Of a DNA stretch of 50,088 nt, positions 1 through 50,088 are shown one piece after another (the first letter of the stretch is position 1; each line of letters starts with the position of its first letter). A program made the translations under genes and the position numbers. The stretch lies in IMG/VR virus record IMGVR_UViG_3300028809_000019, positions 1 through 50,088 of that record; one strand, given 5' to 3'. The notes under the pieces were generated by a model. That model had not been told where the DNA came from. It was given only the letters and a program-made list of their open reading frames with translations, and did not search any database. Source of the DNA: a virus. Taxonomy: Duplodnaviria > Caudoviricetes.

Positions 1-9
1 TCCGCAGTT

Positions 10-135
10 CTCGCAGCCCGGCAATCCGCAGTGATCTTGCCATTCTTCATCGCGCCAGTCATGACGGCCATCAATAAACCGTCGCAACTCACTTTCGCTA
101 AACTCGGGTCGCCGATAATACGTCAGGTCGGCAAA
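10..135. repeat. 126-bp terminal direct repeat, copy 1 (assembly circularisation overlap)
   Basis: Identical to 49963-50088; first 9 nt of the window do not match. Confidence 0.95.
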
Positions 136-369
136 AGCGACCAAGAGGCCCTCGGGGCTCATTTCCCGGTCAACCGGTCCGGCTTTGCACGTAATTTCGA
201 TACGCCATGTGTCGAACAATGATTTAGTGCTGAACGGGTCGTCCCCACCCGCCTGAAATGGGCCGTGCGCGAAGTCCATCCCGTCGATCCATGCAGCACG
301 AATAGCCGTCCGTAGCTTTGCCTGAAGGCCGCGAACAGCGACGGCATGAGACGATATGTTCGGGTCCAC
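10..369 (-). CDS. 5' part of a 134-aa hypothetical protein spanning the circular junction
   Basis: GTG at 369 directly after the stop of 372..740, with GAGG upstream; reads MDPNISSHAVAVRG...HCGLPGCELCEGG...QQL* through the junction to TAA at 49918-49920. Confidence 0.7.
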
Positions 370-371
370 GG

Positions 372-740
372 TTAGAGCGCCTCACACTGGCCGGACCCGA
401 TCGTTACCCGTTCGTTGATCGTGGTCACGGTCGTTTCTAGCCGGCTGTTGAGCGTCACGGCGATCGTTCGGATGCCGTCCGTACTTGCCGCCGTATGGAT
501 CTCCGAGTCGGTCAGTTCCTCGTCGCGCGGCAAGGCCATGGTGGACAGCGAGGTCCGAACGATCATCTGGTCCGATTGGTCGTTGATCGTCATGCGGAAC
601 GACGGGCCCGGCGCGTCCGGTTCGACCACGCAGCCGACCAGACCGAAGCCGGGCAGTGCTGGCGGATCGGGGGCGCGTTCGGCTACGCACGCCGCGGTGA
701 GTACGGCGAGTCCTACAAGACCAACGGTAAAATTAGCCAT
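372..740 (-). CDS. Putative exported lipoprotein, 122 aa
   Basis: Hydrophobic signal ending VLTAAC; overlaps the stop of the methylase. Confidence 0.65.
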   Translation of the reverse strand: MANFTVGLVGLAVLTAACVAERAPDPPALPGFGLVGCVVEPDAPGPSFRMTINDQSDQMIVRTSLSTMALPRDEELTDSEIHTAASTDGIRTIAVTLNSRLETTVTTINERVTIGSGQCEAL

Positions 741-2043
741 CTATCAGCTCCTTCACGGTTTCGCAGAATCGGGTCGCCGTTTCCGCGTCGAGCGCGTTAC
801 CATAGGCGCGCAGTCGTCCCACCCTGGCGGAAGCTCCATGAGCCAACGGGAATGAGCCGGATCGAGTTGCCCGCCACTTTCCATCCCGGCAGAACAGCCA
901 GTCTTTAGCGTACCGTCGGCCGTCAGTCGCATCGGTCCCGATATCGCTGCAAAGTCCTGCAAGCGTTGCTGGTTTTTCGTTCCGTCTTCCCGCGTCATCA
1001 CTACGGGCCGTGCGCTCCGATCGTTGCTTACCGAAGTCGTCGGCCAGCCCGACAACGGCTTGTTCGCGAAGCAGCCCGGAATCCGATCGTCCGGACAATT
1101 CCAGTCGGTCAGCCAAGCATCCTCCGGCAAATCCTGCTGTTTCTTGCTCGGATAGACCCGGCCCGCCGACTGGTCGCTGTCGTGACTGCGCGGACAGTTG
1201 GGGGTTTTCCATCCGACCAGCGGCGCGCAGCCCGGCAGTCCGCCCGCCCCCTGCGCGGGTCCCCCGTTCGGGCCGTCTTGCTGACATGGTGTCGGCCAGC
1301 CGCTCAAGGTCGCCGCATCCGTCATCGTCACGCCGCTGTTGAACGGCGCGTCCGATTTTCGATTGGCCGTCAGGTTCCCGGTACTCGCCGCGTCCCCCGC
1401 GGTAGTCGTCGGCCAGCCCGACAAAATAGAGTCGCTGGCGAATATGGTTTCCGCCCTCGTCGATATTTCCCGCGCCAGCCCAATCGGCAAAATCGCAAAG
1501 CATGGATCGAACGACGGGATCGACACAATCGTGAATGGCCCGGCGTAACCATTCGCCGCTTTGGGACTCTTGCCACTCCACGCCGATGCCCGCAGCGCAC
1601 AGATCGGTCGCCCCGAAGGCGTAACCCGCTCCTTCCATGTCAGTCGATACAAGATCGAGCCAGCCGAGGCCGTCCTTGCTCGCAACTTGTTCGCCAAGGA
1701 CAATTGGAGGGCGGCACTGCGAGATAAGCCAATGCCAGTGGGGCCATAGGTGCCGCTCGTCAGTAAACCCGCCTGCTCGGCCTGCCGCGCTGAAAGGCTG
1801 GCATGGGCAGCTGCCTGTCCAGATAGGCCGGTCGTCGCTAAATCCGGCCCGTCGCAGGGCGTGCGACCAGATTCCAATGCCGGCGAACATATGAACTTGG
1901 GTAAAACCGATAAGTTCTTCGGGTCTGACGTCACGGATATCTCTTTCGTCGACAACGCCCGGCGCGATCTGGCCAGCCGCTATAAGATTGCGCAGCCAGT
2001 GCGCGGCGTAGGGATCGTGTTCCCCGTAATAGGCGATCGACAC
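733..2043 (-). CDS. DNA cytosine-C5 methyltransferase, main (alpha) frame
   Basis: FAGIG (motif I), GSCPCQPFS (IV), GEQV (VI), HIRQRLY (VIII), LRAYGNA (X). Confidence 0.92.
   Translation of the reverse strand: MSIAYYGEHDPYAAHWLRNLIAAGQIAPGVVDERDIRDVRPEELIGFTQVHMFAGIGIWSHALRRAGFSDDRPIWTGSCPCQPFSAAGRAGGFTDERHLWPHWHWLISQCRPPIVLGEQVASKDGLGWLDLVSTDMEGAGYAFGATDLCAAGIGVEWQESQSGEWLRRAIHDCVDPVVRSMLCDFADWAGAGNIDEGGNHIRQRLYFVGLADDYRGGRGEYREPDGQSKIGRAVQQRRDDDGCGDLERLADTMSARRPERGTRAGGGRTAGLRAAGRMENPQLSAQSRQRPVGGPGLSEQETAGFAGGCLADRLELSGRSDSGLLREQAVVGLADDFGKQRSERTARSDDAGRRNEKPATLAGLCSDIGTDATDGRRYAKDWLFCRDGKWRATRSGSFPLAHGASARVGRLRAYGNALDAETATRFCETVKELIDG
753..1955 (-). CDS. Overprinted ORF inside the C5 MTase; putative beta subunit carrying motif IX (true start uncertain)
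   Basis: 400 open codons; four (S/V)GW(P/K)T repeats; C-terminal GQLDPAHSRWLMELPPGW resembles motif IX, which the main frame lacks. Confidence 0.65.
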   Translation of the reverse strand: MSTKEISVTSDPKNLSVLPKFICSPALESGRTPCDGPDLATTGLSGQAAAHASLSARQAEQAGLLTSGTYGPTGIGLSRSAALQLSLANKLRARTASAGSILYRLTWKERVTPSGRPICALRASAWSGKSPKAANGYAGPFTIVSIPSFDPCFAILPIGLAREISTRAETIFASDSILSGWPTTTAGDAASTGNLTANRKSDAPFNSGVTMTDAATLSGWPTPCQQDGPNGGPAQGAGGLPGCAPLVGWKTPNCPRSHDSDQSAGRVYPSKKQQDLPEDAWLTDWNCPDDRIPGCFANKPLSGWPTTSVSNDRSARPVVMTREDGTKNQQRLQDFAAISGPMRLTADGTLKTGCSAGMESGGQLDPAHSRWLMELPPGWDDCAPMVTRSTRKRRPDSAKP

Positions 2044-2045
2044 GG

Positions 2046-2270
2046 CTAGCGCACCATGACCGACAGGACCAACACGACCCCCGGAATGATGATAACGAGC
2101 AGGGTCGCCGTTGCGATCGATACGGCAAAGCCCCGCCAGTCGCCCAGCGACCGGATGACCCGGCTCGGCGTCGGTCGGATCGGGTCGGTATATTGCATCT
2201 CGCGCAGGGCGTCCGGATGGCTGGCACGGTTGAAAGCCTCTAGGGCGTCACGATGGGGGTTGTTGGTCAT
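2046..2270 (-). CDS. Small membrane protein, 74 aa
   Basis: C-terminal hydrophobic helix; tight coupling to neighbours. Confidence 0.7.
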   Translation of the reverse strand: MTNNPHRDALEAFNRASHPDALREMQYTDPIRPTPSRVIRSLGDWRGFAVSIATATLLVIIIPGVVLVLSVMVR

Positions 2271-2503
2271 TACAGTGCGCGCACTTCGACCGAAACAATC
2301 GTCACCATCGGGCCAGCCGTCAAATCTTCGTTGCGGCTGATGAGAGGCCGACCGATGTTGCGGCGATCCAAAACCGCATGATTTTCGGCAGTGACGAGGC
2401 TGCGCGTTTCGAACCGACGAACCTTGCCGCAGGCATAGGTCGTTATAACTTCATGGGTCTTCGGTGCGGCCAGTGCGGCGTTAATCAGGGTCATGGCGTC
2501 CAT
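2270..2503 (-). CDS. Hypothetical protein, 77 aa, first gene of the antisense moron operon
   Basis: AAGGAGA SD before ATG 2503; just downstream of the leftward promoter. Confidence 0.75.
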   Translation of the reverse strand: MDAMTLINAALAAPKTHEVITTYACGKVRRFETRSLVTAENHAVLDRRNIGRPLISRNEDLTAGPMVTIVSVEVRAL

Positions 2504-2525
2504 CGGTTGTCTCCTTGTTGATCCT

Positions 2526-2593
2526 GCTATACCGGCCATTGACCGTCCCGTCAATACCTTTCTTTCTATCAGTTCCGCCCGTATTGTTCGTCA
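2526..2593. promoter_or_regulatory. Bidirectional cassette 1: palindrome 2539-2554; leftward TTGACG-17-TATAGC; rightward -10 TATTGT 2582-2587 before leaderless ATG 2594
   Basis: Read directly from the sequence; conserved with three other copies. Confidence 0.8.
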
Positions 2594-2944
2594 ATGGCCG
2601 CAACCTTCCTTCTAGACCGTGACGCGTGGGACGTGGCGCTCGATGCGTCGGGCAATATTGCCGTTGCGACCGAACCATATAGTCAAGTCCAAGATGCGGC
2701 CAGCGCGGTCCGTGTCTTTGAGGGTGAGGCTTACTATAATACGACCCTCGGCGTCCCGTACTGGACGGACGTTCTGGGCCGCGCGCAACCTTCGCAAATC
2801 ATGCGGGCCCGAGCGCAGCAAGCCGCAATGACCGTCCCCGGCGTGATCGACGCAACCGCCGTACTGACCACGCTGCCGAACCGCACGCTCGGCGGGCAGA
2901 TCCAGATAAAGACCGCTACGGGCGAGATAGGGATTACCATATGA
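2594..2944 (+). CDS. Baseplate wedge / sheath initiator (gp25-like)
   Basis: WDVALDASGNIA and GEAYYNTTLGVPY motifs; precedes baseplate J. Confidence 0.8.
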   Translation: MAATFLLDRDAWDVALDASGNIAVATEPYSQVQDAASAVRVFEGEAYYNTTLGVPYWTDVLGRAQPSQIMRARAQQAAMTVPGVIDATAVLTTLPNRTLGGQIQIKTATGEIGITI

Positions 2945-4110
2945 CCGAAGTCCCGCCCCCGTCCTTCGGCCCGTTCGGCTTTACGTCACCGGAAGAACTA
3001 GCGATCCTCGCGGGCGTCATGGCCGACATGAATCAAGCGTTCGGCGGAAACCTGAACCCGTCGCTAAGCACGCCGCAGGGCCAATGGGCGACCAGCCTTG
3101 CCGCCGTCATCGGCGCGTCGAACGACCTGTTCGTCGACTTTACGAACCAAGTCGATCCGGCGTTCGCGAACGGTCGGATGCAGGACGCGATTGCGCGCAT
3201 CTATTACCTGACCCGCCGGGGCGCCACGCCGACGATCGTCACGGCCCGCTGTTCCGGTGCGACCGGCGTTAATCTCCCCAGCGGCTCCCTTGCGCGCGCG
3301 ACGGACGGCACGATCTACGCGTCGCTATCCGGCGGCTTGATCGAGTCGATCGGTTACGTCGATCTACAATTTGCCGCCCTCACCCCGGGACCGCTGGACC
3401 TACCGATCGGGGCGCTCTCCACGATCTATCGGACAGTCCCCGGATGGGACAGCGTGACCAATCTGACCGCCGGTACGCCGGGACGTGACGAAGAGAGTCG
3501 CGAGCAGATGGAGGAACGGCGGGCGCTGTCCGTCGCGTCCAATGCGGCCGGCATCCTTCCGGCGGTGCGCGGATCGGTCCTGTCGGTGCCGACCGTGCAG
3601 GACGCTTATGTGACCGAGAACGAGACCGGCACGGCGGCGACTATCGGCGGCGTGCTGATCGCGGCCCATAGTCTGTTCGTCTGCGTGCAGGGCGGGTCGG
3701 ACGCGGACGTTGCGCGAGCTATCTGGTTGAAAAAACCCCCCGGCTGCAATTACACCGGAACGACCAGTGTCGTCGTCGAAGATACGAATAGCGGCTATCT
3801 GACCCCGCCGACATATACCGTGAAGTTCGAGCGGGCCGCCGCCCTCGCCATCAATTTTGACGTGACGCTAGCGGCTGGTCCGGGCGTACCGGGCGACGCG
3901 GGGACTCTGGTCGAACAGGCCATTACGACACTCTTCCCGACGGTCGCGCGGATCGGCCAGTCCGTGTTCGCCTCGTCGTTCACTTGCGCCATTGCCGCGC
4001 TCGGACCGTGGGTGAAATTGCTGTCGATCGAGGTGAACGGCGCGGCCTTCCAGGCGGTCAATATCGACGAGATCCCCGCGCTCGGGACGATAACGGTTCT
4101 CGTCACATGA
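2941..4110 (+). CDS. Baseplate J-like protein
   Basis: GRMQDAIARIYYLTR and GRDEES motifs; size and synteny. Confidence 0.9.
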   Translation: MTEVPPPSFGPFGFTSPEELAILAGVMADMNQAFGGNLNPSLSTPQGQWATSLAAVIGASNDLFVDFTNQVDPAFANGRMQDAIARIYYLTRRGATPTIVTARCSGATGVNLPSGSLARATDGTIYASLSGGLIESIGYVDLQFAALTPGPLDLPIGALSTIYRTVPGWDSVTNLTAGTPGRDEESREQMEERRALSVASNAAGILPAVRGSVLSVPTVQDAYVTENETGTAATIGGVLIAAHSLFVCVQGGSDADVARAIWLKKPPGCNYTGTTSVVVEDTNSGYLTPPTYTVKFERAAALAINFDVTLAAGPGVPGDAGTLVEQAITTLFPTVARIGQSVFASSFTCAIAALGPWVKLLSIEVNGAAFQAVNIDEIPALGTITVLVT

Positions 4111-4736
4111 CGGCTATTTTTCCCGTCGCGGTCGTTCCGCTGGGTGCCGTCGAGGACGTCCTTAACGCGGATATCGACCGGACGTTCTTCGACGTCAACG
4201 AGACGGTCCTGTCGCAATATGCGAACAGCCCGGTCATGCTGGCGGTGATCGCCAGTTTCTCGGCATGGCTGGATCTCGGCAACCCATTCAACCGCTTCTA
4301 TAATCTGATCTGGAATATCGACACGGCGGTCGGTCACGGTCTGGACGTCTGGGGCCGCATCCTTGGCGTCGGACGGGTGCTGCAAGTTCCGTCGGGCGAA
4401 TATATTGGGTTCGAGCAGCAACCCGAAGCCCAAACGTTCGGTCACGGCATATTGTTTCGCGGCATCAATCTGACGAACAGTGCGTCCTTGACCGACGACG
4501 CGTATCGCATCTTGCTCATGGCGAAGGCGGCGCTTAATATCACGGATGCGTCGATCCCGGCGATCAATCAGATTTTGTTGACGCTGTTCGGCGACGGGTA
4601 TGTGCGGGACAATTTGGATATGACCATGACCTACGTCTTTTCGGCACCCCTCGATCCGGTTCAGACGTCTATCGTCTTTAATTCGGGCGTGTTGCCCCGT
4701 CCGTGCGGCGTGTCCGCCACCGTGGAGACTCCGTAA
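4107..4736 (+). CDS. Baseplate wedge protein (DUF2612-like)
   Basis: SQYANSP, IDTAVGHGLDVWGRILGVGR, LPRPCGV; ATGA coupling at 4107. Confidence 0.85.
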   Translation: MTAIFPVAVVPLGAVEDVLNADIDRTFFDVNETVLSQYANSPVMLAVIASFSAWLDLGNPFNRFYNLIWNIDTAVGHGLDVWGRILGVGRVLQVPSGEYIGFEQQPEAQTFGHGILFRGINLTNSASLTDDAYRILLMAKAALNITDASIPAINQILLTLFGDGYVRDNLDMTMTYVFSAPLDPVQTSIVFNSGVLPRPCGVSATVETP

Positions 4737-5509
4737 TGAACCTGTCCGATATCCCCGCATGGTTCGTTAAACGGTTCGCCGCCGACGCGACTGGCACGTT
4801 CGTTCGGCCCATTCCGACCACATCGGCCGACCCGAACGCCGCATCCCTGTCGCTCGGCTTTCCGCCAAATACTTTCGCCGCGATCGGTGCGGGCGGCTCC
4901 CCTCAAGACGGGCGGGACGTCAACGGCATCTTGAACCAACTGTCCGCGTGGGCTCAATGGATGGGTGTAGGCGGCCCGACCCCGTGGGCGTCCACGATCA
5001 GCTCGGCGGCCGGCGGCTATCCGCTCGGCGCGGTCGTGCTGTCCGGTACGGTTACGGGTCGCCTCTATCAGTCGCAGGTTAACGCCAACGTGACCAACCC
5101 CGATACGGGCGGCGCGGGCTGGGTTATCCTCGTCGATAAGGCCGCCTCGCCTGCCGACATGATCGCCGGGACCAGCAACGAAACGGTCGTCACGCCCGCG
5201 CAGCTGGCAACCGCGGGCTATGACCGGGTGGTCGCGCAAAGCCTGATCGCCAACGGCGGGTTCCGTGTGTTTGCGAGCGGCTATAAGGAATGTTGGGGGA
5301 CTCGAACCTATGCCGGGAATGGTTCCACGACCATAACTTACCCGATTACATTTACGTCCTTTTCCAATGCGACGGCTCAGGCCGCTTCGCTCATCGCGAA
5401 CGCTCAGGATAATAACCCGGCAGTCTACGAGTGCAATCTGACGACCTGCCGCGTGTGGAATGCTGTCGATAACAGCCTGGCCGGTTTCTGGCAGGCAAAA
5501 GGAGTATAG
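4736..5509 (+). CDS. Tail fibre protein, 257 aa
   Basis: N-terminal GFPPNT...DGRDVNGILN attachment domain; C-terminal GYKECWG...YPITF gp53-like segment. Confidence 0.8.
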   Translation: MNLSDIPAWFVKRFAADATGTFVRPIPTTSADPNAASLSLGFPPNTFAAIGAGGSPQDGRDVNGILNQLSAWAQWMGVGGPTPWASTISSAAGGYPLGAVVLSGTVTGRLYQSQVNANVTNPDTGGAGWVILVDKAASPADMIAGTSNETVVTPAQLATAGYDRVVAQSLIANGGFRVFASGYKECWGTRTYAGNGSTTITYPITFTSFSNATAQAASLIANAQDNNPAVYECNLTTCRVWNAVDNSLAGFWQAKGV

Positions 5510-5511
5510 TA

Positions 5512-5709
5512 ATGAACGAACATGCCACATTGATTGCCGAAGCACTCGAGAAGGTCGAACAGACTCATCGGGCGCACGGCCGAGCAGTCGCCGCGCTGCA
5601 CAAGCTAATGGCGGCTGCAGTGGTCGAATACGGCCCGCTGGTCGGTCTTGATGATAGGTTGGTTGCTCGGGCTGTGGCCCCCAAAGATCCCCCGCCGATC
5701 GATGCTTGA
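5512..5709 (+). CDS. Hypothetical protein, 65 aa
   Basis: AAGGAG SD; operonic position. Confidence 0.7.
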   Translation: MNEHATLIAEALEKVEQTHRAHGRAVAALHKLMAAAVVEYGPLVGLDDRLVARAVAPKDPPPIDA

Positions 5710-6154
5710 TCTCGGGATCATCGTAACGGGCGCTGCTGTTCTTCTGGCCTACCATGGAGGGCGGGGAGCTTGGTTGCGGCGATTGTTGTTGATGTCATGG
5801 GCGGCAATGTTCGGGGTGTCTATCGTTGAGGCCCCCATGTCTGCCGTCGTATTTTTGATGATCGTCATGGACGGCCTTATCGCAGCTACGGCCCTCATCA
5901 TAAGCACGCGCGATCCGGGACGTTATGATGCACGCGCGGTGGGGGCCGTTTCTATGGCCATGATGCCGGCACATTGGATAATGGCCGCAACGCACGGAGC
6001 CCCTAATTGGGCGCTTTACGCAGCCGCATGTAACGGGGGATTCGTTTTCCAATGCCTTGTCGCGGGAGGGTGGTTAAATGGGGTGGGGCGCCGCATTCAT
6101 CGCATCTTCGGTCGGCGTGGTTCTTCTAATCCTATCCGCGGCGGGGGTCGGTAA
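5702..6154 (+). CDS. Multi-pass membrane protein upstream of the holin
   Basis: Four to five hydrophobic segments; basic C-terminal tail. Confidence 0.7.
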   Translation: MLDLGIIVTGAAVLLAYHGGRGAWLRRLLLMSWAAMFGVSIVEAPMSAVVFLMIVMDGLIAATALIISTRDPGRYDARAVGAVSMAMMPAHWIMAATHGAPNWALYAAACNGGFVFQCLVAGGWLNGVGRRIHRIFGRRGSSNPIRGGGR

Positions 6155-6472
6155 ATGGATATTGATCCGAGTTGGGCGGTGCATGCGAAACTAGCCTTTG
6201 CGGCGTTTTGCGGCGGGATGACTCGTTTGTTATTCCGGCCAGCCGCAACGTTCCTTAAAACCGTCTGGTTGCTATTCGGCTGCATGACCTGCGGATATTA
6301 CGGAACGCCTCTTGTTATGCATTGGTGGACGTTGGACTCGAGTTATGTGGGGGCCGTCGGCGCGTCGATCGGTTTCATCGGTCTGTCCGTCGCCGAGGCC
6401 GCGCTACGTTCGGCCGATAAACTCGACCTGCGCGAATGGCTCCGGTCGCTGCTTGCTAAGAAGGAAGCCTGA
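6155..6472 (+). CDS. Putative holin
   Basis: 105 aa, about three TM segments, charged C-terminus, directly before the endolysin. Confidence 0.75.
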   Translation: MDIDPSWAVHAKLAFAAFCGGMTRLLFRPAATFLKTVWLLFGCMTCGYYGTPLVMHWWTLDSSYVGAVGASIGFIGLSVAEAALRSADKLDLREWLRSLLAKKEA

Positions 6473-6474
6473 CT

Positions 6475-7128
6475 ATGGCCGGCAATAGCCTCATATTCGA
6501 CACGATCCGCCCGTGGCTCGACCCGCAGGGCTTCACGTCCGCCCGCATCGCCGCGCTCGACTCGGCCTTGGCGACCTTCAAAACCGGCACGCTTCCGGCA
6601 ACACCGACGTCCGTCAAACTATCGGCGTTCGACCAGGCGATCGAAGCGCATTTACGTGTCGAAGAGGGCGACAAACCGCGGGCATATAGAGATCATCTGG
6701 GCTATTGGACCATCGGTATTGGCCGCCTGATCGACCCGCGCAAAGGCGGACGAATCACCGTCGAGGAACAGGCCATCTTGATCGCCAACGACCCGAGCCG
6801 TCGGGGCGGTACGATCATGGATTGGACGCTGACTCCTGCCGAACGGTCGATGCTGCTCAAAAACGACGTCAAGCGGTTCACTGATGCCATGAAAGACTGG
6901 CCGGCGTGGAAGCGCGTGCAGGGCGATATCCCCCGTATGGTTGCCATGACCGGCATGTGCTTCCAGTTGGGCGAAAAGGGCTTTGCCAAGTTCGTCAACA
7001 CGCTGGCGATGATCGCCGCAGGTCGATTTGCCGAAGCGGCCAGCAATATGTTAAAATCGAAATGGGCGACCGAAGACACGCCGGAACGCGCCATTCGGGT
7101 CGCAGCAATGATGAGGAACGGACGATGA
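6475..7128 (+). CDS. Endolysin, T4-lysozyme/GH24-like muramidase
   Basis: E-x8-D-x5-T triad in EEGDKPRAYRDHLGYWTIGIG; SKWA..TP.RA C-terminal motif. Confidence 0.9.
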   Translation: MAGNSLIFDTIRPWLDPQGFTSARIAALDSALATFKTGTLPATPTSVKLSAFDQAIEAHLRVEEGDKPRAYRDHLGYWTIGIGRLIDPRKGGRITVEEQAILIANDPSRRGGTIMDWTLTPAERSMLLKNDVKRFTDAMKDWPAWKRVQGDIPRMVAMTGMCFQLGEKGFAKFVNTLAMIAAGRFAEAASNMLKSKWATEDTPERAIRVAAMMRNGR

Positions 7129-7577
7129 ATCGTAAAATTCTTATAGCCCTCGCCGCAATGTCGTTCGGACTCGCCGCAATGTCGTTCGGACTCGCCGCGT
7201 GCGCCGGGATTAATGGCGTCCCCACGTCGCCCGGTCAGGTCGCCAACGCCACGACGCTCGACGAGAAAACCGCCATCGCCGTCGAAACGCTTTACACGGC
7301 TGCGGCCGAAGCGGGCACGCTGGCTTTCCGTGCAGGGATCGTGAAAGTCACGACCGACCCGACCGCCCTGCGCGACGACTTTTGCGCGGTCGTGAAGACC
7401 GGCTATACCGCGCCGGATCGGGGCGCTGCGGTCCGTAAGCTCGAATGTCAGTTGCGCGCCGCGCGCGATGCGACTCGAAGTGCGTACGACGCGGGCAACG
7501 CGGCCAGTTACGCGCAGGCGTCCACTCTCGCGATCGACTTGGCTGGCAAGTTGCTGGCCGCCATCAAAGGACGATAA
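7125..7577 (+). CDS. Lipoprotein after the endolysin (possible spanin component)
   Basis: MNRK, hydrophobic core and LAAC lipobox; ATGA coupling. Confidence 0.75.
   Translation: MNRKILIALAAMSFGLAAMSFGLAACAGINGVPTSPGQVANATTLDEKTAIAVETLYTAAAEAGTLAFRAGIVKVTTDPTALRDDFCAVVKTGYTAPDRGAAVRKLECQLRAARDATRSAYDAGNAASYAQASTLAIDLAGKLLAAIKGR
7149..7198 (+). repeat. 21-bp tandem repeat x2.4 in the signal peptide (LAAMSFG x2)
   Basis: ctcgccgcaatgtcgttcgga at 7149 and 7170, partial copy at 7191. Confidence 0.95.
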
Positions 7578-7580
7578 GCC

Positions 7581-7781
7581 ATGAACTTTACCGCCATCCT
7601 CAACGCCATCAATCTGGCAGGCGCCGCCGCCCCGGCTTTCAAAGCCCTGTTCGATACGGTCTTGCCGCTGTTCTCGGACGGCGAGCAGGAACAGCTTAAA
7701 GAGGCCTATGCGGCGGCCAAGGCTCGCAGCGATGCGGCCGAAGAACGGTTCGACGACGCGAGTCGCGGCCTGCCGGGTTAA
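7581..7781 (+). CDS. Small amphipathic protein ending the lysis cassette
   Basis: AAAGGA SD; hydrophobic N-half and helical C-half. Confidence 0.7.
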   Translation: MNFTAILNAINLAGAAAPAFKALFDTVLPLFSDGEQEQLKEAYAAAKARSDAAEERFDDASRGLPG

Positions 7782-8272
7782 TCGAACGGGACGAAGGGCT
7801 GATCGCCGGGGAGACGAACGGGGTGGCGGGGGTGCCCGTCTTTGGTCGTGCCGAGGCAAAACAGCTTCGCGCCCCAATGCTTAGCCGACAGTTTGATCGC
7901 CTCGGCCCGTCCGAGGTGATCGCCGTTCGCGCCCCATGCCGCGAGTATCGGCGTGTCGGTCATCCCGGCAACCATAAATATTTCGCCCAGCACGGCGTTA
8001 CCCTCGGGGCCATACGGATCGGCGGCGGCTTTCATATCGTCGGGCGACGTGGCGCGGTAGGCGAACAGATTAACGACTCGAATCCCGCCGAATCCTTCGC
8101 GCTTGGCGAAAGAAATGCAGCGACGGATAGTCGGGTCGTCCTTGCTCGCGTCGGCGGTCGACGGGTTTAGCATAACGATAGGTAATGTCCGCAATGAGCG
8201 GTCCCAGACGCGGAGCAGCCAATAGCGGTAATCCCCGCACGGTGAAATTTCGGCGGCTTTATACATTGTCAT
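7778..8272 (-). CDS. DUF1643-like protein
   Basis: YRYWL.R.W, MLNPSTAD...DDPTIRRC, VNLFAYRAT.P, AWG, G.PRHP. Confidence 0.88.
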   Translation of the reverse strand: MTMYKAAEISPCGDYRYWLLRVWDRSLRTLPIVMLNPSTADASKDDPTIRRCISFAKREGFGGIRVVNLFAYRATSPDDMKAAADPYGPEGNAVLGEIFMVAGMTDTPILAAWGANGDHLGRAEAIKLSAKHWGAKLFCLGTTKDGHPRHPVRLPGDQPFVPFD

Positions 8273-10587
8273 CCCTTTCTATAGCGGAATCCGGCCCAAC
8301 CGCCCGACGCACGGATCGGCCAGCCCTCTAACTCGGACGGCATGATCGCCAGCAAGTGTTCGACTTCCTGCACGTACGGGTCGAGCCCTTCAACCGGCGG
8401 CAGACCAAGCGTCAACGGCTTGTCGATCGGTATTTCGGCCACGTTCTCGTCATAGACCGACAGCACCAGCGGATAACCGTGCGCGGCCATCAGCTTCGCG
8501 CCGAACCGCTGGATATCGACTTCCACGCCCATGACGGCGTTTTCGGTCAGTCGGCCGCCCCAAGTCCCCATGCGTGTCCAGCCGCGCGCCCCGTAATTGG
8601 GGTTCGTATTCCACGTCATGTAACTGATCGCCAGTTCGTCCGGATTGCGCGCCGAGGGCGTCAGGCGCGGTTCGTGATAGCGGAGCGGTCGGCGGTGACC
8701 GTCGCAGGGCGGCAAGAGCATTTCGAGACAATCGGCCGCCTGGTCGTAAACGAAGCCGATCCCGCGGTAATCGAAATACTCGCCGGGGTTCTGGACCGCC
8801 GCGATAAACTTGCCTTCCAGCCCGAACAGTTCGGCCCGCTCGCGGCGCCATGGCGGACCGCGCCACTGGCCACCCCACATTTCGACGATCATGGGGTTAG
8901 CCGCACGCCACGCTAGGATAATCTCCTTAATCCGCGCGTCATCATATCCCGAGTCGACGCCCTGCTGAACCTCCATTGCGCGCCACGCGCCTATCCAGCC
9001 CTGAAAGCCGTTGGCCAATTCCGCCGTTTTTCCAGCCTGCCGATCCGGATGGTGGTCCCCCGTTTCCTCGGCGTACTTTTCGTACGTTTCGACCGGCACC
9101 CCCGTGATTTTGCTGGCCGCGAGCAGATAGAGGGGTTTCTTGTCGCGGAAGGCTTCGATTTTCCACTGCTCGCCGGCCAGACAGGCGGCCACGACGGCCT
9201 GCAAGCTGCTATAGTCGGTCGATACGAGGGTCTTGCCTTCCCCGGCGACGAACAGGCCGCGCACGCACCCTTGGATCGCGGTCATCGCGTCGCCAAAAAA
9301 CTGTTCGACCAGATCGAGCGACCCGAGCGACATGATCTCCAGCACGGGGGCGACCATCGGAGGTTGCCAGGCTTTCTTTAGTTCAGGCGGCTGAATCTCT
9401 CCGCACCATGGGCAGATGGGTGACGGGATCGACGGCTTGCCGCATAGGCACGTTGTGAGTTTTGGCCCGGCTTTTGGCAAGTTGAGCGGCTGGACGTCCG
9501 CGCCCGTAGGACGACCGGGCCGCGTGCCGTGATGCACGACCATATCGCGCATTCGGCTGTCGGCCGACAATCGGTTGAACAGGCCATAGGTCTTTTTGAC
9601 GCTCGCCGAGCCGGTCCGTTCGCGCAGTTCCAGCACGCGGCGCGGGATGCCGGTAATGTCGGGCCGCGCGAGCAAAGCCGCCATATGCTCGGCGTCGAGA
9701 CTGTCCGTACGGATGCCGAAAGCCGACAGCCAGCCCTTGAGCTTGTCCAGCTGCGTGACGTTGAAACCGGTCAGGTCGCGGCATTCCTGCCCGTACCGCT
9801 CGAGCACTTGGTTCAGGATATTGATGCACGCCTGCACGCCCTCCCGGTCCACGGCCATCCCGAGCGTATTTTGCGCCATGGTCATCTGCCAAGCCGCCAG
9901 TTCCATGTCGGACAGGGGCGGCAGACGTTCCATAGTGGCCATCTCGGTCCGCACGTCCTGATCGCAATATTCGCATAGGCGTTCGAAGTCTTCGGGGTCG
10001 TCATGCGGATAGATGCGGCGGGCGGGCTGGTCGGGCCGTTTGACGGCGCCGGTTTTCTTGTCGATCAGGCCGACAATCGGTTGCTGCGGGATGCAGAATT
10101 TTTTGATCAGCCGGTCGCCCTCTTTGTCCTTTTTTTCGGACAGGCCCAGCACGTCGCCAAGATTGGCCAGCGCGCCGGGACGCTGAGCGACCAGTGCCGT
10201 CGCCATCGAACAGCGCCATTTCGAGCGGTCCGGCACGACCCAACCGTGTTGCGGTCCGGCAATCTTTTCGACCCATGACAACTCAAAGAACGCATTGTGC
10301 GCTTCGATCGGCGCGTCCGGGTCGGACAGGTGGTTCATTAAGTCCCACGGCAACGTCTCGCCGGGCTTCCACCGACGGATGCCGCGCTGGTCGACCAGAT
10401 CATAGGAGACGGTCAGAATTTCAGTCGTGGGGTGCTCGCAGTAAACCGCCGCACCGACCGCGGCGATCCCCGGCTTGGCGGCACCCTCGGGGGCGACCCA
10501 TCGGCCTAGCGGGTATTTGTCGGTTGGTTGCTGCCAGACGAAACCCGACTCGGAATAGAGCTCGCCGTCGATCGTGGGTACGGGCAT
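8269..10587 (-). CDS. Family A DNA polymerase with 3'-5' exonuclease
   Basis: Exo motifs DGELYS, AHNAFFE, YCDQDV; polymerase motifs DYSSLQ, RQAGKTAELANGFQG, VYDE. Confidence 0.93.
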   Translation of the reverse strand: MPVPTIDGELYSESGFVWQQPTDKYPLGRWVAPEGAAKPGIAAVGAAVYCEHPTTEILTVSYDLVDQRGIRRWKPGETLPWDLMNHLSDPDAPIEAHNAFFELSWVEKIAGPQHGWVVPDRSKWRCSMATALVAQRPGALANLGDVLGLSEKKDKEGDRLIKKFCIPQQPIVGLIDKKTGAVKRPDQPARRIYPHDDPEDFERLCEYCDQDVRTEMATMERLPPLSDMELAAWQMTMAQNTLGMAVDREGVQACINILNQVLERYGQECRDLTGFNVTQLDKLKGWLSAFGIRTDSLDAEHMAALLARPDITGIPRRVLELRERTGSASVKKTYGLFNRLSADSRMRDMVVHHGTRPGRPTGADVQPLNLPKAGPKLTTCLCGKPSIPSPICPWCGEIQPPELKKAWQPPMVAPVLEIMSLGSLDLVEQFFGDAMTAIQGCVRGLFVAGEGKTLVSTDYSSLQAVVAACLAGEQWKIEAFRDKKPLYLLAASKITGVPVETYEKYAEETGDHHPDRQAGKTAELANGFQGWIGAWRAMEVQQGVDSGYDDARIKEIILAWRAANPMIVEMWGGQWRGPPWRRERAELFGLEGKFIAAVQNPGEYFDYRGIGFVYDQAADCLEMLLPPCDGHRRPLRYHEPRLTPSARNPDELAISYMTWNTNPNYGARGWTRMGTWGGRLTENAVMGVEVDIQRFGAKLMAAHGYPLVLSVYDENVAEIPIDKPLTLGLPPVEGLDPYVQEVEHLLAIMPSELEGWPIRASGGWAGFRYRKG

Positions 10588-10782
10588 TTACCAGACCCGC
10601 AGTTCGCGGCCGATTCGGATCGGTAGGTAAAAAATCAGAGCGATGAGTCCGGCAGCAATTGCGATAGGCCAAAGCGCCGCCAGAAATACCGCCGGGGTTT
10701 CTTCCAAATCGTTATAGCCGCAAATGATCAACAAGATGAAAGCCCCGACCATCCATCCGAGCAAGAACCAAAGCGGGTTCAC
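10588..10782 (-). CDS. Small membrane protein, 64 aa
   Basis: Two TM helices; AAGGAG SD before GTG. Confidence 0.7.
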   Translation of the reverse strand: MNPLWFLLGWMVGAFILLIICGYNDLEETPAVFLAALWPIAIAAGLIALIFYLPIRIGRELRVW

Positions 10783-10949
10783 GTCGTCGGCTCCTTACAA
10801 TCCGGGCAGACGTGCTTCCCGCCCGCGCAATACCAGCCGAGCCCAACGAGCCCGCGGTTCATCATCAGATCCTCGGTCGGCGGATTGTGCTTGCCGCACT
10901 TGTCGCAGCGGATCGCCACGAACTCGCCCTTGTCGTCGTACTCAACCAT
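10779..10949 (-). CDS. 56-aa CxxC...CxxC zinc-ribbon protein (not in ORF track)
   Basis: MVEYDDKGEFVAIRCDKCGKH...HVCPDCKEPTT*; fills the gap and overlaps both neighbours. Confidence 0.75.
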   Translation of the reverse strand: MVEYDDKGEFVAIRCDKCGKHNPPTEDLMMNRGLVGLGWYCAGGKHVCPDCKEPTT

Positions 10950-11166
10950 TGGACGCGCCGTAACCGTGGTTCCGGGGCGCTTCGTGAGCGGCGCGCAGTT
11001 CAGCCAGTTCGCGGCGTAGCACTAAGTTGGCCTTGTCGAGACTGGCCGCCCGCTGGTTTGCTGCGCCTGCCCGAGTGACCAGATCCGCAACTTTACCGGC
11101 GGTCATCACGGCTGCGAGAATGAAACCCGCGATCAGGCCGCCCGATAGGCATAGAAAATACCACAT
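10942..11166 (-). CDS. Small protein with N-terminal TM helix and coiled coil
   Basis: GGAGA SD; composition. Confidence 0.7.
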   Translation of the reverse strand: MWYFLCLSGGLIAGFILAAVMTAGKVADLVTRAGAANQRAASLDKANLVLRRELAELRAAHEAPRNHGYGASNG

Positions 11167-11186
11167 TATTAGTCTCCCCGTAAGTG

Positions 11187-11213
11187 GCGGGCGGTACGCG
11201 ACGTACCGCCCGC
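11187..11213 (-). terminator. 12-bp GC stem-loop after the SSB gene (terminator or stabiliser)
   Basis: GCGGGCGGTACG-cga-CGTACCGCCCGC; weak U tract. Confidence 0.55.
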
Positions 11214-11221
11214 GCTAGTCG

Positions 11222-12136
11222 TCAGGCAATATAGCCGTGCGTGCGAAGCTGATCGTCAGTCCATCCCGCCTTCGTGAAGGACTCGTAAGTCTTGCCGCCT
11301 GCTTTGGCCGTCATGGTCGGGCCGCTCGGAGGGGGCGGCGCGTCATCACCGGGCGGCGGGGGCGCGGCGTCCTCGCGATATCCGCTATACGGCTGGTCAC
11401 CCGCCGCGCCCGAGGCAGTCCCCGATCCCGACGTCCCAGCTGCACCGTTCGACTGGCCAGCCGCAGGGGCACCGTTTCCCCCGCGCGCGCCGAGCGCCTG
11501 GTTCGGATCGACCGCGGTTGCCGCGACGATCAGTTCGCCTTCCTGTTCGAAGCTGACCGTATCGAAGTTCATATACATGCCCGGCGACTCGGTCGACTGG
11601 TTCGTCTCGCACGTCCCGCTGACGGTCACATAGTCCCCCAGCTTGATTTTGCGTTCGCTGTGGGGCGTCAGTTCGACCCAGCCGTTCGACCATTCGTATA
11701 CCTTCGGAGCAAAGCCGTTCGACACCTTGACGACCCAGCAACCGGCCCAACCTTCCTTCAGGTTGTTCGGCTTGCCGCTTTCGTCGTACCCGTCGCCGTC
11801 CTGAATTTTGTTGGCGAATTTCGGGTTCGAACAGTCCATCGGCAAAGAGGCTTCGAACTGCAGGCCGGCGGGCCGCTGGTATTGCGGGTTGAACATGTTG
11901 GGCCATGCGGCACGGGCGGCGGCGTCGATTTTCGCCTTTTCTTCCTCGTACGAAGGGTTCCCGTCGATGACGAACCGCTTGGCCGGATCCTTCGGAATGG
12001 CGATCGCATAGAAGAACGGCGCGTCGGGCTCGCCATCCTTGCGAAATTTCAGGACGCCGGCTTTGTCCTTGCGCTGCGGGCCTGCCTTCATCGGGTCGCC
12101 CTGAACGGCGCGGCCGGTAAACGTAAAACGTGTCAT
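11222..12136 (-). CDS. Putative single-stranded DNA-binding protein, 304 aa
   Basis: Between exonuclease and polymerase; aromatic-rich core with PGMYMN, Gly/Pro linker and C-terminal YESF.KAGWTDDQL module; AAGGGAG SD. Confidence 0.7.
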   Translation of the reverse strand: MTRFTFTGRAVQGDPMKAGPQRKDKAGVLKFRKDGEPDAPFFYAIAIPKDPAKRFVIDGNPSYEEEKAKIDAAARAAWPNMFNPQYQRPAGLQFEASLPMDCSNPKFANKIQDGDGYDESGKPNNLKEGWAGCWVVKVSNGFAPKVYEWSNGWVELTPHSERKIKLGDYVTVSGTCETNQSTESPGMYMNFDTVSFEQEGELIVAATAVDPNQALGARGGNGAPAAGQSNGAAGTSGSGTASGAAGDQPYSGYREDAAPPPPGDDAPPPPSGPTMTAKAGGKTYESFTKAGWTDDQLRTHGYIA

Positions 12137-12168
12137 ATTGGTATGCTCCCTTAATGGTGGTCGGCTGG

Positions 12169-12309
12169 TTAGTCGGTCGGCTCGTCGATACCGAAAGCGT
12201 CGCAAAGTTCAGCGAACGCCGAGTCGGCATTGACCTGACCATACGAAAGGTCGTCACCTCTGGTCGAATTTTCAATCTCGGCGATAATCAGATTGCGAAG
12301 TGCGACCAT
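12169..12309 (-). CDS. Possible 46-aa acidic protein
   Basis: MVALRNLIIAEIE...; 3' part of track ORF 12169..12558; start uncertain. Confidence 0.4.
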   Translation of the reverse strand: MVALRNLIIAEIENSTRGDDLSYGQVNADSAFAELCDAFGIDEPTD

Positions 12310-12424
12310 TTGCGGGAACCGAAGCAATGGTCGGCTGATTGATCCGCAGGATCGGCGAATCCGTGTCCCAATCGACGTCGTACGTTTTCCCATCGAGCTT
12401 CGAAACGATCTGAAATAGCGGCAT
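12272..12424 (-). CDS. 50-aa hypothetical protein (not in ORF track)
   Basis: AGGGAGA SD then MPLFQIVSKLDGKTYDVDWD... Confidence 0.55.
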   Translation of the reverse strand: MPLFQIVSKLDGKTYDVDWDTDSPILRINQPTIASVPANGRTSQSDYRRD

Positions 12425-12451
12425 TTTAACGTCTCCCTGAATTGTGGAGGC

Positions 12452-13603
12452 CTAGCGGCGTCCGAGAATTTTAGATGCGGTCGAGTCGTCAACCCGTAAG
12501 AGCTTCCGACTCGGTTCGTTCCGTCGGGTGTAGGGGGTAATGACCGACCCGTCAACACCCTGTTTGATGCACTGCGAAGGGGTCGGCAGAGCCACGCCGG
12601 GCTGCACGTCCACGCCGAACATGGCGACGATGCTGGCCGCTTCGGCCTGTCGGTCTTTTTCCCACGCCAAACGCGGTTGGGTCCAGCCGAGCGAATGGAA
12701 CGGAACGGCCTCGCCGCGTCCGAGCAACGCCAAGGCTTGCGCGTCCAGGGCGGACAGTCTGGCCTTAACGAAGTCCATCGCTTCGGCCAGTACCTTCGCC
12801 TCCACGCCGATCGACCGCGGGTCCATATGCGACGAGCCTTGTCCGCGAATGACGTCCAGTGCCGCCCCGCCCGCCCGTTGGTTCGCCGGGCAGTCCCATT
12901 GCGCCCGACAGTCCCGACAGTGCGGGCCGGTGCGGAGCATGGCGTGGGGCGCTCGTGCGGCGTGGGCGGCTATCCGCAGCGCGTCGATCAGCGGCGCAAG
13001 CTCGGCGCCCGATACGAACCATTCGCGCAGCGTACCGCCCAATTCGTCACGTTCGAAACAACGCGGCTGGGCGATCGTCAGCGTAAACGACCAATCCCGC
13101 CAGTCGTCTATTTTAGCGTCTTCAATGACGCACGCCGCATAGTCGATCAGCTGCCAGCAACGATAAGCGTCGACGAACCGATGGCCGTATTTGAAGTCCC
13201 AAATATGGACGGTCTTGCGGCTGAACTGCACGAAGTACGCGTCGGGCGTGCAGTCATTGTCGGGATGGATTATCTTGTGGCCGTGGACACGCTGTTCGAT
13301 CTGATAATAGTCGCCCGGCTTGCATCCTTTGAGCGTGTCGTTCACGTCTTCGACCAGTTCGACGATAGCTTCGCGCATCTCGTCATTGATCGGCACGCCG
13401 TTCGGGGCGACCGCATCGGCCGGCACCGTCAGTTTTAGCAGCGTCTGGGCGAGCAGCCAGTGCGCGGCGTCTCCCTCGCGGCTCTCCTCGGTCGGTTCCT
13501 GCTCGGGCTGGCGGGCTTCCATGGCGACCGACCCGGCGCAACCGTCCGGTCCCCAACGATCGGCGCCGGACGGGGGTAGGATGGCGTGCTGGTTGTCAGT
13601 CAT
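12452..13603 (-). CDS. DUF2800-like Cas4-type PD-(D/E)xK exonuclease
   Basis: HA.L.PS...RW..C, EG.AAH, TPD, WDFKYG, QL..YA, QPR, HCRDC...CP. Confidence 0.88.
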   Translation of the reverse strand: MTDNQHAILPPSGADRWGPDGCAGSVAMEARQPEQEPTEESREGDAAHWLLAQTLLKLTVPADAVAPNGVPINDEMREAIVELVEDVNDTLKGCKPGDYYQIEQRVHGHKIIHPDNDCTPDAYFVQFSRKTVHIWDFKYGHRFVDAYRCWQLIDYAACVIEDAKIDDWRDWSFTLTIAQPRCFERDELGGTLREWFVSGAELAPLIDALRIAAHAARAPHAMLRTGPHCRDCRAQWDCPANQRAGGAALDVIRGQGSSHMDPRSIGVEAKVLAEAMDFVKARLSALDAQALALLGRGEAVPFHSLGWTQPRLAWEKDRQAEAASIVAMFGVDVQPGVALPTPSQCIKQGVDGSVITPYTRRNEPSRKLLRVDDSTASKILGRR

Positions 13604-13718
13604 GGCGGGGCCCCTTCAACAGTCGATCGCACCGACCGCGCCACCACCATCCGAACGAATAGGATCCGACGGCAAGAGCCATGACTGACATGGTTGCGAA
13701 AATTCCGAGGGCCGTCAC
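13596..13718 (-). CDS. 40-aa single-TM protein (not in ORF track)
   Basis: MTALGIFATMSVMALAVGSYSFGWWWRGR...; GTGA coupling to the upstream gene. Confidence 0.55.
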   Translation of the reverse strand: MTALGIFATMSVMALAVGSYSFGWWWRGRCDRLLKGPRHD

Positions 13719-14254
13719 GGTCGGTTCCCTTCGATCAGAAAGTGCGCGCGGGTCAAAATTTCCTGCACGTAAGCCCGGTCATCATCGTTCAGAATACCGG
13801 AAAGTTCGGATAGAATTTCCTTAGCTTCAGACATCGCGTCCGTCTCGGCTTTGCGGAATACGAAGCTAGGACTCCCGCTCGCCGCTTCCAGCACTTGCAG
13901 CAACGCCCAGCCTTCGAGTCGGTCCATCGCGTCCAGATAGACGGTCAGATGCTGCAGCGACGGCCGAAAGCCCTTGCCGATCGCGTAGCGCCCGTTGACG
14001 GTCCAGTCGGTGAATGCGCGGATCGGCGACTCGTGCGTGAAGCCGTCCGGTTCGGGTTGGGCGTGGAGCGACTCCAGCCGATAGGCTACGACGTCGTCCG
14101 GGCCGCCCGCGTGGCTCCACAGTACGTCGGTCGAATCTTTAATACGAACCTGATCGCCTGCGCGAAAACGAACCGTGCATGGCGTTTGCCGGGGGATAGG
14201 GGCGTTCCGTCCGCCCGCCCAATTGGTCCAGCCGTCTTTGTCGGGCGCGGTCAT
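13715..14254 (-). CDS. Hypothetical phage protein, 179 aa
   Basis: GGAGG SD and ATGA coupling; W..W.GG..P...VRFR.G...W.H....D.VAYR domain typical of phage proteins. Confidence 0.75.
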   Translation of the reverse strand: MTAPDKDGWTNWAGGRNAPIPRQTPCTVRFRAGDQVRIKDSTDVLWSHAGGPDDVVAYRLESLHAQPEPDGFTHESPIRAFTDWTVNGRYAIGKGFRPSLQHLTVYLDAMDRLEGWALLQVLEAASGSPSFVFRKAETDAMSEAKEILSELSGILNDDDRAYVQEILTRAHFLIEGNRP

Positions 14255-14490
14255 TGCGGTTCCTCCGAAATAGCGACACGAAGGCGAATTATGCACCCTT
14301 CCAGGTCGTCCAGTTCGCGAAGGATCCAAGCGCGATTCGTTTCCTGCTCGTCTTTCGGCAGTTCCGGATTAACGCTATCGAGTCCCCAACGTTGGGTTTT
14401 ACCAGCGGCGGCCAAAGCCTCGCCGGCTTCCTCGACGAAATGCGCGAGGGCGAACGGAAGACCGTCGCGAAGGTATTTCGGATGGACCAT
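14251..14490 (-). CDS. MazG-like nucleotide pyrophosphohydrolase
   Basis: EEAGE...K...(x)n...RELDDL acidic helical pattern. Confidence 0.65.
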   Translation of the reverse strand: MVHPKYLRDGLPFALAHFVEEAGEALAAAGKTQRWGLDSVNPELPKDEQETNRAWILRELDDLEGCIIRLRVAISEEPQ

Positions 14491-14507
14491 GCTTCAACTC
14501 CCTGTCG

Positions 14508-14558
14508 AAGAAAAGGAACGGGCCGACTATCAGCTGGGGGGCACTAGCCGACCCGTCC
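14508..14558 (-). terminator. Intrinsic terminator / attenuator
   Basis: GGACGGGTCGGCTA / TAGTCGGCCCGTTCC stem followed by TTTTCTT on the minus strand. Confidence 0.65.
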
Positions 14559-14561
14559 GAG

Positions 14562-15236
14562 TTAACCGATCATCGAAAAGAACATGTCCCATTTGTCGGC
14601 ATGGTCTTTCAGATCCTTAAATGCGGCGACACCGACGACCCCGGCCATCTCGTTCAGTTCCGCATAGGTCTTGCCGTGCTTGGCGACCGCCGCGACGAAC
14701 GACGCGAAGTCGGGAAAGTTGCCGTCACCAGCGACCGGCGCACTTGCCGCAGGCGCGGGTTCCGAAGGCGTTTCCGCCGTGGGGGCAGGCGGCGCCGGAA
14801 CCTGCTCGTCTGCCGGCACCGTCGGGGCCAAAGGGACTTCTTCGTCCGCAGGGGGCGGCGGGGGCGCGGTGTCGGCCAGTTCGGCCATAACCTCGGCGAA
14901 CAGTTCGTCCGATACGCCACGCCGTTTACGCCACGTACCGTCGGCAACGGTCGCCTTGCTCTCGCTATGAATTCGGGCATCCCACGGGGTTCCCTTCGAG
15001 TCGACTTCGCCGCCCGAGCCGCCGGTAATTTCCGCCGTCTCTTCGTCGTCCTGTTCAGCCGCCACTTCGGCAACGGCTTGCGCGACGGCGGCGCGCGCTT
15101 CGTCCGCGTCGATCTTGACGACGATATTACCAACAGTCGTGTTGTTCGGCAGTCGGCCGCCGAGCGATGCGAGCAGCGCGATCAGTGCCGTCAGTTCGTC
15201 CGTGGACGACTCGGCCGTATTGAGCGTGATTTGCAT
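14562..15236 (-). CDS. Acidic Pro/Ala-rich protein heading the leftward replication operon
   Basis: D..G.PWD.RIH..SK....DGTWR.RRG core; first gene after the leftward promoter. Confidence 0.8.
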   Translation of the reverse strand: MQITLNTAESSTDELTALIALLASLGGRLPNNTTVGNIVVKIDADEARAAVAQAVAEVAAEQDDEETAEITGGSGGEVDSKGTPWDARIHSESKATVADGTWRKRRGVSDELFAEVMAELADTAPPPPPADEEVPLAPTVPADEQVPAPPAPTAETPSEPAPAASAPVAGDGNFPDFASFVAAVAKHGKTYAELNEMAGVVGVAAFKDLKDHADKWDMFFSMIG

Positions 15237-15260
15237 AATTAAAAGCCTCTCTGGATTGGG

Positions 15261-15301
15261 TTGACGACCTGCTACCTAACGGCTAGTGACGGGTTGGTCA
15301 A
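15261..15301. promoter_or_regulatory. Overlapping promoters for the divergent operons, with palindrome variant GTGAC-N6-GTCAA (15286-15301)
   Basis: Leftward TTGACC-17-TAGGTA; rightward TTGACG-17-TAGTGA. Confidence 0.7.
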
Positions 15302-15330
15302 TACCGTAAATTACCGACAGGGAGCAAGCC

Positions 15331-15684
15331 GTGCCGATTAAGAGAACCTTTAGACACGATTGGGCGCCCGGTTCCCGCCGTCGCGAGTATGACGGATATG
15401 CGATCAGCCCCGACAGCCCCTTTACGGTCTTCAAAGACCAGTCGGACGGGCGGTGGACGGTCGGTCACGAGCGGTCGGGGCTCGCTATCAATATGCTGAT
15501 CCCGCCGAAGCTCATGCGGTCAAAATTGCGGCTCCTTATGTGGCTGGAAGACATGGCGCGCGACATGCCGCTCGAGGTCGCCATGCTCGGTCTGGTCGAG
15601 TCGTCGGCCATGCTGTTCGGCGACGAGTTCCACGAATACGCGCAGTCATTGCTGGACTGGTCGGGGCGGTACGAGTGCATATGA
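15331..15684 (+). CDS. Hypothetical protein, 117 aa
   Basis: AGGGAG SD with GTG start; ATGA coupling to the next gene. Confidence 0.75.
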   Translation: MPIKRTFRHDWAPGSRRREYDGYAISPDSPFTVFKDQSDGRWTVGHERSGLAINMLIPPKLMRSKLRLLMWLEDMARDMPLEVAMLGLVESSAMLFGDEFHEYAQSLLDWSGRYECI

Positions 15685-16448
15685 TCGAGCGGGACGCAAG
15701 CGGCGTAGCGCATATTGTCGCCCTGTCCGGCGGCCACGACTCGACAATTATGTCGTTCTTGCTGAAGGAACGCGAACCCCGCCCGTATAATTATGTTTGC
15801 ACTCCGACCGGCGACGAGTTGCCCGAAATGTTCGGTTTCTGGAAGTGGCTCGGCTCGGACGAAGGGCTTGGTCGTCGATTGATTCCAATAATGAACGGAA
15901 CGTTGGCGTCGGTGATTGCCGATAATAAAACGCTCCCGAATTTCCGGCGACGGTTCTGCACGCGGATCCTGAAAATCGAGCCGTACCGTAAATTTCTAAT
16001 TGCTACGGCGGCCGAAGGTCCGGTCGTTTCGTATGTCGGATTATGGCACGACGAGCCGGGGCGTGCTGGCGGCGCGTATGCGGATATCGAAGGCGTCGAA
16101 ATGCGCTTCCCGCTGCGCGATTGGGAAATGGGCGAAACTGAAGTCCAGGCCGGTCTAGCCGAACGCGGCATTAAATGCCCAAACCGTACCGACTGCGCGC
16201 GCTGCTACCATCAGCGAATCGGCGAATGGTGGGAATTATGGTGGCATCATCGCGACCTTTGGGACTCGGCGGTCGCTGACGAACAAAAATATGGGGAGAC
16301 TTATCGAACGCCGGGTCGCGATAGCTGGCCCGCCGCGCTGATCGACCTGCAAACCCTGTTCGAACAAGGGACGTGGCCCGACATATCGCTTCAACGGATG
16401 GTCCGCGAGCGCCAGCAAAGCGGCTCTTGTAGGGTTTGTTCGCTATGA
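15681..16448 (+). CDS. PAPS-reductase/DndC-like PP-loop protein
   Basis: VALSGGHDS, RFCT..LKIEP, VG...DE..R, FPL..W, CARCY. Confidence 0.82.
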   Translation: MIERDASGVAHIVALSGGHDSTIMSFLLKEREPRPYNYVCTPTGDELPEMFGFWKWLGSDEGLGRRLIPIMNGTLASVIADNKTLPNFRRRFCTRILKIEPYRKFLIATAAEGPVVSYVGLWHDEPGRAGGAYADIEGVEMRFPLRDWEMGETEVQAGLAERGIKCPNRTDCARCYHQRIGEWWELWWHHRDLWDSAVADEQKYGETYRTPGRDSWPAALIDLQTLFEQGTWPDISLQRMVRERQQSGSCRVCSL

Positions 16449-16598
16449 GCCGCGGGGAGTTTTTTTGCCAAATTGGCCGAACTGGAAAATTTCGCGGAAC
16501 AGCGGGCCGACACGTACCCGGAATATTCTGCCGAACGGGGGACGTGGAGTCGCGTTGCGCAATGCCTAGACCAAGCGCGCCGGGAGTTTCCCGAATGA
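16445..16598 (+). pseudogene. Small ~50-aa gene interrupted by a T7 run (+1 shift needed)
   Basis: With one T fewer it reads MSRGEFFAKLAELENFAEQ...REFPE*, ATGA-coupled at both ends. Confidence 0.55.
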
Positions 16599-18358
16599 TC
16601 CTGCGGCCATATCAGTCCGACATTACCAGCGAAGTCCGCCTATGGTGGGAACTCGGCCATAAAGTCGTCTGCGTCCAGCTGTCGACCGGCGGCGGCAAGA
16701 CTCCGATCCTGTCCGATCTGATCAACAATCACGGGGGGTTCGTTTGTGCCATTGCGCATCGTGATCGACTCGTAGAGCAGATTAGTTTGACGCTCGCCAA
16801 GGCCGGAATACGCCACGATCTAATCTGTTCGGACCGGTCGAAGAAGCTGATCGCCAAAAAGCACGTCCGCAAGCTCGGGCAATGCTTTTACGTGCCGGGC
16901 GCCCGCTGCCGGGTCGCATCGATCGACACGCTTGTCCGCGCCAAGGGGATCGACAAGTGGGCCGCGCAGGTCACGCTGTGGGTTGTCGACGAGGCGCACC
17001 ATCTGCTCCGCGCGAACAAATGGGGCCGCGGGCTCGAGCATTTTACCCATCCCCAATGCCACGGCCTGATGCTGACCGCCACGCCTGGACGGCCCGATCG
17101 GAAGGGACTCGGCAGGCACCGCAAGGGCTGCAACGGCGGGCCGTGCGAGGGGTGCGGCGATGGGCTGGCCGACGCGCTGGTTATCGGTCCGCCGATGCGC
17201 TGGCTGATCGACGAAGGGTATCTGTGCGACTATGACGTGGTTTGCCCGCCGACCGATCTTGTGGCGGCCGAAGCGCCGCGCGGGTCCGATGGCGACCTGA
17301 CGCGCGATCAGGTCCGCGAGGCCGAACGCGCCAGCCATATCGTCGGCGACATTCCGTCCCACTATCTCGAATGGGCGAAGGGTCTGTCGGGCGTTACGTT
17401 CGTCGGGTCGATCGAGACGGCAACCGACGTCGTGCGGTCGTTCAGAGAACGCGGCGTACCAGCGGAACTGATAACCGGCGATACTGACCCGACCGTTCGT
17501 GACCATATTTTCGAGAAGGCCGAAAGCGGCGAGATCCTGCAAATTGTGGCGGTCGACGTGATCAGCGAGGGCGTGGATATCCCAGCCCTGCAGGTCGGTT
17601 CGTTCGGGCGGTTGACCTGCTCGCATATCGTCTGGCTGCAGCAGTTGGGCCGCCTGCTCCGTCCGATCTATGCGCCGGGGTTCGATCTGGCGACTCGCAT
17701 GGGCCGACTGGCCGCTATCGCCGCGTCAAAGAAACCGAAGGCGCTGTTGATCGACCATATCGGCGGGTTCTGCAATCCATCGCTCGGACCGCCCGACAAG
17801 CCGCGGGTCTGGTCGCTCGAGCCGGGCGAGTCGCGCCAGGCGGCGGCCGATCCGGACGACATACCGAACCGCGTTTGCCTCAATCCCGACCCGCTACCGT
17901 CAGGCCGGCGGTGCTTCGCGCCTTATCCGCGCACGATGCGTAAATGTCCGAAATGCGGCTGGCACCCCGAACCGGCCAGTCGGGCCGCTCCTGAACATGT
18001 TGACGGCGATCTGCAACTGATGGACCCCGACGCGCTGGCAATCCTGCAGGGGCGGGTCATTCCGACGGATATGGACCGGACGACGCATGACGCGCAGCAA
18101 CTGGCCAAGGGCGCGCGGCCGGAATGGCTCGGGCGGCACTGGCGGAATTATGAGGCGACCAGTACGGCGCAATTGGCGCTGCGGGACGCGATGGACCGAT
18201 GGGCTGGCCGACTACACGCTGAGGGGCGGGCGGACTATGAGATTCAACGCGCATTCTATCTGGGGTACGGGGTGGACGTCGTGTCCGCGCAGTCGCTCGG
18301 GGCGGCGGACGCTACGGCCCTCAAATTGCGTATTGACGGTTCGGTCAATGGCCGCTAG
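16595..18358 (+). CDS. SF2 DNA helicase
   Basis: LRPYQ, STGGGKT, VVDEAHH, TATP, EGVDIP, QQLGR.LR; GGGAG SD before ATG 16595. Confidence 0.92.
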   Translation: MILRPYQSDITSEVRLWWELGHKVVCVQLSTGGGKTPILSDLINNHGGFVCAIAHRDRLVEQISLTLAKAGIRHDLICSDRSKKLIAKKHVRKLGQCFYVPGARCRVASIDTLVRAKGIDKWAAQVTLWVVDEAHHLLRANKWGRGLEHFTHPQCHGLMLTATPGRPDRKGLGRHRKGCNGGPCEGCGDGLADALVIGPPMRWLIDEGYLCDYDVVCPPTDLVAAEAPRGSDGDLTRDQVREAERASHIVGDIPSHYLEWAKGLSGVTFVGSIETATDVVRSFRERGVPAELITGDTDPTVRDHIFEKAESGEILQIVAVDVISEGVDIPALQVGSFGRLTCSHIVWLQQLGRLLRPIYAPGFDLATRMGRLAAIAASKKPKALLIDHIGGFCNPSLGPPDKPRVWSLEPGESRQAAADPDDIPNRVCLNPDPLPSGRRCFAPYPRTMRKCPKCGWHPEPASRAAPEHVDGDLQLMDPDALAILQGRVIPTDMDRTTHDAQQLAKGARPEWLGRHWRNYEATSTAQLALRDAMDRWAGRLHAEGRADYEIQRAFYLGYGVDVVSAQSLGAADATALKLRIDGSVNGR

Positions 18359-18361
18359 GGC
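18333..18361 (+). promoter_or_regulatory. Sigma70-type promoter TTGACG-17-TAGGGC containing the palindrome (18333-18348)
   Basis: TTGACGGTTCGGTCAAT; AGGGAGA SD and ATG 18387 downstream. Confidence 0.75.
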
Positions 18362-18386
18362 TGATCGTATTTAGGGAGACTTAAAG

Positions 18387-18587
18387 ATGAGTCGAGAATT
18401 TATGGTCCTGATCGTTCCCGAGCCTTCGGAAGATGCGATCGATTTGGACGACTCGCCGGCCCGCATTTTCATGCGATTTACCGAACCGCCCAGCGACGAC
18501 TTTCTGGGTCGACTGGCCGACGGAAATCCGGGTCACCGCGTTTACTGCCTGATGGGCGCGTCCTCTTGGTATTCGGGGCGGACATGA
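18387..18587 (+). CDS. Hypothetical protein, 66 aa
   Basis: Strong SD; first gene after a promoter. Confidence 0.75.
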   Translation: MSREFMVLIVPEPSEDAIDLDDSPARIFMRFTEPPSDDFLGRLADGNPGHRVYCLMGASSWYSGRT

Positions 18588-18609
18588 CCATATTTAAAGG
18601 AGACGAAAA

Positions 18610-19245
18610 ATGACCAACAGAGCTTTTCATAACGACACGTCGCTGGCTGTAACTGTCCGTACGCAGGTAGCCGACCACACGGTAGCCGACGAGATTATCC
18701 AAGGGAAATATTGGGAGAAAGGCAAAGGCTGCTTTATCGGCTGTATTGCCCATGGTTCGGACCCGTCGATCGTCGAGCAACTGACGGGCTTTCCGCTTAT
18801 GCTGACGAAACTGGCGGAAGGTATTTTCGAAAGCCTGCCGAACGAAGTGGCCAAAGGTTTCCCGCAGCGAATTATCGAAGCGCCTCGCATCGGCGCGGAC
18901 TTGTCGCTCGTGTCGTGGAAATTTCTGCATTGGCTGATTGACGACGTTCTGACGGAACATGCGGACGACAAGACTCGCGCGGCCTGCTCGCCGGCTCTTG
19001 AAATCGTTGCGGCAAAATCACGTGGTGAAGAAGTTTCTTCCGATGCCGCCGCCCGCGCCGCCGATGCCGCCGATGCCGCCGCCTATGCCGCCGCCTATGC
19101 CGCCGATGCCGCCGCCCGTGCCGCCCGTGCCGCCCGTGCCGCCGCCCGCGCCGCCGATGCCGCCGCCCGTGCCGCCGATGCCGCCGATGCCGCCGCCCGA
19201 ATCCGGCAGGCTGATAAACTGGTCGAACTACTAGGTGCGGCGTGA
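18610..19245 (+). CDS. Hypothetical protein with Ala-rich AAx repeat tail
   Basis: AAGGAGA SD; GCFIGC motif; C-terminal AAR/AAD/AAY repeats. Confidence 0.85.
   Translation: MTNRAFHNDTSLAVTVRTQVADHTVADEIIQGKYWEKGKGCFIGCIAHGSDPSIVEQLTGFPLMLTKLAEGIFESLPNEVAKGFPQRIIEAPRIGADLSLVSWKFLHWLIDDVLTEHADDKTRAACSPALEIVAAKSRGEEVSSDAAARAADAADAAAYAAAYAADAAARAARAARAAARAADAAARAADAADAAARIRQADKLVELLGAA
19042..19200 (+). repeat. Degenerate 9-bp tandem repeat GCCGCC(CGY/GAT/TAT)
   Basis: Directly visible; encodes the Ala-rich tract. Confidence 0.9.
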
Positions 19246-19466
19246 TGAAAGCCGCCATCAAAGACGCGTATATCGCCAAGCTCCAACAGCATTATCCGAC
19301 GCTCTATCTGCCGGGGTCCCGTCCGCTCGATCTGGCCGTAATGGCCGCCGACCGGGCGCTGGCCGGCGCGCTCAAACTGGAAGGCGAATGTTGGTCGGCC
19401 GCCGTCGAGGACGTTACGGGCCTGACGCGCTGGACGATGGCCGACCTTGCGAGGTTGCCGGAATGA
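19242..19466 (+). CDS. Hypothetical protein, 74 aa
   Basis: Coupled at both ends. Confidence 0.7.
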   Translation: MMKAAIKDAYIAKLQQHYPTLYLPGSRPLDLAVMAADRALAGALKLEGECWSAAVEDVTGLTRWTMADLARLPE

Positions 19467-19834
19467 GTTGGGCGAGCGACATTCTGCAGGCGTTGGAAAA
19501 CGGCCCGATGACCAATGCGCAATTGCAGACGGCAACGGGCATACGGTCCGCCAACATATCGAGCATTTGCAATTATTTGATCCGTAACGGGCGGATCCGC
19601 CGAGTCGATAGCGAAAAACCCGGTCGGGGCTATCCCGCCACCTACGCCACAACGGGCAAGCCCCCGCCGATAAAGAGCCTTACTCGGCTTCGCGCAACGA
19701 ACGCCGGGCTGCTAGAGGCGACGAGCCGCGCGCTGAAAATTCTAGAACGTAATCTCCATCGGCAAACCGAGAAATGCGACGACGCGGTAACGATCCTTCG
19801 TAAGGCGCTCTCCGATTATGGGGACTTGACGTGA
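19463..19834 (+). CDS. Winged-HTH DNA-binding protein, 123 aa
   Basis: ILQALENGPMTNAQLQTATGIRSANISSICNYLIRNGRIRRV; ATGA coupling. Confidence 0.75.
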   Translation: MSWASDILQALENGPMTNAQLQTATGIRSANISSICNYLIRNGRIRRVDSEKPGRGYPATYATTGKPPPIKSLTRLRATNAGLLEATSRALKILERNLHRQTEKCDDAVTILRKALSDYGDLT

Positions 19835-20109
19835 CGAGGGGTATCGTCCGCCCGATGGACTCGGCGCCTCGCACCGACGGCACGCGTATTCTGGTCCGTG
19901 TCGCGCAACTCGGTTCGATCCTTTTTCAACGCGAGCCCCGACCGCACCCCAAATATGGTTGGTTTAAGCTGAACGGCTGGGCCTGGCAGGAATGCTGGTT
20001 CGACGGCACGCATTGGCAACCGTGGTCCGGCAATTACGCCACGAAGTCGACTGGCGCTTGGCCCGACGATTTTGACTATGTGTCCGGTTGGTCCGAGTTG
20101 CCCGCATGA
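19831..20109 (+). CDS. Hypothetical Trp-rich protein (P.DSAP..DGT.IL motif)
   Basis: Common phage early-gene motif; coupled. Confidence 0.7.
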   Translation: MTRGIVRPMDSAPRTDGTRILVRVAQLGSILFQREPRPHPKYGWFKLNGWAWQECWFDGTHWQPWSGNYATKSTGAWPDDFDYVSGWSELPA

Positions 20110-20522
20110 GCGAGTCAGCCAATCAAAATCACATACGGCGCGTCCAGCACGACAAGGGCGATCGGCTCTATCGCAATAACCGCGGCGTGCTGAAAAACGA
20201 GAACGGCGTGCCTGTCCGTTACGGTCTGGCCAACTCGTCCAAAGAGGAAGCCGAGGTGCTTAAACCGGGCGACCTGATCGGCTGGGAGACGAGGCTAGTG
20301 ACCCCCGATATGGTCGGCACGCATGTTGCCGTTTTCAAGTCGATCGAGGTCAAGCCGGATGGCTGGAAACCGCCGGGCGTCGGGCCGATCAAAGACGCGC
20401 GCGGAAAGCTGACCGCTTACGGGCATTTTCTCGGTCAGAAAAATTGGGCGGATTTAGTGAACGACGAGGGCGGTATCGCCGGCTTTATGATCGATCCGGA
20501 TAGAGGGTTTGAACAGCTATGA
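20106..20522 (+). CDS. VRR-NUC-like PD-(D/E)xK nuclease
   Basis: LYRNN.G, VRYGLAN, GDLIG, F.SIEVK, Q..W...V...GG.AG. Confidence 0.8.
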   Translation: MSESANQNHIRRVQHDKGDRLYRNNRGVLKNENGVPVRYGLANSSKEEAEVLKPGDLIGWETRLVTPDMVGTHVAVFKSIEVKPDGWKPPGVGPIKDARGKLTAYGHFLGQKNWADLVNDEGGIAGFMIDPDRGFEQL

Positions 20523-20749
20523 GTATTATCCAGAATATCGAAGAATTTACGGCCGCTCGCCAAGCCGTCGAAGCGCATTGCATGTGTGCGCGGATCGAAG
20601 ACGCGGCGGGGAAACTGATCGTCTATTATCCCGAAGGGGACTTCCGGACGGCGGGTCTGCGGATCGATCGAAATGCCGTTATGCTGCGGCGGGCTCTTGA
20701 AATTATGGAACGCGAATGGCTCGCTTCGTTTCCGGGTGCCGCGTCGTGA
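20519..20749 (+). CDS. Hypothetical protein, 76 aa
   Basis: Coupled at both ends. Confidence 0.7.
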   Translation: MSIIQNIEEFTAARQAVEAHCMCARIEDAAGKLIVYYPEGDFRTAGLRIDRNAVMLRRALEIMEREWLASFPGAAS

Positions 20750-22131
20750 CTTGGGAACTGCACGAAATGGACTGTCGGCTCGCTATGGGGATGTTGATGG
20801 ATGCTGATAGCGTCGACAGTATCGTCTGCGATCCGCCTTATGGATTGAGCAAGGAACCGGACATGGCCGAGGTCTTGACGCACTGGCTGGCGGGCGACGA
20901 CTATGTGCATACCGGCTCGGGTTTTATGGGCAAGTCCTGGGACTCGTTCGTCCCCGGTCCGTCGGTATGGCGCGAAGCCTATCGCGTCCTGAAGCCCGGC
21001 GGTCATCTGGTCGCTTTTTTCGGGACGCGCACTTACGATCTGGGCGTGCTGGCGTTGCGCTTGGCGGGGTTCGAAATTCGCGATCAGCTTGCTTGGGTTT
21101 TTGGGTCAGGATTCCCGAAATCGCATGACGTGTCGAAGGGTATTGATAAGGCGCTCGGCGCGGAGCGGGCGAAGGTTGCTCCGCGTTCCGTCATTGGTCA
21201 TCAGCGCAATATCGGCAACCGCCGGCCCTATATGGACGACCCGGACCATCAGACCGACTCCGACGAACCTGCGAGCCCCGAAGCGGCCCAATGGCAAGGA
21301 TGGGGAACGGCGCTCAAACCGGCATACGAACCGATCGTCCTTGCCCGCAAGCCGCTGGTCGGGACGGTCGCGCGGAACGTCCTGTCGCATGGTACGGGGG
21401 CGCTTAATATCGATGGGTGTCGGGTGGGCGACGAGGGCGGCACGAAGGCCGTAAATCACGTCAAAAAAGCTGATGGTCGTTTGGAACGATGGGACGAACA
21501 GTTTGCGGGGGCGCGCAACGAAATTGAGTCGATCGGCAAGGGGAGGTGGCCTGCAAATTTTGCCCATGATGGAAGTCCGGAAGTGCTGGCGGAATTTCCC
21601 GTAACCGGCGCATCCAAGGCAACTCGCGGCCGGCGGACGGGCAAGTCCGCCGGGGTTCTCGGTGAATTTGCCGGACAGGACGACGTGACGATGGGCCACG
21701 ACGATCAGGGCGGGTCGGCTGCGCGCTTTTTCTATTGCGCCAAGGCCAGCAAGTCGGACCGTAACGAAGGGCTCGACGATCTGCCCGAGCAGCCCAGCGC
21801 CGCCAGTGAGTTTCGCCCGAACCACACTGCCAAAGCCGAAGCGGGCGAGGATGGCAACCCCTATGGCCGCTGGTCGCCCGTGCGCAATAATCACGCTACG
21901 GTAAAACCTACGGCCCTGATGCAATGGTTGGTTCGGCTCGTCACCCCGCCCGGCGGAACGGTCCTAGATCCGTTTACGGGTTCGGGCAGCACCGGCGTTG
22001 CGTGCGCTCGGGAAGGCTTTTCGTTTATTGGGTGCGAGATGACCACCGAGTACGTGCCGATCATTCGGGGACGGGTCGGCTACGCGTACGACAAGGCTGC
22101 GAGAGTTGACCATGCCGTCAATAGCCGCTAA
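20746..22131 (+). CDS. Beta-class amino (m6A/m4C) DNA methyltransferase
   Basis: N-terminal DPPY, RVLKPGG, H.TVKP, C-terminal DPFTGSGSTG. Confidence 0.92.
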   Translation: MTWELHEMDCRLAMGMLMDADSVDSIVCDPPYGLSKEPDMAEVLTHWLAGDDYVHTGSGFMGKSWDSFVPGPSVWREAYRVLKPGGHLVAFFGTRTYDLGVLALRLAGFEIRDQLAWVFGSGFPKSHDVSKGIDKALGAERAKVAPRSVIGHQRNIGNRRPYMDDPDHQTDSDEPASPEAAQWQGWGTALKPAYEPIVLARKPLVGTVARNVLSHGTGALNIDGCRVGDEGGTKAVNHVKKADGRLERWDEQFAGARNEIESIGKGRWPANFAHDGSPEVLAEFPVTGASKATRGRRTGKSAGVLGEFAGQDDVTMGHDDQGGSAARFFYCAKASKSDRNEGLDDLPEQPSAASEFRPNHTAKAEAGEDGNPYGRWSPVRNNHATVKPTALMQWLVRLVTPPGGTVLDPFTGSGSTGVACAREGFSFIGCEMTTEYVPIIRGRVGYAYDKAARVDHAVNSR

Positions 22132-22159
22132 GTCTGCGCGAACCAACGGAGGCCAGACC

Positions 22160-22507
22160 ATGACGACCACGATTGATATTGACCCCCGCAACCACGAGCG
22201 GGACGCGGCGATCCTTGACGGGGCGCGTCGCCTTATCCGCAAGGAAGGACTCGAGCAGTTGCGGCGGGCCAAGCTCGCCAAATACGCCGGGATCAGTCCG
22301 ACCAGCGTTAATAATTTCGGACGGACCAGCCTGTCCAGCACGACGGCGGACCCTGCCGACGGTGGCTATCGCTCGCGGATCCTCAAAGTCCTGATGAAAC
22401 AGGCCGTCACCGATCGCGACATCGTCCTGATCGGCGCGGGGCTGGTCGATGGCTGTCTGTCGGCGGACGATCTGGACGGCGAGTTGCGCGCTATTATGGG
22501 GGTTTGA
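22160..22507 (+). CDS. TetR-like HTH regulator, 115 aa
   Basis: AILDGARRLIRKEGLEQLRRAKLAKYAGISPTSVNNFG; GGAGG SD. Confidence 0.75.
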   Translation: MTTTIDIDPRNHERDAAILDGARRLIRKEGLEQLRRAKLAKYAGISPTSVNNFGRTSLSSTTADPADGGYRSRILKVLMKQAVTDRDIVLIGAGLVDGCLSADDLDGELRAIMGV

Positions 22508-22510
22508 CCG

Positions 22511-22690
22511 ATGGCCTATGCCGCCAACACGACGGTCCCGCTGGAATATCAGACTGGTCGTGCGGGTCCGCTGTTGCTGACCGAAGATACGGACGACGAT
22601 TACGGCTGCGAATATTGTCGGAATGACGGGCGACTTGTCGACGGCCGTTGTCCGAAGTGTGGTGCCGAATATTGGGATGACGAAGAATAG
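22511..22690 (+). CDS. 59-aa acidic CxxC...CxxC zinc-finger protein (not in ORF track)
   Basis: ...YGCEYCRNDGRLVDGRCPKCGAEYWDDEE*. Confidence 0.7.
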   Translation: MAYAANTTVPLEYQTGRAGPLLLTEDTDDDYGCEYCRNDGRLVDGRCPKCGAEYWDDEE

Positions 22691-22875
22691 GGGCGACCCC
22701 CCGTCCGCAGATTGATCGCCCCGACCATCCGTGCGCCCAGGGAGTAAACGCAAAGTGGCTGACCGAGACGTAGCACGGTTGACACTATTAGGTCTATCGG
22801 GGATTAAGGGCGGGCGGGGCGAGAATGCCGTTCTCTGCCGCCGCCCTGACCAACTACGTAGATGAAGGATACGCT

Positions 22876-23118
22876 GTGGCTGACTTTTCTTTACAGTCTC
22901 AATTCCCCCGTTGCAAGAGTTGCCGGTTTTGGGCCGTCCCTTTGTCCGATTACGATAACGTAGCGGAATGCCGACGGAACCCGCCGAGCGTTGCGGGCGA
23001 CAAGATGCTGATCGGCATCCGCGGTAAGTCGCGGATAGGCAATCCGGTCGGTCCTCGCGGTATTTGGCCGCTTACCAACCAAGCGGACGGCTGCGGTCAG
23101 CACGAGCCGGACGCGTGA
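22876..23118 (+). CDS. Small Cys-rich protein
   Basis: CKSCRFW...ECRRNPP...WP....DGCGQH; GAAGGA SD before GTG 22876; possible TTGACA -35 at 22779. Confidence 0.7.
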   Translation: MADFSLQSQFPRCKSCRFWAVPLSDYDNVAECRRNPPSVAGDKMLIGIRGKSRIGNPVGPRGIWPLTNQADGCGQHEPDA

Positions 23119-25418
23119 CCGCCGATTGGTCCTTTGCCGCCCGCGGCTTTTCCGTCTTTCCGCTCGCCCATCACGCCAAGACTCCCGCAATCGAAGAGTG
23201 GATGCCTTACATGCACGCGCCGGCCTCGCCGTCGCTCATTGACGGGTGGGCCGCGCAATCATCGCTTAATATGGCCGTGGCTACCGGCGCGGTGTCAGGC
23301 TGTATCGTTCTCGACGCCGACAGCCTCTTATGTCGGATCGAAGTTGAAGCCCGAGGCATCCCCCGCACGCTGACCGTCCGAACTCCCCGCGGCACGCATT
23401 TTTATTTTGCGCACCCGGGTTGGCCTGTGTCAAACCGGGCTGGCGATAGGTGGGCCGGTATCTCGGGGCTCGATTTGCGAGCCGACGGCGGGTACGTGGT
23501 CGGCCCCGGCAGCTATTACGTCCCGACACCGGCCGAACTGGCCAAAGGCAAGGTCGAAGGCGGCTATGCCGTCGAGATAGACGCACCGCTTGCCCCCGCG
23601 CCTGACTGGCTGCTCGAGCTTACCATGGCCAAGGGACCGATCGCGCCAGCCGTGGCGCCCTGCTCGGCCGAAGAAACCAGCCCGTACGGTCGGGCCGCTT
23701 TGCACGGCGAGATTACCAAGCTGATCGAATGCAACGAAGGCGTCAGCAATCAGATTTACGTGACGGTTGCCCGTATTGCCGAACTGGTCGCGGGCGGCGA
23801 GATCCGCGAAGACGAGGGATGGGGTGCGATCGAAGAAGCGCTGCAGGCCAAAGGACTCGGCGACGAGGCGAAAGCCAACGGCACGGTCCATCGCGCTTGG
23901 GAAAAAGGATGTTCCAACCCCAAGGCGGTCAGGCATGCCGAACCGTTCGATCTGATGGCGGCATTAGGTTCCCGCGCTATGGTCGCACTTGACGACGTTC
24001 CGCCCCCGCCGACTCCCTATTTCGTGCCGCGGCGCAAGCCTGCGCATATCGGCGGAAATGAGCTTCAATGGTATTTCGAAGGCGTCGTCTATGTGGCGCG
24101 CCGTAATGAAATGTTCCTGCCGTCCGGCGTTATGGTCAAATCGAGCAGCTTCGACGGGATTTACGGCGGCCCCTCGTTTCATGTCGAGATGGACGGCGGC
24201 AAGCCCACGAAAAGCGCCTGGTCGATGTTCCGCGAGAATGTCCATATTGACATGCCAAAGGTCTGGGATATTTGCTTTCGGCCCGAGATGCCCCCCGGCC
24301 AGATCGTCCAGCTTGAGGGTCTGCCCTATCTGAACGTCTATGTCCCGATCGTCACGCCGCGCGCGGCCGGCGACCCTTCGCCGTTCGTCAACCATCTGCG
24401 CAAGATGTTGCCTTACGGGACCGATTGCGACTTGTTGCTCCATTGGATGGCGAGCGCGGTCCAGAACCACGGCAAGAAATTCTTCTGGTGGCCGGTCGTC
24501 CAGGGCGCGAAGGGCAACGGCAAGTCGCTCTTGCTGGAAGTGATGATCAAGGCGATCGGCGAGCGGTATAGCCATATGGTCCGCGCCGATGCGGTCCTGA
24601 AGACCGGGAACCAGTTCAACGACTGGCTGGTCGGCAAGCTGTTCCTCGGGTTCGGTGAGATTCGTTCGTCCGAGGGCAAGCGCGATTTTGTCGAGATTAT
24701 GAAGGACACGGTGACCGACCGCCGAGTCGCGACCGAAGGCAAAGGCCTCGGGCAGTCGACGAGCGACAACCGGGCCAACGGCATGATGCTCACTAACTGG
24801 CGGGATGCCTGCCCGATCGACGATGACGAACGGCGCTGGGGGGTCTTCTATACCGCCCAACAGAAAGCCGAGGATATCGCCCGCGACGGCATGGACGGCG
24901 ATTATTTCCCCGACCTTTACAAATGGCTCGACGCGGGCGGCTATGCGATCGTCACGCACTATCTGGCCAACTTCCCGCTGCGTGCGGAGATGGATCCGGC
25001 CCGCGGCCTGCACCGCGCGCCAGCCACGACCAGCACTGCCGCCGCAATCAACGAGTCGCTCGGCCTGGTCGAACAGGAACTGCAAGAGGCGATCGAGACG
25101 GGCGCCATGGGCTTCCGGGGTGGCGTGGCCACGTCGACCGGCCTGCGGGGCGTGCTATCCGCGCTGCGCAAGACGATTACCCCCAAGCGGTTCACGGCGA
25201 TCATGGAGTCGATCGGCTACGTCCGGCACCCCGCGCTCGAGTCGAATAAGTGGCGAGCCCATAACGCACTGTCCGACGGCTCGCGCCCGGTCCTTTATTT
25301 TACCGTCGGCCATGAATTGCTGACGCTGACAGATCCGATGGAAATTAAGGAAGGGGTTGAAGCGGCGCTAATTGGCAATCCTTCGGCCCCGTCGAATGTG
25401 GTCCCGTTCAGACGGTAA
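23115..25418 (+). CDS. Bifunctional prim-pol with C-terminal SF3/D5-type helicase (DUF5906-like)
   Basis: VLDAD, TPRGTHFYF, DLRADGGYVVGPGS; Walker A GAKGNGKS; DDERR. Confidence 0.92.
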   Translation: MTADWSFAARGFSVFPLAHHAKTPAIEEWMPYMHAPASPSLIDGWAAQSSLNMAVATGAVSGCIVLDADSLLCRIEVEARGIPRTLTVRTPRGTHFYFAHPGWPVSNRAGDRWAGISGLDLRADGGYVVGPGSYYVPTPAELAKGKVEGGYAVEIDAPLAPAPDWLLELTMAKGPIAPAVAPCSAEETSPYGRAALHGEITKLIECNEGVSNQIYVTVARIAELVAGGEIREDEGWGAIEEALQAKGLGDEAKANGTVHRAWEKGCSNPKAVRHAEPFDLMAALGSRAMVALDDVPPPPTPYFVPRRKPAHIGGNELQWYFEGVVYVARRNEMFLPSGVMVKSSSFDGIYGGPSFHVEMDGGKPTKSAWSMFRENVHIDMPKVWDICFRPEMPPGQIVQLEGLPYLNVYVPIVTPRAAGDPSPFVNHLRKMLPYGTDCDLLLHWMASAVQNHGKKFFWWPVVQGAKGNGKSLLLEVMIKAIGERYSHMVRADAVLKTGNQFNDWLVGKLFLGFGEIRSSEGKRDFVEIMKDTVTDRRVATEGKGLGQSTSDNRANGMMLTNWRDACPIDDDERRWGVFYTAQQKAEDIARDGMDGDYFPDLYKWLDAGGYAIVTHYLANFPLRAEMDPARGLHRAPATTSTAAAINESLGLVEQELQEAIETGAMGFRGGVATSTGLRGVLSALRKTITPKRFTAIMESIGYVRHPALESNKWRAHNALSDGSRPVLYFTVGHELLTLTDPMEIKEGVEAALIGNPSAPSNVVPFRR

Positions 25419-25445
25419 ATTACATAAAATTATGGAAGCGGCTAT

Positions 25446-25476
25446 AAGGCTCGGTAGGCAACTATCGGGCCTTTTT
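25446..25476 (+). terminator. Intrinsic terminator after the primase
   Basis: AGGCTCGGTAG-GCAA-CTATCGGGCCT followed by TTTT. Confidence 0.85.
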
Positions 25477-25489
25477 AGTAATTATGGGT

Positions 25490-25755
25490 TTTTGATCGTG
25501 GATAACGTGTATTTATAAACCCACGGTTTTCTGCGGTTATCCACCATTATCCACGAATCCACGTAGAATCAGTTCGGTGGCTATGGGTGCGTGTGTATGT
25601 GCGCGCACGTATGTAACAATGTGTATATATGGTGGATAAGGTGGATAAGGTGGATAATATTATAAATAACTATTAGTTTTCAACTACTTAATGAACTATC
25701 CACGATTTTTCATAATTTATAGAATGGTGGATATGGGTGGATAACGCTAAATTAC
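25490..25755. repeat. AT-rich putative replication origin with GTGGATAA/TTATCCAC iterons
   Basis: Perfect 8-mers at 25498, 25537, 25547, 25632, 25641, 25650 and 25737; variants at 25556, 25696 and 25727; no credible ORF. Confidence 0.75.
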
Positions 25756-25869
25756 TGACAGATGCGGGTTGTCCGGTGGGACGCGGTTGGTTCGGGCAGA
25801 CGGGCAGGATTAGCGGTGATTGGCCGGACGCACCCGCAAGCCCGCTAACTTCGCGCGTGAACCGTCCCC

Positions 25870-25912
25870 TTGCCCCGGCCAGCCCCGGCCCGTATATTGA
25901 CCGCCATGTCAA
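25870..25912 (+). promoter_or_regulatory. terS promoter TTGCCC-17-TATATT, leaderless; palindrome 25897-25912 overlaps the -10 and the ATG
   Basis: TTGAC-CGCCAT-GTCAA spans ATG 25906; no SD. Confidence 0.65.
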
Positions 25913-26331
25913 AGACCGACGATTACGGCGACACCCTCGAGGCCCAAATGCTGGCGGACTACGTGACCGACGGCATGACGATGATCGACGCTTGCGCGAC
26001 GATGGGTATTCCTCTGCGGACGGCTTACGATCGCCTGAAGGCCAACCCGAAATTTGCCGCACTGATGGACGAGGCGCGGGCCGCCGGCTTCGACGCGATT
26101 GCGAACGGCATCCGCAAAGTTACCCGCGGCGAGCAGGGCCATTCGTCAGGCGACGTGAAGCGCGACCGACTGATCGCCGAGATGGACGCGAAACTGCTAG
26201 CCAAATGGCACCCGAAGAAATACGGCGAAAAGCTCGAGATCGAACAGAAGTCGGCCAGCGTGTCCATCCCCGTCGGCAACGATCCGATCGCTGCGCAGCG
26301 AGCCTACGAGTCTCTCCTGAAAGGCGGCTAA
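25906..26331 (+). CDS. terS: Terminase small subunit
   Basis: N-terminal HTH, F...MDEAR..G.D, RD.L......LLAKW.PKKYG. Confidence 0.85.
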   Translation: MSKTDDYGDTLEAQMLADYVTDGMTMIDACATMGIPLRTAYDRLKANPKFAALMDEARAAGFDAIANGIRKVTRGEQGHSSGDVKRDRLIAEMDAKLLAKWHPKKYGEKLEIEQKSASVSIPVGNDPIAAQRAYESLLKGG

Positions 26332-26335
26332 TCCC

Positions 26336-26968
26336 ATGTCTATCTTCGTCCCCTCGGTCGCTCTGCCGGATGGTAGCCGCCAGTCGGTCGTCCCGACGAT
26401 CCCAGTCGACCAGGAGGGCGCATATACGCCCGTCCCTGACGTGCTGGTGAGCGGTGGCGGCCTGGACGGCACGAACCCCCGGCTGCGGGTGGACGTGGGC
26501 GAACCGAGTTTCTTTGACGGCCGGCAGTTCCGCACGTTCCACGAGTTCAACATGATCCTGGCCGCCGTGCAGGTCATCAAGATCGTCGTGCCGGTGAACG
26601 TCATCCTTTACGGGCTGGTCGTAGCCATCGCGACGGGCGAGATCCGCGTCGAGACGGTAGCGGCCGGCACCGAAGGCGGATCGTTCGCCACGCCCCTGCC
26701 GATCTTCCCGCGCAACACGATGACCGAGCGCCCGACGCCGCTTTACGTCCCGCTCGTCACGATGACGACTGGCGGCACTCTCGCGGGCGGAACGCTACTC
26801 GACGCGCTGATCGTCAAGACGGCGGGCAATACCAACTTCAGCTCGTCGGTCGGCGCGGCTGTCGGTGACGAGCGGGGCGTCGGGCCGGGGACATATTATT
26901 TCCGGTTGACGGCGGTCGAGGCGACGCGCGGCATCCTTCGGGCTCGCTGGGAAGAGCGGTTGCCGTAG
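26336..26968 (+). CDS. Hypothetical beta-rich protein, possibly virion-associated
   Basis: Co-transcribed with terS; Val/Thr/Gly-rich. Confidence 0.75.
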   Translation: MSIFVPSVALPDGSRQSVVPTIPVDQEGAYTPVPDVLVSGGGLDGTNPRLRVDVGEPSFFDGRQFRTFHEFNMILAAVQVIKIVVPVNVILYGLVVAIATGEIRVETVAAGTEGGSFATPLPIFPRNTMTERPTPLYVPLVTMTTGGTLAGGTLLDALIVKTAGNTNFSSSVGAAVGDERGVGPGTYYFRLTAVEATRGILRARWEERLP

Positions 26969-26971
26969 GGC

Positions 26972-27000
26972 TTGACGGCGCGGTCAATACTCGCTAGCTG
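26972..27000 (+). promoter_or_regulatory. Sigma70-type promoter TTGACG-17-TAGCTG containing the palindrome (26972-26987)
   Basis: TTGACGGCGCGGTCAAT; SD and ATG at 27024 downstream. Confidence 0.75.
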
Positions 27001-27023
27001 TCGGGGCGAAGGGAGACTGACCG

Positions 27024-27188
27024 ATGACCGTAACCGACAAGCAACGAGCAGCACGAGCCGCCGCATGGCGCAAGGCGCGCGAAAAGCTCGCCCCGTCCCT
27101 ATGGGTGCGTGCGGCGATTGACGGCCACCTTCAGGGCCGCTCGCCTATAGGCGTTGATCTGGCCGCCTCGCCCCGTAAGGGAGACTGA
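27024..27188 (+). CDS. 54-aa basic protein (not in ORF track)
   Basis: AAGGGAGA SD; MTVTDKQRAARAAAWRKARE... Confidence 0.7.
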   Translation: MTVTDKQRAARAAAWRKAREKLAPSLWVRAAIDGHLQGRSPIGVDLAASPRKGD

Positions 27189-27191
27189 CCG

Positions 27192-27362
27192 ATGCCGGGA
27201 CCACGAGGCAATCGAAAGCCCGTTAACGCCAGACGAACGGCTCGACGAGCCGACCCGGACGTCCCGTTCCCTTGGGCGGACCAACACCGCCAGCACCAGC
27301 AAGGCGATGAGATTGCCTGTTCGTGCGGTCGCCGCTGGCCGGTCGGGGAGAACCACCCGTGA
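27192..27362 (+). CDS. 56-aa protein with H..CSC..H cluster (not in ORF track)
   Basis: Same 18-nt SD/start context as 27024; GTGA coupling to the next gene. Confidence 0.65.
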   Translation: MPGPRGNRKPVNARRTARRADPDVPFPWADQHRQHQQGDEIACSCGRRWPVGENHP

Positions 27363-27775
27363 TTGACGGCTCCTATCTCCTATCGCTGGCGGAGCAGGCC
27401 GAGGCGGCGGCTGGGCCGGACATGGCATTGGATGCTGAGATTGCCCTCGTCACCGGTTGGGAACGGATGCCCGAAAAGCTCCACGCTTGGAAGTCGCCGG
27501 ACGGGATTTATGACCGCTGCCTTATATCGTTCACCGAATCTCTCGACGCTGCGATGACGCTGATACCGCCTGACGCCTTCAAGAAGGTCGCGGTTGGATC
27601 GGGGACGAAGCGCGCGTTCGCCCAATTGATCCACCATCCCGGCGGACCGTTCGGAGGGATCAAGCGCCCCTCAATCTATGTCACAGCCGCAACCCCCGCG
27701 CTCGCTCTCTGCGCCGCCGCCCTGAAAGCCCGCGCCTCTCAATCCCACAGTCAGACAGAGAGGGGGGAGGCGTGA
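27359..27775 (+). CDS. Hypothetical protein, 138 aa
   Basis: GPD.ALDAEIA...FT.SLDAAMTLIP...A.TPALALCAAALKA motif, common in alphaproteobacterial phages (from memory). Confidence 0.75.
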   Translation: MIDGSYLLSLAEQAEAAAGPDMALDAEIALVTGWERMPEKLHAWKSPDGIYDRCLISFTESLDAAMTLIPPDAFKKVAVGSGTKRAFAQLIHHPGGPFGGIKRPSIYVTAATPALALCAAALKARASQSHSQTERGEA

Positions 27776-28104
27776 GCCACAGCATCGTCCGCATCCGTGT
27801 GATCTCCATGTGGGAGAGTTGCAACCGGACCACCTTCTACGTCGAACTGACGACGGACGAGGGCTTCACCATGACGCCCTGCGGCCATGCGACGGGCAGC
27901 GATTACACCGATGGCAAGGGCCTGAGCATCGGAGAGGCGCGGGACCGTGCGCTGACCGATGCGGGCACATGGGGCGACTTTCTGGGCATCGCGCCCGACC
28001 CGTTCCTTGTGGACGGGCAAGAGGCCAAGCCGATCATGCCGATGGAATTGTACACGACGCGCCGAGTTTTGGCCGCGCGCCGAAATCAGGAGACCCCCTC
28101 ATGA
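27772..28104 (+). CDS. Hypothetical protein, 110 aa
   Basis: GGAGG SD; coupled. Confidence 0.7.
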   Translation: MSHSIVRIRVISMWESCNRTTFYVELTTDEGFTMTPCGHATGSDYTDGKGLSIGEARDRALTDAGTWGDFLGIAPDPFLVDGQEAKPIMPMELYTTRRVLAARRNQETPS

Positions 28105-28355
28105 CCCATTCTGACAAAGCGCCCACCGCTGAGCAGGTGGCTAGGAATGTTCCCGAAGCGGCGCGGACATGCGGCGATCTGCTGGACGACTTCCCGTGCA
28201 TCCAGTGCGGTGCGAAAAGCCCTAGCGGCTGTCCGCTAACTCCCCCGCTCACAATCCCGGCAGGAGAAGCCCTCAACCGCACGATTGGGCTGGGGAACCT
28301 GTTGCGCCGCCGTGTCGCGAAGATGCGCGCCCAATCTACGGAGAAAAACCCATGA
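28101..28355 (+). CDS. Hypothetical Cys-containing protein, 84 aa
   Basis: AGGAGA SD; C..CxxC..C; coupled. Confidence 0.65.
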   Translation: MTHSDKAPTAEQVARNVPEAARTCGDLLDDFPCIQCGAKSPSGCPLTPPLTIPAGEALNRTIGLGNLLRRRVAKMRAQSTEKNP

Positions 28356-28522
28356 CTAAACCGCCCCAACCCGTGGTGACGGTGGATGACGTGACGGAAT
28401 TCCTTAACTTCGCGTTCCGCCATATCCGCTTGCCCCTTCTCGACGCCGGGGACATTGACGACATTCGCGCGGGCCTTGAGCAATTCGCCCGCCTCGCGCT
28501 GAAAGGAGCCGGTGACCCATGA
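28352..28522 (+). CDS. 56-aa hypothetical protein (not in ORF track)
   Basis: GGAGA SD and ATGA coupling; MTKPPQPVVTVDDVTEFLNF... Confidence 0.65.
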   Translation: MTKPPQPVVTVDDVTEFLNFAFRHIRLPLLDAGDIDDIRAGLEQFARLALKGAGDP

Positions 28523-28527
28523 CGTTC

Positions 28528-28556
28528 TTGCCGTCCGACCAGCCCTAAGCTATTGT
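28528..28556 (+). promoter_or_regulatory. Putative late promoter TTGCCG-17-TATTGT
   Basis: Same -10 as the restart promoters; -35 like that of terS; begins the terL operon. Confidence 0.6.
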
Positions 28557-28587
28557 CCGCACGAGCAACCCAACCGGAGCCGCGCGA

Positions 28588-28863
28588 ATGACCACGATGA
28601 TCAGCCAAGCCCTCGCCACTACTGGTGCCTGGACGGAGATTGCCGTCGGACCGATCGCGAACATCCTGATCGCCGGCCCGGCAAATGGATGGGAAATATA
28701 CATCGACACAACCGCGCCGGGCGTTGAAGACGTCGGGATGCCCATCACGTCGGTGGATGGCGCGTGGACCTCGAGCGTACTGGCAGCTGGCGAAAGTGTC
28801 TTTGCCCGCCCGTTCGGATCGCGCGCGCAGTCCGGCATGACCATCAGTGGGATGTTCAACTAA
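28588..28863 (+). CDS. Hypothetical beta-rich protein, 91 aa
   Basis: GGAG SD; TAATG coupling. Confidence 0.7.
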   Translation: MTTMISQALATTGAWTEIAVGPIANILIAGPANGWEIYIDTTAPGVEDVGMPITSVDGAWTSSVLAAGESVFARPFGSRAQSGMTISGMFN

Positions 28864-29393
28864 TGGCCCTGCAATTCGGACCAGATGGCGGAGCGGGCGG
28901 CGGTGCTCTGCCGAGCAATCAGGCTATCGTTACCGACGGAGACACAGTGACGGCTTCGGGCGGCCAGACGATCGACATTTCCGTGGCGGACAACGTGGCG
29001 AGTTTTAGCGTCCGATCCTTTCCGTTTTGGGAGCCGTTCACCGTGACGGCAGCAGCGGTTGCGGAATTTGAAGGAAGTTGTGGATTTGTCGCAGGTGATG
29101 CCGGATCTATAACGAATGAACCAGTTGATGGTTTTTCCTTAGTAAAATGCTACACCTATATGGCGGACCTAGTGCCGACTCTGTTCTTTCAAATCAACGG
29201 CCCGACCCCCCTTCGCGATAATTTATGGGGCGCATTGCTCGGAGTGAACGCCGTTGATTTTACTCTTGATGACTATAGCGTTTTTACTGTGATCGGAGCA
29301 GAAGGAGGGTTCGATACGTCTTTTGAAGTACCGGGCGTCACCATGTGGACGGTCGGTCAGGCCGTACCGATCGTAATTATCCCCCAATCGTGA
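28863..29393 (+). CDS. Hypothetical acidic protein, 176 aa, visibly lower GC
   Basis: Coupled to terL by GTGA. Confidence 0.7.
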   Translation: MALQFGPDGGAGGGALPSNQAIVTDGDTVTASGGQTIDISVADNVASFSVRSFPFWEPFTVTAAAVAEFEGSCGFVAGDAGSITNEPVDGFSLVKCYTYMADLVPTLFFQINGPTPLRDNLWGALLGVNAVDFTLDDYSVFTVIGAEGGFDTSFEVPGVTMWTVGQAVPIVIIPQS

Positions 29394-30985
29394 CCCCCGA
29401 TAATTTCGACTGGAAGCACCCCGAGTACGGCCCGATCATAGTCGAACGGTTCCGGCGGCTTCAATATATCCGGGAAAACCCCGAGATCCTGCCCGACCTG
29501 AAGCGTTTCTATCGCGATCAGCCATGGCAGTTCCTGACGGATTGGGGTTGGACCGCCGATCCCCGTAACGTCGAAGTCGGCCTGCCCGTACTCGTGCCGT
29601 TCATCCTGTTCCCGAAGCAGATTGAGTTTGCCAAATGGATCGTCGAACGCTGGAAGGCTCGTGAGCCCGGTGCGGCCGGCAAGTCTCGCGAAGTCGGCGC
29701 GACGTGGGTGGCGGGCAGTCTCGCGGCAACTATGTGCATGTTCAATGACGATCTGGCGATCGGTGTCGGGTCGCGCAAGCTCGAACTTGTCGACTCGCTG
29801 GACGACCCGAAGGCGATCATGCCGAAAATCCGGCAGTTCCTGAACAACTGTCCGCGCGACTTTACCGGCGAATGGTCGAGCCGCGAAAAACTGATCAAAT
29901 TTGCCAACGGATCGACCATTGCGGGCGAAGGGGGCGACGATATTGGCCGCGGCGGCCGAACCTCATGGTATCTGGTCGACGAAAGCGCTTTCCTGCAGCA
30001 CCCCGAGTCGATCGACGCGTCGCTATCGGCCAACACGAACTGCCGTATCGATTTGTCCACGCCGAACGGTTCGGCCAATTCGTTCGCCCGCAAGTTTCTC
30101 GGCTGGCCAGCGAACCGCGTCTTTCAACTCCACTGGCGCGACGATCCCCGCAAGGACGAGGCGTGGTATCAGAAACAGAAAGACCAGTTGGATCCGGTCG
30201 TCCTGGCGCAGGAAGTCGACATGGACTTCAGCGCGTCGGTCGAAGGGATCGTCATTCCATCCGCATGGGTGCAAGCAGCCATCGACGCACATATTCATCT
30301 GGACATTAAGCCGACCGGCGAGCGACTGGCCGCACTGGACATTGCCGACCGCGGCAAGGATCTGAACGCCCTCGCCGCCTGCCGCGGCGTCCTGATCGAC
30401 CATGTGGACCAGTGGACCGGCAAGGACGGCGATATTTATGCGTCGGTCGTCAAGGCATTCGGCCAGTGCGACGATCTGGACGTCGAAGACCTGTTGTACG
30501 ATGCGGACGGCATGGGCGCGGGCGTGCGGGGCGATGCGCGCATGATCAACGAGGCGCGACGGGCGGACGGCTACGAGCATAGCCACGTCCCCCGGCTGAT
30601 CAATGTTCGGGGCTTCCACGGTAGCGGCAAGGTCGAGAAGCCCGATACGAAGATATACCCCGGCGCGAACCGAACGAACGCCGACTATTACAAGAACCTG
30701 AAGGCGCAAAGCTGGGGCAACCTGCGACGGCTATTCCGCGAGACTTTCCGCGCGCGCAGCGAGCCGGGTTATAATTACGATCCGTCCCAGATTATCAGCC
30801 TTTGCAGCAAAATGCCGCTCTTGCAGAAGCTGACGACCGAACTGTCTCAACCGACGTGGGAGCCGGACAATACGGGCAAGATGGTCGTCAACAAACAGCC
30901 TGACGATAGTAAATCGCCAAACCTTGCCGACGCTGTTATGATGGTGAAAAGCGGCGCGCGTCGTCGCATGATTATCAATAGGTAG
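29390..30985 (+). CDS. terL: Terminase large subunit
   Basis: KSREVGATW, GRGGR, VDESAF, LSTPNG; nuclease DIAD.G.D, YDADGMG, SPNLAD. Confidence 0.95.
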   Translation: MTPDNFDWKHPEYGPIIVERFRRLQYIRENPEILPDLKRFYRDQPWQFLTDWGWTADPRNVEVGLPVLVPFILFPKQIEFAKWIVERWKAREPGAAGKSREVGATWVAGSLAATMCMFNDDLAIGVGSRKLELVDSLDDPKAIMPKIRQFLNNCPRDFTGEWSSREKLIKFANGSTIAGEGGDDIGRGGRTSWYLVDESAFLQHPESIDASLSANTNCRIDLSTPNGSANSFARKFLGWPANRVFQLHWRDDPRKDEAWYQKQKDQLDPVVLAQEVDMDFSASVEGIVIPSAWVQAAIDAHIHLDIKPTGERLAALDIADRGKDLNALAACRGVLIDHVDQWTGKDGDIYASVVKAFGQCDDLDVEDLLYDADGMGAGVRGDARMINEARRADGYEHSHVPRLINVRGFHGSGKVEKPDTKIYPGANRTNADYYKNLKAQSWGNLRRLFRETFRARSEPGYNYDPSQIISLCSKMPLLQKLTTELSQPTWEPDNTGKMVVNKQPDDSKSPNLADAVMMVKSGARRRMIINR

Positions 30986-30993
30986 GATGGCGG

Positions 30994-32529
30994 ATGCTCG
31001 ATCGGTTCAAACAGTGGCTGAAAGCCTCCCCGGCGCCGGTAGTCGAGCAGCCCGTCGAGTCTGCGCGTCCGTCGATGACGATCAGCCTCGGGTCGCTCGC
31101 GCTCGCCAAGACACGGCCCGCTTCGACCAAAGCCGACCCTATGAAGCGCCCCGCCGAAGAGGTTTACGCGCCCTACCAATACGCGCCGGGCGTCGTCCCC
31201 GCCGAGATGGCGATGGACCATTCGGGACCGCTCGGCGGAAGCCAACTGACCAACTGGGCTCAGAGTGCACTATTCCACGAGGGCCAAGGGTTCTTCGGGT
31301 TCCCCTATCTGTCCGAACTGTTACAGCGGGCGGAATACCGGCACGCGGCGACTATCTGGGCCGAACATGCTGTCCGTAAGTGGATCAAGATAACGGGCGG
31401 CTCGGCCGACCAGCGCGCAAAGGTCGAGGCGGAATTTGACCGACTGGACGTGCGGACCGTTACGGAAGAATGGTGTTTTCTCGATCAAGGCTATGGGCGC
31501 GGTCAGATATTTCTGGACTTTGGCGACGCGGATAAGCCCGCCGAGCTGATCACGCCTTTGCGTCTGACAAAAACCAAGGTCAACCAGCGTCGACCGCTTC
31601 AGGCGCTCAAGGTCGTCGAACCCGTATGGGCGGCACCGGGCGTCTATGAGACGAGCAACCCGCTAAAGCAGAGTTTTTATAAGCCGAGCGAATGGATCGT
31701 TTACGGCAAGCGCGTGCATCACTCGCGGATGCTGACCATGACCAGCCGCCCCCTATCGGACATGCTGAAGCCCGCCTATGCGTTTGCGGGCCTATCGCTC
31801 GTCCAGATGATGAAGCCCTACGTGGATAACTGGCTGCGCACACGGCAAGCGGTATCCGATATGGTCAACAGCTATTCGATCCTGAACCTCAAGACGGACA
31901 TGTCGTCCACGATGGCCGGCGGCGATTGCTCGGAAGTTTTCAAGCGAGTCGAACTTGCCAACGACGGGCGCGACAACCGAGGCATGTGGGTCACGGACAA
32001 AGACACCGAGGAACTGGTAAATATTGCTGTCCCGCTGTCCGGTCTGCACGAATTGCAGCGGCAAGCCCACGAGCAATTGGCAAGCGTGGCGCGCATCCCG
32101 TTGTCGATCTATATTCAGGTATCGCCCACCGGTCTGAACGCGAACAGCGAGGGGGAGGCGCGCAATTTCTATGCGGACGTCCATTCGCTGCAAGAAAAGA
32201 ACATGCGGCCCGGTCTTTGCGTCATCTTGAAGGCCGTCCAACTCTCCCTGTTCGGCGAGTTGATCGACGGGATGGACTTTGAGTTCCTGCCGCTCTGGGA
32301 GATGGACGACAAGGACAAGGCCGAGATGCGCAAGGTCGATGCGGAGGCCGACGTGGCTTACACAACCGCAGGTATTGTCGATCCCGAAGAGGTCCGCACA
32401 CGCCTGTCGAACGACGAGAATAGCCTATACCACGGGGTCGATCTGACCGATCCGCCGCCCGGCTTTGGGAACGAAGGGACCGACGAAGACCCGAAGGACG
32501 GGGGGGCGCCCGATGCCCAAGACACTTAA
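30994..32529 (+). CDS. Portal protein (DUF1073-like)
   Basis: Follows terL; G.PYL.EL.QR.EYR and P.GLNA.SEGE motifs. Confidence 0.9.
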   Translation: MLDRFKQWLKASPAPVVEQPVESARPSMTISLGSLALAKTRPASTKADPMKRPAEEVYAPYQYAPGVVPAEMAMDHSGPLGGSQLTNWAQSALFHEGQGFFGFPYLSELLQRAEYRHAATIWAEHAVRKWIKITGGSADQRAKVEAEFDRLDVRTVTEEWCFLDQGYGRGQIFLDFGDADKPAELITPLRLTKTKVNQRRPLQALKVVEPVWAAPGVYETSNPLKQSFYKPSEWIVYGKRVHHSRMLTMTSRPLSDMLKPAYAFAGLSLVQMMKPYVDNWLRTRQAVSDMVNSYSILNLKTDMSSTMAGGDCSEVFKRVELANDGRDNRGMWVTDKDTEELVNIAVPLSGLHELQRQAHEQLASVARIPLSIYIQVSPTGLNANSEGEARNFYADVHSLQEKNMRPGLCVILKAVQLSLFGELIDGMDFEFLPLWEMDDKDKAEMRKVDAEADVAYTTAGIVDPEEVRTRLSNDENSLYHGVDLTDPPPGFGNEGTDEDPKDGGAPDAQDT

Positions 32530-33298
32530 CCCCATCCGCCCGGCGGCCCCGACGCGCATCCAGTACCAGAAGCGAGTCGACGCGCTGATCGACGAGATGG
32601 CGGATAGCCTGATGTACTGGCTGAAGGCGGCCTATCGCGCCAACGAGCCCGCCACGGTCGACCTCGGCCATGACGCCCTGCCGTTGCAGAACGCTTTCGA
32701 CAAGCTGCGGCGCCGCTGGCTCCGTCGGTTCGATACGCTCTCCGAGCAACTTTCCGAATGGTTCGCAACGAGCGTCGAGAACCGTGTCGATCGGAATATG
32801 AAAGCGGACATGCGGAAAGCCGGGTTTACCGTCAAGTTCCAGCAGTCTCCGGCCATGCGGGAAGCCTTCGAAGCGGTGGTCGCCGAGAACGTCGCGCTTA
32901 TCAAGTCGATCGGCGCGCAGCATCTGGAAGGCGTGCAGGTCGCCCTGTCGCAGTCCGTCGCCACTGGTCGCGACCTCGCGTCACTGACCGAACATTTGAC
33001 CAAGCGCGTCGGCATCACCAAACGACGGGCCGCGCTCATTGCGCGCGATCAGACGAACAAGGCGACCGCGATGATGGTCCGTACGCGGGCGCTCGAGAAC
33101 GGCATAACCAAGGCGCGCTGGCAGCACTCGGCCGGCGGCAAGACCCCTCGTCCCGAACACGTTCGGGCCAGCCGCGATCGGCTCGTATTCAATCTCGCGG
33201 ACGGCGTGGACTTTGAGAACGGCGAAGGGACGGTCTGGCCGGGGACCGCGATTAACTGCAGGTGCGTGGCGATACCCGTAATTCCCGGCTTTGATTAG
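32513..33298 (+). CDS. Head morphogenesis protein (Mu F / SPP1 gp7-like)
   Basis: RA.LIARDQ, W.HS....PR..H, PG..INCRC. Confidence 0.92.
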   Translation: MPKTLNPIRPAAPTRIQYQKRVDALIDEMADSLMYWLKAAYRANEPATVDLGHDALPLQNAFDKLRRRWLRRFDTLSEQLSEWFATSVENRVDRNMKADMRKAGFTVKFQQSPAMREAFEAVVAENVALIKSIGAQHLEGVQVALSQSVATGRDLASLTEHLTKRVGITKRRAALIARDQTNKATAMMVRTRALENGITKARWQHSAGGKTPRPEHVRASRDRLVFNLADGVDFENGEGTVWPGTAINCRCVAIPVIPGFD

Positions 33299-33345
33299 CC
33301 GCCGCCTTGCCGTATTGTAGGCTTTCATAATTATTGGAGCCCCCA

Positions 33346-35769
33346 ATGGCCGACAGTTCCACCCTCATTGATCGAGTCAAGATTTTCGCGGAGTCGAGCG
33401 GTAGCGGTCCGTTCGTGCTGGGCAATGCGGTTCCGGCATTCCGGGGGGCGGAAGTTCTTACCGACGGTCTGACCTACAGCTACGCCGTCGAGAACGGGGC
33501 CGACTACGAGGCGGGCCAGTGCGTCTATGTCGCCGGAGCGAACCAGCTTCTCCGCACCCCGTCCATTTCCAGTGCGGGCGGTGCGCCCGTTCCCTTCCCG
33601 GCGAACGTGGCGATCATATTTACCGCCCTTGCCGCCGATCTGACTTCTTCGCTCGAGGGGACCGGCACGGTCCGCAGTGTCTCCGCGGATGGGGGGACGA
33701 CAGGTCTTGGCTTTACTGGAAGCCCGATCCAAGTCGAAGGGACGCTGGTTCTCGGCGGCGTGCTGAACGTTACGAATGGCGGCACGGGCGGGTCGACTGG
33801 GGCGGAAGCGCGAGCGGGTCTCGGGCTCGGCAATGTCGATAATACGAGCGACGCGAATAAACCGGTCAGCACCGCCACGCAGGTCGCTTTGGACACTAAA
33901 GTCGCTACGGCCGATCTAGCGGCGGCGGGCGGCAGTAGTCTTGTCGGCTATCAGCGCGCGGGCGCCGGAACGATTCTTTCGTCGGCAGCTAATCAATTTT
34001 CGCAACGTCTGTCCATTGACGATTTCGTCGGTGCCGACCGTACCGGGACGACGAGCAGTACCGCCGCAGCCGCCGCAGCCGCCGCCGTTTTGACCGATCA
34101 ACTTGGCGGACTTTCGCATTTTCAGGCAGGCACATATTTGTGCGCGATAACGATCGGCAACTCGCAGAATTGGCGGGGCGAAGGACCGACGTCCGAAATT
34201 AGTATCCCAGCGCCGTCCACGATCAAAAAAAATACGAATGGCGCAACCGTGACGATCGATGGCTACGCGGCCAGTCTATCCGAAATCGGGATAGACGGAA
34301 ATTCTGCGAACTTTTCCGGTGTTGGTGTCCATATCAAAAAAGCGCGTTTTCGGGCTTCGGGCGTTTCGATTAACGACACGGAGAGTCATGCCTTCCATCT
34401 TGATCCTGGCGCCGGGATCAATGGCAACGCGTGGCGGCTGAGTTCGATTTATTCCAACAGCGTCCTCGGCAGCGGTATGTATATCGACCATACCGGCAAC
34501 ACCCCGACGGGTTCATTTCCGTTCGGGCCGCCCGATATCAATGCGGGCTTCTCCGATCACGCCGTTATACTAAGTTCGACCGAGTACGGCGTCTATGGCG
34601 GAAACTCCATTGACAATGTCTTCATGGCTCCGGTCATCCAGAGCTGCGGGCGAGAGGGGATTTTCCTCGACGTTGGCGCGCAAGGGTATAAGATTTTCGC
34701 ACCATATCTGGAGGCCAATGGTTCTGATGCCTCTGGAAATGAACTGATCATCAAAGCCGGATCGACCCAGCATATTGTTATAGGAAACCGATATTGCCTG
34801 CCGGGGGCGGGCAGTAAATATCTTGATGAGAACGCGCCGGGCAAGAATTATATCGTCACCTATGAGGACGGAATTGGCCGTTTTGCTCATTGGGGCGAAA
34901 TTTCTGTTCTGAATCCTGATTTTACTGCCACCGGAGAAGTTCATTACCGTGCTTTTCTCGGCGCCAACGCCGACAACGTGTTCAACATGGTTGGAACGAT
35001 TCCGGCAGGTAATGGCGGTGCATGGGGCGTCGAAACAAAGCGCCTTGGTGATACGGCCATACGGCGGCTTTCGATCGATCACCTCGGTAATGGCTACGTG
35101 CAAAACGCCACCGCATGGACTTTCGGCAAGGCCGCAGCAGATACGACAACGCCGGGGCTTACGGTTTATGCCAATGGATCGCCGCGACTTGATTTTGTCG
35201 GGTCCGGCAGCGACCCGACGACCCTCACCGCGCACTACAACGCGAACGGCTTCGTTGGCGGCATTAGCATGTCGGGATCGGCGACGACTTACGGCACTTC
35301 GTCTGACCGACGGTTGAAAAAGAAGATCCAGCCGCTAGAGGGCGGTCTGGAACTGGTCGTCAAACTTCGTCCAGTTACCTTCGAATTTCGCAAAGATAAG
35401 TCCGGTGATCGCCACCAGGGTTTTATTGCAGATGAAGTTCAGAAGTTGCTACCTCTGGCGGTGATCGGCGATCCTGATGGCGAAATACAGCTTGGTCGGA
35501 TTGTCTTCAACGACACGAACGGCAGCGGTGAGGCGATCGAAGCCGCAGGCACGATCGTTATGGAGGATGTCCCGGAGCCTGTGCGACTGCCGGATGATAC
35601 GCACTTTGAGCCGACCAGAATGGGCAAGTGGTATCAAAGTCTCGACTTGGCGAAGATCGTGCCTGCGCTGACGGGCGCAGTTCAGGAACTCGCACGACGC
35701 GACGAGGCGAAAGACGTGGTGATTGCGGAGCTTATGCGCCGCCTGTCCGCTCTGGAAAAACGAGGATAG
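33346..35769 (+). CDS. Spike/fibre with beta-helix-like body and C-terminal Peptidase_S74 chaperone
   Basis: GLGNVDNTSD..KPVS repeat; pectate-lyase-like G.G...I segment; TSSDRRLK...GFIADEV; terminal coiled coil. Confidence 0.85.
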   Translation: MADSSTLIDRVKIFAESSGSGPFVLGNAVPAFRGAEVLTDGLTYSYAVENGADYEAGQCVYVAGANQLLRTPSISSAGGAPVPFPANVAIIFTALAADLTSSLEGTGTVRSVSADGGTTGLGFTGSPIQVEGTLVLGGVLNVTNGGTGGSTGAEARAGLGLGNVDNTSDANKPVSTATQVALDTKVATADLAAAGGSSLVGYQRAGAGTILSSAANQFSQRLSIDDFVGADRTGTTSSTAAAAAAAAVLTDQLGGLSHFQAGTYLCAITIGNSQNWRGEGPTSEISIPAPSTIKKNTNGATVTIDGYAASLSEIGIDGNSANFSGVGVHIKKARFRASGVSINDTESHAFHLDPGAGINGNAWRLSSIYSNSVLGSGMYIDHTGNTPTGSFPFGPPDINAGFSDHAVILSSTEYGVYGGNSIDNVFMAPVIQSCGREGIFLDVGAQGYKIFAPYLEANGSDASGNELIIKAGSTQHIVIGNRYCLPGAGSKYLDENAPGKNYIVTYEDGIGRFAHWGEISVLNPDFTATGEVHYRAFLGANADNVFNMVGTIPAGNGGAWGVETKRLGDTAIRRLSIDHLGNGYVQNATAWTFGKAAADTTTPGLTVYANGSPRLDFVGSGSDPTTLTAHYNANGFVGGISMSGSATTYGTSSDRRLKKKIQPLEGGLELVVKLRPVTFEFRKDKSGDRHQGFIADEVQKLLPLAVIGDPDGEIQLGRIVFNDTNGSGEAIEAAGTIVMEDVPEPVRLPDDTHFEPTRMGKWYQSLDLAKIVPALTGAVQELARRDEAKDVVIAELMRRLSALEKRG

Positions 35770-35773
35770 TCGA

Positions 35774-37048
35774 ATGATTCTTCTAGCCATGGACCGAACC
35801 CCGTCCGTCCGCACGTTCGATGTGGACGGACGGCTGCACGTCGCGGTCAGCCCGATCAGTAAGGCGAACGTGTGCCCGTATCTCGGCCGCGAAATCCCCG
35901 ACTGGGAGCGGCTAGGCCTCCAGCCCGACTCGGTCTATCAGTTGCTGCGCGATCCCGAAGAATTGGCGCGCGCCGCGCCGACCTTCAATAACCTGCAGGT
36001 TCTATCCGAACACGTCCCCGTGACCAGCTGGGACGACGAAAGCCATATGGCCGAACTTACGGTCGGTTCGACAGGCACGGACGCCCTGTTCGCGGAAGAC
36101 TATCTGACCAACAGCCTGGTCGTCTGGGCGCGCCGGTCGATCGACGGGATCGAGAGTGACGAACAGCGCGAAATTTCGAGCGCGTATCGCTATCGCGCGG
36201 ACATGACGCCCGGCAATTATAAGGGCGTTGCATATGACGGGATTATGCGCGATATTATAGGCAACCATGTGGCGCTCGTGTTTGAGGGTCGCGCGGGGCC
36301 GGACGTATTTGTTGGAGACGCACAACCCATGGCTATCAAGTCAAAACGGGCGCTGATGGTGGCAGGGAGCCTTAGCGGCCTTCTCCGTCCGCATCTCGCC
36401 GCCGACGCCAAGCTCGATATTTCGGGCGCCCTGAACGGTCTGACCGACGGCACGATCAAAAAGGCGGGTGCCGTTGCTGCACTGGCCGATAAGGTCTTCG
36501 GTCTGGTCCAGCCGCAGCTTGCCGCCGATGCGGCCCTGACGGTTGCCGACGTGAAGCTCGCGATCGACGCCGCCAAGGACTTGCCGCTCGGCGAGGACGA
36601 GGAAGACCCGGAAGTCGCCGAGGACGCGGATCCCGAAGTGGCGGAAGACGAACAGGACGACGAGATCGCCGAGGACGAAGAACAGGAAGTCGCTATGGAC
36701 GCGGCGGCCGTCAAGGCATTGATCGCCAAGGGCGTCACGGCTGGCCGTAAGTCGGCACTTGCGGAAGGTGCGGCCATCCGTACCGCCGAACGTGAAGTTT
36801 TTCCGGTAACGGGCGAACTGGCCGTTGCTTTCGACAGTGCCGCGGACGTCTATCGCGCCGGACTGGAAGGTCTGGGCGTTGCGCTCGACGGCCTGCCCCG
36901 TTCGTCCTACGGCGCGACGTTCCGTGCAGTTCATACGGCCACTGCGGCTGCTCCGAAAGTCGCGCAGGACTCGACGATGACCGGCACGGCTCGCGAGAAT
37001 TTCAACAAGCGCTACCCCAAGCGCGCCACGATCCTGAAAGGGGTTTAA
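35774..37048 (+). CDS. Prohead protease/scaffold (DUF2213-like), with probable internal scaffold start at 36329
   Basis: ISKANVCPY.GREIP, E.SSAYRY, GNHVALV..GRAG; GGAGA SD before in-frame ATG 36329. Confidence 0.88.
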   Translation: MILLAMDRTPSVRTFDVDGRLHVAVSPISKANVCPYLGREIPDWERLGLQPDSVYQLLRDPEELARAAPTFNNLQVLSEHVPVTSWDDESHMAELTVGSTGTDALFAEDYLTNSLVVWARRSIDGIESDEQREISSAYRYRADMTPGNYKGVAYDGIMRDIIGNHVALVFEGRAGPDVFVGDAQPMAIKSKRALMVAGSLSGLLRPHLAADAKLDISGALNGLTDGTIKKAGAVAALADKVFGLVQPQLAADAALTVADVKLAIDAAKDLPLGEDEEDPEVAEDADPEVAEDEQDDEIAEDEEQEVAMDAAAVKALIAKGVTAGRKSALAEGAAIRTAEREVFPVTGELAVAFDSAADVYRAGLEGLGVALDGLPRSSYGATFRAVHTATAAAPKVAQDSTMTGTARENFNKRYPKRATILKGV

Positions 37049-37051
37049 GTC

Positions 37052-37798
37052 ATGCCGTTCCAGACTACTGCCGCTCAGCGCTATATCGCCCCCGGCGTAA
37101 AGGGTGGGTGGGCGTCGGCTAACCCCCACGCCTCTCTGCTCCAGTCGAACAACGGCGATCTTGGCGAAACCGCAACACCAATCGCCGTTTGGATGGTTGG
37201 TGCGGCTGGCGCGATCGTCGGCCAGTTCGCCTTTGCCGACACTGTGTCGGGCGAAGTGACGTCGACCAGCCCCGGCGGAGCGTTGATAACCGACACGACT
37301 GCGGGCACTGTCCGGGTCGGGTTTGTCCAGCGCGACCAGTTCGCCCTGATCACGCCGTATATGGCGGGTTCGACCGAAACGCTGTTCGAAGGCCAGCCGA
37401 TTACGCTGCTCGCCGAGGGTGACGTCTGGGCGGAATTTGCTGCGGGCGCACCGATGGGTTCGTTCGTGTTCGCCAGCTATGCCGACGGTTCTGCCATCGC
37501 GGGCGCCACTTCGACGCCCCCGGTTGCCGCCGCAACGACCGTCACCAATACCAGCGGCCAGCCCACGCTGACCGTCACCGCCGGCCCCATCCCGGCTGTC
37601 GGTTCGCCGATCACCGGGACGGGCGTTCCCGCAGGCGCGCGCGTAATTAGCGTGGTCGGTGCGGTCGTCACCATGTCGGCCAACTCGACGGCGGGCGTTA
37701 CGTCCATTGTGGCGACCACCGCCGCACCCACCGGCTATCGCGCCGTAAGCGTGGCGGCCAACGGCGATATTGCCAAAATCTCCGTTCAGGGGGCTTAA
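37052..37798 (+). CDS. Capsid decoration/cement protein
   Basis: Between scaffold and MCP; APGV.G..AS.NP, GFV.R.Q, GD.WA. Confidence 0.8.
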   Translation: MPFQTTAAQRYIAPGVKGGWASANPHASLLQSNNGDLGETATPIAVWMVGAAGAIVGQFAFADTVSGEVTSTSPGGALITDTTAGTVRVGFVQRDQFALITPYMAGSTETLFEGQPITLLAEGDVWAEFAAGAPMGSFVFASYADGSAIAGATSTPPVAAATTVTNTSGQPTLTVTAGPIPAVGSPITGTGVPAGARVISVVGAVVTMSANSTAGVTSIVATTAAPTGYRAVSVAANGDIAKISVQGA

Positions 37799-37802
37799 TA
37801 CA

Positions 37803-38831
37803 ATGCGCGACAATAACGAACGGCGACTCCTGGCTGAGAATGGCGTCATCATGCTGGACAACGCGGTTTACGCGCTGGACGGATGGGGCGGCGATTATCA
37901 GATGGCTCTGGACGCCCAGCCGCAACTCGTAACCACGCTCAATCAAGGCATCCCGGCATTCCTCGCGCAGATCGTCGATCCGGTCGTGCTGGAAGTCGTC
38001 CTGCAGCCTCTTCGCATTGCCGACGTGGCGGGTGGCGAGGTCATGAAGGGCGACTGGCTCTCGCAGTCGATGCTCATGCCGCTCGCCGAGTCGGCGGGGC
38101 ACGTCGTCACCTATGGCGATTACGACATGGGCGGAACGGTCGACTTTAACGTCGAATGGGTGTCGCGTCAGCCGTGGCACTATCAGACGATCAAGCGGAC
38201 CGGCGAGAAACAAATCGGCCATTGGGGCCTCGCGGCTATCGACGCGAACGCCCGCATGGACACCAGCGTCGCGCAGACGTTCAATCGCATCCGCAACCGT
38301 TCGTATGCCTATGGCGTGTTGGGCTTGCAGAACTACGGGATCCTCAACGACCCGTCGCTCTCGACCCCAATCGTGCCAAATACTAAGGCAGGCGGCGGCA
38401 CGTCGTGGGCGAACGCAACAGCCATCGAAATTTATAACGATGTGCTGAAGCTGTTCACCGCGCTGCAGGTCCAGATGGGCGGCAATCTTACCCGTAACGA
38501 CGAGCTTGTTCTCGCCCTGTCGCCGGAAAAAGAAGCAGCCCTGTCGAACGTCTCGCCGTTCAACGTGCCGACCCGCACGACCCTTATGGAAAATTTCCCC
38601 GGTCTGCGGATCGAGCCGGTTCCCGAATACGACACGGCGGCGGGTCAGGTCATGCAGTTGATTGTCCCGCAATGGGACGGCCAGCAGACCGTCTGGACCG
38701 CGTTCACGGAAAAGATGCGCGCCCATCCGGTTGTTCAGGAACTTTCGGCCTGGAGCCAGAAGTTTTCGGGCGGCACTTGGGGTTCGATCATCCGCCGGCC
38801 CATTGCGGTCAAGCAGATGCTCGGCATTTGA
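37803..38831 (+). CDS. Major capsid protein (DUF2184-like)
   Basis: AxDAQP.L.T..N.GIP, KGDW, YG.LNDP, FTEKMRAH, GTWG.IIRRP. Confidence 0.92.
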   Translation: MRDNNERRLLAENGVIMLDNAVYALDGWGGDYQMALDAQPQLVTTLNQGIPAFLAQIVDPVVLEVVLQPLRIADVAGGEVMKGDWLSQSMLMPLAESAGHVVTYGDYDMGGTVDFNVEWVSRQPWHYQTIKRTGEKQIGHWGLAAIDANARMDTSVAQTFNRIRNRSYAYGVLGLQNYGILNDPSLSTPIVPNTKAGGGTSWANATAIEIYNDVLKLFTALQVQMGGNLTRNDELVLALSPEKEAALSNVSPFNVPTRTTLMENFPGLRIEPVPEYDTAAGQVMQLIVPQWDGQQTVWTAFTEKMRAHPVVQELSAWSQKFSGGTWGSIIRRPIAVKQMLGI

Positions 38832-38852
38832 ATTAAATCCTGTCTCCCACTA

Positions 38853-38887
38853 GCCCCGACGGTGTTTCCCCTTTCCGCCGTCGGGGC
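38853..38887 (+). terminator. Stem-loop after MCP without U tract (attenuator or mRNA stabiliser)
   Basis: GCCCCGACGG / CCGTCGGGGC with a C/T-rich loop. Confidence 0.55.
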
Positions 38888-38911
38888 GCTGATGAAACAG
38901 GAGAGTAATCT

Positions 38912-39331
38912 ATGTCTTTTTACGCTTGCAAACTGCCGCACGGGCTCCACGTCGAACACGAAGGTACGACGATCATCCTCCACGGTGGGAACATCGGCGA
39001 GGAACTGGAAAACCCGAGCAAGAACGGTTCGCCCCGCGAGAACCGCCAGCGCGTCTATGGTTTCGGTCTGACCGAACTGTCCGACAAGCAGACCGACGCG
39101 TTCGAGTCGTGGCGCAAGGAAGTCACGACCGGCCCTGACGGCGCCAAGATCAAGGACGGCTTCGTGGCGTTCGATAACGGCTCGATCCTCGGCCCGTTCA
39201 AAACGCGCGCCGAAGCCGAGAAGGAATGCGGTGCGGTCAGTTCGATCGTGACGACCGGCTTTGAAGGCGTGGACCCTGAAGTCGAAGCGGCGAAGAAAAC
39301 CGGCGTCAAGGTTAAGACGCGCGAAGATTAA
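38912..39331 (+). CDS. Conserved hypothetical protein after MCP
   Basis: CKLPHGL, G.GLT, TGFEG.DP; AGGAGA SD. Confidence 0.8.
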   Translation: MSFYACKLPHGLHVEHEGTTIILHGGNIGEELENPSKNGSPRENRQRVYGFGLTELSDKQTDAFESWRKEVTTGPDGAKIKDGFVAFDNGSILGPFKTRAEAEKECGAVSSIVTTGFEGVDPEVEAAKKTGVKVKTRED

Positions 39332-39342
39332 GGGATACGAAC

Positions 39343-39804
39343 ATGGCGGTCGCGGTATTCGACTATGCGAAATGGTCCGCCATGTTCCCCTATCTGGCTG
39401 CGGGCGGTGTCACCGAACCGATAGCCCAAGGGTTTTTCGACATTGCCGGGCTTCTGCTCGCCAACGATGACTGTTCGCCAATTACCGATCTGGACAAGCG
39501 ACTCGTCCTCCTCAACTACGTGACCGCCCATCTTGCCCGTCTCGCCGGTTATCCGATCCCTGCGGGCGGCACGGCGCAACCCGACGGTATGGTCGGCCGT
39601 GTGTCGAGCGCCACCGAAGGTACGGTCAGTGTCAGCACGGATTATGGCGCGGTCCGCGAGAACCAAGCCTGGTGGCTGCAAACTCAAGAGGGCGCGACGT
39701 TCTGGCAGCTGACGCGCTTCCTCCGCACCGCCCGGTACATCGCGCCCCCGCCCCGCAACTTCGGGCCTGCTCGCCGGTCGTTCGGTGGCATATGGCGACC
39801 ATAA
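39343..39804 (+). CDS. Head-tail adaptor (DUF4054-like)
   Basis: LL....AH.A.L, VGRVSSATEGTVSVS, W..QT..G..FW. Confidence 0.85.
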   Translation: MAVAVFDYAKWSAMFPYLAAGGVTEPIAQGFFDIAGLLLANDDCSPITDLDKRLVLLNYVTAHLARLAGYPIPAGGTAQPDGMVGRVSSATEGTVSVSTDYGAVRENQAWWLQTQEGATFWQLTRFLRTARYIAPPPRNFGPARRSFGGIWRP

Positions 39805-40337
39805 GTCTATCCGGCGGCGAAAAGCTCGAGCGTCGACTAGCCGCGCTCTCCCAGCAGATCGCTAAAGGCGGAACGCTCCGGGTCGGCTTCCTCGAGGGCA
39901 GCACGTACCCCGACGGTACGTCCGTGCCGATGGTCGCCGCGGCCCAGAACTTCGGCGCGCCCGGCGCAGGCATTCCGCCCCGCCCGTTTTTCAATAAATT
40001 TATCGACGACAATAAGGACGAATGGGGCGCGCAACTCGCGCGGTTACTCCAGGGCTCGGGGTTCGACGTCGAAAAGTCGCTGAACATCATGGGCATGGGG
40101 ATGGTCGGCCAGTTGCAGACCGCAATAATTGAAACGAACGACCCGCCCCTGTCGCCGGTAACTTTGCTGCTCCGGTCGCGCTTCCCGACTGGCGACTATG
40201 AGGCGGGCGACGTATGGCAAGCTTTCGCGGATATTGCGGCCGGCGAAGTCCCGAGCGGCGGCAGTAGCAAGCCGTTGGTCTGGTCAGGCCACATGCTCGC
40301 ATCGGTTGATTATGAAGTGGTGACGGACGATGGTTAA
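39792..40337 (+). CDS. Neck/tail completion protein
   Basis: VGFLEG.TYPDG, IPPRPF, KPLV.SG.M..SV.Y. Confidence 0.8.
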   Translation: MATISLSGGEKLERRLAALSQQIAKGGTLRVGFLEGSTYPDGTSVPMVAAAQNFGAPGAGIPPRPFFNKFIDDNKDEWGAQLARLLQGSGFDVEKSLNIMGMGMVGQLQTAIIETNDPPLSPVTLLLRSRFPTGDYEAGDVWQAFADIAAGEVPSGGSSKPLVWSGHMLASVDYEVVTDDG

Positions 40338-40719
40338 TTTGCGAGCTCGCGCGAACGTACTGACCAGCCGGATCAATCCGAACCTGTCGATCGGCTATCG
40401 CCGCTATGCGGGTCGCACGGTCAATCCCGACGGCACGCAGGTCGCCGAGTATGACCCGCAGACGTCCGTCGTCGCGCAGGTCCAGTCGCTCGGCAAAAAA
40501 GAGGCCGTCCATCTGTCGTCGCTGCGCATCTCAAATTGCGAGCGCATGGTCTATGTGAACTTCCAGCTTCAGGCGACCGACCGAGTCGAACAGACCGGCG
40601 GCGATCTGGTCGTGTTCGAAGGTGCGGTCTGGCAGGTTGAAGCGATTTTGGAAGGCTGGTCGACCGCGGGCTGGTCGCGCGGCGCAGTCAGTAAGCAGAT
40701 GGACGCTCCGACAGGATGA
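40330..40719 (+). CDS. Head closure / head-tail joining protein
   Basis: INPN, AQVQ.L, GGD.V.F...W.V..ILE.W; synteny. Confidence 0.78.
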   Translation: MVNLRARANVLTSRINPNLSIGYRRYAGRTVNPDGTQVAEYDPQTSVVAQVQSLGKKEAVHLSSLRISNCERMVYVNFQLQATDRVEQTGGDLVVFEGAVWQVEAILEGWSTAGWSRGAVSKQMDAPTG

Positions 40720-41089
40720 CGGCTAGTGCGTGCGCTTGGTTGATGGGGGTTTTCGCAAAACGATCCGTTAGACGACGACCCGCTGAATCCGCTCGTAAAA
40801 TTGATAGCATTTCGGGATTTTCGCGAAACCACCGTTGCCAAAGCCCCAAATAGGCTAGCCATAAATCCTCTTTCGATATGGAAACGACGGGCGGTTTGCC
40901 CTTCCCGACTCTCCACGAAGTGCCTCCGGTCTGTCGGTATCCTTTGACGTCGAGTTGATAGGCTTCTTCAATGGTGCGACCATCGGATAGTCGGGCGAAA
41001 AGCGCGGAAAATCGCCGGTCGCCACGGCTCGATACTTCGTATCCGTCGGCGGCATAGCGCGCCCAACCCCCGCCAGCCGTCGCGGTCAT
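40688..41089 (-). CDS. Moron protein, possibly NADAR-like
   Basis: YEVSSRGDRRFSALFA...TIEEAYQLDVKGY...GKGK; AAGGA SD. Confidence 0.75.
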   Translation of the reverse strand: MTATAGGGWARYAADGYEVSSRGDRRFSALFARLSDGRTIEEAYQLDVKGYRQTGGTSWRVGKGKPPVVSISKEDLWLAYLGLWQRWFRENPEMLSILRADSAGRRLTDRFAKTPINQAHALAVILSERPSAY

Positions 41090-41235
41090 CTTGTTTCCTT
41101 CCGTCGGCGAGCAGCCCGCGCCGACCGCTGGCGCTCCCGGTCCGCCTCGTGACGGACAATATGATTGGTTGCGAGCGATAGCGTATTGCTCGAATAGCGA
41201 CAGCCGGGGACGGTGCAGCGGTATTTATCGAACAT
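41086..41235 (-). CDS. 49-aa C2H2 zinc-finger protein with basic tail (not in ORF track)
   Basis: MFDKYRCTVPGCRYSSNTLSLATNHIVRHEADRERQRSARAARRRKETR*; ATGA coupling to the next gene. Confidence 0.75.
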   Translation of the reverse strand: MFDKYRCTVPGCRYSSNTLSLATNHIVRHEADRERQRSARAARRRKETR

Positions 41236-41239
41236 CAGA

Positions 41240-41674
41240 TCACCACGTCCGGTGCGTTTCGGCGACCCATTCCAGCCCGTCGTAATTTTCGATTTGCCAC
41301 GATACGCCGGAGGGGATCGAGGTTACGTCGAGTTTCGCAAACTCCCCGTTCGCTTCGTCACCGAGTTCCTCGATAGCCGCGATCAAAGCCAGATCATCTC
41401 GGTCGATATCGCATGGCGTCAGGCTGGCAGCATCCCACGCCGCGTTTGATGCTTGACGTTCTTCCAGCGACATTTCGTGGAAATTATCCTGATCCGGCGG
41501 GCGTTGCTCGACAGGAACGAGCCAATACGTCCAGAACCCATATGGTTTTCCGTCATGTTCGGGATAGAGCGTGATGCCTTTGTGGCGCGCGTAGGCAAGC
41601 ACGCCTGCATGGCTTAGGCCGAACCCCCCGTGGCAGCGGTTAACGACGATTTTTTGAATACCTGTTTCGGACAC
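41240..41674 (-). CDS. Conserved phage hypothetical protein, first gene of the moron
   Basis: KIV.N.C.GGFGLS...R.D..L...IEELG..ANG...YDG.E; AAGGAGA SD with GTG. Confidence 0.85.
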   Translation of the reverse strand: MSETGIQKIVVNRCHGGFGLSHAGVLAYARHKGITLYPEHDGKPYGFWTYWLVPVEQRPPDQDNFHEMSLEERQASNAAWDAASLTPCDIDRDDLALIAAIEELGDEANGEFAKLDVTSIPSGVSWQIENYDGLEWVAETHRTW

Positions 41675-41696
41675 GGTTCAATCTCCTTGAGCGGCC

Positions 41697-41764
41697 ACCT
41701 TACGCATATTGACCGTCCCGTCAATACCTATTTTTCCCCCGCGTCCTGTCGTATGCTCCCCGCC
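41697..41764. promoter_or_regulatory. Bidirectional cassette 2: palindrome 41709-41724; leftward TTGACG-16-TAAGGT; rightward TATGCT 41752-41757 before leaderless ATG 41765
   Basis: 41708-41740 is identical to 47094-47126 (33 bp). Confidence 0.8.
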
Positions 41765-42295
41765 ATGGCCGCAACCGTAGACTTAACCGAACAAGCCGTC
41801 TTTACCGGCCTGCGCGCGTTCGTCCTCGACGTGCTGACGGTCGGGCCGACCAACGTCATCAAGGGCCAAGCGAACCGCGTGCCGATGCCCGCCGGTCCGA
41901 ACTTCGTAATCCTGACGCCGACGGGCCGCGCGCAACTTGCCACGACCAAACGCACCTACCTACCGTCAGCCCAGCCCGCCCCGGCACCCGGCCAGCGCGA
42001 CACGCAGCGGCAAACCCGGCTGGACGTGCAGTTCGATGTGTACGGCCCGGCAGCGGCCGAGAACGTCCAGATTATCTCCACGCTGCTCCGCGACATGTAC
42101 GGCTGCGACTTCCTGCGACCCCATCAGGTCCAGCCGCTCTATTGTGGCGACCCCAAGCAATTGCCGCTCGTCACGGGCGAATTGCAATATCTGGCGCGGT
42201 GGATGCTCGGGGCGACTTTGCAATTCAATCCTACGGTATCGACAAGCCAGCAGTTTGCCGATATTGTGGACGTCACCCTAGTAGAGGCGGATTAA
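41765..42295 (+). CDS. Tail terminator / neck protein
   Basis: GQ.NRVP.P, Q.DVYG, PLY...P.Q, Q.NP; precedes the sheath. Confidence 0.82.
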   Translation: MAATVDLTEQAVFTGLRAFVLDVLTVGPTNVIKGQANRVPMPAGPNFVILTPTGRAQLATTKRTYLPSAQPAPAPGQRDTQRQTRLDVQFDVYGPAAAENVQIISTLLRDMYGCDFLRPHQVQPLYCGDPKQLPLVTGELQYLARWMLGATLQFNPTVSTSQQFADIVDVTLVEAD

Positions 42296-42297
42296 AA

Positions 42298-43782
42298 ATG
42301 GCGAATAGCATCCCGGCGAAAGATATCGTCAATGTCGTGCCGGGTGTCGTCAGCCCCGGCGGAACCGGCCTCGATATGGTCGGGCTGATCCTGACCGAGT
42401 CCGTCCGTGCGCCGGTCGGCCAAGTCCTACGGTTCCCGACCGCGCGCGCCGTCTCCGATTATTTCGGTCCGACCAGCGACGAGGCGAACGCCGCGACCAT
42501 CTATTTTAACGGCTACGCCGGCGCGACGTCGGTTCCGGCGTTCATCCTGTTCTCGGCGCACACGCTGACCGCCCGTGCTGGCTGGATCCGCGGCGCCGCG
42601 CTCGGTCTGACGCTGGCCGAACTGCAAGCCCTGACCGGCACGCTGACGATCGACTTCGGCGGCACCCCCATCACCAGCGCCGCAATCGTGCTGACCACCG
42701 CCACGAGCTTTTCGAACGCCGCGACCATCATTCAGGCGGCCTTTACGTCGCCGGACTTCGCGGTCACTTACGACGGCCTGACCGGATCGTTCCTGTTCAC
42801 CAGCACGGCGACGGGTGACGTGGCGACGATCGTCTATGCGACCGGCACGATCGCGGCGGGTCTGAAGCTGACCGAAGCGACTGGCGCGACCCTCTCCCAG
42901 GGGCAGGACGCCCAGACCGCCGCCGAGACGATGGACGCGGTAACGGACGCAACGCAGAACTTCGTGACCTTTACGCATCTGGCCGAACTGACCGACGACG
43001 AGATCGTCGAGTTCGCGACGTGGAACGGCACGCAGGACGACCGGTTCCTTTACGTCGCCTGGACGGACTCGCCGGCCGCCATCACGAACAGCGACACGAC
43101 CAGCCCCGCCGTGCGGATCGCCGCGCTCGAACTGTCGGGAACGGCAAGCATCTGGTCGCCGACGTTCCACAAGGCCGTGTTTATTCTCGGTTACGCAGCG
43201 GCGATCGACTTCAACCGCGACAATGGCCGCACGGTCGCCGCGTTCCGTCGGGGCCAAGGGCTCGCCGCGGACGTGACGAACCAGACGATCGCGAACAACC
43301 TGCTCGCCAACGGCTATAGTTTCTATGGCACCTACGCGACGGCCAACGACGACTTCACGTGGATTTATAACGGCACGGTCAGCGGCCCGTTCGCGTTCAT
43401 CGACTCGTATCTCAATCAGATTTGGATGAACAACGCGTTCCAGCTGTCGCTGATGAACCTGCTTGGGCAGGTCGGCCAGATCCCCTATAATGATGACGGT
43501 TACGAGCTGATCGGCGCCGGCTTGACCACCGATATTTCCAACGCGGTCGACTTCGGCGCGATCCGTGCGGGCGTGGTCCTGTCCGAAGCGCAAAAGACGA
43601 TCATTATCGGAATCGCCGGTTCGGACATTTCTGACATTCTCTTTACCCGCGGCTGGGAACTGACAATCCAAGATCCCGGCCCGGCTGTCCGTGCCGAACG
43701 CGGCTCGCCGATCTGCACGTTCTTTTATACGGATGGTCAGTCGGTCCAGAAGATCACTCTCTCCAGCCTGATGGTGCAATAA
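42298..43782 (+). CDS. Tail sheath protein (DUF3383-like)
   Basis: IPA..IV.V.PGV, YG.YAT.N, D.Y.NQIW, IPYN..G, R.SP....FY.DG. Confidence 0.92.
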   Translation: MANSIPAKDIVNVVPGVVSPGGTGLDMVGLILTESVRAPVGQVLRFPTARAVSDYFGPTSDEANAATIYFNGYAGATSVPAFILFSAHTLTARAGWIRGAALGLTLAELQALTGTLTIDFGGTPITSAAIVLTTATSFSNAATIIQAAFTSPDFAVTYDGLTGSFLFTSTATGDVATIVYATGTIAAGLKLTEATGATLSQGQDAQTAAETMDAVTDATQNFVTFTHLAELTDDEIVEFATWNGTQDDRFLYVAWTDSPAAITNSDTTSPAVRIAALELSGTASIWSPTFHKAVFILGYAAAIDFNRDNGRTVAAFRRGQGLAADVTNQTIANNLLANGYSFYGTYATANDDFTWIYNGTVSGPFAFIDSYLNQIWMNNAFQLSLMNLLGQVGQIPYNDDGYELIGAGLTTDISNAVDFGAIRAGVVLSEAQKTIIIGIAGSDISDILFTRGWELTIQDPGPAVRAERGSPICTFFYTDGQSVQKITLSSLMVQ

Positions 43783-43786
43783 GACT

Positions 43787-44227
43787 ATGGCCAACAATCG
43801 GACTCTCACCGCCGCGAACGCCATCATCATGATCGGCGTGCAGGGCCTATTCGACACGCCTCGTCGCTTGCAGGGCTTCGCGGCGGATAACGTCACGACG
43901 ATCGACCCGGTATCGAACGCCGAGACGTCCATGGGTATCGACGGGCGGCTGTCGGCCGGTTTCATTCACAACCCGATCCAACAGGCCATCACGCTCCAGG
44001 CGGACAGCGAGTCGGTCGACATGTTCGAATTTTGGAACGCCTCGCAGCGTCAGCGCCGGGAGGCCTATGTGTGCTTCGGGTCGATCCTCCTGCGCGCTAC
44101 GGGCAAACGCTACGTGATGACGCGCGGCTTCCTGACCACGGCGAGCCTGATGCCTGCCATTAACAAGACGCTCCAGCCGCGCCAGTTTACGCTGATGTGG
44201 GAGAACGTCACGGTCGGGCCGGCTTAA
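43787..44227 (+). CDS. Tail tube protein
   Basis: T.T.AN, LQGF..D, MG.DG.LSAG, LQADS; follows the sheath. Confidence 0.88.
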   Translation: MANNRTLTAANAIIMIGVQGLFDTPRRLQGFAADNVTTIDPVSNAETSMGIDGRLSAGFIHNPIQQAITLQADSESVDMFEFWNASQRQRREAYVCFGSILLRATGKRYVMTRGFLTTASLMPAINKTLQPRQFTLMWENVTVGPA

Positions 44228-44250
44228 CGAATACCTGCTCCTTGGGTCGC

Positions 44251-44291
44251 AAAGAAAACCCCCGGTAGCTTACGAGCCGCCGGGGGTTTTT
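44251..44291. terminator. Bidirectional intrinsic terminator
   Basis: AAAACCCCCGGTAGCT-TACG-AGCCGCCGGGGGTTTT, with A/T runs on both sides. Confidence 0.85.
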
Positions 44292-44380
44292 CGTTCGTAG
44301 GGGGCGAACGGTTTTACTTATATCCGCGCATTTTGGCCTCCTGGGTTAGAGAATCAAAACAAGCACTACACTTCTAACCC
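44252..44380 (-). ncRNA. Candidate ~125-nt structured sRNA / minigene transcript (MRGYK, 44314-44331)
   Basis: Own promoter and terminator; three hairpins; AGGAGG-5nt-ATG CGC GGA TAT AAG TAA. Confidence 0.6.
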
Positions 44381-44384
44381 CGCC

Positions 44385-44446
44385 AGATTGCCCGCATCTG
44401 ACCGCCCCGTCAATACCTTTCTTTCCTCCCGCGCGAGCCTTATTGT
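44385..44446. promoter_or_regulatory. Bidirectional cassette 3: palindrome variant 44398-44413; leftward TTGACG-17-CAATCT; rightward TATTGT 44441-44446
   Basis: 27-nt match with one mismatch to cassette 1; same 27-nt spacing to the rightward -10. Confidence 0.75.
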
Positions 44447-44486
44447 CGGCCCCGGCCCCTCACGGGGGCTAATCAGGGAGTGACCA

Positions 44487-44996
44487 ATGGCACGCAAAGT
44501 AAAGATGATCCGCATACCGGCAGACCCGCCGAGTCGGGACGCGGGCAAGACCTTCCAGCTGACCGAAATGTCCGCCGCGCAGTCCGAAAAATGGGCCCTT
44601 CGCGCGCTCGGGGCTATCGCGAACAGCGGCATGGAAATTCCCGAAGACGTGATGCGCCTCGGTATGGGCGCCCTCGTGGCGGTCGGCTTCAAAGGTCTGC
44701 TGACCATGCAGTTCGACGAGGCCGAGCCGCTGCTGGACGAAATGATGGATTGCATCGTGATCGTGCCGGACCCGAAGAACCCCGGCGTCGTCCGGCCCGT
44801 CGATGACGAGGATATTGAGGACGTGACGACCCGCCTGACTTTGCGTTCGGAGGTGTTCGAATTGCACACGGGTTTTTCGCCGGCCGGCTTCCTCTCGAAA
44901 TTAGGGACGTCGGCGAAACAGACCCCGGTTACGTCGGATTTGCCAACGTCCCCCAAACCATCGGCAACGCCGTCGCCAGCGGACGGGCAACCCTGA
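44487..44996 (+). CDS. Tail assembly chaperone (G-like)
   Basis: RD.GK.F..TEMSA.Q.E.WA, PLLDEM..C, DIE.V.T...LR; between tube and tape measure. Confidence 0.85.
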   Translation: MARKVKMIRIPADPPSRDAGKTFQLTEMSAAQSEKWALRALGAIANSGMEIPEDVMRLGMGALVAVGFKGLLTMQFDEAEPLLDEMMDCIVIVPDPKNPGVVRPVDDEDIEDVTTRLTLRSEVFELHTGFSPAGFLSKLGTSAKQTPVTSDLPTSPKPSATPSPADGQP

Positions 44997-45115
44997 TCGA
45001 GCTGCAAACCGTCTACGGCCTGGAGGATCTTTACGACCTGCTGGAAATTGGCCGGATCGAGTCGTATAACGAACGTCTGGCGCACGAGGCCGCCGCTAAT
45101 CGGGACGACGGATAA
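44870..45115 (+). CDS. -1 frameshift extension of the chaperone (GT-like)
   Basis: Slippery G GGT TTT at 44870-44876; -1 frame open for 81 codons (...ATLIELQTVYGLEDLYDLLE...) to a TAA overlapping the tape measure ATG. Confidence 0.8.
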   Translation, partial: GFFAGRLPLEIRDVGETDPGYVGFANVPQTIGNAVASGRATLIELQTVYGLEDLYDLLEIGRIESYNERLAHEAAANRDDG

Positions 45116-46770
45116 TGGCTGAAATTGTGGATGCCTTTGTTGCGACCCTTGGGCTTGACGATACTGATTACAAAAAGAAAAGCCGCGAATATCGGGACGA
45201 CCGCAAGCGGCTGGCCGAAGAGGAACAGAAGCAAAATCGCATCTCGCAGGACGGCCAGTCCCGCACGGTCGCCGGGCTCCGCACGCTGCGGAATGAAACC
45301 GCCGGTTTCCTGCTTATGCTGGCCGGGGCGACCAGTCTCGTCGGGTTCGCCAAGGACATGCTTACCGCCGATGCCGCGACGGGTCGCTTTGCCCGAAATA
45401 CCGGCATGGCGACCGAGCGCGTCTCGGTCTGGGAGAACGCGCTTAAACAGGTCGGCGGGACGGCGCAGGAAGCCCAGCAAGCCCTCGGGACGCTGTTCGG
45501 TATCTTCCAGAACTACCAGCTTACCGGAGACCTATCGAAAGGCGGCGCGCTCGCATTTTTCGGCCTGTCCGAACGCGACCTGAAAGACCCGGAAGCCGCG
45601 TTGCTCCGCATCTCCGAGGTCGTCAAGAACATGCCTCGTGAGGACGTCGAGGCGCGACTAGCCACGCTAGGTCTGTCCGGGTCGATCGTCGGGCTGTTGG
45701 CGGGCGACCGCGGCGAATTGGGTAAGCTCCTGGCGTCGGTTGAGGCGGCAGGCGTGGCCAATGATGATTCGGCCGAAGCGGCGATGGACCTCGAGGCGGA
45801 ACTGGCCAAGACCGCCCAGACCCTCCAAGGCATCGCGCGACCTGCCGTTACCGAACTGGCGACCGCCTTCACGCAGCTTACCGGGATCGTGAACGACATG
45901 ATCGGTCCGATGGGTGCCGTACGCGATTGGTTTATGTCGATCGCGGATAGCAATGTCGGGAAGATGATTTCCGGCGGCGACTATAAAAACATCTGGGATT
46001 ATATCGGCGAGGGCGTAGGCGGTCGGGGCGGCCAGTTGCTTAAGGAACGGTGGGGCTCGCAGGGCAAAGGAGGTTCGGGCGGCGGAGGTGCCGGTATTGG
46101 CGGTATGATCCAGCGGAACCTCGATCTATTTTCGGGCGCCATGGGCGGCGGGAGCAACGGCACGCCCCCGGCAACCGGCGGACGGCCACGTGGTCGACTC
46201 ACACGTGCGGAGCGCAATAACAATCCCGGCAATATCGAGGACGGCGCGTTCGCTCGTCGCCAGTACGGTTATGTCGGCGGGGATGGGCGGTTCGCCAAGT
46301 TCTCGTCGGCCGATGCGGGCTTCGCGGCCATGGAAAACTTGCTGCGCGGTCGGGGCTATGCGGGCGGCGGGCGCAATACGATCGCCAAAATTATCAGCAA
46401 ATACGCCCCATCGTCCGAAAATAATGTCGGTGCCTATGCTTCGGCGGTTGAACGGGCGACCGGGATCAACCGTCACAAACCGTTGAGCCCCGCCGAGATA
46501 CGGGCCGTGTCACGCGCAATGGCCCGCCACGAGGGCTATCGGGGCGGGAGCGTGGATATTGCGGCAGGTTCGACCTACGTCGCCCGGCGCGGCCCGCAGT
46601 CGTCCCGTGCGGCTGGTGGCGCGTCGAGCAACCAATCGAACGTGACGACCGTCGGCCAGATCAACGTCTATACGCCCGCGGCGAATGCGGAGGGTATCAC
46701 TCGCGATATTCGTAGCGCTATGGCTGCGCGCGGCCTCGTCGTGCAGGCTGGGAACGGCTTGCGACCCTGA
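45115..46770 (+). CDS. Tape measure protein with C-terminal lysozyme-like RNNNPGNI domain
   Basis: Helical Ala/Gly-rich body; RNNNPGNI...YAP..ENN...Y...M...EG. Confidence 0.85.
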   Translation: MAEIVDAFVATLGLDDTDYKKKSREYRDDRKRLAEEEQKQNRISQDGQSRTVAGLRTLRNETAGFLLMLAGATSLVGFAKDMLTADAATGRFARNTGMATERVSVWENALKQVGGTAQEAQQALGTLFGIFQNYQLTGDLSKGGALAFFGLSERDLKDPEAALLRISEVVKNMPREDVEARLATLGLSGSIVGLLAGDRGELGKLLASVEAAGVANDDSAEAAMDLEAELAKTAQTLQGIARPAVTELATAFTQLTGIVNDMIGPMGAVRDWFMSIADSNVGKMISGGDYKNIWDYIGEGVGGRGGQLLKERWGSQGKGGSGGGGAGIGGMIQRNLDLFSGAMGGGSNGTPPATGGRPRGRLTRAERNNNPGNIEDGAFARRQYGYVGGDGRFAKFSSADAGFAAMENLLRGRGYAGGGRNTIAKIISKYAPSSENNVGAYASAVERATGINRHKPLSPAEIRAVSRAMARHEGYRGGSVDIAAGSTYVARRGPQSSRAAGGASSNQSNVTTVGQINVYTPAANAEGITRDIRSAMAARGLVVQAGNGLRP

Positions 46771-46885
46771 CCGCCTCGGCGCGCAACCGCTTGTGCCGTC
46801 GGGCTTCCAGATAGTCGGCAATATGCTGGACGTGGGCGCGACGCCCGGTCTCGTCGGGGAAATACGCGGCTTCAGAATATACCAT
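46718..46885 (-). CDS. Possible 55-aa basic protein (not in ORF track)
   Basis: MVYSEAAYFPDETGRRAHVQHIADYLEARRHK...; starts 3 nt after the upstream stop; overlaps the end of the tape measure gene. Confidence 0.45.
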   Translation of the reverse strand: MVYSEAAYFPDETGRRAHVQHIADYLEARRHKRLRAEAVRVASRSQPARRGRAQP

Positions 46886-46888
46886 CGG

Positions 46889-47059
46889 TCAGGCGATCGA
46901 GATCAAGAGGTCGGCAACCTCCGACACGTCCATCGAAATCAGATAGCCCTCGATTTCGGCGGGATTGCTGGCGGCGTATTTAGCCGCCTTCGCCGCGCCG
47001 TGCATTCCGAGAGCTTTCATTTCAGTCAGTTCGGTGATTACGTCGTTAATGTCGGCCAT
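46889..47059 (-). CDS. 56-aa acidic helical moron protein
   Basis: AAGGAGA SD before ATG 47059; directly after the cassette 4 promoter. Confidence 0.75.
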   Translation of the reverse strand: MADINDVITELTEMKALGMHGAAKAAKYAASNPAEIEGYLISMDVSEVADLLISIA

Positions 47060-47081
47060 GTCGTGTCTCCTTGTTGACCCC

Positions 47082-47149
47082 CGTTTACCTACCATTGACC
47101 GTCCCGTCAATACCTATTTTTCCCCCCGCCCATGTGGCATTGTCGGACC
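47082..47149. promoter_or_regulatory. Bidirectional cassette 4: palindrome 47095-47110; leftward TTGACG-17-TAAACG; rightward CATTGT 47138-47143 before leaderless ATG 47150
   Basis: 33-bp identity with cassette 2. Confidence 0.8.
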
Positions 47150-48076
47150 ATGAGCGCGCTTTACCCTAATGTGCCGGACGTCCCCGGCGTCCCGGTCGTC
47201 AATCGCGCGACCACGGCCATATCAACAGCGATCGACGGTGCCGCGCAATCACGCAGCGCCTCGCAGGTCGGTCTGGACCTGATCGAAGCGGGCGACTTCC
47301 CGACTGCGGCCCTGTCGTTCATAGCGGGCGGCAACCTTGCGCAAGCGGCCCTCGTGCTGGTCGATCCCGTATTTGCCAGCGGCTCGTTACCGTCCGGGGC
47401 GCTCAACTCGGCGGCGGGCATGGCGCAAGGTGCGGCCAACGCTCTTACATCCGGCGACATTGCGGGCGCGGTCAACGCGGGCCTTCAGTCGATCAGCTAT
47501 GCGACCGAAGCGATCCTGTCGATGCGGGACGTCCTCAACCCGCCGGGCGTGCCGATACTGGCCGACAGCGGTCCCGAGGTTCAAGCCGATATCGCCCAGC
47601 AATGGGGGCTTTACGATCAGAGCGGATTGCCTGCCGTTCTCGCCGATAACGTCCAATCGCTGGAAGTCACGCTCGAGGCGCAAATTAGCGACTTCCCCGT
47701 CGAGAACGGCGGGTTCGCCTCGTATAATAAAGTGATCCGCCCTTTCGACGTGCGAGTCGCCATGACGAAAGGCGGATCGGTAGAGGATCGCCAGGCGTTC
47801 GTGCAGCAAGTGCAGGACGCGTGGCAATCGCTCGAGCTGTTTAATGTGGTCACGCCTGAGGTCGTTTATCTGGACGTCAACGTCGTGGGCGTGCGGCGAC
47901 TGGTCGAGTCGGACCGCGGTGTCGGGTTAATGATGCTCGACGTATCTTTACGCAAGGTCCGTCAGACCGGGCGTCTGGCATTTACCAGCACGGCGCAACC
48001 GGCGAGCGCGGGCGTCAACAATAACGGCGCGGTCCAGACGCAAACAGACTTCCGGTATGAAGGGACCGTCAGCTAA
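47150..48076 (+). CDS. Baseplate / tube-initiator (Dit-like) protein
   Basis: P.VP.VPGVP, QWG.Y, SDFPVE.G.FASYNKV..P. Confidence 0.82.
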   Translation: MSALYPNVPDVPGVPVVNRATTAISTAIDGAAQSRSASQVGLDLIEAGDFPTAALSFIAGGNLAQAALVLVDPVFASGSLPSGALNSAAGMAQGAANALTSGDIAGAVNAGLQSISYATEAILSMRDVLNPPGVPILADSGPEVQADIAQQWGLYDQSGLPAVLADNVQSLEVTLEAQISDFPVENGGFASYNKVIRPFDVRVAMTKGGSVEDRQAFVQQVQDAWQSLELFNVVTPEVVYLDVNVVGVRRLVESDRGVGLMMLDVSLRKVRQTGRLAFTSTAQPASAGVNNNGAVQTQTDFRYEGTVS

Positions 48077-48381
48077 TGGCCGTCGAGCGCATCCCCCTCA
48101 ATCCGCAGCCCTCGCAAGTCCTGTCGGTCCAGCTGGGCGGCCAGTCCTGTCGCATTGCCGTCCGCCAGCGCCGCACGGGCGTCTTTGTCGACCTGTACGT
48201 GCAGGACGCGCCGATCGGTCTCGGCATGAAGGCGCTGGATCGTAAATTTATGGTTCGGGCCGCCTATACCGGATTTATTGGCGATCTGTTTTTCGTGGAC
48301 ACGCAGGGCGAAGAGGATCCGCAATATGCCGGGCTCGGCTCGCGCTGGCAGCTGGCGTGGGACTCGGCGGCCGCGATATGA
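48076..48381 (+). CDS. Small baseplate protein
   Basis: IPL...PSQ, Y.GF.GDL.F.DTQG..DP.Y.GLG.RW.L. Confidence 0.82.
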   Translation: MAVERIPLNPQPSQVLSVQLGGQSCRIAVRQRRTGVFVDLYVQDAPIGLGMKALDRKFMVRAAYTGFIGDLFFVDTQGEEDPQYAGLGSRWQLAWDSAAAI

Positions 48382-49265
48382 CCTTCGTCCGCCGGGAGAT
48401 TAATTTAGCGTTCGTGCTGGGTGAAGGGTCGTTCGGCGAGGGCGACTCGAACGCTGTCGAGATTACCGGCCTTCGCACGTCCGCCCAGATCACGCGGGCG
48501 GGCGGCGTGTCCATGAGTTCGCTTAACCTGCGGGTCTGGGGGATGCCACTGGACGTCATGCAAAAACTGTCGGTCCTTAATATCCTGGCGCTTCAGCAAT
48601 ACCGCCGGAACGTCGTGACCGTCACGGCTGGCGACGCGGAAAATGGCTTCGGGGTCGTTTTTTCCGGCGAGATTAAGGAAGCGTGGGTCGACGCGGAAAA
48701 CTCCCCGGACGTATGTTTCACCCTGACCGCCTTCGAAGGCATGACGGACAAGGTGCGGCCAGTTGCGCCCAATAGCTTCAAGGGCTCGGCGTCGGTGGAC
48801 GTGCTGATGGGCAGTATCGCCCGGCAGATGCAGCCGCCGCGAACGTTCGAAAATAACGGCGTCGATGTGACGCTCGATAATGTTTATCTGCCCGGCACGT
48901 TGGACGCGCAGGTCCGCAAGATTGCCGATGCGGCACAATGTGTCGTCTATATGGATAGTGCGGTTCTCGCCATCTGGCCGGTCGGCAGCGCGCGGGGCGG
49001 CGCGATCCTCGAACTGTCCGCAGCGAACGGTCTGGTCGGTTATCCGCAGTTCTCGCAGACCGGCGTGTCGCTGACCGTCCTCTATACGCCGTCGCTCAGC
49101 TACGGGCAGAAAATACGGCTCCGATCGACGCTCGGCTCTCCCGCCAATGGCGACTGGATCGTGGCGAACGTCACGCACAATCTGGACAGCGAGACGCCCG
49201 GCGGCCAGTGGTTTACCTATGTCGAGTGCGGGCGGGACGGCTTCCCGACTCCGGTGATCGGATGA
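48378..49265 (+). CDS. Baseplate hub (gp27-like)
   Basis: V.AGD, FEN.GV, G.VGYP, GPW/GQW; precedes the spike. Confidence 0.85.
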   Translation: MTFVRREINLAFVLGEGSFGEGDSNAVEITGLRTSAQITRAGGVSMSSLNLRVWGMPLDVMQKLSVLNILALQQYRRNVVTVTAGDAENGFGVVFSGEIKEAWVDAENSPDVCFTLTAFEGMTDKVRPVAPNSFKGSASVDVLMGSIARQMQPPRTFENNGVDVTLDNVYLPGTLDAQVRKIADAAQCVVYMDSAVLAIWPVGSARGGAILELSAANGLVGYPQFSQTGVSLTVLYTPSLSYGQKIRLRSTLGSPANGDWIVANVTHNLDSETPGGQWFTYVECGRDGFPTPVIG

Positions 49266-49921
49266 CCGCCAACGAACAAGCCTATACGACCTTCGGGTCG
49301 CTGCCGGACACGACCGACGAGTTTAACCGCATGTCGTTCGTCGTGCGGTCGATAATGGCGCAGCAAGCGACCACGACGCTGGTTATCGTGCGGGCAGTCG
49401 AGGACGGCTCGGTCGACGTGCAGCCGATGGTCGCGCAGGTCGACGGGGCGGGCAATGCGGTCGATCACGGCATTATCCACGGTCTGCCCGTCTGGCGGCT
49501 CCAGGGGGGCAGCAGTGCTGTCATTGTCGAGCCGACCGTCGGTGATATCGGTCTAGCCGTCTTTGCCAGCACGGACATATCGAACGTCAAGCGCGCGAAG
49601 GAACCGACCACGCCGGGCAGTTTCCGCCGGTTCGATTGGTCGGACGGGATTTATCTGGGTGGTCTGTTGAACGCCGCGCCGAGCCAGTTCGTGCGGATGG
49701 ACGACGAGGGCGTGACGATCACCGCGGCCCCTGGTCTGCCGGTTACGTTCAACGCCGACAGCGTAGTCATCAACGCTGATACGGTCAGTATGTCCGGCGA
49801 TCTGACCGTTGCGGGTAGCATAACGAGCGGGCCCGGCAGCACGTTCGATGGCGTCGCGTTCGACACGCACGTCCATTCGGGCGTTACAACGGGTGGCGGG
49901 TCGAGCGGGCCGCCTGTTTAG
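49262..49921 (+). CDS. Baseplate central spike (gp138/gpV-like)
   Basis: VDVQP.V, P.VGDIG, PGS.R.F...DG.Y.GG, C-terminal THVH metal motif. Confidence 0.9.
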   Translation: MTANEQAYTTFGSLPDTTDEFNRMSFVVRSIMAQQATTTLVIVRAVEDGSVDVQPMVAQVDGAGNAVDHGIIHGLPVWRLQGGSSAVIVEPTVGDIGLAVFASTDISNVKRAKEPTTPGSFRRFDWSDGIYLGGLLNAAPSQFVRMDDEGVTITAAPGLPVTFNADSVVINADTVSMSGDLTVAGSITSGPGSTFDGVAFDTHVHSGVTTGGGSSGPPV

Positions 49922-50088
49922 AGTTGCTGCCAGTGCGCGGCGACTTCCCCGCCTTCGCAAAGCTCGCAGCCCGGCAATCCGCAGTGATCTTGCCATTCTT
50001 CATCGCGCCAGTCATGACGGCCATCAATAAACCGTCGCAACTCACTTTCGCTAAACTCGGGTCGCCGATAATACGTCAGGTCGGCAAA
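49918..50088 (-). CDS. 3' part of the junction-spanning hypothetical protein (C-terminal H-C-x4-C-x2-C cluster)
   Basis: Same frame as 10..369 after circularisation; its stop overlaps the stop of the convergent spike gene. Confidence 0.7.
   Translation of the reverse strand, partial: FADLTYYRRPEFSESELRRFIDGRHDWRDEEWQDHCGLPGCELCEGGEVAAHWQQL
49963..50088. repeat. 126-bp terminal direct repeat, copy 2
   Basis: Identical to 10-135. Confidence 0.95.

Follow-up and report, generated by a model that had tools for sequence, protein, structure and literature searches.

A predicted two-way promoter cassette, built on a palindrome and repeated through the tail gene cluster of an uncultivated tailed phage

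What is the function of a short palindrome that recurs through a phage genome and stands, in the tail gene cluster, between genes running leftward and genes running rightward? The question is raised by TTGAC-N6-GTCAA in the window, the whole 50-kb stretch (50,088 nucleotides) of an uncultivated tailed phage analysed here, which is also counted as G000 among six genomes. The best explanation appears to be that the palindrome is the operator of a dimeric protein and acts as a two-way switch in the tail cluster; taken as a whole, this has about an even chance of being correct.

The palindrome and its promoters

Seven exact copies were found in the window (at 2539, 18333, 22106, 25897, 26972, 41709 and 47095), where 100 dinucleotide-preserving shuffles gave 0.03 on average. 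With one mismatch allowed there are 11, against 0.92 in shuffles; the additional copies are those at 15286 (left arm GTGAC) and 44398 (left arm CTGAC) and two matches within genes, at 6983 and 12540. The extended consensus is (A)TTGACSG-NN-CSGTCAAT, 16 bp long. All eight sites listed in the initial annotation were recovered (six exact, two with one mismatch), and the exact copy at 22106 had been overlooked. Its statement that the palindrome always stands at an operon start was too strong: at 18333 and 22106 the palindrome falls within the 3' end of a preceding same-strand gene, and at 25897 it overlaps the start codon of a terS-like gene. As RNA, the palindrome could form a stem of 6–7 pairs (-4.7 to -6.1 kcal/mol) with no adjacent U-run. 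A role as intrinsic terminator was ruled out, since the hairpin is weak and absent from the terminator-like sites found in the window.

The palindrome covers the -35 hexamer and spacer of every readable sigma70-like promoter, including the leftward promoters of hypervariable accessory genes. Outside the tail cluster, the following sites are predicted:

15261..15310: early divergent control region with an imperfect palindrome (15286-15301); rightward promoter TTGACG-17-TAGTGA, its -10 overlapping the palindrome's left arm; leftward promoter TTGACC (right arm)-17-TAGGTA
18333..18362, + strand: internal sigma70-like promoter TTGACG-17-TAGGGC, palindrome over -35 and spacer
22106..22135, + strand: sigma70-like promoter TTGACC-17-TAAGTC, immediately upstream of the candidate regulator gene
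25897..25912, + strand: palindrome over the terS-like start codon (gene 25906-26331)
26972..27001, + strand: sigma70-like promoter TTGACG-17-TAGCTG, followed by small genes and by the large terminase and head genes

These sites recur in related genomes: the early control region is kept at G001 42338, G002 820 and G005 27915; the 18333 promoter has orthologous sites at G001 44922, G002 4333 and G005 30941, and the 26972 promoter at G001 3520, G002 10978, G005 41639 and G003 6085; the palindrome also overlaps the terS-like start codon in G002, at 10550. The first genes of the early control region (14562-15236 and 15331-15684) gave no family or PDB sequence match.

Anatomy of the tail-cluster cassettes

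In the tail cluster the palindrome forms part of a larger unit, present four times in the window, and leftward accessory genes lie beside three of the four copies:

2519..2596, strand not assigned: Cassette 1, preceding baseplate genes; leftward -10 TATAGC (2526-2531), palindrome (2539-2554), T-rich block (2555-2566), rightward -10 TATTGT (2582-2587), leaderless ATG (2594)
41690..41767: Cassette 2, preceding neck-terminator, sheath and tube genes; palindrome (41709-41724), T-rich block (41725-41736), -10 TATGCT (41752-41757), ATG (41765)
44379..44489: Cassette 3, preceding tail chaperone and tape-measure genes; palindrome (44398-44413) with degenerate left arm (CTGAC), -10 TATTGT (44441-44446), leader of 40 nt containing a hairpin and a Shine-Dalgarno sequence (GGGAG), ATG (44487)
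47075..47152: Cassette 4, preceding Dit-like and baseplate-hub genes; palindrome (47095-47110), -10 CATTGT (47138-47143) with TGG just before it, leaderless ATG (47150)
372..2503, - strand: accessory island 1, four ORFs, one of them for a C5 DNA methyltransferase (733-2043)
40688..41674, - strand: accessory island 2, three ORFs (144, 49 and 133 aa)
46889..47059, - strand: single accessory ORF, 56 aa

A terminator-like hairpin lies upstream of Cassette 3, at 44291-44311.

As first noticed, exactly 27 nt separate the palindrome from the rightward -10 box in all four copies (TATTGT, TATGCT, TATTGT, CATTGT), a hexamer class with a frequency of 0.0029 per window position. The pyrimidine tract reported where a -35 should be is indeed present, but it is more than pyrimidine-rich: it is a conserved block, TACCTWTYTTT, that occurs in the window in the four cassettes only, each time on the + strand. 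Compared pair by pair, the four copies have a mean identity of 0.94 for the palindrome, 0.89 for the T-rich block and 0.75 for the -10 box; the figure is 0.42 for the 15 nt after the T-rich block and 0.35–0.39 for the flanks. The rightward -35 position itself reads TTTCTT or TATTTT. The left arm, TTGACC, was rejected as the -35 of the rightward promoter: 37 nt separate it from the -10 box, and hexamers 14–18 nt downstream of it are T-rich and without -10 character.

The other arm had been described as the -35 of a leftward promoter for a moron in all four copies. This stands for three; at 44398 the leftward ORF is absent, no minus-strand ORF of at least 20 aa starting to its left. On the rightward side, an ATG follows the -10 box by 6–7 nt without a Shine-Dalgarno sequence at 2594, 41765 and 47150 (three of the four copies), and leaderless mRNAs are therefore expected there.

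Conservation in relatives

The cassette layout is common to five related genomes or contigs (G001–G005) and one fragment. Exact palindromes number 7, 9, 5, 8, 2 and 8 in G000 to G005, where mononucleotide shuffles predict at most 0.025, and cassettes are repeated 4–6 times per genome within the tail cluster. The 27-nt spacing proved to be kept in relatives: it is found in 17 of 17 close cassettes having a rightward gene, and the four distant cassettes all have 28 nt. There is no indel between palindrome and -10 box among these 21 copies, though the sequence there varies freely; copies within a genome are near-identical and hence dependent observations. Placing the -10 box at -12 to -7 puts the centre of the palindrome at -47.5 (27-nt class) or -48.5 (28-nt class). 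At orthologous palindrome sites the arms are invariant and the central bases variable.

None of the 17 close cassettes has a true -35 at the rightward promoter. A TGn extended -10 is seen in four of them (3 TGG, 1 TTG), as against all four distant ones. Leaderless mRNAs are implied here too, since 13 of the 17 close copies and all four distant ones (17/21 overall) have an ATG 5–7 nt beyond the -10 box. In G002 the chaperone promoter lacks an upstream cassette and has a genuine -35 (TTGACC-18-TATTGT).

Wherever a leftward gene is present, the comparison supports the right arm as the -35 in a predicted sigma70-like promoter that points leftward, with a -10 of the TAnnnn type 16–17 nt from TTGACG. 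The leftward-only promoters at G003 17125 and 17755 are without the TACC block. Two copies (G001 10861 and G003 29332) have neither leftward gene nor leftward -10 and have kept a perfect palindrome at the usual 27 or 28 nt from the rightward -10; the palindrome therefore belongs to the rightward promoter too. By ad hoc gene calls in the six genomes, the palindrome (at most one mismatch) occurs at 21 of 27 divergent junctions; the figure is 20 of 206 for plus-plus junctions, 3 of 67 for minus-minus ones and 2 of 27 for convergent ones.

The cassettes track leftward insertions in the tail cluster. Their proposed portability was also supported: at G005 20475 a full cassette lies beside a leftward gene with nothing rightward after it; since the T-rich block is kept there, its conservation may partly be hitch-hiking from recent duplication. 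Cassette halves have been exchanged between junctions: the G001 cassette at the Dit position has the right half of that at the baseplate position of G004, and G001 contains two pairs of identical left flanks. The leftward genes are without orthologs or only 37–75 % identical between genomes, against 72–94 % for the flanking tail genes; no orthologs were found in the relatives for the island 2 ORFs or the 56-aa ORF.

Beyond this clade, no intergenic palindrome was found in 24 outgroup loci (41–47 % sheath identity). Neither megablast of 16 kb of the window nor tblastn of the candidate regulator matched any of 50,697 phage records, and in a sheath protein search of phage records all relatives were at most 46 % identical. 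A metagenome scan with the Dit-like protein gave no further member of the palindrome clade containing the junction.

A candidate regulator

Which protein might bind the palindrome? On sequence evidence, the most likely candidate is a conserved small protein:

22160..22507, + strand: candidate palindrome-binding regulator, 115 aa, with a TetR-like N-terminal helix-turn-helix domain

The gene is found in all five genomes covering its region (identity to the window protein 86 % in G001, 93 % in G002, 70 % in G005 and 44 % in G003), directly downstream of a palindrome promoter in each and also in the fragment L062. In a viral contig collection it is confined to the palindrome clade (4 loci), and its helix-turn-helix residues are invariant across 17 sequences. 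The match of the window protein to Pfam TetR_N (PF00440) is below the cut-off of 24 bits (21.7 bits, E 1.8e-4), and a precomputed PF00440 match exists for 4 of 17 homologs. The alignment profile searched against PDB sequences gave a best E of 0.0048, nearly all matches belonging to the TetR family; among the Foldseek matches listed, nearly all are likewise annotated as TetR family, with TM-scores to the query of 0.30–0.49 and none reaching E 0.001.

TetR-family proteins are about 180–220 aa long, with a large C-terminal domain, and bind palindromic operators as dimers; nearly without exception, they are repressors. The matched PDB chains have 173–213 aa against the 115 of the candidate, which is without the large C-terminal ligand-binding and dimerisation domain, only three helices following its helix-turn-helix region. 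Two other proteins were considered as regulators and dropped: a MarR-like protein (19463-19834) is missing from G001, G002, G003 and G005, and the only lead for a conserved 138-aa protein (20106-20522) points to the VRR-NUC nuclease family.

How might the cassette work?

The sequence and its comparison between genomes show the anatomy of the cassette, its conservation, its fixed spacing, its link with divergent junctions and its co-occurrence with the regulator gene. From these we infer who binds it, when, and that binding activates as well as represses; the promoters, start sites and timing are predictions. In the favoured reading, the 16-bp palindrome would be the operator of a dimeric DNA-binding protein, most likely encoded by the phage. 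In sigma70-like promoters (the early control region, the internal and terminase/head promoters and the leftward accessory promoters) it would span the -35 hexamer and spacer, centred at about -28.5, so that bound protein hinders RNA polymerase. In the tail cluster it would form the centre of a two-way cassette some 100 bp long. Its right arm, TTGACG, would supply the -35 of a complete leftward promoter for the hypervariable accessory genes. The rightward face would comprise the operator at -47.5, the T-rich block from -39 to -28 (no -35 element), 15 free bases and a TATTGT-type -10 box, mostly followed by a leaderless ATG, and would restart transcription of the tail genes past each leftward island. 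With the operator empty, transcription would run leftward; with it occupied, the leftward promoter would be off and polymerase would be helped onto the rightward promoter that has no -35. A single protein could thus be both repressor and activator. In its simple form, in which all sigma70-like promoters are repressed and the late ones activated, such a model would silence the head genes, since at 26972 the operator lies over that promoter's own -35.

A bolder version can be offered tentatively: the cassette would be a self-contained mobile switch that lets fast-evolving accessory genes sit antisense at any junction of the tail operon, one small TetR-like protein would flip all copies, and leaderless tail mRNAs would be part of the design. 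The flip would lead from accessory genes on and tail off to the reverse, the accessory genes possibly serving host takeover or anti-defence.

Is activation needed at all? It is conceivable, if rather doubtful, that the protein, in the manner of anti-CRISPR-associated (Aca) regulators and dispersed phage operators, merely represses or auto-limits sigma70-like promoters. The palindrome would then stand at tail promoters through inheritance and copying of the whole cassette, and these promoters would fire on their own, relying either on an extended -10 box or on a different factor that reads the T-rich block. The operator does lie over -35 and spacer, where a repressor would sit, at nine window sites, and the candidate has a TetR-like fold. 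Class II activators are centred at -41.5, away from the -47.5 or -48.5 seen here, and -47.5 is not canonical for activation. A TGn extended -10 box can function without an activator (PMC4390567), and all four distant cassettes have one; the whole unit retained at G005 20475 with no rightward gene, and the G002 chaperone promoter with its own -35, point the same way. Against this, 13 of the 17 close cassettes have no TGn and none a -35, all 21 copies have stayed without indels in a stretch whose sequence may otherwise vary, and the perfect palindromes at G001 10861 and G003 29332 stand at exactly 27 or 28 nt with no leftward gene or -10 to account for them.

It is improbable that a host transcription factor binds the palindrome and so ties the phage promoters to the state of the host. 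The half-site is the -35 consensus, already read by host machinery, and binding by a phage protein is deduced from sequence; but the palindrome precedes a conserved phage helix-turn-helix gene in all five genomes covering that gene, and a 6.3-Mb metagenome-assembled genome holds 22 exact palindromes, 8 of them on its 50.5-kb contig of a relative phage (a weak argument, as the binning may be wrong). Very improbable is a purely non-regulatory role, in which the repeats are recombination boundaries or weak terminator hairpins that mediate accessory-gene exchange. The swapped cassette halves in G001 and G004, the divergence of leftward genes between well-conserved tail genes and the folding of the palindrome RNA would suit it. 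Recombination, however, leaves unexplained the -10 boxes at fixed offset, the leaderless ATGs and the conserved arms and free centre at single-copy early sites, and the weak hairpin, with no U-run, was not called terminator-like. Exchange at the repeats can, in any case, coexist with the favoured two-way switch.

Comparison with known systems

The arrangement had been thought to have no described equivalent. This is wrong: phi29 p4, Mu Mor/C and the T4 PeSL cassettes are precedents. Judged from sequence, the cassette appears to resemble the early-to-late switches of phi29 and Mu and to be set apart by its repetition through the tail gene cluster.

In phi29 (PMC3100819), a p4 dimer binds inverted repeats overlapping the -35 of the early promoters A2b and A2c and from the same site activates the divergent late promoter A3, which has a poor -35. 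The likeness is one of geometry, the right arm of the cassette being the leftward -35 with the rightward -10 27 nt away. On the other hand, phi29 has a single control region, against 4–6 units per genome here; its site, CTTTTT-15 bp-AAAATG, requires p6 and is bound by a protein of novel fold, whereas here there are a 5-N6-5 palindrome and a TetR-like candidate. No p4 homolog or p6 partner was matched among 38 window proteins scanned with Pfam and 38 with PHROGs.

Mu Mor recognises an element of 16 bp that contains two inverted repeats of 5 bp, is centred at -43.5 and substitutes for a -35 (PMC4390567); the site is common to several late promoters (PMC4390567; PMC4461284). An element of the same length and make-up lies upstream of a -10 box without -35 here, but its centre is 4–5 bp from that of Mor, and the Mu site does not also supply a divergent promoter with its -35. 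A Pfam scan of 38 window proteins gave no Mor/C-family match.

The PeSLs of T4-type phages are small, repeated mobile cassettes with strong sigma70-like promoters that flank non-essential ORFan genes, which PeSL-PeSL recombination shuffles (PMC2839356). The cassettes likewise contain a sigma70-like promoter, flank variable genes and are chimeric between junctions. A PeSL, however, joins its promoter to an effective terminator stem-loop, whereas the stem here is weak; and PeSLs are unidirectional and found in the hyperplastic early regions, whereas the cassettes are bidirectional, lie inside the tail cluster and have a late-type promoter as second face.

Dispersed operators are known from the stoperators of mycobacteriophage L5, the conserved inverted repeats of phiC31 and the C1 operators of P1, all temperate phages in which they act in lysogeny. 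They too represent one repressor site spread over many promoters or intergenic regions; the cassette palindrome, unlike them, is coupled at a fixed distance to promoters without a -35. The window genes that were scanned showed neither an integrase nor a lysogeny module. In literature on the motif, leaderless or bidirectional late promoters, tail-gene morons and phage TetR-type late regulators, the arrangement was not found described.

Significance

If the switch works as proposed, a lytic phage would be able to harbour highly variable accessory genes within an essential late operon and still escape polarity, by means of a compact, copyable two-way promoter unit under one operator. For synthetic biology this would provide a natural bidirectional switch, portable and about 100 bp long, and for an unstudied high-GC host system a set of leaderless late promoters without a -35. 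It would also offer a rule by which accessory or anti-defence islands may be located in the genomes of uncultivated phages.

Genome organization

The 50,088-bp record, which has a terminal overlap of 133 nt, represents a tailed phage of about 61 % G+C. Gene calls came from an ad hoc script based on codon usage and are uncertain for small ORFs; family searches placed the genes in the following blocks:

Replication block, leftward: DNA polymerase, Gp2.5-like single-strand binding protein, exonuclease
Early block, rightward: helicase, N6/N4 methylase, primase
Packaging and head genes: terS-like gene, then large terminase, portal, protease, major capsid
Contractile-tail cluster: neck terminator, sheath, tube, chaperone, tape measure, Dit-like, baseplate W and J

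The contractile-tail cluster spans the record ends and reaches an endolysin. Neither an integrase nor a phage RNA polymerase was found among the scanned genes, a subset of the window ORFs. Two DNA methyltransferases are encoded, one of the C5 cytosine type (733-2043, minus strand) in leftward island 1 and one of the N6/N4 type (20716-22131, plus strand) in the early operon; both may protect against restriction. The 211-aa ORF at 18610-19245, which has no family match and no ortholog in the relatives, contains at 19015-19212 a GCCGCC(GAT/CGT/TAT) repeat, 13 registers long, whose period is 9 or 12 nt. The primase/helicase gene is separated from the terS-like gene by an AT-rich non-coding gap (25418-25870) with seven exact and two one-mismatch copies of the DnaA-box-like motif TTATCCAC (25498-25744); elsewhere in the 50 kb the exact motif appears only twice. 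The gap probably serves as an origin of replication, with host DnaA recruited to it. At the equivalent place, the relative G003 carries another iteron, TACCCTCA/TGAGGGTA.

A palindrome shared by two kinds of promoter

The 16-bp palindrome TTGAC-N6-GTCAA occurs 7 times in exact form in the window, where 0.03 would be expected, and 11 times with one mismatch allowed (0.92 expected). Six of the eight sites listed in the initial annotation are exact; 15286 and 44398 each have one mismatch, and an exact copy at 22106 had been overlooked. Four of the sites belong to the tail cluster:

Tail-cluster cassettes of the window (palindrome start; adjoining genes; leftward -10; rightward -10)
2539; baseplate; TATAGC; TATTGT
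41709; neck/sheath/tube; TAAGGT; TATGCT
44398; chaperone/tape measure; CAATCT; TATTGT
47095; Dit-like; TAAACG; CATTGT

One arm had been proposed as the -35 of a leftward promoter. Read leftward, the right arm is TTGACG, and at 2539, 41709 and 47095 it is indeed followed by a -10 box after 16-17 nt; at 44398 the box is weaker. The rightward promoters at 18333, 22106 and 26972 consist of TTGACS, a 17-nt spacer holding the second arm, and TAGGGC, TAAGTC or TAGCTG, with a leader bearing a Shine-Dalgarno sequence downstream. At 15286, the imperfect palindrome sits between overlapping divergent promoters, TTGACG-17-TAGTGA rightward and TTGACC-17-TAGGTA leftward. In every sigma70-like promoter that could be read, the palindrome thus overlies the -35 and the spacer.

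The rightward face of the tail-cluster cassettes is built differently, and in the window a fixed distance from the palindrome to a -10 box that lacks a -35 is confined to that cluster. The four copies form one 54-nt repeat family, with a T-rich block, TACCTWTYTTT, after the palindrome that is absent elsewhere in the window. The claimed distance of exactly 27 nt from palindrome to rightward -10 was recovered in all four. With the -10 box set at -12 to -7, the palindrome is centred at -47.5 and the T-block extends from -39 to -28, leaving TTTCTT or TATTTT at the -35 position. Three of the four copies have an ATG 6-7 nt past the -10 box with no Shine-Dalgarno sequence. Mean pairwise identity is 0.94 in the palindrome, 0.89 in the T-block, 0.42 in the next 15 nt, 0.75 in the -10 box and 0.35-0.39 in the flanks, a profile consistent with a bipartite promoter, not with a simple repeat.

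Conservation in related genomes

Searches by sequence pattern and by protein identified relatives on four viral contigs, on small fragments and on one contig from a metagenome-assembled genome:

G001: viral contig, 49,045 bp; sheath 85 % identical
G002: viral contig, 31,760 bp
G003: viral contig, 36,613 bp; sheath 61 % identical
G004: viral contig, 18,385 bp
G005 (C20): 50,526-bp contig of a metagenome-assembled genome
G006-G008: small fragments

Exact palindromes number 9, 5, 8, 2 and 8 in G001 to G005, against at most 0.025 in shuffled sequences, and no non-coding palindrome was found in 24 outgroup loci with sheath identities of 41-47 %. Comparison of orthologous single-copy sites shows invariant arms around variable central bases, as dimer binding would predict. 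A one-mismatch palindrome within the exonuclease gene (12540-12555, ATGACCGACCCGTCAA) is kept in G001 (39997), G004 (16813) and G005 (25049), which may simply reflect conservation of the coding sequence.

Scanning for the palindrome (at most one mismatch) followed by TACC gave 26 sites in seven records; four early control regions with no -10 box at the offset (window 15286, G001 42338, G002 820, G005 27915) were left out of the count. Seventeen of the 18 close-clade cassettes have a rightward gene, and all 17 have [TC]A[TC][TG][GC]T at offset 27, followed by an ATG 6-7 nt later in 13 and by a 26-33-nt leader with a Shine-Dalgarno sequence in 4. The remaining one, G005 20475, is flanked by leftward genes on either side, with TATGCC at offset 26. 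In the four distant cassettes, three of G003 and one of G007, the block after the palindrome differs (TACCCTAYCG...), the -10 box stands at offset 28 behind a TGn, and an ATG comes 5-7 nt later. Since the offset is fixed among the close cassettes with a rightward gene and among the distant ones, the spacing on which the initial annotation had staked its proposal is conserved in relatives.

Some junctions vary. At window 33298-33346, a short gap ahead of a variable 807-aa fibre-like gene, TATTGT is kept with neither palindrome nor T-block; the matching junction of G001 (10861) has the full cassette. No cassette precedes the G002 chaperone promoter, which has a genuine -35 of its own (TTGACC-18-TATTGT). 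In three relatives (G001 21567, G005 6890, G002 31209) the chaperone promoter has its -10 and start site overlapped by a second palindrome, the imperfect TTGTC-N6-GTCAA; this second site is missing at the window equivalent (about 44441-44460).

Association with leftward genes

Across six genomes, the palindrome is present at 21 of 27 divergent gene junctions (several of the 6 without it depend on doubtful small ORF calls), 20 of 206 plus-plus, 3 of 67 minus-minus and 2 of 27 convergent junctions. Where tail genes are uninterrupted, the cassette is absent (neck and chaperone junctions of G003 and G008, chaperone junction of G007 and G002), and where leftward genes are inserted it is present, exceptions apart. 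G001 10861 and G003 29332 have a cassette with neither leftward gene nor leftward -10 box, and at window 44398 the leftward ORF is absent and a terminator-like hairpin precedes the cassette. That these cassettes are kept with no leftward gene argues that the palindrome would belong to the rightward promoter. Conversely, G005 20475 (reverse-complemented coordinates) is a complete cassette, T-block included, with a 78-aa leftward ORF on one side and, on the other, the DNA polymerase gene's 3' end; it serves no rightward gene, and its rightward face would run antisense into the leftward polymerase gene. Its completeness argues that the cassette may move as a whole unit.

Cassette copies also share the leftward leader, GGRTCAACAAGGAGAC. 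The leftward genes are missing from relatives or 37-75 % identical; the adjoining tail genes are 72-94 % identical. Among nine scanned leftward genes, none but the C5 methyltransferase had a Pfam family. The 49-aa leftward ORF at 41086-41235 (minus strand), which has no Pfam match, carries a zinc-finger-like C-x4-C ... H-x3-H pattern. In G001, the right half of the Dit-position cassette is that of the G004 baseplate position, and there are two pairs of identical left flanks, which points to sequence exchange between copies.

What binds the palindrome?

The candidate regulator is encoded as follows:

22160-22507 (+): 115-aa putative TetR-like protein

It is the sole DNA-binding candidate kept throughout the five genomes that include this region (identity 86 % in G001, 93 % in G002, 70 % in G005 and 44 % in G003), and in each its gene lies directly 3' of a palindrome promoter. 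The helix-turn-helix stretch is invariant in 17 sequences, and homologs are encoded on about 15 further contigs. Foldseek searches with its AlphaFold model (mean pLDDT 82) gave matches nearly all annotated as TetR family, all of them weak (TM-score to query 0.30-0.49, none at E 0.001); profile and language-model searches agree. The Pfam score is under the cut-off, and the large C-terminal domain of the family is absent. The half-site centres of the palindrome are 11 bp apart, a distance that would let both halves of a dimer sit on the same DNA face.

In the most likely reading, to which we give about an even chance, the palindrome would serve this protein as operator: when occupied, it would shut off those sigma70-like promoters in which it overlaps the -35 and would help polymerase at the rightward promoters lacking a -35. 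Several points count against so simple a switch. The promoter ahead of the terminase and head genes likewise has its -35 under the operator, a centre at -47.5 is no canonical activator position, and TetR-type proteins are usually repressors. The main rival is pure repression, with autonomous rightward promoters; we consider it possible and distinctly less probable, set as it is against the cassettes kept with no leftward gene. A host factor acting at the palindrome is improbable beside a phage-encoded candidate kept next to a palindrome promoter. A purely recombinational role of the repeats, to which the apparent exchange between copies might be assigned, is very unlikely.

Relation to known systems

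The initial annotation knew of no described equivalent, but such equivalents exist. phi29 p4 and Mu Mor/C already show the logic by which an operator both replaces a -35 and shuts an early promoter, and the PeSLs of T4-type phages are described as mobile promoter cassettes. Compared with these systems, only the window clade combines a bidirectional unit with a single operator, four to six repeats of it in the tail cluster, bracketed hypervariable antisense islands and predicted leaderless late mRNAs. Since equivalents exist and literature searches found no description of the combined arrangement, it would be new as a combination whose logic is already known, with solid sequence evidence and a regulatory mechanism that is proposed.

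What the first reader, a model, noticed from the sequence alone, without database searches (positions are those of the whole stretch)
44252..44413. Dedicated transcription unit encoding only a three-hairpin RNA and a 5-codon minigene (MRGYK)
Seen: cassette 3's leftward promoter (TTGACG-17-CAATCT) points into ~125 nt that end at a terminator. The RNA has an 8-bp 5' hairpin (GGGTTAGA/TCTAACCC), then a perfect AGGAGG 5 nt before ATG CGC GGA TAT AAG TAA, then a 6-bp hairpin with a CCCCCUA loop, then the terminator. The other three cassettes drive protein morons from the same position. Known: lambda bar minigenes sequester tRNA by peptidyl-tRNA drop-off, pentapeptide minigenes can act on the ribosome in cis, and C-rich loops can pair with SD sequences. 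Inference: this may be a ribosome or tRNA-Lys sink, an anti-defence decoy RNA, or an SD-targeting sRNA.
Basis: partly seen in the sequence, partly recalled or inferred. Interest (0 to 1): 0.8.

Follow-up and report, generated by a model that had tools for sequence, protein, structure and literature searches.

The report
RNA-only cargo in phage accessory slot
Between the tail-tube and tail-chaperone genes of an uncultured phage lies a promoter-to-terminator unit of about 125 bases that holds only a hairpin RNA with a five-codon frame, at a site where related phages carry small proteins or nothing; whether the RNA does anything is not shown.

Summary
The leftward promoter is one copy of a repeated promoter cassette. 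I found 21 copies in this phage and three relatives. In 18 of them an SD-led ORF of 56-144 aa follows. Two have no leftward -10 or ORF. Only this copy is followed by a 5-codon ORF.

The site is variable. Two close relatives have the terminator butted against the rightward promoter. Two others carry unrelated ORFs of 113 and 110 aa. In distant relatives the tube and chaperone genes abut.

The ~107-nt insert has no homologue in Rfam, the phage records, IMG/VR or the relatives. Contigs of three other metagenome runs do cover it at about 89-92% identity, so it is a recurring allele. One of those contigs has a 1-nt deletion inside the minigene.

Outside the terminator the fold is no better than shuffled sequence. 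No expression data could be obtained.

Best reading: an accessory early transcription unit whose cargo is a small RNA (0.4). Nearly as likely: a transcribed vestige (0.35). A tRNA or ribosome sink has no support.

The parts
43787..44227 (+). Tail tube gene (146 aa), upstream neighbour. Its transcript ends at the shared terminator.
   Evidence: ORF. PHROG phrog_1964, virion structural protein, E 4.6e-47. It follows the sheath gene (phrog_205).
44250..44291 (.). Bidirectional intrinsic terminator T1: a G+C stem-loop with an A-run on one side and a T-run on the other. It ends both the tube mRNA (+) and the small RNA (-).
   Evidence: -25 kcal/mol, z -5.2. Inverted repeat I1. It is present at the same place in relatives that lack the insert, L006 and L052, so it belongs to the tube gene first.
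44292..44310 (-). Hairpin 2: a 6-bp stem with loop CCCCCUA on the minus-strand RNA. On the + strand the same hairpin is followed by TTTTAC and looks like a weak second terminator.
   Evidence: -5.4 kcal/mol. Hairpin 2 is not part of the minimum-energy fold of the whole RNA.
44314..44331 (-). Five-codon ORF ATG CGC GGA TAT AAG TAA (MRGYK).
   Evidence: A 1-nt deletion at 44324 is seen in one relative contig, X2 record 9, at depth 3.9.
44337..44342 (-). Perfect Shine-Dalgarno AGGAGG, 5 nt before the ATG.
   Evidence: It is the only AGGAGG-N4-9-ATG in the whole window on either strand.
44343..44380 (-). 5' hairpin: an 8-bp stem with a 22-nt A/U- and G/U-rich loop, at or within 1-3 nt of the predicted 5' end.
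   Evidence: I3. -9.7 kcal/mol, z -2.7.
44385..44413 (-). Leftward promoter: -35 TTGACG, 17-nt spacer, -10 CAATCT.
   Evidence: The same layout is found at the other cassettes, 18 of which have an SD-led ORF behind them. The -10 here is the only one of these that starts with C instead of T.
44398..44430 (.). Conserved cassette core: imperfect palindrome CTGAC-N6-GTCAA plus an A/T-rich tract. One of 5 full copies in the window.
   Evidence: (D3), 12 and 28: 12 matches against 0.16 expected.
44441..44486 (+). Rightward -10-like TATTGT (44441-44446) and the leader of the chaperone gene, with SD GGGAG.
   Evidence: TATTGT is kept in all four close relatives at this site.
44487..44996 (+). Tail assembly chaperone gene (169 aa), downstream neighbour.
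   Evidence: phrog_1932, E 1.4e-42.

Best explanation
This is an accessory, moron-like transcription unit whose cargo is a small RNA rather than a protein.

Shown:
- The phage has a lytic-type gene set: DNA polymerase, primase, helicase, gp2.5-like SSB, exonuclease and a myovirus tail.
- It uses one repeated promoter cassette, with an A-rich tract, TTGACG, 17 nt and TAnnnn.
- The same promoter layout precedes its replication genes.
- It also sits, pointing backwards, in front of several late gene blocks.
- The first gene behind each backward-pointing copy differs from phage to phage.
- At the tube/chaperone site this phage has, in place of such a gene, 107 nt that run from the promoter to the tube gene's bidirectional terminator.

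Inferred:
- Host RNA polymerase starts near 44378 early in infection and stops at the terminator.
- This gives an RNA of about 125 nt with a 5' stem-loop and a 3' terminator hairpin, both of which favour stability.
- The RNA itself, not the pentapeptide, is the product.
- It acts in trans on a host component, as a regulatory or decoy RNA.
- The strong SD and short ORF either load a ribosome that shields the middle of the RNA, or are left over from a former gene.

The target is unknown.
For: Promoter layout:
- 21 cassette copies with at most 1 mismatch occur in the window (5) and three relatives (6, 2 and 8).
- 18 of them have an SD-led ORF of 56-144 aa starting 21-38 nt after the -10.
- 2 have no leftward -10 or ORF, and 1 (this one) has a 5-aa ORF after 53 nt.
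- The same promoter layout lies before the SSB/polymerase, exonuclease and primase blocks.

Terminator and variable site:
- The terminator is strong in both directions.
- The site is variable. L006 and L052 are empty. L005 has a 113-aa ORF and L051 a 110-aa ORF. Distant relatives have no intergenic space there.

The insert recurs in other runs:
- X2 record 9 spans 44137-44768 in one piece, with 42 other letters and 22 gaps.
- X4 record 19 spans 44181-44391, with 13 other letters and 3 gaps.
- X3 record 13 spans 44298-44447, with 12 other letters and 4 gaps.

Possible constraint, from X3:
- In X3 the insert and cassette are about 89% identical to the window.
- The neighbouring coding pieces are 82% (51 of 287) and 86.5% (74 of 548) identical.
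- In four relatives at similar distance, third codon positions are only 60-77% identical.
- This suggests constraint on the insert, or recent exchange of the segment.

The SD plus ATG is locally far from chance.
Against: - No transcript evidence of any kind.
- The -10 matches the consensus at 2 of 6 positions and is the only one of the gene-bearing set that lacks the leading T. The generic promoter scan does not flag it.
- Without the terminator the RNA folds no better than shuffles: z -0.61, 48 of 200.
- In X4 the stretch is 92.4% identical while a coding piece is 96.4% identical (7 of 196). That is about the neutral expectation, so the constraint signal is mixed.
- I could not obtain the sequences of the other contigs, so no covariation test was possible.
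- There is no Rfam family, and no pairing with phage start regions beyond chance.
- Empty alleles show that the unit is dispensable.
- A perfect SD is unusual for a purely non-coding RNA.
Confidence: 0.4

Rival explanations
1. Vestige. A protein-coding accessory gene once sat here. A deletion removed nearly all of its ORF and left its 5' leader, SD, start codon and a few codons fused to the 3' untranslated end. The promoter may still fire, but the short transcript has no role.
For: - The SD plus ATG look like a true translation start, as in the 18 protein cassettes.
- The site turns over quickly: four alleles are read directly, and a tentative fifth has about 232 other letters in X2 record 6.
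- One allele, L051, is itself only a helicase-like N-terminal piece: ResIII E 0.0013, below the cutoff, and phrog_16 E 3.2e-5.
- The -10 here is the most deviant.
- The fold outside the terminator is not significant.
- X4 diverges at about the neutral rate, and there is a frameshifting deletion in X2.
Against: - There is no sequence similarity to any ORF at the same site or elsewhere in the relatives.
- The 53-nt leader with a hairpin is unlike the 21-38-nt leaders of all 18 protein cassettes.
- The allele persists in three other runs, and in X3 it is better kept than third codon positions would predict.
- Clean empty alleles exist, so junk can be lost.
Confidence: 0.35
2. Working minigene. 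The strong SD drives repeated translation of MRGYK. Either peptidyl-tRNA drops off and ties up tRNA-Lys, as with the lambda bar minigenes, or ribosomes are titrated.
For: - It has the only perfect AGGAGG-N5-ATG in the genome.
- The ORF is shorter than 7 codons. That is the length at which peptidyl-tRNA can leave the ribosome (passage read in PMC8012679).
- Shorter minigenes inhibit more strongly (abstract of PMC2490762).
Against: - One relative contig has a 1-nt deletion at 44324. It would shift the frame and remove the stop before the terminator. The depth is 3.9, so it may be an error.
- The bar minigenes have one sense codon, whereas this one has four.
- In the predicted fold the SD is paired with GCCCCCU.
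- Nothing shows toxicity or translation.
Confidence: 0.07
3. Plus-strand or DNA-level role. The insert serves the late genes. Hairpin 2 plus TTTTAC acts as a second terminator behind T1, and the rest is a spacer that keeps read-through from the heavily transcribed sheath-tube operon out of the cassette. The leftward transcript is a by-product.
For: - A terminator-like site is found on the + strand at 44291-44311.
- The + strand folds well: z -3.84, 0 of 200 shuffles.
- Cassettes can exist with no working leftward promoter, as at G001 10861.
Against: - Terminator-like sites in the region are no more frequent than in shuffles: 8 found against 9.4 expected.
- The + strand z-score is dominated by T1.
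- Empty alleles do without a second terminator.
- It does not explain the SD plus ATG.
Confidence: 0.1

Closest known systems
Morons of tailed phages: an extra unit with its own promoter and terminator, inserted between genes that are adjacent in relatives. The concept is recalled; no paper on it was read here.
   Same: It is inserted between two genes that are adjacent in relatives. It has its own promoter and is bounded by a terminator. The cargo differs from phage to phage.
   Different: - The cargo is an RNA with a 5-codon ORF, not a protein.
- The phage has a lytic-type gene set and I saw no integrase, though I did not search for one systematically.
- The terminator is borrowed from the neighbouring late gene.
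- All the units share one conserved promoter cassette.
Lambda bar minigenes
   Same: An SD-led ORF of a few codons carried by a phage. The nascent chain is shorter than 7 residues, the length prone to peptidyl-tRNA drop-off (PMC8012679, passage read).
   Different: bar encodes fMet-Ile only (same passage), whereas this ORF has four sense codons ending in Lys. No toxicity data exist, and the frame may not be kept in one relative.
RNA anti-CRISPRs (Racrs, solitary repeat units)
   Same: A small non-coding RNA encoded by a phage directly behind its own promoter, among accessory genes (PMC10651486, abstract and passages read).
   Different: Racrs are defined by likeness to a host CRISPR repeat. 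The host is unknown, and no CRISPR-repeat family of Rfam matched at E up to 10.
phi29 early/late switch region (promoters A2c, A2b and A3 with proteins p4 and p6)
   Same: Back-to-back early and late promoters share one regulator-binding region, which allows repression and activation at the same time (PMC3100819, abstract seen in a search listing). Here a palindrome overlaps the -35 of the leftward early-type promoter and lies upstream of a rightward promoter that lacks a -35.
   Different: No regulator has been identified here and the proteins are unrelated. This comparison concerns the cassette, not the RNA.

Membership tests
Moron (phage accessory transcription unit) | Lies between two genes that are adjacent in related phages | tested here: met
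   L006 and L052 have only the terminator and the rightward promoter between tube and chaperone. In six distant relatives examined, the two genes abut.
Moron (phage accessory transcription unit) | Own promoter and own terminator | tested here: inconclusive
   The promoter layout is shared with 18 gene-bearing cassettes, but its activity is untested. The terminator is strong in this direction but is also present in empty alleles, so it is shared with the tube gene.
Lambda bar-type toxic minigene | SD, start codon, very few sense codons, stop | tested here: met
   AGGAGG-5 nt-ATG, four sense codons, TAA. The length is under the 7-residue drop-off range quoted in PMC8012679.
Lambda bar-type toxic minigene | Reading frame kept among relatives | tested here: inconclusive
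   Of three contigs that cover it, X2 record 9 has a 1-nt deletion at 44324 at depth 3.9. No deletion at that place is listed for X3 or X4, and 16 further indel rows were not shown.
Lambda bar-type toxic minigene | Peptidyl-tRNA accumulation and toxicity when peptidyl-tRNA hydrolase is limiting | not testable with these tools
   Needs expression in a pth-deficient laboratory strain.
Racr / solitary CRISPR repeat unit | Sequence and fold resemble a CRISPR repeat of the host | tested here: inconclusive
   No CRISPR-repeat family is among the 12 sub-threshold Rfam matches at E up to 10. The host and its repeats are unknown. That Rfam holds such families is recalled.
Type III antitoxin RNA (ToxI-like) | Tandem direct repeats next to a toxin gene (feature recalled) | tested here: not met
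   0 tandem repeats in 44150-44550 at minimum score 30. No direct repeat longer than 9 nt in the intergenic region.
Any described RNA family (Rfam 15) | Reaches the family's gathering score | tested here: not met
   0 matches in the whole window. In 44150-44550 the best scores are 14-20 bits against cutoffs of 39-114 bits, and most fall on the terminator.
Trans-acting base-pairing sRNA | Conserved single-stranded seed with a target | tested here: inconclusive
   Pairing of three single-stranded parts with 43 phage start regions is no better than for shuffled seeds, p about 0.5 each. Host targets could not be tested, and seed conservation could not be read.

The most novel reading that the evidence does not exclude
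The RNA is a counter-host cargo carried in the same hypervariable slots as the phage's small orphan proteins. It could be a decoy for a host defence or RNA-binding protein. It could instead be an abundant early RNA whose exposed perfect SD competes for 30S subunits and tilts translation toward the phage's own late mRNAs. Those late mRNAs appear to be leaderless and SD-free.
Probability: 0.08. Interest if true: 0.8.

Novelty: new member of a known kind. Interest (0 to 1): 0.38.

Why it matters
If the RNA works, it would show that the fast-changing accessory slots of lytic phages can carry RNA cargo as well as small proteins. Such slots are usually mined only for proteins, for example anti-defence factors, so protein-only screens would miss part of the repertoire. 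The unit is small and self-contained, and it exists in nature beside an empty allele and protein alleles at the same site. That makes a clean comparison possible. If it is a vestige, it still documents how these slots turn over.

Tried and rejected
- **Rfam.** At gathering scores on the whole window there were 0 matches. At E up to 10 on 44150-44550 there were only sub-threshold hits, most on the terminator.
- **tRNA and tmRNA.** None found.
- **Homologues of the insert.**
  - blastn against phage records gave only 12-22% coverage, mostly terminator-like pieces.
  - Search against relatives G001-G003 gave nothing better than E 0.3.
  - blastn-short against all held loci gave chance-length matches only.
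  - Four exact or gapped patterns in IMG/VR gave 0, 0, 16 and 46 stretches. None of the 62 extended beyond the pattern by more than 4 nt.
- **Expression.** No RNA holder was listed by the look-up of sequencing runs, so expression could not be addressed.
- **Contig sequences.** The contigs of X2-X4 could not be retrieved, because read laying is limited to one call. 232 substitution rows and 16 indel rows were not shown. No covariation test was therefore possible.
- **Targets within the phage.** Duplex energies with 43 start regions equal those of shuffled seeds.
- **Replication-origin idea (promoter plus A/T-rich stretch).** Rejected. The insert's lowest 40-nt G+C is 0.40, whereas 25479-25694 falls to 0.15-0.28.
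- **Antitoxin-like repeats.** None.
- **Remnant of the phage's own helicase in L051.** Only 26% identity, E 0.026, so it is not a recent copy.
- **Earlier notes of this scan.** None found.
- **Alternative allele in X2.** The joint in X2 record 6, with about 232 other letters in place of 44292-44398, has only 28 letters on one side, so that allele is tentative.
- **Supplements.** Supplementary files of the papers were not opened.

Full report
**What the window is.** The window is a complete or nearly complete virus record: 50,088 bp, 97% complete by the record's own estimate. It has a 133-nt direct repeat at its two ends (D2). PHROG matches give a family-A DNA polymerase, primase, helicase, gp2.5-like SSB, exonuclease and two DNA methyltransferases. 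They also give terminase, portal, major head protein, tail sheath, a tube-like structural protein, tail assembly chaperone, tape measure and baseplate wedge. It is therefore a myovirus with its own replication genes. The closest cultured relatives of the major head protein are only 47% identical. The finding lies in the 259-nt gap between the tube gene (43787-44227) and the chaperone gene (44487-44996).

**Checking the observation.**
- TTGACG at 44413-44408, 17 nt, CAATCT at 44390-44385.
- An 8-bp hairpin at 44380-44343.
- AGGAGG at 44342-44337.
- ATG CGC GGA TAT AAG TAA at 44331-44314.
- A 6-bp hairpin with a C-rich loop at 44310-44292.
- A strong terminator at 44291-44250.

The terminator gives -25 kcal/mol with z -5.2. 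The 5' hairpin gives -9.7 kcal/mol with z -2.7. The 89 nt without the terminator fold no better than shuffles (z -0.61, 48 of 200). The minimum-energy fold pairs the SD with GCCCCCU instead of forming hairpin 2. 'Three-hairpin RNA' is thus true of the sequence, but only the terminator, and modestly the first hairpin, stand out statistically.

AGGAGG-N4-9-ATG occurs exactly once in the window, here, against 1.13 expected for the whole 50 kb. Its presence in this 107-nt stretch is therefore unlikely to be chance.

**The promoter is a copy of a repeated cassette.**
- The repeat finder gave four + strand copies and one - strand copy of a roughly 32-nt element, whose core is TTGACCGnnCCGTCAATAC.
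- With up to 3 mismatches the core gives 12 matches in the window, against 0.16 expected.
- In three relatives it is equally frequent, and a reversed control pattern gives 0.

I read all 21 copies that have at most one mismatch, on the strand opposite to the motif. Each shows an A-rich tract, TTGACG, 17 nt (16 in three copies) and TAnnnn.
- In 18 of the 21, an SD (mostly GGAGA) and an ORF of 56-144 aa start 21-38 nt after the -10. Two ORFs that my script miscalled were corrected.
- Two copies have no -10 and no ORF on that side.
- The copy of this finding is the only one followed by a 5-codon ORF, after a 53-nt leader.

The same promoter layout stands before the exonuclease, SSB/polymerase and primase blocks. 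I therefore infer that it is the phage's early or middle promoter class, read by host RNA polymerase.

The -10 of this copy, CAATCT, is the only one in the gene-bearing set that does not begin with T. The generic sigma-70 scan does not flag it. Most of the other -10s would fail that scan as well.

**The site in relatives.**
- In L006 (the same contig as L053) and L052, with tube proteins 88% identical, the terminator is followed at once by TTGACC-18 nt-TATTGT and the chaperone gene. There is no cassette and no insert.
- L005 (90% identical) has the cassette and a 113-aa ORF on the minus strand, ending at the terminator.
- L051 (85% identical) has the cassette and a 110-aa ORF that resembles the N-terminus of a helicase. 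It has no terminator.
- In six distant relatives (42-52% identical) the chaperone gene starts within about 10 nt of the tube stop codon.

The site is therefore a hot spot for accessory cargo, and the terminator belongs first to the tube gene. Of ten accessory ORFs scanned, nine have no Pfam family and nine of ten no PHROG.

**Is the insert unique?**
- It has no match in Rfam.
- It has no match in the phage records beyond terminator-like pieces.
- It has no match in the relatives' whole contigs.
- It has no match in IMG/VR with four anchor patterns.

When contigs of four public runs were laid on 43700-45100 at 80% likeness, three runs other than the probable source covered the insert.
- X2 record 9 covers 44137-44768 in one piece, with 42 other letters and 22 gaps.
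- X4 record 19 covers 44181-44391, with 13 other letters and 3 gaps.
- X3 record 13 covers 44298-44447, with 12 other letters and 4 gaps.
- X3 record 12 reaches 44315 from the tube gene.

The insert is therefore a recurring allele in related phages, not a one-off. I could not read those contigs letter by letter, so no covariation test was possible.

**What can be said about constraint.**
- In X3 the insert plus cassette is about 89% identical to the window. The neighbouring coding pieces are 82% and 86.5% identical.
- For four relatives with 76-86% overall identity in the tube and chaperone genes, third codon positions are only 60-77% identical.
- The X3 figure is thus higher than a neutral stretch should show. 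That indicates constraint or recent exchange.
- In X4 the opposite holds: the intergenic piece is 92.4% identical and a coding piece 96.4%, which is about the neutral rate.
- X2 record 9 has a 1-nt deletion at 44324, inside codon 3 of the minigene. If the rest of the contig is like the window, the frame would then run through the terminator without a stop. The depth is 3.9, so this may be an assembly error.

**Mechanism.** I commit, at 0.4, to an accessory early unit whose product is a stable RNA of about 125 nt acting in trans. The promoter layout, the terminator, the variability of the site and the recurrence of the allele are shown. The start site, the timing, the stability and any target are inferred.

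A transcribed vestige of a deleted gene is nearly as likely (0.35). It explains the SD plus ATG, the deviant -10 and the weak fold. It does not explain the unusual leader or the persistence of the allele. A bar-like minigene (0.07) and a + strand terminator or spacer role (0.10) remain possible. No pairing with the phage's own start regions exceeds chance.

**Comparison with known systems.**
- By position it qualifies as a moron. The concept is recalled, not read here.
- By layout it resembles the Racr units, which are small RNAs directly behind their own promoter in phage accessory regions (PMC10651486, abstract and passages). The defining likeness to a CRISPR repeat could not be tested.
- Its ORF is within the length range prone to peptidyl-tRNA drop-off. 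The lambda bar minigenes, however, encode only fMet-Ile (PMC8012679, passage; PMC2490762, abstract).
- It belongs to no described RNA family.

I rate it a new member of a known kind, namely a phage-encoded small transcription unit, with moderate interest. Function is unproven, but the natural allele series at one site makes it easy to test.

Noticed in passing
window 2539, 12540, 15283, 18330, 22106, 26972, 41709, 44398, 47095 (motif starts); also G001, G002, G003:C20: One promoter/operator motif is spread over the whole genome. Its palindrome TTGAC-N6-GTCAA overlaps the -35 and spacer. There are 12 matches in the window against 0.16 expected, and it is equally frequent in three relatives, with 0 for the reversed control. 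This suggests a single phage regulator acting at all early-type promoters. No regulator was looked for.
   Followed up: partly
window 2582-2596, about 41757-41772, 47138-47152; relatives: Late gene blocks to the right of the cassettes start with ATG 6-7 nt after a -10-like TATTGT, TATGCT or TACGGT, and have no SD. This holds for three of the four + strand cassettes in the window and for eight in the relatives. It suggests leaderless late mRNAs from promoters that lack a -35. The leftward genes, by contrast, have strong SDs.
   Followed up: partly
window 2270-2503(-), 41240-41674(-), 46889-47059(-), 18387-18587(+); L005 3502-3843(-); L051 3438-3770(-): The first gene behind each cassette differs between closely related phages and is nearly always an orphan: 9 of 10 have no Pfam family and 9 of 10 no PHROG. 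The 144-aa one matches phrog_16527, of unknown function. The copies at 2539 and 47095 share 72% identity over 107 nt of flank (D5).
   Followed up: partly
L005 3460-3500 compared with window 44255-44291: In G001/L005 the inner 37 nt of the tube terminator hairpin are the exact reverse complement of the window's, while the flanks keep their orientation. The hairpin has flipped between its own arms.
   Followed up: no
L051 3438-3770(-): The cargo at the same site in L051 is a 110-aa protein with only the N-terminal motifs of a helicase: ResIII E 0.0013, below the cutoff, and phrog_16 E 3.2e-5. It is 26% identical to the window's own helicase. It may be a gene fragment or a decoy. Its stop codon overlaps the tube gene's stop codon, and there is no terminator.
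   Followed up: partly
window 25479-25694: This is the most A/T-rich stretch of the genome, at 15-28% G+C in 40-nt windows against 61% overall. It lies just after the primase gene and is a candidate replication origin or regulatory region.
   Followed up: no
window 19015-19212: A run of 13 overlapping copies of a GCCGCC-rich unit with alternating 9- and 12-nt spacing (D1). It probably encodes a low-complexity repeat protein on one of the strands.
   Followed up: no
window 3-135 and 49956-50088: A 133-nt direct repeat, 98% identical, at the two ends of the record (D2). It indicates terminal redundancy or a circular assembly.
   Followed up: no
L051 = contig of 50,526 bp in a MAG labelled Phycisphaeraceae: A whole relative phage genome, about the same length as the window, sits as one contig in a planctomycete-labelled bin. 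This is either a host hint or a binning artefact. It is the only hit among the genomes of 185,579 species, so prophage forms seem rare.
   Followed up: no
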